Shown piece by piece: positions 1-64,000 of a stretch of 64,000 bases of DNA. Location of the stretch: contig NC_087436.1 in NCBI RefSeq assembly GCF_036321535.1, positions 3,224,001-3,288,000 on the forward strand. Reading direction: 5' to 3'. This DNA comes from Camelus dromedarius (taxonomy: Eukaryota). The notes under the pieces are model-generated. The model searched no databases, had not been told where the DNA came from, and saw only the letters and a list, made by a program, of their open reading frames with translations. The translations under genes were made by a program, and so were the position numbers. How positions within the stretch are numbered: the stretch's first letter is position 1; every line of letters starts with the position of its first letter.

Positions 1-5
1 GATAT

Positions 6-1990
6 GAGCATGTGGAGAGACGTTCATTCATCTAGCACAAAGGGAACAGTTTGCCAGAGAAACTTTTACTCTGGTTTCTCAGTCTGTTTCCTAGTGCCGG
101 TTTGAAGTTACTGCAGTTTTAACTGTAAAACCGAGTTGTGGCTTGTACCTCCCCATATATATGTATGGAGTGGAGTTTGCAAATGAAAATAAACTTTGTG
201 TTCCCAACAAGCTAGGTGAAGGACGGCTTTCACACACACTTATCTCTCAGGACTGAGCACGTGGAGAAACGTTCGTTCATCTAGCACAAAAGAAACGGTT
301 TGCAGTAGAAAACTTTACTCTGGTTTCTCAGGCTTTTTCCTAGTGCCGGTTTGAAGTTCCTACATTTTTCACTGTAAAACGGAGTTGGAGCTAGTACCTC
401 CCCATATATATGGATGGAGTGGAGTTTGCAAGTGAAAAGAAACTTTGTGTTCCCAACAAGCTAGGTGAAGGATGGCTTTCACACACACTTATCTCCCAGA
501 AATGAGCATGTGGAGAGAAGTTCGTTCATCTAGCACAAAGGGAACGGGTTGCAGGAGAAAATTTTACAGTGGTTTCCCAGTCTGTTTCGTAGTGCCGGTT
601 TGAAGTTCCTGCAGTTTTCACTGTAAAACCTAGTTGGGGCTAGTAGCTCCCCATAAATATGTATGGAGTGGAGTTTGCATCTGAAAAGAATCTTTGTGTT
701 CCTAACAAGCTAGGTGAAGGACGGCTTTCACACACACTTATCTCTCAGGACTGAGCATGTGGAGAGACGTTCATTCATCTAGGAAATAGGAAACGGGTTG
801 CAGGAGAAAATTTTACTCTGGTTTCTCAGTCTGTTTCCTAGTGCCGGTTTGAAGTTCCTGAAGATTTCACTGTAAAACCGATCTGTAGATAGTACCTCTC
901 CATATATATGTATGGATTGGAGTTTGCAACTGAAAAGAAACTTTGTGTTCCCAACAAGCTAGGTGAAGTACGGCTTTCACACTCACTTATCTCTCAGAAC
1001 TGAGCATGTGGAGAGACGTTCGTTCATCTAGCACAAATGAAACGGTTAGCAGGAGAAACTCTTACTCTCTTTTCCCAGTCTGTTTCCTAGTGCCGATTTG
1101 AATTACCTGCAGTTTTCACTGTAAAACCGAGTTGGAGCTAGTACCTACCCATATATATGTATGGATTGGAGTTTGCAAGTGAAAAGAATCTTTGTCTTCC
1201 AAACAAGCTAGGTAAAGAACGCCTTTCACACACAATTATCTCTCAGAACTGAGCATGTGGAGAGACGTTCGTTCATCTAGCAAAGGGAACGGTGTGCAGG
1301 AGAAAATATTACTCTGGTTTCCCAGTCTGTTTCCTAGTGCCGGTTTGAAGTTCCTGCAGTTTTCACTGTAAAACCGATTTGGAGCTAGTACCTCCCATAT
1401 ATATGTATGGATTGGAGTTTGCAAGTGAAAAGAATCTTTTTGTTCCGAAAACCTAGGTGAAGGACGGCTTTCACACACACTTATCTCTCAGGACTGAGCA
1501 TGTGGAGAGACGTTCGTTCATCTAGGAAATATGAAACGGGTTGCAGGAGAAACTTTCACTCTGGTTTCTCAGTCTATTTCCTAGTGCCGGTTTCAAGTTC
1601 CTGCAGTTTTCACTGTAAAACCAGTTGGGTAATGTACCTCCCCGTATATATGTATGGAGTGGAGTTTGCAAATGAAAAAAACTTTGTGTTCCTAACAAGC
1701 TAGGTGAAGGACGGCTTTCACACACACTTATCTCTCAGGACTGAGCATGTGGAGAGAAGATCGTTCATCTAGCCAAAAGGAACGGGTTGCAGGAGAAACT
1801 TTTACTCTGGTTTCTCAGACTGTTTCCTAGTGCCGGTTTGAAGTTCCTGCAGTTTTCACTGTAAAACCGAGTTGGAGCTAGTACCTAACCATATATATGT
1901 ATGGAGTGAAGTTTGCAACTGAAAAGAAACTTTGTGTACCCAACAAGCTAGGTGAAATACGACATTCACACACACATATCTCTCAGATAT
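6..1990 (+). repeat. 8-monomer higher-order repeat unit (~1,985 bp); further copies at ~7450-9434 and, in rotated phase, ~56190-58170
   Basis: The monomer type beginning 'gatatgagca...acagtttgccagaga' starts at 6 and 1991, and again at 7450 and ~9435, with the same order of eight types between. Identical ORFs at 1236 and 8680 give a 7,444-bp offset. Confidence 0.9.
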
Positions 1991-4009
1991 GAGCATGTGG
2001 AGAGACGTTCATTCATCTAGCACAAAGGGAACAGTTTGCCAGAGAAACTTTTACTCTGGTTTCTCAGTCTGTTTCCTAGTGCCGGTTTGAAGTTACTGCA
2101 GTTTTAACTGTAAAACCGAGTTGTGGCTTGTACCTCCCCATATATATGTATGGAGTGGAGTTTGCAAATGAAAATAAACTTTGTGTTCCCAACAAGCTAG
2201 GTGAAGGACGGCTTTCACACACACTTATCTCTCAGGACTGAGCACGTGGAGAAACGTTCGTTCATCTAGCACAAAGGAAACGGTTTGCAGTAGAAAACTT
2301 TACTCTGGTTTCTCAGGCTTTTTCCTAGTGCCGGTTTGAAGTTCCTACATTTTTCACTGTAAAACGGAGTTGGAGCTAGTACCTCCCCATATATATGGAT
2401 GGAGTGGAGTTTGCAAGTGAAAAGAAACTTTGTGTTCCCAACAAGCTAGGTGAAGGATGGCTTTCACACACACTTATCTCCCAGAAATGAGCATGTGGAG
2501 AGACGTTCGTTCATTTAGCACAAAGGGAACGGGTTGCAGGAGAAACTTTTACTCTGGTTTCTCAGTCTGTTTCCTAGTGCCGGTTTGATGTTCCTGCAGT
2601 TCTCACTGTAAAACCGAGTTGGAGCTTGTACTTCCCCATAAAAATGTATGGAGTGGAGTTTGCAACTGAAAAGAAACTTTGTGTTCCCAACAAGCTAGGT
2701 GAATGACGGCTTTCACACACAATTATCTCTCAGAACTGAGCATGTGGAGAGACTTTCGTTCATCTAGTCAAAATGAACTGGTTGCAGGAGAAACTTTCAT
2801 TCTGGTTTCTCAGTCTGTTTCCTAGTGCCGGTTTTAAGTTCCTGCAGTTTTCACTGAGAATCCGAGTTGGGGCTAGTACCTCCCCATATATATGTATGCA
2901 GTGGAGGATGCAACTGAAAAGAAACTTTGTGTTCCCAACATGCTAGGTGAAGGACGGCTTTCACACACACTTATCTCTCAGAAATGAGCATGTGGAGAGA
3001 CTTTCGTTCATCTAGCCAAAATGAACGGGTTGCAGGAGAAACTTTCACTCTGGTTTCTCAGTCTGTTTCCTAGTGCCGGTTTCAAGTTCCTGCAGTTTTC
3101 ACTGTAAAACCAGTTGGGTAATGTACCTACCCGTATATATGTATGGAGTGGAGTGTGCTAATGAAAAAAACTTTGTGTTCCCAACAAGCTAGTTGAAGGA
3201 CGGCTTTCACACACACTTATCTCTCAGAACTGAGCATGTGGAGAGACGTTCGTTCATCTAGCAAAAAGGGAACGGGTTGCAGGAGAAACTTTTACTCTGG
3301 TTTCACAGTCTGTTTCCTAGTGCCGTTTTGAATTTCCTGCAGTTTTCACTGAGAAACCGAGTTGGGGCTAGTACCTCCCCATATATATGTATGGAGTGGA
3401 GTTTGCAAAAGAAAAGAACTTTGTGTTCCCAACAAGTTAGGTGAAGGACGGCTTCCACCCACACTTATCTCTCAGAACTGAGCATGTGGGGAGACGTTCG
3501 TTCATCTAGCACAAAGGAAACGGTTTGCAGTAGAAAATTTTACTCTGGATTCTCAGTCTGTTTCCTAGTGCCGGTTTGATGTTCCTGCATTTTTCACTGT
3601 AAAACCGAGTTGGAGCTAGTACCTCCCCATATATATGTATGGATTGGTGTTTGCAAGTGAAAAGACACTTCGTGTTCCCAACAAGCTAGTTGAAGAATGG
3701 CTTTCACACGCACATATCTCTCAGAACTGAGCATGTGGAGAGACGTTCGTTCATCTAGCACAAAGGGAACGGGTTGCAGGAGAAAATTTTACTGTGATTT
3801 CTCAGTCTGTTTCGTAGTGCCGGTATGAAGTTCCTGCAGTTTTCACTGTAAAACCGAGTTCGGGCTAGTACCTCCCCATAAATATGTATGGAGTGGAGTT
3901 TGCAAATTAAAAGAAACTTTGTGTTCCCAACAAGCTATGTGAAGGGCGGCTTTCACACACAATTATCTCTCAGAACTGAGCATGTGGAGAAACGTTCGTT
4001 CATCTAGCA

Positions 4010-7000
4010 CAAAGGAAACGGTTTGCAGTAGAAAACTTTACTCTGGTTTCTCAGGCTGTTTCCTAGTGCCGGTTTGAATTTCCTGCATTTTTCACTGTAA
4101 AACGGAGTTGGAGCTAGTACCTCCCCATATATATGGATGGAGTGGAGTTTGCAAATGAAAAGAAACTTTGTGTTCCCAACAAGCTAGGTGAAGGATGGCT
4201 TTCACACACACTTATCTCCCAGAAATGAGCATGTGGAGAGACGTTCGTTCATCTAGCACAAAGGGAACGGGTTGCAGGAGAAAATTTTACAGTGGTTTCT
4301 CAGTCTGTTTCGTAGTGCCGGTTTGAAGTTCCTGCAGTTTTCACTGTAAAATCTAGTTGGGGCTAGTAGCTCCCCATAAATATGTATGGAGTGGAGTTTG
4401 CATCTGAAAAGAATCTTTGTGTTCCTAACAAGCTAGGTGAAGGACGGCTTTCACACACACTTATCTCTCAGGACTGAGCATGTGGAGAGACGATCGTTCA
4501 TCCAGCCAAAAGAACGGGTTGCAGGAGAAACTTTTACTCTGGTTTCTCAGACTGTTTCCTAGTGCCGGTTTGAAGTTCCTGCAGTTTTCACTGTAAAACC
4601 GAGTTGGAGCTAGTACCTAACCATATATATGTATGGAGTGAAGTTTGAAACTGAAAAGAAACTTTGTGTACCCTACAAGCTAGGTGAAGTACGACATTCA
4701 CACACACATATCTCTCAGATCTGAGCATGTGGAGAAACGTTCATTCATCTAGCACAAAGGGAACAGTTTGCCGGAGAAACTTTTACTCTGGTTTCTCAGT
4801 CTGTTTCCTAGTGCCGGTTTGAAGTTCCTGCAGCTTTCACTGTAAAACCGAGTTGTGGCTTGTACCTCCCCATATATATGTATGGAGTGGAGTTTGCAAA
4901 TGAAAATAAACTTTGTGTTCCCAACAAGCTAGGTGAAGGACGGCTTTCACACACACTTATCTCTCAGGACTGAGCATGTGGAGAGACGATCGTTCATCTA
5001 GTCAAAATGAACGGGTTGCAGGAGAAACTTTCACTCTGGTTTCTCAGTCTGTTTCCTAGTGCCGGTTTTAAGTTCCTGCAGTTTTCACTGAGAATCCGAG
5101 TTGGGGCTAGTACCTCCCCATATATATGTATGGAGTGGAGGATGCAACTGAAAAGAAACTTTGTGTTCCCAACATGCTAGGTGAAGGACGGCTTTCACAC
5201 ACACTTATCTCTCAGAAATGAGCATGTGGAGAAACTTTCGTTCATCTAGCCAAAATGAACGGGTTGCAGGAGTAACTTTCACTCTGGTTTCTCAGTCTAT
5301 TTCCTAGTGCCGGTTTCAAGTTCCTGCAGTTTTCACTGTAAAACCAGTTGGGTAATGTACCTCCCCGTATATATGTATGGAGTGGAGTTTGCAAATGAAA
5401 AAAACTTTGTGTTCCTAACAAGCTAGGTGAAGGACGGCTTTCACACACACTTATCTCTCAGGACTGAGCATGTGGAGAGACGATCGTTCATCTAGCCAAA
5501 AGGAACGGGTTGCAGGAGAAACTTTTACTCTGGTTTCTCAGACTGTTTCCTAGTGCCGGTTTGAAGTTCCTGCAGTTTTCACTGTAAAACCGAGTTGGAG
5601 CTAGTACCTAACCATATATATGTATGGAGTGAAGTTTGCAACTGAAAAGAAACTTTGTGTACCCAACAAGCTAGGTGAAGTACGACATTCACACACACAT
5701 ATCTCTCAGATATGAGCATGTGGAGAGACGTTCATTCATCTAGCACAAAGGAAACGGTTTGCAGTAGAAAATTTTACTCTGGTTTCTCAGGCTGTTTCCT
5801 AGTTCCGGTTTGATTTTCCTGCATTTTTCACTGTAAAACGGAGTTGGAGCTAGTACCTCCCCATATATATGGATGGAGTGGAGTTTGCAAATGAAAAGAA
5901 ACTTTGTGTTCCCAACAAGCTAGGTGAAGGATGGCTTTCACACACACTTATCTCCCAGAAATGAGCATGTGGAGAGACGTTCGTTCATCTAGCACAAAGG
6001 GAACGGGTTGCAGGAGAAAATTTTACAGTGGTTTCTCAGTCTGTTTCGTAGTGCCGGTTTGAAGTTCCTGCAGTTTTCACTGTAAAATCTAGTTGGGGCT
6101 AGTAGCTCCCCATAAATATGTATGGAGTGGAGTTTGCATCTGAAAAGAATCTTTGTGTTCCTAACAAGCTAGGTGAAGGACGGCTTTCACACACACTTAT
6201 CTCTCAGGACTGAGCATGTGGAGAGACGATCGTTCATCTAGCCAAAAGAACGGGTTGCAGGAGAAACTTTTACTCTGGTTTCTCAGACTGTTTCCTAGTG
6301 CCGGTTTGAAGTTCCTGCAGTTTTCACTGTAAAACCGAGTTGGAGCTAGTACCTAACCATATATATGTATGGAGTGAAGTTTGAAACTGAAAAGAAACTT
6401 TGTGTACCCTACAAGCTAGGTGAAGTACGACATTCACACACACATATCTCTCAGATCTGAGCATGTGGAGAAACGTTCATTCATCTAGCACAAAGGGAAC
6501 AGTTTGCAGGAGAAACTTTTACTCTGGTTTCTCAGTCTGTTTCCTAGTGCCGGTTTGAAGTTCCTGCAGCTTTCACTGTAAAACCGAGTTGTGGCTTGTA
6601 CCTCCCCATATATATGTATGGAGTGGAGTTTGCAAATGAAAATAAACTTTGTGTTCCCAACAAGCTAGGTGAAGGACGGCTTTCACACACACTTATCTCT
6701 CAGGACTGAGCATGTGGAGAGACGATCGTTCATCTAGTCAAAATGAACGGGTTGCAGGAGAAACTTTCACTCTGGTTTCTCAGTCTGTTTCCTAGTGCCG
6801 GTTTTAAGTTCCTGCAGTTTTCACTGAGAATCCGAGTTGGGGCTAGTACCTCCCCATATATATGTATGGAGTGGAGGATGCAACTGAAAAGAAACTTTGT
6901 GTTCCCAACATGCTAGGTGAAGGACGGCTTTCACACACACTTATCTCTCAGAAATAAGCATGTGGAGAGACTTTCGTTCATCTAGCCAAAATGAACGGGT

Positions 7001-7481
7001 TGCAGGAGAAACTTTCACTCTGGTTTCTCAGTCTATTTCCTAGTGCCGGTTTCAAGTTCCTGCAGTTTTCACTGTAAAACCAGTTGGGTAATGTACCTCC
7101 CCGTATATATGTATGGAGTGGAGTTTGCAAATGAAAAAAACTTTGTGTTCCTAACAAGCTAGGTGAAGGACGGCTTTCACACACACTTATCTCTCAGGAC
7201 TGAGCATGTGGAGAGACGATCGTTCATCTAGCCAAAAGGAACGGGTTGCAGGAGAAACTTTTACTCTGGTTTCTCAGACTGTTTCCTAGTGCCGGTTTGA
7301 AGTTCCTGCAGTTTTCACTGTAAAACCGAGTTGGAGCTAGTACCTAACCATATATAAGTATGGAGTGAAGTTTGCAACTGAAAAGAAACTTTGTGTACCC
7401 AACAAGCTAGGTGAAGTACGACATTCACACACACATATCTCTCAGATATGAGCATGTGGAGAGACGTTCATTCATCTAGCA
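4010..7481 (+). repeat. Tandem duplication of a 7-monomer unit (1,736 bp x2)
   Basis: The same seven monomer types occur twice in order. Near-identical ORFs at 5242 and 6978 are 1,736 bp apart. The junction monomer starting at ~5714 is chimeric. Confidence 0.9.
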
Positions 7482-10181
7482 CAAAGGGAACAGTTTGCCA
7501 GAGAAACTTTTACTCTGGTTTCTCAGTCTGTTTCCTAGTGCCGGTTTGAAGTTACTGCAGTTTTAACTGTAAAACCGAGTTGTGGCTTGTACCTCCCCAT
7601 ATATATGTATGGAGTGGAGTTTGCAAATGAAAATAAACTTTGTGTTCCCAACAAGCTAGGTGAAGGACGGCTTTCACACACACTTATCTCTCAGGACTGA
7701 GCACGTGGAGAAACGTTCGTTCATCTAGTACAAAAGAAACGGTTTGCAGTAGAAAACTTTACTCTGGTTTCTCAGGCTTTTTCCTAGTGCCGGTTTGAAG
7801 TTCCTACATTTTTCACTGTAAAACGGAGTTGGAGCTAGTACCTCCCCATATATATGGATGGAGTGGAGTTTGCAAGTGAAAAGAAACTTTGTGTTCCCAA
7901 CAAGCTAGGTGAAGGATGGCTTTCACACACACTTATCTCCCAGAAATGAGCATGTGGAGAGAAGTTCGTTCATCTAGCACAAAGGGAACGGGTTGCAGGA
8001 GAAAATTTTACAGTGGTTTCCCAGTCTGTTTCGTAGTGCCGGTTTGAAGTTCCTGCAGTTTTCACTGTAAAACCTAGTTGGGGCTAGTAGCTCCCCATAA
8101 ATATGTATGGAGTGGAGTTTGCATCTGAAAAGAATCTTTGTGTTCCTAACAAGCTAGGTGAAGGACGGCTTTCACACACACTTATCTCTCAGGACTGAGC
8201 ATGTGGAGAGACGTTCGTTCATCTAGGAAATAGGAAACGGGTTGCAGGAGAAAATTTTACTCTGGTTTCTCAGTCTGTTTCCTAGTGCCGGTTTGAAGTT
8301 CCTGAAGATTTCACTGTAAAACCGATCTGTAGATAGTACCTCTCCATATATATGTATGGATTGGAGTTTGCAACTGAAAAGAAACTTTGTGTTCCCAACA
8401 AGCTAGGTGAAGTACGGCTTTCACACTCACTTATCTCTCAGAACTGAGCATGTGGAGAGACGTTCGTTCATCTAGCACAAATGAAACGGTTAGCAGGAGA
8501 AACTCTTACTCTCTTTTCCCAGTCTGTTTCCTAGTGCCGATTTGAAGTACCTGCAGTTTTCACTGTAAAACCAAGTTGGAGCTAGTACCTACCCATATAT
8601 ATGTATGGATTGGAGTTTGCAAGTGAAAAGAATCTTTGTCTTCCAAACAAGCTAGGTAAAGAACGCCTTTCACACACAATTATCTCTCAGAACTGAGCAT
8701 GTGGAGAGACGTTCGTTCATCTAGCAAAGGGAACGGTGTGCAGGAGAAAATATTACTCTGGTTTCCCAGTCTGTTTCCTAGTGCCGGTTTGAAGTTCCTG
8801 CAGTTTTCACTGTAAAACCGATTTGGAGCTAGTACCTCCCATATATATGTATGGATTGGAGTTTGCAAGTGAAAAGAATCTTTTTGTTCCGAAAACCTAG
8901 GTGAAGGACGGCTTTCACACACACTTATCTCTCAGGACTGAGCATGTGGAGAGACGTTCGTTCATCTAGGAAATAGGAAACGGGTTGCAGGAGAAACTTT
9001 CACTCTGGTTTCTCAGTCTATTTCCTAGTGCCGGTTTCAAGTTCCTGCAGTTTTCACTGTAAAACCAGTTGGGTAATGTACCTCCCCGTATATATGTATG
9101 GAGTGGAGTTTGCAAATGAAAAAAACTTTGTGTTCCTAACAAGCTAGGTGAAGGACGGCTTTCACACACACTTATCTCTCAGGACTGAGCATGTGGAGAG
9201 ACGATCGTTCAACTAGCCAAAAGGAACGGGTTGCAGGAGAAACTTTTACTCTGGTTTCTCAGACTGTTTCCTAGTGCCGGTTTGAAGTTCCTGCAGTTTT
9301 CACTGTAAAACCGAGTTGGAGCTAGTACCTAACCATATATATGTATGGAGTGAAGTTTGCAACTGAAAAGAAACTTTGTGTACCCAACAAGCTAGGTGAA
9401 ATACGACATTCACACACACATATCTCTCAGATATGAGCATGTGGAGAGACGTTCATTCATCTAGCACAAAGGGAACAGTTTGCCAGAGAAACTTTTACTC
9501 TGGTTTCTCAGTCTGTTTCCTAGTGCCGGTTTGAAGTTACTGCAGTTTTAACTGTAAAACCGAGTTGTGGCTTGTACCTCCCCATATATATGTATGGAGT
9601 GGAGTTTGCAAATGAAAATAAACTTTGTGTTCCCAACAAGCTAGGTGAAGGACGGCTTTCACACACACTTATCTCTCAGGACTGAGCACGTGGAGAAACG
9701 TTCGTTCATCTAGCACAAAGGAAACGGTTTGCAGTAGAAAACTTTACTCTGGTTTCTCAGGCTTTTTCCTAGTGCCGGTTTGAAGTTCCTACATTTTTCA
9801 CTGTAAAACGGAGTTGGAGCTAGTACCTCCCCATATATATGGATGGAGTGGAGTTTGCAAGTGAAAAGAAACTTTGTGTTCCCAACAAGCTAGGTGAAGG
9901 ATGGCTTTCACACACACTTATCTCCCAGAAATGAGCATGTGGAGAGAAGTTCGTTCATCTAGCACAAAGGGAACGGGTTGCAGGAGAAAATTTTACAGTG
10001 GTTTCCCAGTCTGTTTCGTAGTGCCGGTTTGAAGTTCCTGCAGTTTTCACTGTAAAACCTAGTTGGGGCTAGTAGCTCCCCATAAATATGTATGGAGTGG
10101 AGTTTGCATCTGAAAAGAATCTTTGTGTTCCTAACAAGCTAGGTGAAGGACGGCTTACACACACACTTATCTCTCAGGACT

Positions 10182-11426
10182 GAGCATGTGGAGAGACTTT
10201 CGTTCATCTAGGAAATAGGAAACGGGTTGCAGGAGAAAATTTTACTCTGGTTTCTCAGTCTGTTTCCTAGTGCCGGTTTGAAGTTCCTGAAGATTTCACT
10301 GTAAAACCGATCTGTAGATAGTACCTCTCCATATATATGTATGGATTGGAGTTTGCAACTGAAAAGAATCTTTGTGTTCCCAACAAGCTAGGTGAAGTAC
10401 GGCTTTCACACTCACTTATCTCTCAGAACTGAGCATGTGGAGAGACGTTCGTTCATCTAGCACAAATGAAACGGTTAGCAGGAGAAACTCTTACTCTCTT
10501 TTCCCAGTCTGTTTCCTAGTGCCGATTTGAAGTACCTGCAGTTTTCACTGTAAAACCGAGTTGGAGCTTGTACCTACCCATATATATGTATGGATTGGAG
10601 TTTGCAAGTGAAAAGAATCTTTGTCTTCCAAACAAGCTAGGTAAAGAACGCCTTTCACACACAATTATCTCTCAGAACTGAGCATGTGGAGAGACGTTCG
10701 TTCATCTAGCACAAAGGGAACGGTGTGCAGGAGAAAATATTACTCTGGTTTCCCAGTCTGTTTCCTAGTGCCGGTTTGAAGTTCCTGCAGTTTTCACTGT
10801 AAAACCGATTTGGAGCTAGTACCTCCCCATATATATGTATGGATTGGAGTTTGCAAGTGAAAAGAATCATTTTGTTCCGAAAACCTAGGTGAAGGACGGC
10901 TTTCACACACACTTATCTCTCAGGACTGAGCATGTGGAGAGACGTTCGTTCATCTAGGAAATAGGAAACGGGTTGCAGGAGAAAATTTTACTCTGGTTTC
11001 TCAGTCTGTTTCCTAGTGCCGGTTTGAAGTTCCTGAAGATTTCACTGTAAAACCGATCTGTAGATAGTACCTCTCCATATATATGTATGGATTGGAGTTT
11101 GCAACTGAAAAGAAACTTTGTGTTCCCAACAAGCTAGGTGAAGTACGGCTTTCACACACACTTATGTCTCAGAACTGAGCATGTGGAGAGACGTTCGTTC
11201 ATCTAGCACAAATGAAACGGTTAGCATGAGAAACTCTTACTCTCTTTTCCCAGTCTGTTTCCTAGTGTCGATTTGAAGTACCTGCAGTTTTCACAGTAAA
11301 ACCGAGTTGGAGCTAGTACCTACCCATATATATGTATGGATTGGAGTTTGCAAGTGAAAAGAATCTTTGTCTTCCAAACAAGCTTGGTAAAGAACGGCTT
11401 TCACACACAATTATCTCTCAGAACTG
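10182..11426 (+). repeat. Partial tandem repeat of a 3-monomer unit (746 bp; about 1.7 copies)
   Basis: The 'gatctgtagatag' monomer starts at 10182 and 10928, each followed by the 'caaatgaaacggttagc' monomer. The arrangement is repeated at ~58415-59660. Confidence 0.85.
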
Positions 11427-12789
11427 AGCATGTGGAGAGACGTTCGTTCATCTAGCAAAAAGGGAACGGGTTGCAGGAGAAACTTTTACTCTGGTTTCTC
11501 AGTCTGTTTCATAGTGCCGGTTTGATGTTCCTGCAGTTTTCACTGTAAAACCGAGTTGGAGCTAGTACTTCCCCATAAATATGTATGGAGTGGAGTTTGC
11601 AACTGAAAAGAAACTTTGTGTTCCCAACAAGCTAGGTGAATGACGGCTTTCACACACAATTATCTCTCAGAACTGAGCATGTGGAGAGACTTTCGTTCAT
11701 CTAGTCAAAATGAACGGGTTGCAGGAGAAACTTTCACTCTGGTTTCTCAGTATGTTTCCTAGTGCCGATTTTAAGTTCCTGCAGTTTTCACTGAGAATCC
11801 GAGTTGGGGCTAGTACCTCCCCATATATATGTATGGAGTGGAGGATGCAACTGAAAAGAAACTTTGTGTTCCCAACATGCTAGGTGAAGGACGGCTTTCA
11901 CACAAACTTATCTCTCAGAAATGAGCATGTGGAGAGACTTTCGTTCATCTAGCCAAAATGAACGGGTTGCAGGAGAAACTTTCACTCTGGTTTCTCAGTC
12001 TATTTCCTAGTGCCGGTTTCAAGTTCCTGCAGTTTTCACTGTAAAACCAGTTGGGTAATGTACCTCCCCGTATATATGTATGGAGTGGAGTTTGCAAATG
12101 AAAAAAACTTTGTGTTCCCAACAAGCTAGTTGAAGGACGGCTTTCACACACACTTATCTCTCAGAACTGAGCATGTGGAGAGACGTTCGTTCATCTAGCA
12201 AAAAGGGAACGGGTTGCAGGAGAAACTTTTACTCTGGTTTCACAGTCTGTTTCCTAGTGCCGTTTTGAATTTCCTGCAGTTTTCACTGAGAAACCGAGTT
12301 GGGGCTAGTACCTCCCCATATATATGTAAGGAGTGGAGTTTGCAACTGAAAAGAACTTTGTGTTCCCAACAAGTTAGGTGAAGGACGGCTTCCACACACA
12401 CTTATCTCTCAGAACTTAGCATGTGGAGAGACGTTTGTTCATCTAGCACAAAGGAAACGGTTTGCAGTAGAAAATTTTACTCTGGATTCTCAGTCTGTTT
12501 CCTAGTGCCGGTTTGATGTTCCTGCATTTTTCACTGTAAAACCGAGTTGGAGCTAGTACCTCCCCATATATATGTATGGATTGGAGTTTGCAAGTGAAAA
12601 GACACTTTGTGTTCCCAACAAGCTAGTTGAAGAATGGCTTTCACACGCACTTATCTCTCAGAACTGTGCATGTGGAGAGACGTTCGTTCATCTAGCACAA
12701 AGGGAACGGGTTGCAGGAGAAAATTTTACTGTGATTTCTCAGTCTGTTTCGTAGTGCCGGTATGAAGTTCCTGCAGTTTTCACTGTAAA

Positions 12790-15700
12790 ACAGAGTTCGG
12801 GCTAGTACCTCCCCATAAATATGTATGGAGTGGAGTTTGCAACTGAAAAGAAACTTTGTGTTCCCAACAAGCTATGTGAAGGGCGGCTTTCACACACACT
12901 TATCTCTCAGAACTGAGCATGTGGAGAGACTTTCGTTCATCTAGCACAAAGGAAACGGGTTGCAGGAAAAAATTTTACTCTGGTTTCTCAGTCTGTTTCC
13001 TAGTTCCGGTTTTAAGTTCCTGCAGTTTTCAATGTAAAACCGAGTTGGAGCAGGTACCTCCAAATATATATGTATGGATACCAGTTTGCAAGTTAAAAGA
13101 AACTTTGTTTTCCCAACATGCTAGGTGAAGGACGGCTTTCACACACAATTATCTCTCAGAACTGAGCATGTGGAGAGACGTTCGTTCATCTAGCACAAAG
13201 GGAACGGGTTGCAGGAGAAACTTTACTCTGGTTTCTCTGTCTGTTTCCTAGTGCCGGTTAGAAATTCCTGCAGTTTTCACTGTAAAACCGAGTTGGAGCT
13301 AGTACCTCCCCATATATATGTATGGATTGGAGTTTGCAAGTGAAAAGAACCTTTGTGTTCCCAACAAGCTAAGTGCAGGACGGCTTTCAAACACACTTAT
13401 CTCTCAGAAATGAGCATGTGGAGAGACGTTCGTTCATCTAGAAAAAAGGGAACGGGTTGCAGGGGAAATTTTACTCTGGATTCTCAGTCTGTTTCCTAGT
13501 GCCGGTTTGATGTTCCTGCATTTTTCACTGTAAAACCGAGTTGGAGCTAGTACCTCCCCATATATATGTATGGAATGGAGTTTGCAACTGAAAAGAAACT
13601 TTGTGTTCCCAACAAGCTAGGTGAAGGACGGCTTTCACACACACTTATCTCTCAGAACTGAGCATGTGGAGAGACTTTCGTTCATCTAGTCAAAATGAAC
13701 GGGTTGCAGGAGAAACTTTCACTCTGGTTTCTCAGTCTGTTTCCTAGTGCCGGTTTTAAGTTCCTGCAGTTTTCACTGAGAATCCGAGTTGGGGCTAGTA
13801 CCTCCCCATATATATGTATGGAGTGGAGTTTGCAACTGAAAAGAACTTTGTGTTCCCAACAAGTTAGGTGAAGGGCGGCTTCCACACACACTTATCTCTC
13901 AGATCTGAGCATGTGGAGAGACGTTCGTTCATCTAGCACAAAGGAAACGGTTTGCAGTAGAAAATATTACTCTGGTTTCTCAGTCTGTTTCCTAGTGCCG
14001 GTTTGATGTTCCTGCATTTTTCACTGTAAAACCGAGTTGGAGCTTGTACCACCCCATATATATGTATGGATTGGAATTTGCAAGTGAAAAGAAACTTTGT
14101 GTTCCCAACAAGCTAGCTGAACTATGGCTTTCACACGCACTTATCTCTCAGAACTGAGCATGTGGAGAGACGTTCGTTCATCTAGCACAAAGGGAACGGG
14201 ATGCAGGAGAAAATTTACTGTGGTTTCTCAGTCTGTTTCGTAGTGCCGGTATGAAGTTCCTGCAGTTTTCACTGAAAAACCGAATTGGGGCTAGTACCTC
14301 CCCATAAATATGTATGGAGTGGGATTTGCAACTGGAAAGAAACTTTCTGTTCCCAACAAGGTATGTGAAGGGAGGCTTTCACACAAAATTATCTCTCAGA
14401 ACTGAGCATGTGGAGAGACGTTCGTTCATCCAGCACAAAGGGAACGGGTTGCAGGAGAAAATTTTAATCTGGTTTCTCAGTCTGTTTCCTAGTGCCGGTT
14501 TAAAGTTCCTGCAGTTTTCTCTGTAAACCAAGTTGGAACTACTACCTCCACATATATATGTATGGAGTGGAGGATGCAACTGAAAAGAAACTTTGTGTTC
14601 CCAACATGCTAGTTGAAGGACGGCTTTCACACACACTTATATCTCTGAACTGAGCATGTGGAGAGACGTTTGTTCATCTAGCACAAAGGAAACGGTTTGC
14701 AGTAGAAAATTTTACTCTGGATTCTCAGTCTGTTTCCTAGTGCCGGTTTGATGTTCCTGCATTTTTCACTGTAAAACCGAGTTGGAGCTAGTACCTCCCC
14801 ATATATATGTATGGATTGGAGTTTGCAAGTGAAAAGACACTTTGTGTTCCCAACAAGCTATGTGAAGGACGACTTTCACACACACTTTTATCTCAGAACT
14901 GAGCATGTGGAGAGACGTTCGTTCATCTAGCAAATAGGGAACGGGTTGCAGGAGAAACTTTTACTCTGGTTTCTCAGTCTGTTTCCTAATGCCGGTTTGA
15001 AGTTCCTGCAGGTTTCACTGTAAAACTGAGTTGGAGCTAGTACCTCACCATATGTATGTATGGATTGGAGTTTGCAACTGAAAAGAAACTTTGTGTTCCC
15101 AACATGCTAGGTGAAGGACGGCTTTCACACACACTTATCTCTCAGAACTGAGCTTGTGGATAGACGTTCGTTCATCTAGCAAAAAGGGAACGGGTTGCAG
15201 GAGAAACTTTTACTCTGGATTCTCAGTCTGTTTCCTAGTGCCGGTTTAAAGTTCCTGCAGTTTTCTCTGTAAACCAAGTTGGAGCTACTACCTCCACATA
15301 TATATGTATGGAGTGGAGGATGCAACTGAAAAGAAACTTTGTGTTCCCAACATGCTAGGTGAAGGACGGCTTTCACACACACTTATCTCTCAGAAATGAG
15401 CATGAGGAGAGACTTTCGTTCATCTAGCCAAAATGAACGGGTTGCAAGAGAAACTTTCACTCTGGTTTCTCAGTCTGTTTCCTAGTGCCGGTTTCAAGTT
15501 CCTGCAGTTTTCACTGTAAAACCAGTTGGGTAATGTACCTCCCCGTATATATGTATGGAGTGGAGTTTGCAAGTGAAAAGACACTTTGTGTTCCCAACAA
15601 GCTAGTTGAAGAATGGCTTTCACACGCACTTTTCTCTCAGAACTGAGCATGTGGAGAGACGTTCGTTCATCTAGCACAAAGAGAACGGGTTGCAGGAGAA

Positions 15701-18700
15701 ACTTTTACTCTGGTTTCTCAGTCTGTTTCCTAATGCCGGTTTGAAGTTCCTGCAGGTTTCACTGTAAAATCGAGTTGGAGCTAGAACCTCCCCATATATA
15801 TGTATGGATTGGGGTTTGCAACTGAAACGAAACTTTGGTTTCCCAACAAGCTAGGTGAAGGACGGCTTTCACACACACTTATCTCTCTGAACTGAGCATG
15901 TTGAGAGACTTTCTTTCATCTAGGACAAAGGAACGGGTTGCAGTAGAAAATTTTACTCTGGTTTCTCTGTCTGTTTCTTAGGCCGGTTTGAAGTTCCTGC
16001 AGTTTTAACTGTAAAACAGAGTTCGGGCTAGTACCTCCCCATAAATATGTATGGAGTGGAGTTTGCAACTGAAAAGAAACTTTGTGTTCCCAACAAGCTA
16101 TGTGAAGGGCGGCTTTCACACACACTTATCTCTCAGAACTGAGCATGTGGAGAGACTTTCGTTCATCTAGCACAAAGGAAACGGGTTGCAGGAAAAAATT
16201 TTACTCTGGTTTCTCAGTCTGTTTCCTAGTTCCGGTTTTAAGTTCCTGCAGTTTTCAATGTAAAACCGAGTTGGAGCAGGTACCTCCAAATATATATGTA
16301 TGGATACCAGTTTGCAAGTTAAAAGAAACTTTGTTTTCCCAACATGCTAGGTGAAGGACGGCTTTCACACACAATTATCTCTCAGAACTGAGCATGTGGA
16401 GAGACGTTCGTTCATCTAGCACAAAGGGAACGGGTTGCAGGAGAAACTTTACTCTGGTTTCTCTGTCTGTTTCCTAGTGCCGGTTAGAAATTCCTGCAGT
16501 TTTCACTGTAAAACCGAGTTGGAGCTAGTACCTCCCCATATATATGTATGGATTGGAGTTTGCAAGTGAAAAGAACCTTTGTGTTCCCAACAAGCTAAGT
16601 GCAGGACGGCTTTCAAACACACTTATCTCTCAGAAATGAGCATGTGGAGAGACGTTCGTTCATCTAGAAAAAAGGGAACGGGTTGCAGGGGAAATTTTAC
16701 TCTGGATTCTCAGTCTGTTTCCTAGTGCCGGTTTGATGTTCCTGCATTTTTCACTGTAAAACCGAGTTGGAGCTAGTACCTCCCCATATATATGTATGGA
16801 ATGGAGTTTGCAACTGAAAAGAAACTTTGTGTTCCCAACAAGCTAGGTGAAGGACGGCTTTCACACACACTTATCTCTCAGAACTGAGCATGTGGAGAGA
16901 CTTTCGTTCATCTAGTCAAAATGAACGGGTTGCAGGAGAAACTTTCACTCTGGTTTCTCAGTCTGTTTCCTAGTGCCGGTTTTAAGTTCCTGCAGTTTTC
17001 ACTGAGAATCCGAGTTGGGGCTAGTACCTCCCCATATATATGTATGGAGTGGAGTTTGCAACTGAAAAGAACTTTGTGTTCCCAACAAGTTAGGTGAAGG
17101 GCGGCTTCCACACACACTTATCTCTCAGATCTGAGCATGTGGAGAGACGTTCGTTCATCTAGCACAAAGGAAACGGTTTGCAGTAGAAAATATTACTCTG
17201 GTTTCTCAGTCTGTTTCCTAGTGCCGGTTTGATGTTCCTGCATTTTTCACTGTAAAACCGAGTTGGAGCTTGTACCACCCCATATATATGTATGGATTGG
17301 AATTTGCAAGTGAAAAGAAACTTTGTGTTCCCAACAAGCTAGCTGAACTATGGCTTTCACACGCACTTATCTCTCAGAACTGAGCATGTGGAGAGAAGTT
17401 CGTTCATCTAGCACAAAGGGAACGGGATGCAGGAGAAAATTTACTGTGGTTTCTCAGTCTGTTTCGTAGTGCCGGTATGAAGTTCCTGCAGTTTTCACTG
17501 AAAAACCGAATTGGGGCTAGTACCTCCCCATAAATATGTATGGAGTGGGATTTGCAACTGGAAAGAAACTTTCTGTTCCCAACAAGGTATGTGAAGGGAG
17601 GCTTTCACACAAAATTATCTCTCAGAACTGAGCATGTGGAGAGACGTTCGTTCATCCAGCACAAAGGGAACGGGTTGCAGGAGAAAATTTTAATCTGGTT
17701 TCTCAGTCTGTTTCCTAGTGCCGGTTTAAAGTTCCTGCAGTTTTCTCTGTAAACCAAGTTGGAACTACTACCTCCACATATATATGTATGGAGTGGAGGA
17801 TGCAACTGAAAAGAAACTTTGTGTTCCCAACATGCTAGTTGAAGGACGGCTTTCACACACACTTATATCTCTGAACTGAGCATGTGGAGAGACGTTTGTT
17901 CATCTAGCACAAAGGAAACGGTTTGCAGTAGAAAATTTTACTCTGGATTCTCAGTCTGTTTCCTAGTGCCGGTTTGATGTTCCTGCATTTTTCACTGTAA
18001 AACCGAGTTGGAGCTAGTACCTCCCCATATATATGTATGGATTGGAGTTTGCAAGTGAAAAGACACTTTGTGTTCCCAACAAGCTATGTGAAGGACGACT
18101 TTCACACACACTTTTCTCTCAGAACTGAGCATGTGGAGAGACGTTCGTTCATCTAGCAAATAGGGAACGGGTTGCAGGAGAAACTTTTACTCTGGTTTCT
18201 CAGTCTGTTTCCTAATGCCGGTTTGAAGTTCCTGCAGGTTTCACTGTAAAACTGAGTTGGAGCTAGTACCTCCCCATATGTATGTATGGATTGGAGTTTG
18301 CAACTGAAAAGAAACTTTGTGTTCCCAACAAGCTAGGTGAAGGACGACTTTCACACACACTTATCTCTCAGAACTGAGCATGTGGAGAGACGTTCGTTCA
18401 TCTAGCACAAAGGGAACGGGTTGCATGGGAAAATTTTACTCTGGTTTCTCAGTCTTTTTCCAAGAGCCGGTTTGAAGATCCTGCAGTTTTCACTGTAAAA
18501 CCGACTTGGAGCTAGTACCTCCCCATATATATGTATGGATTGGGGTTTGCAAGTGAAAAGAAACTTTGTGTTCCCAACAAGCAAGGTGAAGGACGGCTTT
18601 CACACACACTTATCTCTCAGAACTGAGCTTGTGGATAGACGTTCGTTCATCTAGCAAAAAGGGAACGGGTTGCAGGAGAAACTTTTACTCTGGATTCTCA

Positions 18701-19490
18701 GTCTGTTTCCTAGTGCCGGTTTAAAGTTCCTGCAGTTTTCTCTGTAAACCAAGTTGGAGCTACTACCTCCACATATATATGTATGGAGTGGAGGATGCAA
18801 CTGAAAAGAAACTTTGTGTTCCCAACATGCTAGGTGAAGGACGGCTTTCACACACACTTATCTCTCAGAAATGAGCATGAGGAGAGACTTTCGTTCATCT
18901 AGCCAAAATGAACGGGTTGCAAGAGAAACTTTCACTCTGGTTTCTCAGTCTGTTTCCTAGTGCCGGTTTCAAGTTCCTGCAGTTTTCACTGTAAAACCAG
19001 TTGGGTAATGTACCTCCCCGTATATATGTATGGAGTGGAGTTTGCAAGTGAAAAGACACTTTGTGTTCCCAACAAGCTAGTTGAAGAATGGCTTTCACAC
19101 GCACTTTTCTCTCAGAACTGAGCATGTGGAGAGACGTTCGTTCATCTAGCACAAAGAGAACGGGTTGCAGGAGAAACTTTTACTCTGGTTTCTCAGTCTG
19201 TTTCCTAATGCCGGTTTGAAGTTCCTGCAGCTTTCACTGTAAAATCGAGTTGGAGCTAGAACCTCCCCATATATATGTATGGATTGGGGTTTGCAACTGA
19301 AACGAAACTTTGGTTTCCCAACAAGCTAGGTGAAGGACGGCTTTCACACACACTTATCTCTCTGAACTGAGCATGTTGAGAGACTTTCTTTCATCTAGGA
19401 CAAAGGAACGGGTTGCAGTAGAAAATTTTACTCTGGTTTCTCTGTCTGTTTCTTAGGCCGGTTTGAAGTTCCTGCAGTTTTCACTGTAAA
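12790..19490 (+). repeat. Tandem duplication of a 13/14-monomer unit (3,226 bp then 3,475 bp)
   Basis: Identical ORF pairs 12919/16145, 13682/16908 and 14379/17605 are offset by 3,226. Pairs 15176/18651 and 15420/18895 are offset by 3,475, which is one extra monomer at ~18376-18624. Confidence 0.92.
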
Positions 19491-20879
19491 ACCGAGTTGG
19501 AGCTAGTACCTACCCATATATATGTATGGAGTGGAGTTTGCAACTGAAAAGAAACTTTGTGTTCCCAACAAGCTAGGTGAAGGACGGCTTTCACACACAC
19601 TTATCTCTCAGGACTGAGCATGTGGAGAGACGTTCGTTCATCTAGCAAAAAGGGAACGGGTTGCAGGAGAAACTTTTACTCTGGTTTCTCTGGCTGTTTC
19701 CTAGTGCCGGATTGAAGTTCCTGCAGTTTTCACAGTAAAACCGATTTGGAGTTAATAAATCCCCATATATATGTATGGAGTGGAGTTTGCAACTGAAAAG
19801 AAACTTTGTGTTCCCAACAAGCTACGTGAAGGACGGTTTTCACACACACTTATCTCTAAGAACTGAGCATGTGGAGAGACGTTCGTTCATCTAGCAAAAA
19901 GTGAACGGGTTGCAGGGGTAACTTTTACTCTGGTTTCTCAGTCTGTTTCCTAGTGCCGTTTTGAAATTCCGGCAGTTTTCACTGTAAAATCGAGTTGGAG
20001 CTAGTACCTCCCCATAAATATTTATGGAGTGGAGTTTGCAACAGAAAAGAAACTTTGTGTTCCCAACAAGCTAGGTCAAGGGCGGCTTTCACACACAGTT
20101 ATCTCTCAGAACTTAGCAAGTGGAGAGATGTTCGTTCATCTAGCACAAAGGGAACGGGATGCAGGGGAAATTTTACTCTGGATTATCAGGCTGTTTCCTA
20201 GTGCCGGTTTGAATTTCCTGCAGTTTTCACTGTAAAACCGAGTTGGAGCTTGTACCTCCCAATATATATGTATGGATTGGAGTTTGCAACTGAAAAGAAA
20301 CTTTGTGTTCCCAACAAGCTAGGTGAAGGACGGCTTTCACACACACTTATCTATCTGAACTGAGCATGTGGAGAGACGTTCGTTCATCTAGCACAAAGGG
20401 AACGGGTTGCAGGAGTAACTTTTACTCTGCTTTCTCACTTTGTTTCCTAGTGCCGGTTTGAAGTTCCTGCACTTTTCACTGTAAAACCGAGTTGGAGCTA
20501 GTACCTCCCCATATATATATATGGATTGCAGTTTGCAAGTGAAAAGAAAATTTGTGTTCCCAACAAGATAGGTGAAGCACTGCTTTCACACACACTTATA
20601 TCTCAGAACTGAACATGTGGAGAGACGTTCGTTCATGTAGCTAAAATGGAACGGGTAGCAGGAGAAACATTTAATCTGGTTTCTCAGTCTGTTTCCTAGT
20701 GCCGGTTTGAAGTTCCTGCAGTTTTCACTGTAAAACCGAGTTGGTGCTAGTACCTCCCCATATATATGTATGGAGTGGAGTTTGCAAATGAAAAGAAACT
20801 ATGTCTTCCCAACAAGCTAGGTGAAGGACGGCTTTCACACACACTTATATCTCAGAACTGTGCATGTGGAGAGACGTTC

Positions 20880-23800
20880 GTTCATCTAGCACAAAGGGAA
20901 AGGGATGCAGTGGAAATTTTACTCTGGTTTCTCAGTCTGTTTCCTAGTGCCGGTTTGAAGTTCCTGCATTTTTCACGGTAAAACCGAGTTGGAGCTAGTA
21001 CCTAACCATATATATGCATGGAGTGGATATTGCAAGTGAAAAGAAACTTTGTGTTCCCAACAAGTTGTGTGAAGGACGGCTTTCACACGCACTTATCTCT
21101 CAGAACTGAGCATGTGGAGAGACGTCCGTTTATCTAGCAAAAAGGGAACGGGTTACAGGAGTAACTTTTAATCTGTTATCTCAGTCTGTTTCCTAGTGCC
21201 GGTTTGAAGTTCCTGCAGTTTTCACTTTAAAACCGTGTTGGAGCTAGTACCTCCCCATATATATGTATGGATTGCAGTTTGCAACTGAAAAGAAACTTTG
21301 TGTTCCCAACAAGCTAGGTGAAGGACGGCATTCACACACACTATCTCTCAGAACAGAGCATGTGGAGAGACGTTCGTTCATCTAGCACAAATGTGAACGG
21401 GTTGCAGGAGAAACTTTTACTCTGGTTTCTCAGTCTGTTTCCAAGTGCCGGTTTGAAGTTCCTGCATTTTTCACTGTAAAACCGTGTTGGAGCTAGTACC
21501 TCCCCATATATATATATGGAGTGGTGTTTGCAACTTAAAAGAAAATTTGTGTTCCCAACAAGCTAGGTGAAGGACGGCTTTCACACACACTTATGTCTCA
21601 GAACTGAGCATGTGGAGAGACGTTCGTTCATCTAGCACAAATGGAACGGTTTGCAAGAGAAACTTTTTCTCTGGTTTCTCAGTCTGTTTCCTAGTGCCGG
21701 TTTGAAGTTCCTGCATTTTTCACGGTAAAACCGTGTTGGAGCTAGTACCTCCCCATATATATGTATGGAGTGGAGTTTGCAACTGAAAAGAAACTTTGTG
21801 TTCCCAACAAGCTAGGTCCAGGACGGCTTTCACACACAATTATCTCTCAGAAATGAGCATGTGGAGAGACGTTCGTTCATCTAGCACAAAGGGAACGGTT
21901 TGCAGGAGAAACTTTTAATCTGGTATCTCAGTCTGTTTCCTAGTGCCGGTTTGAAGTTCCTGCAGTTTTCACTGTAAAATCGAGTTGGATCTAGTAAATC
22001 CCCATAAATATGTATGCAGTGGAGTTTGCAACTGAAAAGATACTTTGTGTTCCCAAAAAGCTAGGTGAAGGACGGCTTTCACACACACTTATTTCTCAGA
22101 ACTGAGCATGTGGAGAGACGTTCGTTCATCTAGCACAAAGGGAAAGGGTTGCAGGAGAAACTTTTACTCTGGTTTCTCAGTCTGTTTCCTATTGCCCTTT
22201 TGAAGTTCCTGCAGTATTCACTGTAAATCAGAGTTGGAGCTAGTAACTCCCCATATAAATGTATGGAGTGAAGTTTGCAACTGAAAAGAAACTTTGTGTT
22301 CCCAACAACGTAGGTTAAAGACAGCTTTCACACACACTTATCTCTCAGAACTGAGCATGTGGAGAGACGTTCGTTCATCTAGCAAAAAGGGAACGGGTTG
22401 CAGGAGAAACTTTCACTCTGGATTCTCAGTCTGTTTCCTAGTGCCGGTTTGAAGTTCCTGCAATTTTCACTGTAAAACAGAGTTGGAGCTAGTACCTCCC
22501 CATATATATGTATGGAGTGGAGTTTGCACCTGAAAAGAAACTTTGTGTTCCCAACAAGCTAGGTGAAGGACGGCTTTCACAGACACTTATCTCTCAGAAC
22601 TGAGCATGTGGAGAGACGTTCGTTCATCTAGCACAAAGGGAATGGATTGCAGGATAAACTTTTACTCTGGTTTCTCAATCTGTTTCCTAGTGCCGGTTTG
22701 AAGTTCCTGCAGTTTTCACTGTAAAACCGAGTTGGAGCTAGTACTTCCCCATATATATGTATGGAGTGGAGGTTGCAACTGAAAAGAAACTTTGTGTTCC
22801 CAACAAGCTATGTGAAGTACGGCTTTCACACACACTTCTCTCTCAGAACTGATCATGTGGAGAGACGTTCGTTCATCTAGCACAAAAGGAACGGGTTGCA
22901 GGAGAAACTTTTACTCTGGTTTCTCAGTCTGTTTCCTAGTGCCGGTTTGAAGTTCCTGCAGTTTTCACTGTAAAACCGTTTTGGAGCTAATACCTCCCCA
23001 TATATATATATGGAGTGGAGTTTGAAAGTGAAAAGAAACTTTGTGTTCTCAACAAGCTATTTGAAGGACGGCTTTCACACACACTTATCTCTCAGAACTG
23101 AGCATGTGGAGAGACGTTCGTTCATCTAGCACAAAGGGAACGGGTTGCAGGAGAAACTTTTACTCTGGTTTCTCAGTCTGTTTCCTACTGCTGGTTTGAA
23201 GTTCCTGCAGTTTTCACTGTAAAACAGAGTTGGAACTAGTACCTCCCCATATATATGTATGGAGTGTAGTTTGCAACTGGAAAGAAATTTGTGTTCCCAA
23301 CAAGTTAGGTGAAGGACGGGTTTCATACTCACTTATCTCTAAGAACTGAGCATGTGTAGAGACGTTCGTTCATCTAGCACAAAGGGAACGGTTTGCAGGG
23401 AAAACCTTTTCTCTGGTTTCTTATTCTGTTTCCTACATCCGGTTTGAAATTCCTGCAGTTTTCACTATGAAACCGAGTTGGAAATAGTATCTCCCCATAT
23501 ATATGTATGGAGTGGATTTAGCAACTGACAAGAAACTTTGTGTTCCCAACAAGCTAGGAGACGGACGGCTTTAACACACACTTATCGCTCAGAACTGAGC
23601 ATGTGGAGAGACTTTCGTTCATCTAGCACAAAGGGAACGGGTTGCAGGAGAAACTTTTACTCTGGTTTCTCAGTCTGTTTCCTAGTGCCAGTTTGAAGTT
23701 CCTGCAGTTTTCACTGTAAAAGCGAGTTGGAGCTTGTACCTACCCATAAATATGTATGGAGTGGAGTTTGCAACTGAAAAGATACTTTGTGTTCCCAAAA

Positions 23801-26800
23801 AGTTAGGTGAAGGACGGCTTTCACACACACTTATTTCTCAGAACTGAGCATGTGGAGAGACGTTCGTTCATCTAGCACAAAGGGAACGGGTTGCAGGAGA
23901 AACTTTTACTCTGGTTTCTCAGTCTGTTTCCTAGTGCCGGATTGAATTTCCTGCAGTTTTCACTGTAAAACCGATTTGGAGATAGTACCTCCCCATATAT
24001 ATATATATGGAGTAGAGTTTGCAACTGAAAAGGATCTTTGTGTTCCCAACAATCTAGGTGAAGGACGGCATTCACACACACTTATCTCTCAGAATTGAGC
24101 AAGTGGATAGACGTTCGTTCATCTAGCACAAATGGAACGGGTTGCAGGAGAAACATTTTCTCTGGTTTCTCAGTCTGTTTCCTAGTGCCGGTTTGAAGTT
24201 CCTGCAGTTTTCACTGTAAAACCGAGTTGGAGCTAGTACCTCCCCATATATATGTATGGATTGGAGTTTGCAACAGAAAAGAAACTTTGTGTTCCCAAGA
24301 AGCTAGGTGAAGGACGGCTTTCACACACACTTATCTCTCAGAACTGAGCATGTGGAGAGACGTTCGTTCATCTAGCACAAAGGGAACGGGTTGCAGGAGA
24401 AACTTTTACTCTGGTTTCTCAGTCTGTTTCCTAGTGCCGGTTTGAAGTTCCTGCAGTTTTCACTGTAAAACCGAGTTGGAGCTAGTACCTCCCCATATAT
24501 ATGTATGGAGTGGAGTTTGCAAGTGAAAAGAAACTTTGTGTTCCCAACAAGCTATGTGAAGGACGGCTTTCACACACATTTACCTTTCAGAACTGAGCAT
24601 GTGGAGAGACGTTCGTTTCTAGCACAAAGGGAACGGGTTGCAGGAGAAAATTTTTCTCTGGTTTCTCAGTCTGTTTCCTAGTGCCGGTTTGAAGTTCCTG
24701 CAGTTTTCACTGTAAAACCGAGTTGGAGCTAGTACCTCCCCATATATATGTATGGATTGGAGTTTCCAACTGAAAAGAAACTTTGTGTTCCCAACAAGCT
24801 AGGTGAAGGACGGCTTTCACACACACTTATCTCTCAGAACTGATCATGTGGAGAGACGTTCGTTCATCTAGCACAAAGGGAACGTTTTGCAGGAGAAACT
24901 TTTACTCTGGTATCTCAGTCTGTTTCCTAGTGCCAGTTTGAAGTTCGTGCAGTTTTCACTTTAAAACCGAGTTGGAGCTTGTACCTCCCCATATATATGT
25001 ATGGATTGCAGTTTGCAACTGAAAAGAAACTTTGTGTTCCCAACAAGCTAGGTGAAGGACGGCATTCACACACACAAACTCTCAGAACAGAGCATGTGGA
25101 GAGACGTTCGTTCATGTAGCACAAAGGGAACGGTTTGCAGGAGAAACTTTTACTCTGGTTTCTCAGTCTGTTTCCAAGTGCCGGTTTGAAGTTCCTGCAT
25201 TTTTCACTGTAAAACCGTGTTGGAACTAGTACCTCCCCATATATATGTATGGAGTGGTGTTTGCAACTTAAAAGAAACTTTGTGTTCCCAACAAGCTAGG
25301 TGAAGGACGGCTTTCACACACACTTATGTCTCAGAACTGAGCATGTGGAGAGACGTTCGTTCATCTAGCACAAATGGAACGGTTTGCAAGAGAAACTTTT
25401 ACTCTGGTTTCTCAGTCTGTTTCCTAGTGCCGGTTTGAAGTTCCTGCATTTTTCACGGTAAAACCTTGTTGGAGCTAGTACCACCCCATGTATATGTATG
25501 GAGTGGAGTTTGCAACTGAAAAAAAACTTTGTGTTCCCAACAAGCTAGGTGTAGGACGGTTTTCTCACACACGTATCTCTCAGAACTGAGCATGTGGAGA
25601 GACGTTCGTTCATCTAGCACAAAGGGAACGGTTTGCAGGAGAAACTTTTAATCTGGTATCTCAGTCTGTTTCCTAGTACCGGTTTGAAGTTCCTGCAGTT
25701 TTCACTGTAAAATCGAGTTGGATCTAGTAAATCCCCATAAATATGTATGGAGTGGAGTTTGCAACTGAAAAGATACTTTGTGTTCCCAAAAAGCTAGGTG
25801 AAGGACGGCTTTCACACACACTTATTTCTCAGAACTGAGCATGTGGAGAGACTTTCGTTCATCTAGCACAAAGGGAAAGGGTTGCAGGAGAAACTTTTAC
25901 TCTGGTTTCTCAGTCTGTTTCCTATTGCCCTTTTGAAGTTCCTGCAGTATTCACTGTAAAACAGAGTTGGAGCTAGTACCTCCCCATATAAATGTATGGA
26001 GTGGAGTTTGCAACTGAAAAGAAATTTGTGTTCCCAACAACGTAGGTAAAAGACAGCTTTCACACACACTTATCTCTCAGAACTGAGCATGTGGAGAGAC
26101 GTTCGTTCATCTAGCAAAAAGGGAACGGGTAACAGGAGAAACTTTCACTCTGGATTCTCAGTCTGTTTCCTAGTGCCGGTTTGAAGTTCCTGCAGTTTTC
26201 ACTGTAAAACAGAGTTGGAGCTAGTACCTCCCCATATATATGTATGGATTGGAGTTTGCAAGTGAAAAGAAACTTTGTGTTCCCAACAAGCTAGGTGAAG
26301 GACGGCTTTCACAGACACTTATCTCTCAGAACTGAGCATGTGGAGAGACGTTCGTTCATCTAGCACAAAGGGAATGGATTGCAGGAGAAACTAATGCTCT
26401 GGTTTCTCAGTCTGTTTCCTAGTGCCGGTTTGAAGTTCCTGCAGTTTTCACTGTAAAACCAAGTTGGTGCTAGTACCTCCCCATATATATGTATGGAGTG
26501 GAGTTTGCAACTGAAAAGAAACTTTTTGTTCCTAACAAGCTAAGTGAAGGACGGCTTTCACACACACTTATCTCTCAGAACTGAGCATGTGGAGAGACGT
26601 TCGTTCATCTAGCACAAAGGAACGGGTTGCAAGAGAAACTTTTACTCTGGTTTCTCAGTCTGTTTCCTAGTGCCGGTTTGAAGTTCTTGCAGTTTTCACT
26701 GTAAAACCGTTTTGGAGTTAATACCTCCCCATATAGATGTATGGAGTGGAGTTTGAAAGTGAAAAGAAACTTTGTGTTCTCAACAAGCTACTTGAAGGAC

Positions 26801-29800
26801 GGCTTTCACACACACGTATCTCTCAGAACTGAGCATGTGGAGAGACGTTCGTTCATCTAGCACAAAGGGAACGGGTTGCAGGAGAAACTTTTACTCTGGT
26901 TTCTCAGTCTGTTTCCTACTGCTGGTTTGAAGTTCCTGCAGTTTTCACTGTAAAACAGAGTTGGAACTAGTACCTCCCCATATATATGTATGGAGTGTAG
27001 TTTGCAACTGGAAAGAAATTTGTGTTCCCAACAAGTTAGGTGAAGGACGGGTTTCATACTCACTTATCTCTAAGAACTGAGCATGTGTAGAGACGTTCGT
27101 TCATCTAGCACAAAGGGAACGGTTTGCAGGGAAAACCTTTTCTCTGGTTTCTTATTCTGTTTCCTACATCCGGTTTGAAATTCCTGCCGTTTTCACTATA
27201 AAACCGAGTTGGAAATAGTATCTCCCCATATATATGTATGGAGTGGATTTAGCAACTGACAAGAAACTTTGTGTTCCCAACAAGCTAGGAGACGGACGGC
27301 TTTCACACACACTTATCGCTCAGAACTGAGCATGTGGAGAGACGTTCGTTCATCTAGCACAAAGGGAACGGGATGCAGTGGAAATTTTACTCTGGTTTCT
27401 CAGTCTGTTTCCTAGTGCCGGTTTGAAGTTCCTGCATTTTTCACGGTAAAACCGAGTTGGAGCTAGTACCTAACCATATATATGCATGGAGTGGATTTTG
27501 CAAGTGAAAAGAAACTTTGTGTTCCCAACAAGTTGTGTGAAGGACGGCTTTCACACGCACTTATCTCTCAGAACTGAGCATGTGGAGAGACGTCCGTTTA
27601 TCTAGCACAAAGGGAACGGGTTACAGTAGTAACTTTTAATCTGTTATCTCAGTCTGTTTCCTAGTGCCGGTTTGAAGTTCCTGCAGTTTTCACTTTAAAA
27701 CCGTGTTGGAGCTAGTACCTCCCCATATATATGTATGGATTGCAGTTTGCAACTGAAAAGAAACTTTGTGTTCCCAACAAGCTAGGTGAAGGACGGCATT
27801 CACACACACTATCTCTCAGAACAGAGCATGTGGAGAGACGTTCGTTCATCTAGCACAAAGGGAACGGGTTGCAGGAGAAACTTTTACTCTGGTTTCTCAG
27901 TCTGTTTCCAAGTGCCGGTTTGACGTTCCTGCATTTTTCACTGTAAAACCGTGTTGGAGCTAGTACCTCCCCATATATATATATGGAGTGGTGTTTGCAA
28001 CTTAAAAGAAAATTTGTGTTCCCAACAAGCTAGGTGAAGGACGGCTTTCACACACACTTATGTCTCAGAACTGAGCATGTGGAGAGACGTTCGTTCATCT
28101 AGCACAAATGGAACGGTTTGCAAGAGAAACTTTTTCTCTGGTTTCTCAGTCTGTTTCCTAGTGCCGGTTTGAAGTTCCTGCATTTTTCACGGTAAAACCG
28201 TGTTGGAGCTAGTACCTCCCCATATATATGTATGGAGTGGAGTTTGCAACTGAAAAGAAACTTTGTGTTCCCAACAAGCTAGGTCCAGGACGGCTTTCAC
28301 ACACACTTATCTCTCAGAAATGAGCATGTGGAGAGACGTTCGTTCATCTAGCACAAAGGGAACGGTTTTCAGGAGAAACTTTTAATCTGGTATCTCAGTC
28401 TGTTTCCTAGTGCCGGTTTGAAGTTCCTGCAGTATTCACTGTAAATCAGAGTTGGAGCTAGTAACTCCCCATATAAATGTATGGAGTGAAGTTTGCAACT
28501 GAAAAGAAACTTTGTGTTCCCAACAACGTAGGTAAAAGACAGCTTTCACACACACTTATCTCTCAGAACTGAGCATGTGGAGAGGCGTTCGTTCATCTAG
28601 CAAAAAGGGAACGGGTTGCAGGAGAAACTTTCACTCTGGATTCTCAGTCTGTTTCCTAGTGCCGGTTTGAAGTTCCTGCAATTTTCACTGTAAAACAGAG
28701 TTGGAGCTAGTACCTCCCCATATATATGTATGGAGTGGAGTTTGCACCTGAAAAGAAACTTTGTGTTCCCAACAAGCTATGTGAAGGACGGCTTTCACAG
28801 ACACTTATCTCTCAGAACTGAGCATGTGGAGAGACGTTTGTTCATCTAGCACAAAGGGAATGGATTGCAGGATAAACTTTTACTCTGGTTTCTCAGTCTG
28901 TTTCCTAGTGCCGGTTTGAAGTTCCTGCAGTTTTCACTGTAAAACCGAGTTGGAGCTAGTACCTCCCCATATATATGTATGGAGTGGAGGTTGCAACTGA
29001 AAAGAAACTTTGTGTTCCCAACAAGCTAGGTGAAGTACGGCTTTCACACACACTTCTCTCTCAGAACTGATCATGTGGAGAGACGTTCGTTCATCTAGCA
29101 CAAAAGGAACGGGTTGCAGGAGAAACTTTTACTCTGGTTTCTCAGTCTGTTTCCTAGTGCCGGTTTGAAGTTCCTGCAGTTTTCACTGTAAAACGGTTTT
29201 GGAGCTAATACCTCCCCATATATATATATGGAGTGGAGTTTGAAAGTGAAAAGAAACTTTGTGTTCTCAACAAGCTATTTGAAGGACGGCTTTCACACAC
29301 ACTTATCTCTCAGAACTGAGCATGTGGAGAGACGTTCGTTCATCTAGCACAAAGGGAACGGGTTGCAGGAGAAACTTTTACTCTGGTTTCTCAGTCTGTT
29401 TCCTACTGCTGGTTTGAAGTTCCTGCAGTTTTCACTGTAAAACAGAGTTAGAACTAGTACCTCCCCATATATATGTATGGAGTGTAGTTTGCAACTGGAA
29501 AGAAATTTGTGTTCCCAACAAGTTAGGTGAAGGACGGGTTTCATACTCACTTATCTCTAAGAACTGAGCATGTGTAGAGACGTTCGTTCATCTAGCACAA
29601 AGGGAACGGTTTGCAGGGAAAACCTTTTCTCTGGTTTCTTATTCTGTTTCCTACATCCGGTTTGAAATTCCTGCAGTTTTCACTATGAAACCGAGTTGGA
29701 AATAGTATCTCCCCATATATATGTATGGAGTGGATTTAGCAACTGACAAGAAACTTTGTGTTCCCAACAAGCTAGGAGACGGACGGCTTTAACACACACT

Positions 29801-32800
29801 TATCGCTCAGAACTGAGCATGTGGAGAGACGTTCGTTCATCTAGCACAAAGGGAACGGGTTGCAGGAGAAACTTTTACTCTGGTTTCTCAGTCTGTTTCC
29901 TAGTGCCGGTTTGAAGTTCCTGCAGTTTTCACTGTAAAAGCGATTTGGAGCTTGTACCTACCCATAAATATGTATGGAGTGGAGTTTGCAACTGAAAAGA
30001 TACTTTGTGTTCCCAAAAAGTTAGGTGAAGGACGGCTTTCACACACATTTATTTCTCAGAACTGAGCATGTGGAGAGACGTTCGTTCATCTAGCACAAAG
30101 GGAACGGGTTGCAGGAGAAACTTTTACTCTGGTTTCTCAGTCTGTTTCCTAGTGCCGGATTGAATTTCCTGCAGTTTTCACTGTAAAACCGAGTTGGAGA
30201 TAGTACCTCCCCATATATATATATATGGAGTAGAGTTTGCAACAGAAAAGAATCTTTGTGTTCCCAACAATCTAGGTGAAGGACGGCATTCACACACACT
30301 TATCTCTCAGAATTGAGCAAGTGGATAGACGTTCGTTCATCTAGCACAAATGGAACGGGTTGCAGGAGAAACATTTTCTCTGGTTTCTCAGTCTGTTTCC
30401 TAGTGCCGGTTTGAAGTTCCTGCAGTTTTCACTGTAAAACCGAGTTGGAGCTACTACCTCCCCATATATATGTATGGATTGGAGTTTGCAACAGAAAAGA
30501 AACTTTGTGTTCCCAAGAAGCTAGGTGAAGGATGGCTTTCACACACACTTATCTCTCAGAACTGAGCATGTGGAGAGACGTTCGTTCATCTAGCACAAAG
30601 GGAACGGGTTGCAGGAGAAACTATTACTCTGGTTTCTCAGTCTGTTTCCTAGTGCCGGTTTGAAGTTCCTGCAGTTTTCACTGTAAAACCGAGTTGCAGC
30701 TAGTACCTCCCCATATATATGTATGGAGTGGAGTTTGCAAGTGAAAAGAAACTTTGTGTTCCCAACAAGCTATGTGAAGGACGGCTTTCACACACATTTA
30801 CCTTTCAGAACTGAGCATGTGGAGAGACGTTCGTTTCTAGCACAAAGGGAACGGGTTGCAGGAGAAAATTTTTCTCTGGTTTCTCAGTCTGTTTCCTAGT
30901 GCCGGTTTGAAGTTCCTGCAGTTTTCACTGTAAAACCGAGTTGGAGCTAGTACCTCCCCATATATATGTATGGATTGGAGTTTCCAACTGAAAAGAAACT
31001 TTGTGTTCCCAACAAGCTAGGTGAAGGACGGCTTACACACACACTTATCTCTCAGAACTGATCATGTGGAGAGACGTTCGTTCATCTAGCACAAAGGGAA
31101 CGTTTTGCAGGAGAAACTTTTACTCTGGTATCTCAGTCTGTTTCCTAGTGCCGGTTTGAAGTTCGTGCAGTTTTCACTTTAAAACCGAGTTGGAGCTAGT
31201 ACCTCCCCATATATATGTATGGATTGCAGTTTGCAACTGAAAAGAAACTTTGTGTTCCCAACAAGCTAGGTGAAGGACGGCATTCACACACACTATCTCT
31301 CAGAACAGAGCATGTGGAGAGACGTTCGTTCATCTAGCACAAAGGGAACGGTTTGCAGGAGAAACTTTTACTCTGGTTTCTCAGTCTGTTTCCAAGTGCC
31401 GGTTTGAAGTTCCTGCATTTTTCACTGTAAAACCGTGTTGGAGCTAGTACCTCCCCATATATATGTATGGAGTGGTGTTTGCAACTTAAAAGAAACTTTG
31501 TGTCCCCAACAAGCTAGGTGAAGGACGGCTTTCACACACACTTATGTCTCAGAACTGAGCATGTGGAGAGACGTTCGTTCATCTAGCACTAATGGAACGG
31601 TTTGCAAGAGAAATTTTACTCTGGTTTTTCAGTCTGTTTCCTAGTGCCGGTTTGAAGTTCCTGCATTTTTCACGGTAAAACCTTGTTGGAGCTAGTACCA
31701 CCCCATGTATATGTATGGAGTGGAGTTTGCAACTGAAAAAAAACTTTGTGTTCCCAACAAGCTAGGTGTAGGACGGTTTTCACACACACGTATCTCTCAG
31801 AACTGAGCATGTGGAGAGACGTTCGTTCATCTAGCACAAAGGGAACGGTTTGCAGGAGAAACTTTTAATCTGGTATCTCAGTCTGTTTCCTAGTACCGGT
31901 TTGAAGTTCCTGCAGTTTTCACTGTGAAATCGAGTTGGATCTAGTAAATCCCCATAAATATGTATGGAGTGGAGTTTGCAACTGAAAAGATACTTTGTGT
32001 TCCCAAAAAGCTAGGTGAAGGACGGCTTTCACACACACTTATTTCTCAGAACTGAGCATGTGGAGAGACTTTCGTTCATCTAGCACAAAGGGAAAGGGTT
32101 GCAGGAGAAACTTTTACTCTGGTTTCTCAGTCTGTTTCCTATTGCCCTTTTGATGTTCCTGCAGTATTCACTGTAAAACAGAGTTGGAGCTAGTACCTCC
32201 CCATATAAATGTATGGAGTGGAGTTTGCAACTGAAAAGAAACTTTGTGTTCCCAACAACGTAGGTAAAAGACAGCTTTCACACACACTTATCTCTCAGAA
32301 CTGAGCATGTGGAGAGACGTTAGTTCATCTAGCAAAAAGGGAACGGGTAACAGGAGAAACTTTCACTCTGGATTCTCAGTCTGTTTCCTAGTGCCGGTTT
32401 GAAGTTCCTGCAGTTTTCACTGTAAAACAGAGTTGGAGCTAGTACCTCCCCATATATATGTATGGATTGGAGTTTGCAAGTGAAAAGAAACTTTGTGTTC
32501 CCAACAAGCTAGGTGAAGGACGGCTTTCACAGACACTTATCTCTCAGAACTGAGCATGTGGAGAGACGTTCGTTCATCTAGCACAAAGGGAATGGATTGC
32601 AGGAGAAACTAATGCTCTGGTTTCTCAGTCTGTTTCCTAGTGCCGGTTTGAAGTTCCTGCAGTTTTCACTGTAAAACCGAGTTGGATCTAGTACCTCCCC
32701 ATATATATGTATGGAGTGGAGGTTGCAACTGAAAGAAACTTTGTGTTCCCAACAAGCTAGGTGAAGTACGGCTTTCACACACACTTCTCTCTCAGAACTG

Positions 32801-33800
32801 ATCATGTGGAGAGACGTTCGTTCATCTAGCAAAAAAGGAACGGGTTGCAGGAGAAACTTTTACTCTGGTTTCTCAGTCTGTTTCCTAGTGCCGGTTTGAA
32901 GTTCCTGCAGTTTTCACTGTAAAACCGAGTTGGTGCTAGTACCTCCCCATATATATGTATGGAGTGGAGTTTGCAACTGAAAAGAAACTTTTTGTTCCTA
33001 ACAAGCTAGGTGAAGGACGGCTTTCACACACACTTATCTCTCAGAACTGAGCATGTGGTGAGACGTTCGTTCATCTAGCACAAAGGAACGGGTTGCAAGA
33101 GAAACTTTTACTCTGGTTTCTCAGTCTGTTTCCTAGTGCCGGTTTGAAGTTCTTGCATTTTTCACTGTAAAACCGTTTTGGAGTTAATACCTCCCCATAT
33201 ATATGTATGGAGTGGAGTTTGAAAGTGAAAAGAAACTTTGTGTTCTCAACAAGCTACTTGAAGGACGGCTTTCACACACACGTATCTCTCAGAATTGAGC
33301 ATGTGGAGAGACGTTCGTTCATCTAGCACAAAGGGAACGGGTTGCAGGAGAAACTTTTACTCTGGTTTCTCAGTCTGTTTCCTACTGCTGGTTTGAAGTT
33401 CCTGCAGTTTTCACTGTAAAACAGAGTTGGAACTAGTACCTCCCCATATATATGTATGGAGTGTAGTTTGCAACTGGAAAGAAATTTGTGTTCCCAACAA
33501 GTTAGGTGAAGGACGGGTTTCATACTCACTTATCTCTAAGAACTTAGCATGTGTAGAGACGTTCGTTCATCTAGCACAAAGGGAACGGTTTGCAGGGAAA
33601 ACCTTTTCTCTGGTTTCTTATTCTGTTTCCTACATCCGGTTTGAAATTCCTGCCGTTTTCACTATAAAACCGAGTTGGAAATAGTATCTCCCCATATATA
33701 TGTATGGAGTGGATTTAGCAACTGACAAGAAACTTTGTGTTCCCAACAAGCTAGGAGACGGACGGCTTTCACACACACTTATCGCTCAGAACTGAGCATG
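20880..33800 (+). repeat. Tandem duplication of a ~6,467-bp (26-monomer) block
   Basis: 'gatgcagtggaaatttt' occurs at 20904 and 27372 (offset 6,468). 'tgccgttttcactataaaa' occurs at ~27185 and ~33651, and ORFs 26857/33323 are offset by 6,466. Confidence 0.85.
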
Positions 33801-36800
33801 TGGAGAGACGTTCGTTCATCTAGCACAAAGGGAACGGGTTGCAGGAGAAACTTTTACTCTGGTTTCTCAGTCTGTTTCCTAGTGCCGGTTTGAAGTTCCT
33901 GTAGTTTTCACTGTAAAAGCGAGTTGGAGCTTGTACCTACCCATAAATATGTATGGAGTGGAGTTTGCAACTGAAAAGATACTTTGTGTTCCCAAAAAGG
34001 TAGGTGAAGGACGGCTTTCACACACACTTATTTCTCAGAACTGAGCATGTGGAGAGACGTTCGTTCATCTAGCACAAAGGGAACGGGTTGCAGGAGAAAC
34101 TTTTACTATGGTTTCTCAGTCTGTTTCCTAGTGCCGGATTGAATTTCCTGCAGTTTTCACTGTAAAACCGAGTTGGAGCTAGTACCTCCCCATATATATA
34201 TATATGGAGTAGAATTTGCAACTGAAAAGAATCTTTGTGTTCCCAACAATCTAGGTGAAGGACGGCATTCACACACACTTATCTCTCAGAATTGAGCAAG
34301 TGGAGAGACGTTCGTTCATCTAGCACAAAGGGAACGGGTTGCAGGAGAAACATTTTCTCTGGTTTCTCAGTCTGTTTCCTAGTGCCGGTTTGAAGTTCCT
34401 GCAGTTTTCACTGTAAACCGAGTTGGAGCTAGTACCTCCCCATATATATGTATGGATTGGAGTTTGCAACTGAAAAGAAACTTTGTGTTCCCAAGAAGCT
34501 AGGTGAAGGACGGCTTTCACACACACTTATCTCTCAGAACTGAGCATGTGGAGAGACGTTCGTTCATCTAGCACAAAGGGAACGGGTTGCAGGAGAAACT
34601 TTTACTCTGGTTTCTCAGTCTGTTTCCTAGTGCCGGTTTGAAGTTCCTGCAGTTTTCACTGTAAAACCGAGTTGGAGCTAGGACTTCCCCATATATATAT
34701 GCAGTGGAGTTTGCAAGTGAAAAGAATCTTTGTGTTCCCAACAAGCTATGTGAAGGACGGCTTTCACACACATTTACCTTTCAGAACTGAGCATGTGGAG
34801 AGAAGTTCGTTTCTAGCACAAAGGGAACGGGTTGCAGGAGAAAATTTTTCTCTGGTTTCTCAGTCTGTTTCCTAGTGCCGGTTTGAAATTCCTGCAGTTT
34901 TCACTGTAAAACCGAGTTGGAGCTAATACCTCCCCATATATATGTATGGATTGGAGTTTCCAACTGAAAAGAAACTTTGTGTTCCCAACAAGCTAGGTGA
35001 AGGACGGCTTTCACACACACTTATCTCTCAGAACTGATCATGTGGAGAGACTTTCGTTCATCTAGCACAAAGGGAACGGGTTGCAAGAGAAACTTTTACT
35101 CTGGTTTCTCAGTCTGTTTCCTAGTGCCGGTTTGAAGTTCCTGCAGTTTTCACTGTAAAACCGTGTTGGAGCTACAACCTCCCCATATATATGTATGGAG
35201 TGGAGTTTGCAAGTGAAAAGAAACTTTGTGTTCTCAACAAGCTTGTTGAAGGACGGCTTTCACACACTCTTATCTCTCAGAAATGAGCATGTGGAGAGAC
35301 GTTCGTTCATCTAGCACAAAGGGAACGGGTTGCAGGAGAAACTTTTACTCTGGTTTCTCAGTCTGTTTCCTAGTGCCGGTTTAAAGTTCCTGCAGTTTTC
35401 ACTGTAAAATCGAGTTGGATCTAGTAAATCCCCATAAATATGTATGGAGTGGAGTTTGCAACTGAAAAGATACTTTGTGTTCCCAAAAAGCTAGGTGAAG
35501 GACGGCTTTCACACACACTTATTTCTCAGAACTGAGCATGTGGAGAGACTTTCGTTCATCTAGCACAAAGGGAAAGGGTTGCAGGAGAAACTTTTACTCT
35601 GGTTTCTCAGTCTGTTTCCTATTGCCCTTTTGATGTTCCTGCAGTATTCACTGTAAAACAGAGTTGGAGCTAGTACCTCCCCATATAAATGTATGGAGTG
35701 GAGTTTGCAACTGAAAAGAAACTTTGTGTTCCCAACAACGTAGGTAAAAGACAGCTTTCACACACACTTATCTCTCAGAACTGAGCATGTGGAGAGACGT
35801 TAGTTCATCTAGCAAAAAGGGAACGGGTAACAGGAGAAACTTTCACTCTGGATTCTCAGTCTGTTTCCTAGTGCCGGTTTGAAGTTCCTGCAGTTTTCAC
35901 TGTAAAACAGAGTTGGAGCTAGTACCTCCCCATATATATGTATGGATTGGAGTTTGCAAGTGAAAAGAAACTTTGTGTTCCCAACAAGCTAGGTGAAGGA
36001 CGGCTTTCACAGACACTTATCTCTCAGAACTGAGCATGTGGAGAGACGTTCGTTCATCTAGCACAAAGGGAATGGATTGCAGGAGAAACTAATGCTCTGG
36101 TTTCTCAGTCTGTTTCCTAGTGCCGGTTTGAAGTTCCTGCAGTTTTCACTGTAAAACCGAGTTGGATCTAGTACCTCCAAATATATATGTATGGAGTGGA
36201 GGTTGCAACTGAAAGAAACTTTGTGTTCCCAACAAGCTAGGTGAAGTACGGCTTTCACACACACTTCTCTCTCAGAACTGATCATGTGGAGAGACGTTCG
36301 TTCATCTAGCACAAAAGGAACGGGTTGCAGGAGAAACTTTTACTCTGGTTTCTCAGTCTGTTTCCTAGTGCCGGTTTGAAGTTCCTGCAGTTTTCACTGT
36401 AAAACCGAGTTGGTGCTAGTACCTCCCCATATATATGTATGGAGTGGAGTTTGCAACTGAAAAGAAACTTTTTGTTCCTAACAAGCTAGGTGAAGGACGG
36501 CTTTCACACACACTTATCTCTCAGAACTGAGCATGAGGAGAGACGTTCGTTCATCTAGCACAAAGGAACGGGTTGCAAGAGAAACTTTTACTCTGGTTTC
36601 TCAGTCTGTTTCCTAGTGCCGGTTTGAAGTTCTTGCATTTTTCACTGTAAAACCGTTTTGGAGTTAATACCTCCCCATATATATGTATGGAGTGGAGTTT
36701 GAAAGTGAAAAGAAACTTTGTGTTCTCAACAAGCTACTTGAAGGACGGCTTTCACACACACGTATCTCTCAGAATTGAGCATGTGGAGAGACGTTCGTTC

Positions 36801-38883
36801 ATCTAGCACAAAGGGAACGGGTTGCAGGAGAAACATTTACTCTGGTTTCTCAGTCTGTTTCCTACTGCTGGTTTGAAGTTCCAGCAGTTTTCACTGTAAA
36901 ACAGAGTTGGAACTAGTACCTCCCCATATATATGTATGGAGTGTAGTTTGCAACTGGAAAGAAATTTGTGTTCCCAACAAGTTAGGTGAAGGACGGGTTT
37001 CATACTCACTTATCTCTAAGAACTTAGCATGTGTAGAGACGTTCGTTCATCTAGCACAAAGGGAACGGTTTGCAGGGAAAACCTTTTCTCTGCTTTCTTA
37101 TTCTGTTTCCTACATCCGGTTTGAAATTCCTGCCGTTTTCACTATAAAACCGAGTTGGAAATAGTATCTCCCCATATATATGTATGGAGTGGATTTAGCA
37201 ACTGACAAGAAACTTTGTGTTCCCAACAAGCTAGGAGACGGACGGCTTTCACACACACTTATCGCTCAGAACTGAGCATGTGGAGAGACGTTCGTTCATC
37301 TAGCACAAAGGGAACGGGTTGCAGGAGAAACTTTTACTCTGGTTTCTCAGTCTGTTTCCTAGTGCCGGTTTGAAGTTCCTGTAGATTTCACTGTAAAAGC
37401 GAGTTGGAGCTTGTACCTACCCATAAATATGTATGGAGTGGAGTTTGCAACTGAAAAGATACTTTGTGTTCCCAAAAAGGTAGGTGAAGGACGGCTTTCA
37501 CACACACTTATTTCTCAGAACTGAGCATGTGGAGAGACGTTCGTTCATCTAGCACAAAGGGAACGGGTTGCAGGAGAAACTTTTACTATGGTTTCTCAGT
37601 CTGTTTCCTAGTGCCGGATTGAATTTCCTGCAGTTTTCACTGTAAAACCGAGTTGGAGCTAGTACCTCCCCATATATATATATATGGAGTAGAATTTGCA
37701 ACTGAAAAGAATCTTTGTGTTCCCAACAATCTAGGTGAAGGACGGCATTCACACACAATTATCTCTCAGAATTGAGCAAGTGGAGAGACGTTCGTTCATC
37801 TAGCACAAAGGGAACGGGTTGCAGGAGAAACATTTTCTCTGGTTTCTCAGTCTGTTTCCTAGTGCCGGTTTGAAGTTCCTGCAGTTTTCACTGTAAACCG
37901 AGTTGGAGCTAGTACCTCCCCATATATATGTATGGATTGGAGTTTGCAACTGAAAAGAAACTTTGTGTTCCCAGGAAGCTAGGTGAAGGACGGCTTTCAC
38001 ACACACTTATCTCTCAGAACTGAGCATGTGGAGAGACGTTCGTTCATCTAGCACAAAGGGAACGGGTTGCAGGAGAAACTTTTACTCTGGTTTCTCAGTC
38101 TGTTTCCTAGTGCCGGTTTGAAGTTCCTGCAGTTTTCACTGTAAAACCGAGTTGGAGCTAGGACTTCCCCATATATATATGCAGTGGAGTTTGCAAGTGA
38201 AAAGAATCTTTGTGTTCCCAAAAAGCTATGTGAAGGACGGCTTTCACACACATTTACCTTTCAGAACTGAGCATGTGGAGAGAAGTTCGTTTCTAGCACA
38301 AAGGGAACGGGTTGCAGGAGAAAATTTTTCTCTGGTTTCTCAGTCTGTTTCCTAGTGCCGGTTTGAAATTCCTGCAGTTTTCACTGTAAAACCGAGTTGG
38401 AGCTAATACCTCCCCATATATATGTATGGATTGGAGTTTCCAACTGAAAAGAAACTTTGTGTTCCCAACAAGCTAGGTGAAGGACGGCTTTCACACACAC
38501 TTATCTCTCAGAACTGATCATGTGGAGAGACTTTCGTTCATCTAGCACAAAGGGAACGGGTTGCAAGAGAAACTTTTACTCTGGTTTCTCAGTCTGTTTC
38601 CTAGTGCCGGTTTGAAGTTCCTGCAGTTTTCACTGTAAAACCGTGTTGGAGCTACAACCTCCCCATATATATGTATGGAGTGGAGTTTGCAAGTGAAAAG
38701 AAACTTTGTGTTCTCAACAAGCTTGTTGAAGGACGGCTTTCACACACTCTTATCTCTCAGAAATGAGCATGTGGAGAGACGTTCGTTCATCTAGCACAAA
38801 GGGAACGGGTTGCAGGAGAAACTTTTACTCTGGTTTCTCAGTCTGTTTCCTAGTGCCGGTTTAAAGTTCCTGCAGTTTTCACT
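31920..38883 (+). repeat. Tandem duplication of a 14-monomer unit (3,480 bp x2)
   Basis: ORF pairs 32578/36058, 33323/36803, 34069/37549, 34320/37800 and 34568/38048 are all offset by exactly 3,480 and differ by few SNPs. The chimeric junction is at ~35,400. Confidence 0.93.
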
Positions 38884-40599
38884 TTAAAACCGAGTTGGAG
38901 CTAGTACCTCCCCATATATATGTATGGAGTGGAGTTTGCAACTGAAAAGAAACTTTGTGTTCCCAACAAGCTAGGTGAAGGACGGCTTTCACACACAATT
39001 ATCTCTCAAAACTGAGCATGTGGAGAGACGTTCGTTCATCTAGCACAAAAGGAACGGGTTGCAGGAGAAACGTTTACTCTGGTTTCTCAGTCTGTTTCCT
39101 AGTGCCGGTTTGAAGTTCCTGCAGTTTTCACTGTAAAACAGAGTTGGAGCTTGTACCTCCCCATATATATGTATGGAGTGGAGTTTGCAACTGAAAAGAA
39201 ACTTTGTGTTCCCAACAAGCTAGGTGAAGGACGGCTTTCATACTCACATATCTCTCAGAACTGAGCATTTGTATAGACGTTCGTTCATCTAGCACAAAGG
39301 GAACGGGTTGCAGGGGAAACTTTTACTCTGGTTTCTTAGTCTGTTTCCTAATTCCGGTTTGAAATTCCTGCAGTTTTCACTGTAAAACCGAGTTGGAGCT
39401 AGTACCACCCCATATATATGTATGGAGTGGAGTTTGCTACTGTAAAGTAACTTTGTGTTCCCAACAACCTAGGAGAAGGACGGCTTTCACACACACTTAT
39501 CGCTCAGAACTGAGCATGTGGAGAGACGTTCGTTCATCTAGCACAAAGGGAACGGGTTGCAGGAGAAACTTTTACTCTGGATTCTCAGTCTGTTTCCTAG
39601 TACCGGTTTGAAGTTCCTGCAGTATTCATTGTAAAACAGAGTTTGAGCTATTACATCCCCATATATATGTATGGAGAGGAATTTGCAACTGAAAAGAAAG
39701 TTTGTGTTCGAAACAAGCTAGGTGAAGGACGGCTTTCACACACACTTATCGCTCAGAACTGAGCATGTGGAGAGACGTTCGTTCATCTAGCACAAATGAA
39801 ACGGTTAGCAGGAGAAACTCCTACTCTCTTTTCCCAGTCTGTTTCCTAGTGCTGATTTGAAGTACCTGCAGTTTTCACTGTAAAACCGAGTTGGAGCTAG
39901 TACCTACCCATATATATGTATGGATTGGAGTTTGCAAGTGAAAAGAATCTTTGTCTTCCAAACAAGCTAGGTAAAGAAAGGCTTTCACACAGAATTATCT
40001 CTCAGAACTGAGCATGTGGAGAGACGTTCGTTCATCTAGCACAAAGGGAACGGGTTGCAGGAGAAACTATTACTCCGGTTTCCCAGTCTGTTTCCTAGTG
40101 CCGATTTGAATTTCCTGCAGTTTTCACTGTAAAACCGAGTTGGAGCTAGTACCTACCAATATATATGTATGGATTGGAGTTTGCAAGTGAAAAGAAACTT
40201 TGTGTTCCCAACAAGCTAGGTGAAGGACGGCTTTCACACACACTTATCTCTCAGAACTGAGCATGTGGAGAGACGTTCGTTCATCTAGCAAAAAGGGAAC
40301 GGGTTGCAGGAGAAACTTTTACTCTGGTTTCTCAGTCTGTTTCCTAATGCCGGTTTGAAATTCCTGCAGGTTTCACTGTAAAACCGTGTTGGAGCTAGTA
40401 CCTCCCCATATATATATATGGAGTGGTGTTTGCAACTTAAAAGAAACTTTGTGTTCCCAACAAGCTAGGTGAAGGACGGCTTTCACACACACTTATATCT
40501 CAGAACTGAGCATGTGGAGACACATTCGTTCATCTAGCACAAATGGAACGGTTTGCAAGAGAAACTTTTATTCTGGTTTCTCAGTCTGTTTCCTAGTGC

Positions 40600-41830
40600 C
40601 GGTTTGAAGTTCCGGCATTTTTCACGGTAAAACCGTGTTGGAGCTAGTACCTCCCCATATATATGTATGGAGTGGAGTTTGCAACTGAAAAGAAACTTTG
40701 TGTTCCCAACAAGCTAGGTGAAGGACGGTTTTCACACACACTTATCTCTCAGAACTGAGCATGTGGAGAGACGTTCGTTCATCTAGCACAAAGGGAACGG
40801 TTTGCAGGAGAAACTTTTAATCTGGTATCTCAGTCTGGTTCCTAGTGCCGGTTTGAAGTTCCTGCAGTTTTCACTGTAAAATCGAGTTTGATCTAGTAAA
40901 TCCCCATAAATATGTATGGAGTGGAGTTTGCAACTGAAAAGATACTTTGTGTTCCCAAAAAGCTAGTTGAAGGACGGTTTTCACACACACTTATTTCTCA
41001 GAACTGAGCATGTGGAGAGACGTTCGTTCATCTAGCACAAAGGGAAAGGTTTGCAGGAGAAACTTTTACTCTGGTTTCTCAGTCTGTTTCCTATTGCCCT
41101 TTTGAAGTTCCTGCAGTATTCACTGTAAAACCGAGTTGGTGCTAGTACCTCCCCATATATATGTATGGAGTGGAGTTTGCAACTGAAAAGAAACTTTTTG
41201 TTCCTAACAAGCTAGGTGAAAGACGGCTTTCACACACACTTATCTCTAAGAACTGAGCATGTGGAGAGACGTTCGTTCATCTAGCACAAAGGGAACGGGT
41301 TGCAGGAGAAACTTTTACTCTGGTTTCTCAGTCTGTTTCCTAGTGCCGGTTTGAAGTTCCGGCATTTTTCACGGTAAAACCGTGTTGGAGCTAGTACCTC
41401 CCCATATATATGTATGGAGTGGAGTTTGCAACTGAAAAGAAACTTTGTGTTCCCAACAAGCTAGGTGAAGGACGGTTTTCACACACACTTATCTCTCAGA
41501 ACTGAGCATGTGGAGAGACGTTCGTTCATCTAGCACAAAGGGAACGGTTTGCAGGAGAAACTTTTAATCTGGTATCTCAGTCTGGTTCCTAGTGCCGGTT
41601 TGAAGTTCCTGCAGTTTTCACTGTAAAATCGAGTTTGATCTAGTAAATCCCCATAAATATGTATGGAGTGGAGTTTGCAACTGAAAAGATACTTTGTGTT
41701 CCCAAAAAGCTAGTTGAAGGACGGTTTTCACACACACTTATTTCTCAGAACTGAGCATGTGGAGAGACGTTCGTTCATCTAGCACAAAGGGAAAGGTTTG
41801 CAGGAGAAACTTTTACTCTGGTTTCTCAGT
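40600..41830 (+). repeat. Local duplication at 747-bp (3-monomer) offset
   Basis: The private variants 'tccggcattt' (40611, 41358), 'cagtctggttcc', 'gagtttgatctag' and 'ggaaaggtttgc' each recur 747 bp apart. Confidence 0.85.
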
Positions 41831-41999
41831 CTTTTTCCTACTGCTGGTTTGAAGTTCCTGCAGTTTTCACTGTTAAACAGAGTTGGAACTAGTACCTCCC
41901 CATATATATGTATTGAGTGGAGTTTGCAACTGGAAAGAAATTTGTGTTCCCAACAAGTTAGGTGAAGGACGGGTTTCATACTCACTTATCTCTAAGAAC

Positions 42000-44900
42000 T
42001 GAGCATGTGTAGAGACGTTCGTTCATCTAGCACAAATGGAAAGGGTTGCAGGAGAAACTTTTACTCTGGTTTCTCAGTCTGTTTCCTAGTGCCGGTTTGA
42101 AGTTCCTGCAGTTTTCACTATAAAACCGAGTTGGAGCTACTTCCTCCCCATTTATATGAATGGAGTGGAGTTAGCAAGTGAAAAGAAACTTTGTGTTCCC
42201 AACAAGCTAGGTGAAGGACGGCTTTCAAACACACATATCTCTCAGAACTGAGCATGTGGAGAGAAGTTCGTTCATCTAGCACAAAGGGAACGGGTTGCAG
42301 GAGAAACTTTTCTCTGGTTTCTCAGTCTGATTCCTAGTGCCAGTTTGAAGTTCCTGCAGTTTTCACTGTAAAACCGAGTTGGAACTAGTATCTCCCCATA
42401 TATATGTACGGAGTGGAGTTTGCAAGTGAAAAGAAACTTTGTGTTCCCAACAAGCTAGGTGAATTACGGCTTTCACACACAGTTATCTCTCAGAACTGAG
42501 CATGTGGATAGACGTTCGTTCATCTAGCACAAAGGGAACGGGTTGCAGGAGAAACTTTTCTCTGGTTTCTCAGTCTGTTTCCTAGTGCCGGTTTGAAGTT
42601 CCTTCAGTTTTCACTGTCAAACCGACTTGGAACTAGTACCTCCCCATATATATGTACGGAGTGGATTTTGCAAGTGAAAAGAAACTTTGTGTTCCCAAGA
42701 AGCTAGGTGAAGGGCGGCTTTCACACACACTTATCTCTCAGAACTGAGCATGTGGAGAGACTTTCGTTCATCTAGCACAAAGGGCACGGGTTGCAGGAGT
42801 AACTTTTACTCTGGTTTCTCAGTCTGTTTCCTAGTGCCGGATTGAAGTTCCTGCAGTTTTCACTGTCAAACCGAGTTGGAGCTAGTACCTCCCCTTATAT
42901 ATGTATGGAGTGGAGTTTGCAAGTGAAAAGAAACTTTGTGTTCAAAAGAAGCTAGCTGAAGGACGGCTTTCACACACACTTATCTCTCAGAACTGAGCAT
43001 GTGGAGAGACGTTCGTTCATCTAGCACAAATGGAACGGGTTGCAGGAGAAACTTTTACTCTGGTTTCTCAGACTGTTTCCCAGTGCCGGTTTGAAGTTCC
43101 TGCATTTTTCACTGTAAAACCGAGTTGGAGCTTGTACCTCCCCATATATATGAATGGAATTGGAGTTTGCAACTGAAAAGAATCTTTGTGTTCCCAACAA
43201 GCTAGATGAAGGACGGCTTTCACACACACTTATCTCTCAGAACTGAGCATTTGGAGAGACGTTCGTTCATCTCGCATAAAGGGAACGGGTTGCAGGAGAA
43301 ACTTTTACTCTGGTTTCTCAGTCTGTTTCCTAGTGCCGGTTTTAAGTTCCTGCAGTTTTCACTGTAAAAACGACTTGGAGCTAGTACCTCCCCATATATA
43401 TGTACGGAGTGGAGTTTGCAAGTGAAAAGAAACTTTGTGTTCCCAGGAAGCTAGGTGAAGGACGGCTTTCACACACACTTATCTCTCAGAACTGAGCATG
43501 TGGAGAGACGTTCGTTCATCTAGCACAAAGGGAACGGGATGCAGGAGAAATTTTTACTCTGGTTTCTCAGTCTGTTTCCCAGTGCCGGTGTGAAATTCCT
43601 GCAATTTTCACTGTAAAACCGAGTTGGAGCTAGTACCTCCGCATATATATGTATGGAGTGGAGTTTGCAAGTGAAAAGAATCTTTGTGTTCCCAAGAAGC
43701 AAGGTGAAGGACGGCTTTCACACACACTTATCTCTCAGAACTGAGCATGTGGAGAGACGTTCGTTCATCTAGCACAAAGGGAACGGGTTGCAGGAGAAAT
43801 TTTACTCTGGTTTCTCAGTCTGTTTCCCAGTGCCGGTTTCAAGTTCCTGCAGTTTTCACTGTAAAACCGAGTTGGAGCTAGAACCTCCCAATATATCTGT
43901 ATGGAGTGGAGTTTGCTAGTGAAAAGGAACTTTGTGTTCCCAAGAAGCTAGGTGAAGGACGGCTTTCAAACACACTTATCTCTCAGAACTGAGCATGTGG
44001 AAAGACGTTCGTTCATCTAGCACAAAAGGAACGGTTTACAGGAGAAACTTTTACTCTGGTTTGTCAGTCTGTTTCCTAGTGCCGGTTTGAAGATCCTGCA
44101 GTTTTCACTGTAAAACCGAGTTGGAGCTAGTACCTCCCCATATATATGTATGGAGTGGAGTTTGCAAGTGAAAAGGAACTTTGTGTTCCCATGAAGCTAG
44201 GTGAAGGACGGCTTTCAAACACACTTATCTCTCAGAACTGAGCATGTGGGGAGACGTTCGTTCATCTAGCACAAAGGGAACGAGTTGCAGGAGAAATTTT
44301 TACTCTGGTTTCTCAGTCTGTTTCCCAGTGCCGGTTGGAAGTTCCTGCATTTTTCACTGTAAAACCGAGTTGGAGCTTTTACCTCCCCATATATATGAAT
44401 GGAATTGGAGTTTGCAACTGAAAAGAATCTTTGTGTTCCCAACAAGCTAGGTGAGGGACGGCTTTCACACACACTTATCTCTCAGAACTGAGCATGTGGA
44501 GAGACGTTCGTTCATCTAGCACAAAGGGAATGGATTGCAGGAGAAACTTTTACTCTGGTTTCTCAGTCTGTTTCCTAGTGCCGGTTTGAAGTTCCTGCAG
44601 TTTTCACTGTAAAACCGAGTTGGAGCTAGTACCTCCCCATATATATGTATGGAGTGGAGTATGCAAGTGAAAAGAAACTTTGTGTTCCCAACAAGCTAGG
44701 TGAAGGACGGCTTTCACACACAGTTATCTCTCAGAACTTAGCATTTGGAGAGACGTTCGTTCATCTAGCACAAATTGAACGGGTTGCAGGAGAAACTTTT
44801 ACTCTGGATTCTCTGTCTGTTTCCCAGTGCCGGTTGGAAGTTCCTGCATTTTTCACTGTAAAACCGAGTTGGAGCTAGTACCTCCCCATATATATGTATG

Positions 44901-47900
44901 GAGTGGAGTTTGCAAGTGAAAAGGAACTTTGTGTTCCCAAGAAGCTAGGTGAAGGACGGCTTTCAAACACACTTATCTCTCAGAACTGAGCATGTGGGGA
45001 GACGTTCGTTCATCTAGCACAAAGGGAACGAGTTGCAGGAGAAACTTTTACTCTGGTTTCTCAGTCTGTTTCCCAGTGCCGGTTGGAAGTTCCTGCATTT
45101 TTCACTGTAAAACCGAGTTGGAGCTTGTACCTCCCCATATATATGAATGGAATTGGAGTTTGCAACTGAAAAGAATCTTTGTGTTCCCAACAAGCTAGGT
45201 GAGGGACGGCTTTCACACACACTTATCTCTCAGAACTGAGCATGTGGAGAGACGTTCGTTCATCTAGCACAAAGGGAATGGATTGCAGGAGAAACTTTTA
45301 CTCTGGTTTCTCAGTCTGTTTCCTAGTGCCGGTTTGAAGTTCCTGCAGTTTTCACTGTAAAACCGAGTTGGAGCTAGTACCTCCCCATATATATGTATGG
45401 AGTGGAGTATGCAAGTGAAAAGAAACTTTGTGTTCCCAACAAGCTAGGTGAAGGACGGCTTTCACACACAGTTATCTCTCAGAACTTAGCATTTGGAGAG
45501 ACGTTCGTTCATCTAGCACAAATTGAACGGGTTGCAGGAGAAATTTTACTCTGGATTCTCTGTCTGTTTCCCAGTGCCGGTTGGAAGTTCCTGCATTTTT
45601 CACTGTAAAACCGAGTTGGAGCTTGTACCTCCCCATATATATGAATGGAATTGGAGTTTGCAACTGAAAAGGATCTTTGTGTTCCCAACAAGCTAGGTGA
45701 AGGACGGCTTTCACACGCAACTATGTCTAGAAATGAGCATGTGGAGAGACGTTCGTTCATCTAGCACAAAGTGAACGGGTTGCAGGGGAAACTTTTACTC
45801 TGGATTCTCAGTCTGTTTCCTAGTACTGGTTTGAAGTTCTTGCAGTATTCACTGTAAAACACAGTTGGTGCTAGTACCTCCCCGTATATATGTATGAAGT
45901 GGAGTTTGCAACTGAAAAGAAACTTTGTGTTCCCAACAAGATATGTGAAGGACGGCTTTCACACACACTTATCTCTCAGAACTGAGCATGTGGAGAGACG
46001 TTCGTTCATCTAGCACAAAGGGAATGGATTGCAGGAGAAACTTTTACTCTGGTTTCTCAGTCTGTTTCTTAGTGCCGGTTTGAAGTTCCTGCAGGTTTCA
46101 TTGTAAAACCGAGTTGGAGCTAGTACCTCCCCATATATATGTATGGAGTGGAGTTTGCAACAGAAAAGAAACTTTGTGTTCCCAACAAGCTAGGTGAAGG
46201 ACGGCTTTCACACACACTTATCTCTCAGAACTGATCATGTGGAGAGACGTTCGTTCATCTAGCACGAAAGGAACGGGTTACAGGAGAAACTTTTACTCTG
46301 GTTTGTCAGTCTGTTTCCTAGTGCCGGTTTGAAGATCCTGCAGTTTTCACTGTAAAACCGAGTTGGAGCTAGTACCTCCACATATATATGTATGGAGTGG
46401 AGTTTGCAACTGAAAAGAATCTTTGTGTTCCCAAGAAGCAAGGTGAAGGACGGCTTTCACACACACATATCTCTCAGAACTGAGCATGTGGAGAGACGTT
46501 CGTTCATCTAGCACAAAGGGAACGGGTTGCAGGAGAAATTTTACTCTGGTTTCTCAGTCTGTTTCCCAGTGCCTGTTTGAAGTTTCTGCAGTTTTCACTG
46601 TAAAACCGAGTTGGAGCTAGTACCACCCCATATATATGTATGGAGTGGAGTTTGCAAGTGAAAAGGAACTTTGTGTTCCCAAGAAGCTAGGTGAAGGACG
46701 GCTTTCAAACACACTTATCTCTCAGAACTGAGCATGTGGGGAGACGTTCGTTCATCTAGCACAAAGGGAACGGGTTGCAGGAGAAACTTTTACTCTGGTT
46801 TTTCAGTCTGTTTCCCAGTGCCGGTTGGAAGTTCCTGCATTTTTCACTGTAAAACCGAGTTGGAGCTTGTACCTCCCCATATATATGAATGGAATTGGAG
46901 TTTGCAACTGAAAAGAATCTTTGTGTTCCCAACAAGCTAGGTGAGGGACGGCTTTCACACACACTTATCTCTCAGAACTGAGCATGTGGAGAGACGTTCG
47001 TTCATCTAGCACAAAGGGAATTGATTGCAGGAGAAACTTTTACTCTGGTTTCTCAGTCTGTTTCCTAGTGCCGGTTTGAAGTTCCTGCAGTTTTCACTGT
47101 AAAACCGAGTTGGAGCTAGTACCTCCCCATATATATGTATGGAGTGGAGTATGCAAGTGAAAAGAAACTTTGTGTTCCCAACAAGCTAGGTGAAGGACGG
47201 CTTTCACACACAGTTATCTCTCAGAACTTAGCATTTGGAGAGACGTTCGTTCATCTAGCACAAATTGAACGGGTTGCAGGAGAAACTTTTACTCTGGATT
47301 CTCTGTCTGTTTCCTAGTACCGGTTTGAAGTTCCTGCAGTATTCACTGTAAAACAGAGTTGGAGCTAGTACATCCCCATATATATGTATGGAGTGGAGTT
47401 TGCAAGTGAAAAGAAACTTTGTGTTCCCAACAAGCTATGTGAAGGACGGCTTTCACACACACTTATCTCTCAGAACTGAGCATGTGGAGAGACGTTCTTT
47501 CATCTAGCACAAAGGGAACGGGTAGCAGTTGAAATTTTTAATCTGGTTTCTCAGTATGTTTCCTAGTGCCTGTTTGAATTTCCCGCAGTTTTCACTATAA
47601 AACAGAGTTGGAGCTAGTACTTACCCATATATATGTATGGAGTGGAATTTGCAACTGAAAAGAATGTTTGTTTTCCCAACAAGCTAGGTGAAGGACGGCT
47701 TTCACACACACTTATCTCTCAGAACTGAGCATGTGGAGAGACGTTCGTTCATCTAGCATAATGGGAACGGGTTGCAGGAGAAACTTTTACTCTGGTTTCT
47801 CAGTCTGTTTCCTAGTGCCGGTTTGAAGTTCCTGCAGTTTTCACTGTAAAAACGAGTTGTAGCTTGTTCCTCCCCATATATATGTACGGAGTGGAGTTTG

Positions 47901-49200
47901 CAAGTGAAAAGAAACTTTGTGTTCCCAAGAAGTTAGGTGAATGACGGCTTTCACACACACTTATCTCTCAGAACTGAGCATGTGGAGAGACGTTCGTTCA
48001 TCTAGCACAAAGGGAACGGGATGCAGGAGAAATTTTACTCTGGTTTCTCAGTCTGTTTCCCAGTGCCGGTTTGAAGTTCCAGCAGTTTTCACTGTAAAAC
48101 CGAGTTGGAGCTTGTACCTCCCCATATATATGAATGGAATTGGAGTTTGCAACTGAAAAGAATCTTTGTGTTCCCAACAAGCTAGGTGAAGGACGGCTTT
48201 CACACACACATAACTCTCAGAAATTAGCATGTGGAGAGACGTTCGTTCATCTAGCACAAAGGGAATGGATTGCAGGAGAAACTTTTACTCTGGTTTCTCA
48301 GTCTGTTTCCTAGTGCCGGTTTGAAGTACCTGCAGTTTTCAGTGTAAAACCGAGTTGGAGCTAGTACCTCCCCATATATATTTATGGAGTGGAGTTTGCA
48401 ACAGAAAAGGAACTTTGTGTTCCCAACAAGCTAGGTGAAGGACGGCTTTCACACACACTTATCTCTCAGAACTGAGCATGTGGAGAGACGTTCGTTCTTC
48501 TAGCACAAAGGGAACGGGTTGCAGGAGAAACTTTTACTCTGGTTTCTCAGTCTGTTTCCTAGTGCCGGTTTGAAGTTCCTGCAGTTTTCACTGTAAAACC
48601 GAGTTGGAGCTAGTACCTCCCCATATATATGTATGGAGTGGAGTATACAAGTGAAAAGAAACTTTGTGTTCCCAACAAGCTAGGTGAAGGACGGCTTTCA
48701 CACACAGTTATCTCTCAGAACTTAGCATGTGGAGAGACGTTCTTTCATCTACCACAAAGGGAACGGGTTGCAGGAGAAACTTTTACTCTGGTTTCTCAGT
48801 CTCTTTCCTAGTGCCGGTTTGAAGTTCCTGCAGTTTTCACTGTAAACCGAGTTGGACCTAGTACCTCCCCATATATATGTATGGAGTGGAATATGCAAGT
48901 GAAAAGAAACTTTGTGTTCCCAACAAGCTAGGTGAAGGACGGCTTTCACACACAGTTATCTCTCAGAACTTAGCATGTGGAGAGACGTTCGTTCATCTAG
49001 CACAAAGTGAACGGTTTGCAGTAGAAACTTTTACTCTGGATTCTCTGTCTGTTTCCTATTACCGGTTTGAAGTTCCTGCAGTATTCACTGTAAAACCGAG
49101 TTGGAGCTAGTACCTCCCCATATATATGTATGGAGTGGAGTTTGCAAGTGAAAAGGAACTTTGTGTTCCCAACAAGCTAGGTGAAGGACGGCTTTCACAC
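42000..49200 (+). repeat. Satellite sub-family domain 3 with short (1-, 3- and 10-monomer) periodicities
   Basis: Domain-enriched variants are 'tttcccagtg', 'tgaatggaattggag' (1-bp insertion), 'cccaagaagc', 'gtacgga' and 'gagtatgcaag...cacagtta...cttagc'. Related ORFs at 44244, 44992 and 46734 give offsets of 748 and 2,490. Confidence 0.8.
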
Positions 49201-52200
49201 ACACTTATCTCTCAGAACTGAGCATGTGGAGAGACGTTCGTTCATCTAGCACAAAGGGAACGGGTTGCAGGAGAAACTTTTACTCTGGGTTCTCAGTCTG
49301 TTTCCTAGTGCCGGTTTGAAGTTCCTGCAGTTTTCACTGTAAAAACGTGTTGGAGCTAGTACCACCCCATATATATATACGGAGTGGAGTTTGCAAGTGA
49401 AAAGAAACTTTGTGTTCCCAAGAAGCTAGGTGAAGGACGGATTTCACACACACTTATCTCTCAGAACTGAGCATGTGGAGAGACGTTTGTTCATCTAGCA
49501 CAAAGGGAACGGGTTGCAGGAGAAATTTTACTCTGGTTTCTCAGTCTGTTTCCCAGTGCCGGTGTGAAGTTCCTGCAATTTTCACTGTAAAACCGAGTTG
49601 GAGCTAGTACGTCCCCATATATATGTATGGAGTGGTGTTTGCAAATGAAAATGAACTTTGTGTTCCCAAGAAGCTAGGTGAAGGACGGCTTTTACACACA
49701 CTTATCTCTCAGAACTGAGCATGTGGAGAGACGTTCGTTCATCTAGCACAAAGGGAAAGGGTTGCAGGGGAAACTTTTAATCTGGATTCTCATTCTGTTC
49801 CTAGTGCCTGTTTGAAGTTCCTGCATTTCACTGTAAAACCGAGTTGGAGCTAGTACCTCCTAATATATAAGTATGGAGTGGAGTTTGCAAGTGAAAAGAA
49901 ACTTTGTGTTCCCAACAAGCTAGGTGAAGAACGGCTTTCACACACACTTATCTCTCAGAACTGAGCATGTGGAGAGACGTTCTTTCATCTAGCACAAAGG
50001 GAACGGTTTGCAGGAGAAACTTTTACTCTGGTTTCTCAGTCTGTTTCCTAGTGCCGGTTTGAAGTTCCTGCAGTTTTCACTGTAAAACCGAGTTGGAGCT
50101 AGTACCTCCCCATATATATGTATTGAGTGGAGTTTGCAAGTGAAAAGAAACTTTGTGTTCCCAACAAGCTAGGTGAAGGACGGCTTTCACACACACTTAT
50201 CTCTCAGGACTGAGCATGTGGAGAGAAGTTCGTTCATCTAGCACAAAGGGAACGGGTTGCTGGAGAAACTTTTACTCTGGTTTCTTAGTCTGTTTCCTAG
50301 TGCCGTTTTGAAGTTCCTGCAGTTTTCACTGTAAAATCGAGTTGAAGCTACTACCTACCCATATAGATGTATGGAGTGGAGTTTGCAAGTGAAAGGAAAC
50401 TTTGTGTTCCCAACAAGCTAGTTGAAGGACGGCTTTCACACACACTTATCTCTCAGAACTGAGCATGTGGAGAGACGTTCGTTCATCTAGCAAAAAGGGA
50501 ACGTGTTGCAGGGGAAACTTTTACTCTGGTTTCTTAGTCTGTTTCCTACTTCCGGTTTGATTTTCCTGCAGTTTTCACTGTAAAACCGAGTTGGAGCTAG
50601 TACCTCCCAATATATATGTATAGAGTGGAGTTTGCAAGTGAAAAGAAACTTTGTGTTCCCAACAAGCTAGGTGAAGGACGGCTTTCATACACACTTATCC
50701 CTCGGAACTGAGCATGTGGAGAGACGTTCGTTCATCTAGCTCAAAATGAACGGGTTGCAGGGGAAACTTTTACTGTGGTTTCTCAGTCTGTTTCCTAGTG
50801 CCGGTTTGAAGTTCCTGCAGTTTTCACTGTAAATCAGTGTTGGGGCTAGTACATCCCCATACATATGAATGGATTGGTGTTTGCAAGTGAATTGAAACTT
50901 TGTGTTCCCAAAAAGCTAGGTGAAGGACGGCTTTCACACACACTTATCTCTCAGATCTGAGCATGTGGAGAGACGTTCGTTCATCTAGCACAAAGGGAAC
51001 GTGTTGCAGGAGTAACTTTTACTCTGGTTTCTCAGTCTGTTTCCTAGTGCCGGATTGAAGTTCCTGCAGTTTTCTCTGTAAAACCGAGTTGGAGCTAGTA
51101 CCTCCCCATATATATGTACGGAGTGGAGTTTGCAAGTGAAAAGAAACTTTGTGTTCCCAAGAAGCTAGGTGAAGGACGGCTTTCACACACACTTATCTCT
51201 CAGAACTGAGCATGTGGAGAGACGTTCGTTCATCTAGCACAAATGGAACGGGTTGCAGGGGAAACTTTTACTCTGGTTTCTTAGTCTGTTTCCTACTTCC
51301 GGTTTGATGTTCCTGCAGTTTTCACTATAAAAGCGAGTTGGAGCTAGTACCTCCCAATATATATGTATGGATTGGAGTTTGCAAGTGAAAAGAAACTTTG
51401 TGTTCCCAACAACCTAGATGAAGGACGGCTTTCACACACACTTATCTCTCAGAACTGAGCATGTGGAGAGACGTTCGTTCATCTAGCACAAAGGGAACGG
51501 GTTGCAGGAGAAACTTTTACTCTGTTTAATCAGTCTGTTTCTCAGTGCCGGTTTGAAGTTCCTGCAGTTTTCACTGTAAAACCGAGTTGGAGCTAGTACC
51601 TCCCCATATATATGTATGGAGTGGAGTTTGCAAGTGAAAATAAACTTTGTGTTCCCAACAAGCTAGGTGAAGTTCGGCTTTCACAGACACTAATCTCTCA
51701 GAACTGAGCATGTGGAGAGACGTTCGTTCATCTAGCACAAAGTGAACGTGTTGCAGGGGAAACTTTTACTCTAGATTCTCAGTGTGTTCCTAGTGCCGGT
51801 TTGAAGTTCCTGCAGTTTTAACTGTAAAACCGCGTTGGAGCTTGTACCTCCCAATATGTATGTATGGAGTGGAGTTTGCAAGTGAAAAGAATCTTTGTAT
51901 TCCCAACAAGCTAGGTGAAGCACGGCTTTCACACACACTTATCTCTCAGAACTGAGCATGTGGAGAGACGTTCGTTCATCTAGCACAAAGGGAACGGGTT
52001 GCAGGGAAACGTTTACTCTGGTTTCTCAGTCTGTTTCCTAGTTCCGGTTTGAAGTTCCTGCAGGTTTCACTGTAAAACCGAGTTGGAGCTAGTACCTCCC
52101 CATATTTATGTATGGAGTGGAGTTTGCAACTGAAAAGAAACTTTGGGTTCCCAACAAGCTAGATGAATGACGGCTTTCACACGCACTTTTCTCTCAGAAC

Positions 52201-55200
52201 TGAGCATGTGGAGAGACGTTCGTTCATCTAGCACAAAGGGAACGGTATGCAGGAGAAACATTTTCTCTGGTTTCTCAGTCTGTTTCCTAGTGCCGGTTTG
52301 AAGTTCCTGCAGTTTTCATTGTATAAACGAGTTGGACCTAGTACCTCCCCATATATATGTATGGAGTGGAGTTTGCAACTGAAAAGAAACTTTGTGTTCC
52401 CAACAAGCTAGTGGAAGGACGGCTTTCACCCACACTTATCTCTCAGAACTGAGCATGTGGAGAGACGTTCGTTCATCTAGCACAAAGGGAATGGGTTGCA
52501 GGGGAAAGTTTTACTCTGGTTTCTCAGTCTGTTTCCTAGTTCCGGTTTGAAGTTCCTGCAGTTTTCACTGTAAAACCGAGTTGGAGCTAGTTACTCCCCA
52601 TATATATGTATGGAGTGGAGTTTGCAACTGAAAAGAAACTTTGTGTTCCCAACAAGCTAGGTGAAGTACGGCTTTCACACACACGTAAATCTCAGAACTG
52701 ATCATGTGGAGAGACGTTCGTACATCAAGCACAAATGAAACGGGTTGCAGGAGAAACTTTTACTCTAGTTTCTCAGTCTGTTTCCTAGTGCCGGTTTGAA
52801 GTTCCTACAGTTTTCACTGTAAAACCGAGTTGGAACTTGTACCTCCCCATATATATGTACGGAGTGGAGTTTGCAACTGAAAAGAAACTTTGTGTTCCCA
52901 ACAAGCTAGGTGAAGGACGGCTTTCACACACATTTATCTCTCAGAACTGAGCATGTGGAGAGAAATTCATTCATCTAGCACAAAGGGAACGGTTTGCAGG
53001 TGTAACTTTTTCTCTGGTTTCTCAGTGTTTCCTAGTGCCGGTTTGAAGTTCCTGCATTTTTCACTGTAAAACCAAGTTGGAGCTAGTACCTCCCCATATA
53101 TATGTATGCAGTGGAGTTTGCAACTGAAAAGAAGCTTTGTGTTCCCAAAAAGCTAGGTGAAGGACGGCTTTCACACACACTTATCTCTCAGAACTGAGCA
53201 TGTGGAGAGACGTTCGTTCATCTAGCACAAAGGGAACGGGTTGCAGGAGAAACCTTTACTATGGTTTCTCAGTCTGTTTCCTAGTGCCGGTTAGAAGTTC
53301 CTGCAGTTTTCACTGTAAAACCGAGTTGGAGCTAGTACCTCCCCATATATACGTATGGAGTGGAGTTTGCAACTGAAAAGAAACTTTGTGTTCCCAACAA
53401 GCTAGGTGAAGGACGGCTTTCACACACACTTATCTCTCAGAACGGAGCATGTGGAGAGACGTTCGTTCATCTAGCACAAAGGGAACGGGTTGCAGGAGAA
53501 ACTTTTAATCTGGTTTCTCAGTCTGTTTCCTAGTGCCGATTTGAAGTTCCTGCAGTTTTCACTGTAAAACAGATTTAGAGCTAGTACCTACCCATATATA
53601 TGTATGGAGTGGAGTTTGCAACTGAAAAGAAACTTTGTGTTCCCAACAAGCTAGGTGAATGAAGGCTTTCACACACAATTATCTCTCAGAACTGAGCATG
53701 TGGAGAGACGTTCATTCATCTAGCACAAAGGGAACGGGTTGCAGGAGAAACTTTTACTCTGTTTTCTCAGTCTGTTTCCTAGTGCCGGTTTGAAGTTCCT
53801 GCAGTTTTCACTGTAAAACCAAGTTGGAGCCAGTACCTGCACATATATATGTATGGAGTGGTGTTTGCAACTGAATAGAAGCTTTGTGTTCCCAACAAGG
53901 TAGATGAAGGACGGCTTTCACACACACTTATCTCTCAGAACTGAGCATGTGGAGAGACATTCGTTCATCTAGCACAAAGGGAACGGGTTGCAGGAGAAAC
54001 TTTTACTCTGGTTTCTCAGTCTTTTTCCTAGTGCCTATTTGAAGTTCCAGCAGTTTTCTCTGTAAAACAGAGTTCGAGTTAGTACCTCCCCATATATATG
54101 TATGGAGTGGAGTTTGCAACTGAAAAGAAACTTTGTGTTCCCAACAAGCTAGGTGAAGGACGGTTTTCACACACACTTATCTCTCAGAACTGAGCATGTG
54201 GAGAGACGTTCGTTCATCTAGCACAAATGGAACGGGTTGCAGGTGAAACTTTTACTCTGGTTTCTCAGTCTGTTTCCTAGTGCCGGTTTGAAGTTCCTGC
54301 ATATATCACTGTAAAACAGATTTGGAGCTAGTACCTCCCCATATAATTGTATGGAGTGGAGTTTGCAACTGAAAAGAAACTATGTGTTCCCAACAAGCTA
54401 TGTGAAGGACGGCTTTCACACACATTTATCTCTCAGAACTGAGCATGTAGAGAGACGTTCGTTCATCTAGCACAAAGGGAACGGGTTGCAGGAGAAACTT
54501 TTACTCTGGTTTCTCAGTCTGTTTCCTACTGCCGGTTTGATATTCCTGCAGTTTTCACTGTAAAAACGTGTTGGAGCTAGTACATCCCCATATATATGTA
54601 TGGAGTGGAGTTTGCAACTGAAAAGAAACTTTGTGTTCCCAACAAGCTAGTTGAAGGACGGCTTTCATAAACACATATCTCTCATAAAAGAGCATGTGTA
54701 AAGACGTTCGTACATCTAGCACAAATGGAACGGTTTGCAGGGGAAACTTTTACTCTGGTTTCTCAGTCTGTTTCCTACTGCTGGTTTGATATTCCTGCAG
54801 TTTTCACTGTAAAAACGTGTTGGAGCTAGTAAATCCCCATATATATGTATGGAATGGAGTTAGCATCTAAAAAGAAACTTTGTGTTCCCAACAAGCTTGG
54901 TAAAGGACGGCTTTCACACACACTTATCTCTCAGAACCGAGCATGTGGAAAGACTTTCGTTCATCTAGCACAAAGAGAATGGGTTGCAGGAGAAACTTTT
55001 ACTCTGGTTTCTCAGTCTTTTTCCTAGTGCCGATTTGAAGTTCCTGCAGTTTTCACTGTAAAACCGATTTGGAGATAGTACCTCACCATATATATGTATG
55101 TAGTGGAGTTTGCAACTGAAAAGAAACTTTGTGTTCCCAACAAGCTAGGTGAAGGACGGCTTTCACACACACTTATCTCTCAGAACTGAGCATGTTTAGA

Positions 55201-56190
55201 GACGTTCGTTCATCTAGCACAAAGTGTATGGGTTGCCGGAGAAACTTTTACTCTGGTTTCTCATTCTGTTTCCTAGTGCCAGTTTGAAGTTCCTGCAGTT
55301 ATCACTGTAAAACTGAGATGGAGCTAGTACCTGCCCATATATATGTATGGAGTGGAGTTTGCAACTGAAAAGAAACTTTGTGTTCCCAACAAGTTGGTGA
55401 AAGATGGCTTTCACACACATTTATCTCTCAGAAATGAGCATGTGGAGAGAAGTTCATTCATCTAGCACAAAGGGAACGGGTTGCAGGGGAAACTTTTACT
55501 CTGGTTTCACAGTCTGTTTCCTAGTGCCGGTTTGAAGTTCCTGCAGTTTTCACTGTAAAGCAAATTTGGAGCTAGTAGTTCCCCATATAAATGTATGGAG
55601 TGGGGTTTGAAACTGAAAAGAAACTTTGTGTTCCCAACAATCTAGGTAAAGGACGGCTTTCACACACACTTATCTCTCAGAACTGAGCATGTGGAAAGAC
55701 GTTCGTTCATCTAGCACAAAGGGAACGGATACAGGAGAAACTTTTACTCTGGTTTCTCAATCTGTTTCCAGTGCCGGTTAGAAGTTCCTGAAGTTTTCAC
55801 TGTAAAACCGAGTTGGAGCTAGAACCTCCCCATATATATGTATGGAGTGGAGTTAGCAAATGAAAAGAAGCTTTGTGTTCCCAACAATCTATTTGAAGGA
55901 CGGCTTTCACACACACTTATCTCTCAGAACTGAGCATGTGGAGAGACATTCGTTCATCTAGCACAAAGGGAACGGGATGAAGGAGAAACTTTTACTCTGG
56001 TTTGTCAGTCTGTTTCCTAGTGCCGGTTTGAAGTTCCTGCAGTTTTCACTGTAAAACCGAGTTGGAGCTAGTACCTCCCCATATATATGTATGGATTGGA
56101 GTGTGCAAGTGAAAAGGAACTTTGTGTTCCCAACAATCTAGGTGAAGGACGACTTTCACACACACTTATCTCTCAAAACAGAGCATGTGT
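49200..56190 (+). repeat. Divergent monomeric satellite zone (~28 monomers) with no evident higher-order repeat
   Basis: Monomers carry mostly private substitutions and small deletions (e.g. ~49800, ~51785, ~53025, ~55770). I found no multi-monomer block repeated, and there is no recurring ORF between 49.1 and 54.8 kb. Confidence 0.75.
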
Positions 56191-59100
56191 AGAGAAGTTC
56201 GTTCATCTAGCACAAAGGGAACGGGTTGCAGGAGAAAATTTTACAGTGGTTTCCCAGTCTGTTTCGTAGTGCCGGTTTGAAGTTCCTGCAGTTTTCACTG
56301 TAAAACCTAGTTGGGGCTAGTAGCTCCCCATAAATATGTATGGAGTGGAGTTTCCATCTGAAAAGAATCTTTGTGTTCCTAACAAGCTAGGTGAAGGACG
56401 GCTTTCACACACACTTATCTCTCAGGACTCAGCATGTGGAGAGACGTTCGTTCATCTAGGAAATAGGAAACGGGTTGCAGGAGAAAATTTTACTCTGGTT
56501 TCTCAGTCTGTTTCCTAGTGCCGGTTTGAAGTTCCTGAAGATTTCACTGTAAAACCGATCTGTAGATAGTACCTCTCCATATATATGTATGGATTGGAGT
56601 TTGCAACTGAAAAGAAACTTTGTGTTCCCAACAAGCTAGGTGAAGTACGGCTTTCACACTCACTTATCTCTCAGAACTGAGCATGTGGAGAGACGTTCGT
56701 TCATCTAGCACAAATGAAACGGTTAGCAGGAGAAACTCTTACTCTCTTTTCCCAGTCTGTTTCCTAGTGCCGATTTGAAGTACCTGCAGTTTTCACTGTA
56801 AAACCGAGTTGGAGCTAGTACCTACCCATATATATGTATGGATTGGAGTTTGCAAGTGAAAAGAATCTTTGTCTTCCAAACAAGCTAGGTAAAGAACGCC
56901 TTTCACACACAATTATCTCTCAGAACTGAGCATGTGGGGAGACGTTCGTTCATCTAGCAAAGGGAACGGTGTGCAGGAGAAAATATTACTCTGGTTTCCC
57001 AGTCTGTTTCCTAGTGCCGGTTTGAAGTTCCTGCAGTTTTCACTGTAAAACCGATTTGGAGCTAGTACCTCCCATATATATGTATGGATTGGAGTTTGCA
57101 AGTGAAAAGAATCTTTTTGTTCCGAAAACCTAGGTGAAGGACGGCTTTCACACACACTTATCTCTCAGGACTGAGCATGTGGAGAGACGTTCGTTCATCT
57201 AGGAAATAGGAAACGGGTTGCAGGAGAAACTTTCACTCTGGTTTCTCAGTCTATTTCCTAGTGCCGGTTTCAAGTTCCTGCAGTTTTCACTGTAAAACCA
57301 GTTGGGTAATGTACCTCCCCGTATATATGTATGGAGTGGAGTTTGCAAATGAAAAAAACTTTGTGTTCCTAACAAGCTAGGTGAAGGACGGCTTTCACAC
57401 ACACTTATCTCTCAGGACTGAGCATGTGGAGAGACGATCGTTCATCTAGCCAAAAGGAACGGGTTGCAGGAGAAACTTTTACTCTGGTTTCTCAGACTGT
57501 TTCCTAGTGCTGGTTTGAAGTTCCTGCAGTTTTCACTGTAAAACCGAGTTGGAGCTAGTACCTAACCATATATATGTATGGAGTGAAGTTTGCAACTGAA
57601 AAGAAACTTTGTGTACCCAACAAGCTAGGTGAAATACGACATTCACACACACATATCTCTCAGATATGAGCATGTGGAGAGACGTTCATTCATCTAGCAC
57701 AAAGGGAACAGTTTGCCAGAGAAACTTTTACTCTGGTTTCTCAGTCTGTTTCCTAGTGCCGGTTTGAAGTTACTGCAGTTTTAACTGTAAAACCGAGTTG
57801 TGGCTTGTACCTCCCCATATATATGTATGGAGTGGAGTTTGCAAATGAAAATAAACTTTGTGTTCCCAACAAGCTAGGTGAAGGACGGCTTTCACACACA
57901 CTTATCTCTCAGGACTGAGCACGTGGAGAAACGTTCGTTCATCTAGCACAAAGGAAACGGTTTGCAGTAGAAAACTTTACTCTGGTTTCTCAGGCTTTTT
58001 CCTAGTGCCGGTTTGAAGTTCCTACATTTTTCACTGTAAAACGGAGTTGGAGCTAGTACCTCCCCATATATATGGATGGAGTGGAGTTGGCAAGTGAAAA
58101 GAAACTTTGTGTTCCCAACAAGCTAGGTGAAGGATGGCTTTCACACACACTTATCTCCCAGAAATGAGCATGTGGAGAGAAGTTCGTTCATCTAGCACAA
58201 AGGGAACGGGTTGCAGGAGAAAATTTTACAGTGGTTTCCCAGTCTGTTTCGTAGTGCCGGTTTGAAGTTCCTGCAGTTTTCACTGTAAAACCTAGTTGGG
58301 GCTAGTAGCTCCCCATAAATATGTATGGAGTGGAGTTTGCATCTGAAAAGAATCTTTGTGTTCCTAACAAGCTAGGTGAAGGACGGCTTTCACACACACT
58401 TATCTCTCAGGACTGAGCATGTGGAGAGAATTTCGTTCATCTAGGAAATAGGAAACGGGTTGCAGGAGAAAATTTTACTCTGGTTTCTCAGTCTGTTTCC
58501 TAGTGCCGGTTTGAAGTTCCTGAAGATTTCACTGTAAAACCGATCTGTAGATAGTACCTCTCCATATATATGTATGGATTGGAGTTTGCAACTGAAAAGA
58601 ATCTTTGTGTTCCCAACAAGCTAGGTGAAGTACGGCTTTCACACTCACTTATCTCTCAGAACTGAGCATGTGGAGAGACGTTCGTTCATCTAGCACAAAT
58701 GAAACGGTTAGCAGGAGAAACTCTTACTCTCTTTTCCCAGTCTGTTTCCTAGTGCCGATTTGAAGTACCTGCAGTTTTCACTGTAAAACCGAGTTGGAGC
58801 TTGTACCTACCCATATATATGTATGGATTGGAGTTTGCAAGTGAAAAGAATCTTTGTCTTCCAAACAAGCTAGGTAAAGAACGCCTTTCACACACAATTA
58901 TCTCTCAGAACTGAGCATGTGGAGAGACGTTCGTTCATCTAGCACAAAGGGAACGGTGTGCAGGAGAAAATATTACTCTGGTTTCCCAGTCTGTTTCCTA
59001 GTGCCGGTTTGAAGTTCCTGCAGTTTTCACTGTAAAACCGATTTGGAGCTAGTACCTCCCCATATATATGTATGGATTGGAGTTTGCAAGTGAAAAGAAT

Positions 59101-62100
59101 CATTTTGTTCCGAAAACCTAGGTGAAGGACGGCTTTCACACACACTTATCTCTCAGGACTGAGCATGTGGAGAGACGTTCGTTCATCTAGGAAATAGGAA
59201 ACGGGTTGCAGGAGAAAATTTTACTCTGGTTTCTCAGTCTGTTTCCTAGTGCCGGTTTGAAGTTCCTGAAGATTTCACTGTAAAACCGATCTGTAGATAG
59301 TACCTCTCCATATATATGTATGGATTGGAGTTTGCAACTGAAAAGAAACTTTGTGTTCCCAACAAGCTAGGTGAAGTACGGCTTTCACACACACTTATGT
59401 CTCAGAACTGAGCATGTGGAGAGACGTTCGTTCATCTAGCACAAATGAAACGGTTAGCAGGAGAAACTCTTACTCTCTTTTCCCAGTCTGTTTCCTAGTG
59501 CCGATTTGAAGTACCTGCAATTTTCACAGTAAAACCGAGTTGGAGCTAGTACCTACCCATATATATGTATGGATTGGAGTTTGCAAGTGAAAAGAATCTT
59601 TGTCTTCCAAACAAGCTTGGTAAAGAACGGCTTTCACACACAATTATCTCTCAGAACTGAGCATGTGGAGAGACGTTCGTTCATCTAGCAAAAAGGGAAC
59701 GGGTTGCAGGAGAAACTTTTACTCTGGTTTCTCAGTCTGTTTCATAGTGCCGGTTTGATGTTCCTGCAGTTTTCACTGTAAAACCGAGTTGGAGCTAGTA
59801 CTTCCCCATAAATATGTATGGAGTGGAGTTTGCAACTGAAAAGAAACTTTGTGTTCCCAACAAGCTAGGTGAATGACGGCTTTCACACACAATTATCTCT
59901 CAGAACTGAGCATGTGGAGAGACTTTCGTTCATCTAGTCAAAATGAACGGGTTGCAGGAGAAACTTTCACTCTGGTTTCTCAGTCTGTTTCCTAGTGCCG
60001 ATTTTAAGTTCCTGCAGTTTTCACTGAGAATCCGAGTTGGGGCTAGTACCTCCCCATATATATGTATGGAGTGGAGGATGCAACTGAAAAGAAACTTTGT
60101 GTTCCCAACATGCTAGGTGAAGGACGGCTTTCACACAAACTTATCTCTCAGAAATGAGCATGTGGAGAGACTTTCGTTCATCTAGCCAAAATGAACGGGT
60201 TGCAGGAGAAACTTTCACTCTGGTTTCTCAGTCTATTTCCTAGTGCCGGTTTCAAGTTCCTGCAGTTTTCACTGTAAAACCAGTTGGGTAATGTACCTCC
60301 CCGTATATATGTATGGAGTGGAGTTTGCAAATGAAAAAAACTTTGTGTTCCCAACAAGCTAGTTGAAGGACGGCTTTCACACACACTTATCTCTCAGAAC
60401 TGAGCATGTGGAGAGACGTTCGTTCATCTAGCAAAAAGGGAACGGGTTGCAGGAGAAACTTTTACTCTGGTTTCACAGTCTGTTTCCTAGTGCCGTTTTG
60501 AATTTCCTGCAGTTTTCACTGAGAAACCGAGTTGGGGCTAGTACCTCCCCATATATATGTAAGGAGTGGAGTTTGCAACTGAAAAGAACTTTGTGTTCCC
60601 AACAAGTTAGGTGAAGGACGGCTTCCACACACACTTATCTCTCAGAACTTAGCATGTGGAGAGACGTTTGTTCATCTAGCACAAAGGAAACGGTTTGCAG
60701 TAGAAAATTTTACTCTGGATTCTCAGTCTGTTTCCTAGTGCCGGTTTGATGTTCCTGCATTTTTCACAGTAAAACCGAGTTGGAGCTAGTACCTCCCCAT
60801 ATATATGTATGGTTTGGAGTTTGCAAGTGAAAAGACACTTTGTGTTCCCAACAAGCTAGTTGAAGAATGGCTTTCACACGCACTTATCTCTCAGAACTGA
60901 GCATGTGGAGAGACGTTCGTTCATCTAGCACAAAGGGAACGGGTTGCAGGAGAAAATTTTACTGTGATTTCTCAGTCTGTTTCGTAGTGCCGGTATGAAG
61001 TTCCTGCAGTTTTCACTGTAAAACAGAGTTCGGGCTAGTACCTCCCCATAAATATGTATGGAGTGGAGTTTGCAACTGAAAAGAAACTTTGTGTTCCCAA
61101 CAAGCTATGTGAAGGGCGGCTTTCACACACACTTATCTCTCAGAACTGAGCATGTGGAGAGACTTTCGTTCATCTAGCACAAAGGAAACGGGTTGCAGGA
61201 AAAAATTTTACTCTGGTTTCTCAGTCTGTTTCCTAGTTCCGGTTTTAAGTTCCTGCAGTTTTCAATGTAAAACCGAGTTGGAGCAGGTACCTCCAAATAT
61301 ATATGTATGGATACCAGTTTGCAAGTTAAAAGAAACTTTGTTTTCCCAACATGCTAGGTGAAGGACGGCTTTCACATACAATTATCTCTCAGAACTGAGC
61401 ATGTGGAGAGACGTTCGTTCATCTAGCACAAAGGGAACGTGTTGCAGGAGAAACTTTACTCTGGTTTCTCTGTCTGTTTCCTAGTGCCGGTTAGAAATTC
61501 CTGCAGTTTTCACTGTAAAACCGAGTTGGAGCTAGTACCTCCCCATATATATGTATGGATTGGAGTTTGCAAGTGAAAAGAACCTTTGTGTTCCCAACAA
61601 GCTAAGTGCAGGACGGCTTTCAAACACACTTATCTCTCAGAAATGAGCATGTGGAGAGACGTTCGTTCATCTAGAAAAAAGGGAACGGGTTGCAGGGGAA
61701 ATTTTACTCTGGATTCTCAGTCTGTTTCCTAGTGCCGGTTTGATGTTCCTGCATTTTTCACTGTAAAACCGAGTTGGAGCTAGTACCTCCCCATATATAT
61801 GTATGGAATGGAGTTTGCAACTGAAAAGAAACTTTGTGTTCCCAACAAGCTAGGTGAAGGACGGCTTTCACACACACTTATCTCTCAGAACTTAGCATGT
61901 GGAGAGACGTTCGTTCATCTAGCAAAAAGGGAACGGGTTGCAGGAGAAACTTTTACTCTGTTTTCTCAGTCTGTTTCCTAGTGCCGGTTTGATGTTCCTG
62001 CAGTTTTCACTGTAAAACCGAGCTGGAGCTAGAACTTCCCCATAAATATGTACGGAGTGGGGTTTGCAACTGAAAAGAAACTTTGTGTTCCCAACAAGCT

Positions 62101-64000
62101 AGGTGAATGACGGCTTTCACACACAATTATCTCTCAGAACTGAGCATGTGGAGAGACTTTCGTTCATCTAGTCAAAATGAACGGGTTGCAGGAGAAACTT
62201 TCACTCTGGTTTCTCAGTCTGTTTCCTAGTGCCGGTTTTAAGTTCCTGCAGTTTTCACTGAGAATCCGAGTTGGGGCCTGTACCTCCCCATATATATGTA
62301 TGGAGTGGAGTTTGCAACTGAAAAGAACTTTGTGTTCCCAACAAGTTAGGTGAAGGGCGGCTTCCACACACACTTATCTCTCAGATCTGAGCATGTGGAG
62401 AGACGTTCGTTCATCTAGCACAAAGGAAACGGTTTGCAGTAGAAAATATTACTCTGGTTTCTCAGTCTGTTTCCTAGTGCCGGTTTGATGTTCCTGCATT
62501 TTTCACTGTAAAACCGAGTTGGAGCTTGTACCACCCCATATATATGTATGGATTGGAATTTGCAAGTGAAAAGAAACTTTGTGTTCCCAACAAGCTAGCT
62601 GAACTATGGCTTTCACACGCACTTATCTCTCAGAACTGAGCATGTGGAGAGACGTTCGTTCATCTAGCACAAAGGGAACGGGATGCAGGAGAAAATTTAC
62701 TGTGGTTTCTCAGTCTGTTTCGTAGTGCCGGTATGAAGTTCCTGCAGTTTTCACTGAAAAACCGAATTGGGGCTAGTACCTCCCCATTAATATGTATGGA
62801 GTGGGATTTGCAACTGGAAAGAAACTTTCTGTTCCCAACAAGGTATGTGAAGGGAGGCTTTCACACAAAATTATCTCTCAGAACTGAGCATGTGGAGAGA
62901 CGTTCGTTCATCCAGCACAAAGGGAACGGGTTGCAGGAGAAAATTTTAATCTGGTTTCTCAGTCTGTTTCCTAGTGCCGGTTTAAAGTTCCTGCAGTTTT
63001 CTCTGTAAACCAAGTTGGAACTACTACCTCCACATATATATGTATGGAGTGGAGGATGCAACTGAAAAGAAACTTTGTGTTCCCAACATGCTAGTTGAAG
63101 GACGGCTTTCACACACACTTATATCTCTGAACTGAGCATGTGGAGAGACGTTTGTTCATCTAGCACAAAGGAAACGGTTTGCAGTAGAAAATTTTACTCT
63201 GGATTCTCAGTCTGTTTCCTAGTGCCGGTTTGATGTTCCTGCATTTTTCACTGTAAAACCGAGTTGGAGCTAGTACCTCCCCATATATATGTATGGATTG
63301 GAGTTTGCAAGTGAAAAGACACTTTGTGTTCCCAACAAGCTATGTGAAGGACGACTTTCACACACACTTTTCTCTCAGAACTGAGCATGTGGAGAGACGT
63401 TCGTTCATCTAGCAAATAGGGAACGGGTTGCAGGAGAAACTTTTACTCTGGTTTCTCAGTCTGTTTCCTAATGCCGGTTTGAAGTTCCTGCAGGTTTCAC
63501 TGTAAAACTGAGTTGGAGCTAGTACCTCCCCATATGTATGTATGGATTGGAGTTTGCAACTGAAAAGAAACTTTGTGTTCCCAACAAGCTAGGTGAAGGA
63601 CGACTTTCACACACACTTATCTCTCAGAACTGAGCATGTGGAGAGACGTTCGTTCATCTAGCACAAAGGGAACGGGTTGCATGAGAAAATTTTACTCTGG
63701 TTTCTCAGTCTTTTTCCAAGAGCCGGTTTGAAGATCCTGCAGTTTTCACTGTAAAACCGACTTGGAGCTAGTACCTCCCCATATATATGTATGGATTGGG
63801 GTTTGCAAGTCAAAAGAAACTTTGTGTTCCCAACAAGCAAGGTGAAGGACGGCTTTCACACACACTTATCTCTCAGAACTGAGCTTGTGGATAGACGTTC
63901 GTTCATCTAGCAAAAAGGGAACGGGTTGCAGGAGAAACTTTTACTCTGGATTCTCAGTCTGTTTCCTAGTGCCGGTTTAAAGTTCCTGCAGTTTTCTCTG
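56190..64000 (+). repeat. Near-identical second copy of domain 1 sequence from ~7,957 onward (offset 48,233 bp); runs off the window end
   Basis: ORF pairs 8680/56913, 8966/57199, 10706/58939, 11945/60178 and 12919/61152 are all offset by 48,233. The offset becomes 48,482 after one extra monomer at ~61893-62141. Confidence 0.95.

Follow-up and report, generated by a model that had tools for sequence, protein, structure and literature searches.

A tier of repetition far above HORs is not new, since in human the alpha-satellite centromeres of chromosomes 12, 6 and X are known to carry macro-repeats spanning hundreds of kb (Altemose et al., 10.1101/2021.07.12.452052). In plants, nested duplications and local HORs have been reported for the centromeric satellites maize CentC, rice CEN155 and Arabidopsis CEN178 (PMC13011684; 10.1101/2024.07.28.605524; 10.1101/2025.06.02.657473). 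In the centromeres of Arabidopsis mutation-accumulation lines all insertions (35/35) were tandem and period-preserving, with sizes of 1-31 units in the wild-type lines (10.1101/2025.06.02.657473), and both unequal exchange and break-induced replication (BIR) have been proposed as models for satellite arrays (PMC8997354). Among camelids, supplementary files 1 and 3 of Melters 2013 (PMC4053949) give a candidate centromere tandem repeat of 248 nt for the llama (Lama glama), amounting to 2.9% of its genome, while a recent alpaca survey set aside the camelid centromeric satellites (PMC13751797). We found no description of the array or duplication reported here in the camelid literature, a weak negative result as subscription papers were poorly covered.

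Tandem-repeat and monomer analysis of the window, that is, the whole 64-kb stretch of DNA under study, revealed a period of 249 with 257.5 copies arranged head-to-tail, so that the entire window is satellite.

1..64000, + strand: 249-bp satellite array in a single orientation, with 257 full monomers (m1 to m257; 245-251 bp) and neither N nor interruption

All the monomers are about 90% alike. Judging by its sequence, the array belongs to the same family as the llama repeat, from which the window consensus differs by 13 substitutions and 1 indel (14/249, counted by eye), and it can be regarded as a putative centromere-type satellite. Both repeats fall in the same monomer length class (about 248 bp) with the same head-to-tail layout and very high copy, whereas the PstI site of the window consensus is lacking in the llama repeat. 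In the public run X22, which may be from another species, 16,045 of 13.2 million reads fell on 994 bp at 99% likeness, and the satellite reached a peak depth of about 6,700 in 1,913 million letters. Besides, 20 of 23 public runs contain 66-78% of the sampled words, which mostly reflects shared satellite. The alpaca satellite families were rejected as a match because their 2.3-8.5 kb units do not fit, and one supplement of that survey gave no match to the unit length or to five short motifs (PMC13751797). Searches for the CENP-B box (both strands, at most one mismatch) and for inverted repeats (reverse-complement 24-mers) gave no matches within the window, nor did an Rfam search of positions 55,000-58,000.

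A human alpha-satellite HOR array repeats one multi-monomer unit many times head-to-tail; in the window, each monomer family comprises 2-8 members whose neighbours vary, and no unit occurs in a long series, so the array is not a canonical HOR array. It is similar to CentC, CEN155 and CEN178 in having low-copy, locally confined multi-monomer repeats, and also in its period-preserving tandem duplications and chimeric junction monomers. The table of Melters 2013 has higher-order structure as 'not found' for the llama (PMC4053949), whereas the window contains nested local duplications and one of 45-48 kb. The 26 young segments that we listed were grouped by hand into 7 events, 2 of them open at the window edges, and all five multi-monomer duplications lying wholly within the window are tandem (three by a strict scripted rule, the other two as tandem with internal monomer loss). 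The local features that bear on the argument are as follows.

6..2488, + strand: m1-10, running off the window start, a copy of m31-40 (0.28%) at an offset of 30 monomers or 7,444 bp
3978..7449, + strand: local tandem duplication of 7 monomers (m17-23 / m24-30) at 0.36%, lying beyond the duplicated block
12915..19615, + strand: local tandem duplication of 14 monomers within the left copy (m53-65 / m66-79), 3 differences in 2,739 bp, with chimeric junction monomer m65
20860..33793, + strand: tandem duplication of 25/26 monomers (m85-110 / m111-136), older (0.6-0.85%) and interrupted by indels of whole monomers
31805..38764, + strand: local tandem 14-monomer duplication (m129-142 / m143-156), 0.34%
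39761..40009, + strand: m161, an isolated m35/m229-type monomer (19 derived variants in common) with unrelated neighbours
49469..56180, + strand: zone without young duplicates (m200-226), nearest neighbour at 14 differences vs 1-2 elsewhere

The first copy of the m53-65 / m66-79 duplication lost the m75 equivalent, and the m129-142 / m143-156 duplication is roughly as old as the large event described below. An earlier note on this DNA had divided the 7,957-56,190 block into four sub-family domains and spoken of a divergent monomeric zone. Neither description fits: two monomers of one block differ on average at 18-27 positions, which overlaps the 21-27 seen between monomers of different blocks, the domains being patches of local duplication and not sequence sub-families, and m200-226 are closer to the consensus (12.3) than m1-52 (15.9), a zone that merely lacks young duplicates.

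The strongest 24-mer diagonal in the self-comparison of the window lies at +48,233, equal to 194 monomers. As the earlier note had observed, the sequence from about 7,957 onward resumes near 56,190 as a near-identical copy: 56,181-61,922 and 7,948-13,689 are 99.63% identical, with 21 mismatches in 5,742 bp and no gaps, and the quoted SNP is present (A at 8,705, G at 56,938). The two copies are made up of the following parts.

7948..13659, + strand: left (source) copy, part 1 (m33-55), its left edge a natural, scarless b-to-c adjacency
56181..61892, + strand: right copy, part 1 (m227-249 = m33-55), offset 48,233, 19 differences in 23 monomers
61893..62141, + strand: m250, found only in the right copy, probably ancestral and lost from the left; a k-type monomer preceding an l-type one, as in m241-m242
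62142..64000, + strand: right copy, part 2, running off the window end: m251-257 plus the final 120 bp, equivalent to m69-76 at an offset of 45,256
16886..18744, + strand: left copy, part 2 (m69-75 and the start of m76), true partner of 62,142-64,000

The collinearity claimed for at least 7.8 kb is not borne out on a single diagonal: the copy reaches the window end by way of an offset shift, and the +48,233 diagonal itself holds for 5.74 kb, or 73% of 56,190-64,000. Today the offset is 48,233 before 13.7 kb and 45,256 after 16.9 kb. Six derived variants are common to m250 and m241 and 12 to m251 and m242, while m257 differs from m75 at 2 columns and from m62, the next monomer on the 13.7-15.2 kb path, at 26. 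Overall, the copies differ by 25 substitutions in 7,451 bp (0.34%) and are thus 99.7% identical over 30 ordered monomers, and the distance between them far exceeds the local units of 7-26 monomers. The longest collinear run, of 23 monomers, is beyond chance, since shuffling the monomer order gave runs of at most 3 in all 200 shuffles. A source in m3-10 (offset 224) was also considered, which is equally close over 8 monomers (10 vs 8 differences, with no shared derived variant either way); it fails after m10 and was rejected as partner because m33-55 runs for 23 monomers.

The point at which the right copy begins can be confined to a few bases.

56181..56195, + strand: novel in-register junction from m226 to m227; a T at 56,190 may be a left-side remnant, narrowing it to 56,191-56,195

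The switch falls between the last difference from m32, at 56,180, and the first copy-diagnostic base, at 56,196. Contrary to the claim that the sequence stops mid-monomer, both flanking monomers are full (249 bp), none is truncated and the 249-bp phase is kept, and this 15-bp interval in exact register resembles the chimeric junction monomer m65 of a plain local tandem duplication. A b-type monomer precedes six of the seven c-type monomers, m227 being the sole exception, and m226 has only 1 of 19 derived variants in common with the b-type m32, compared with 11-19 of 19 for the other six c-type predecessors. The novel adjacency thus exists only at m226/227. The m10/11 junction lies, like m226/227, at a b/c boundary, which raised the question whether the two might be reciprocal products; the region has about 7 junctions, and by a rough estimate such a coincidence is not rare.

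Four of the 23 public runs were aligned to 55,685-56,678 for junction reads. Among the 24 matches listed, no short-read contig crosses the junction with as many as 31 bases on either side of it, contigs there being 34-64 bases long, and an exact 33-base pattern had no match in metagenome contigs. One 35-base X1 contig equals 56,161-56,195 exactly and ends one base before the first copy-diagnostic site; this end could mark a branch to two continuations, although contig ends in satellite are uninformative.

With the junction, its register, the path of the copy and its divergence all directly observed, we favour a single, real, homology-directed tandem duplication in register, measuring about 41-45 kb or 168-182 monomers when it arose, with a probability of roughly 0.55. 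The tandem form of all five closed young events in the window, and of every insertion in the Arabidopsis lines, speaks for this reading. The earlier note had proposed a recent tandem duplication, and its long range, youth (0.34%) and novel junction near 56,190 stand, with tandem as the likeliest form; its size of about 48.2 kb or 194 monomers is the present offset and not the duplicated unit. Since 48.2 kb measures the left copy of today, recurrence downstream is expected at +45.26 kb. The event would start with a broken fork (out-of-register BIR) or unequal sister exchange, in which the end of m226 paired about 45 kb upstream, where the c-type m33 starts. Because all monomers are so alike, the join would keep the phase, leaving one novel junction and no scar at 7,948. 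The copies would then gather their 25 substitutions, and the left copy would later lose its m250 equivalent, duplicate 14 monomers locally and lose another monomer, edits (net two monomers lost besides the 14-monomer duplication) that would yield the two offsets; their order is suggested by shared variants and adjacency. The repair pathway would be homology-directed exchange or BIR, the right copy would run on to about 101.4 kb, and a generic mammalian rate would place the duplication roughly 0.1-0.8 million years ago. Of the substitutions, 16 are right-derived and 9 left-derived, and together with three structural differences they argue against the same haplotype having been assembled twice. 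Against the tandem reading stands the size of the event, about 7 times that of the largest closed duplication seen here (at most 26 monomers) and beyond the 1-31 units of the wild-type Arabidopsis lines; nor do the short-read matches listed include a contig across the junction.

It is possible, although we think it doubtful, that the zone without young duplicates received an in-register insertion of part of the block only, 7.8 kb or more in length. Template switching could have brought it there, as could conversion over a long tract or an excised circle that integrated again. Such a dispersed copy predicts the same novel left junction, and shared blocks in maize knobs are reported to skip about 1 Mb (PMC13011684). 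Moreover, m161 lies 17-29 kb from its nearest relatives and its neighbour m160 shares 0 variants with the types expected there; m161 shows that non-adjacent copies or heavy erosion occur in the array, which counts against the tandem reading. However, none of the five closed young multi-monomer events is dispersed, and the right copy is still continuing after 31 monomers, the part visible in the window of the approximately 182 expected under a tandem duplication. A deletion scar in a larger, earlier macro-duplication, its unit starting upstream of the window and 7,948 being the deletion end only, seems improbable. The scarless left edge leaves the extent of the unit undefined, the left copy has twice lost a monomer without a change of register, and Arabidopsis rtel1 lines have period-preserving deletions of 59.5 and 105 kb (10.1101/2025.06.02.657473), but two large events are required where one suffices, and nothing in the window calls for the second.

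We give little credence to an assembly misjoin, in which haplotypes or parts of the array were joined in series by a haplotype switch or alignment-based gap fill. A divergence of 0.34% plus monomer indels would be plausible between homologous satellite haplotypes, alignment-based patching also yields an in-register join, and the missing bridge among the short-read matches listed fits as well. Yet the window has no N, m226 and m32 differ at 29 columns and so give an overlap-based join nothing to work on, exact phase would result from a blunt join only about once in 249, and the absence of indels in 5,742 bp points to accurate sequence. There is likewise a slim chance of at least three head-to-tail units, each of some 45 kb (about 182 monomers), the second of them starting at 56,181 and the rest following downstream. 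Such a giant nascent higher-order unit would be amplifying an otherwise HOR-less camelid centromere satellite 45 kb at a time, perhaps through rolling or by re-initiating repeatedly at one junction. The left copy would then be the first unit; the upstream flank (m11-30) differs from the unit by 2-10 differences per monomer and is therefore older. Against several units, the depth of the junction bin is 0.82 (about one copy) in the X22 letters, a run possibly from another species. Arabidopsis simulations indicate that local expansions alone can split one block and so give long-distance similarity (10.1101/2025.06.02.657473), an origin of the 45-48 kb spacing that has practically no chance here. 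Even when up to 7 differences are allowed (2.8%, or eight times the divergence of the copies), the 147 intervening monomers form at least 84 groups, and 124 when 1 difference is allowed; since they stay distinct, they predate the copy, and local expansion cannot explain the spacing. Besides, the copy is an ordered 30-monomer repeat and not a split block.

A single tandem duplication of this size is most likely an ordinary event, of a kind known from the centromeres of humans and plants. It is a large-scale outcome of the same process that produced the local 7-26-monomer repeats, and it implies no function. As in the human macro-repeats, a large recent duplication lies over satellite and later local duplications tell the copies apart (10.1101/2021.07.12.452052), but it is smaller (45 kb vs hundreds of kb) and, unlike them, lies in an array without a chromosome-wide HOR or CENP-B box. 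Compared with the largest wild-type Arabidopsis insertion it is about six times larger, and it is mammalian. If the tandem reading is true, this is a datable case of a mammalian centromere-type array without a fixed HOR growing by 45 kb at once and then being edited by events of 1-14 monomers, and the junction is a unique marker for typing camelid centromere haplotypes. Current models are unchanged, as both unequal exchange and BIR are expected to give large duplications that preserve the period, and human centromeres offer described examples.

In addition, the substitutions between young copies are rich in transversions (37 transitions vs 88 transversions), in agreement with the value of 0.55 reported for human active alpha satellite, a spectrum that may be a more general point than the duplication.

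The large duplication involves the following features (window coordinates, forward strand; m1-m257 are the numbered 249-bp satellite monomers):

7,948-13,659: m33-55, first part of the left (source) copy
16,886-18,744: m69-76, second part of the left copy
56,181-56,195: interval containing the junction
56,181-61,892: m227-249, first part of the right copy
61,893-62,141: m250, unpaired on the left
62,142-64,000: m251-257 and the final 120 bp, second part of the right copy, open at the window end

Along the strongest self-match diagonal in the window (+48,233), positions 7,948-13,689 and 56,181-61,922 differ by 21 mismatches in 5,742 bp with 0 gaps, m33-55 corresponding to m227-249, a collinear run of 23 monomers against at most 3 in 200 of 200 shuffles of monomer order. 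This diagonal ends after m249, and from m251 onward the right copy pairs with m69-76 at an offset of +45,256, with m257 differing by 2 bases from m75 and by 26 from m62. Along the 7,451 bp of the best path the copies differ by 25 substitutions (0.34%; 95% interval ~0.21-0.49%), of which 16 are derived in the right copy and 9 in the left. The earlier note had described a near-identical copy collinear for at least 7.8 kb; order is indeed kept over the whole 7.8 kb, but the quoted diagonal covers 73% of it.

m226 last differs from m32 at 56,180, and the copied c-type monomer is first recognizable at its diagnostic base 56,196, which places the breakpoint within 56,181-56,195. Full 249-bp monomers stand on both sides in unbroken phase, so that the mid-monomer stop proposed at ~56,190 does not hold, no truncation being found. 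Of seven c-type monomers, six have immediately before them a b-type monomer that shares 11-19 of 19 derived variants with m32; since only m227 lacks such a predecessor, m226 carrying 1 of the 19, the novel adjacency lies on the right side (m226/m227). The left edge at 7,948 is scarless, and this combination is what a tandem duplication predicts, though the prediction is not unique to it. Besides, the 30-monomer duplication ends on the right at m10/m11 (2,488-2,504), and both this end and the junction break at a b/c boundary, within ~15 bp of phase; the two breaks could be reciprocal products or a coincidence.

The duplication is present in the sequence and is most likely an ordinary large tandem duplication: of the macro-duplication originally proposed, with its junction near 56,190, the ordered copy and the novel adjacency were retained, whereas its size, domains and mid-monomer stop were not. 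Its simplest account, to which we assign a probability of about 0.55, is one tandem duplication made in register, through either unequal exchange or out-of-register break-induced replication, both available as models (PMC8997354). Local growth splitting one block, a route to long-distance similarity shown in Arabidopsis simulations (10.1101/2025.06.02.657473), was rejected because 84 of 147 intervening monomers stay distinct at >7 differences, and a long-range event is therefore needed. That event may instead have been a dispersed copy of the segment and not of the whole block, a somewhat unlikely reading that has the isolated monomer m161 in its favor. This monomer (39,761-40,009) is a lone representative of the m35/m46/m229 type (19 derived variants in common), with relatives 17-29 kb away; m162 also has a few of these variants, and m161 may be a long-range transfer or the relic of an eroded duplication. 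A deletion scar within a larger duplication would be indistinguishable from a tandem duplication within the window, and we consider it improbable. An assembly misjoin appears equally improbable, since the window is free of N, m226 and m32 do not overlap (29 differences) and phase at the junction is exact, although an alignment-based gap fill would likewise keep phase.

For read evidence, 4 of 23 public runs were compared with 55,685-56,678 at 99% likeness, giving contigs of only 34-64 bases; none of the 24 contig pieces listed, from a far longer list (144,725 more), spanned the junction with 31 bases to its left and right. One contig from run X1 matches 56,161-56,195 exactly, ending one base before the first diagnostic site. 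Raw reads of run X22 (organism C, maybe another species than that of the window) have a depth of 0.82 in the junction bin, about single copy if the sample has ~0.9-fold coverage, as estimated from run sizes, which argues against a much-amplified junction for organism C only.

The monomer m250 would be ancestral and lost from the left copy, because it is a k-type monomer before an l-type one, as m241 is before m242 (6 and 12 derived variants in common, respectively). After losing its m250 equivalent, the left copy would have duplicated 14 monomers locally (3 differences in 2,739 bp; interval 0.02-0.32%) and then lost, from the first of these 14-monomer copies, its m75 equivalent; the junction monomer m65 is chimeric, beginning as m79-type and changing to m52-type for its second half. 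With later edits removed, the duplicated unit would comprise 182 monomers (45.3 kb). The m129-156 duplication is equally old (0.34%); should it too postdate the large event, the unit would shrink to 168 monomers. At the generic mammalian rate of ~2e-9 substitutions per site per year, 0.34% would correspond to ~0.8 million years. Rates 4- to 10-fold higher, such as those reported near human centromeres (PMC11062924) and in Arabidopsis arrays (10.1101/2025.06.02.657473), would reduce this age to 0.1-0.2 million years.

The four sub-family domains proposed earlier were not recovered, as the mean pairwise difference between monomers is 18-27 inside a block, a range overlapping the 21-27 obtained across blocks. 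Nor is the 'divergent' monomeric zone at 49.5-56.2 kb the more distant from the consensus, at 12.3 differences against 15.9 in the first 13 kb. We listed 26 young duplicated segments and grouped them by hand into seven events, the remainder being by-products of those seven. Five closed events (7, 8, 13/14, 14, and 25/26 monomers) are all tandem, three by a strict scripted rule and two with internal monomer loss, while the large event and a 30-monomer one are open at the window edges. The latter pairs 6-2,488 with 7,450-9,932 (0.28%) and is open at the window start; if it is tandem, m11-30 look-alikes are expected within the 5 kb preceding the window. Small 3- and 7-monomer duplications (m179-184, m182-190) occur at 43,000-48,500, where near-consensus monomers (m180, m183, m190, and m196) cluster and the zone without long duplicates begins.

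Large duplications of this kind are already known from other centromeres. Human chromosomes 12, 6, and X carry macro-repeats of up to hundreds of kb in which, as in the window, local duplications were later added in one copy (10.1101/2021.07.12.452052), maize combines local HORs with 1-Mb similarity blocks (PMC13011684), and nested arrays of several layers occur in rice (10.1101/2024.07.28.605524). An alpaca satellite survey set centromeric repeats aside (PMC13751797), and the available text of a centromere atlas preprint (10.64898/2026.09.17.752431) held no mention of the satellite family; no published account of the large duplication was found in the literature, where bioRxiv supplements may hold comparable cases.

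A single head-to-tail satellite of period 249 fills all 64,000 bases (GC ~43%, no N, no inverted part). Segmentation followed by monomer alignment gave 257 full monomers of 245-251 bp, ~9-10% apart, with local duplications superimposed; the window neither forms a canonical HOR array nor contains a CENP-B box. Compared by eye with the 248-nt candidate centromere repeat of Lama glama (PMC4053949), the consensus shows 13 substitutions and 1 indel, in agreement with a camelid origin. That repeat makes up 2.9% of the llama genome, with higher-order structure given as 'not found' (Melters et al. 2013 supplement, PMC4053949). The family is very abundant, reaching a peak depth of ~6,700 in X22 (1,913 million letters). 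MspI and PstI have one site each per monomer (consensus columns 92 and 106; 224 and 186 sites in the window), the PstI site being absent from the llama sequence. Older restriction studies of camelids described MspI/PstI satellites, to which these sites may correspond, although a literature search did not turn them up.

Transversions exceed transitions among young-copy differences (37 transitions vs 88 transversions, a ratio of 0.42), counted over eight sets of pairs from which most junction monomers were excluded; measured against the consensus, the ratio is 0.35-0.46 in all five zones of the window. The same bias in variants fixed in 56 families (182 vs 463, 0.39) indicates that the excess is not sequencing error. 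CpG sites are mostly intact in the window, and human active alpha satellite is likewise transversion-rich, with a ratio of 0.55 (PMC13684623).
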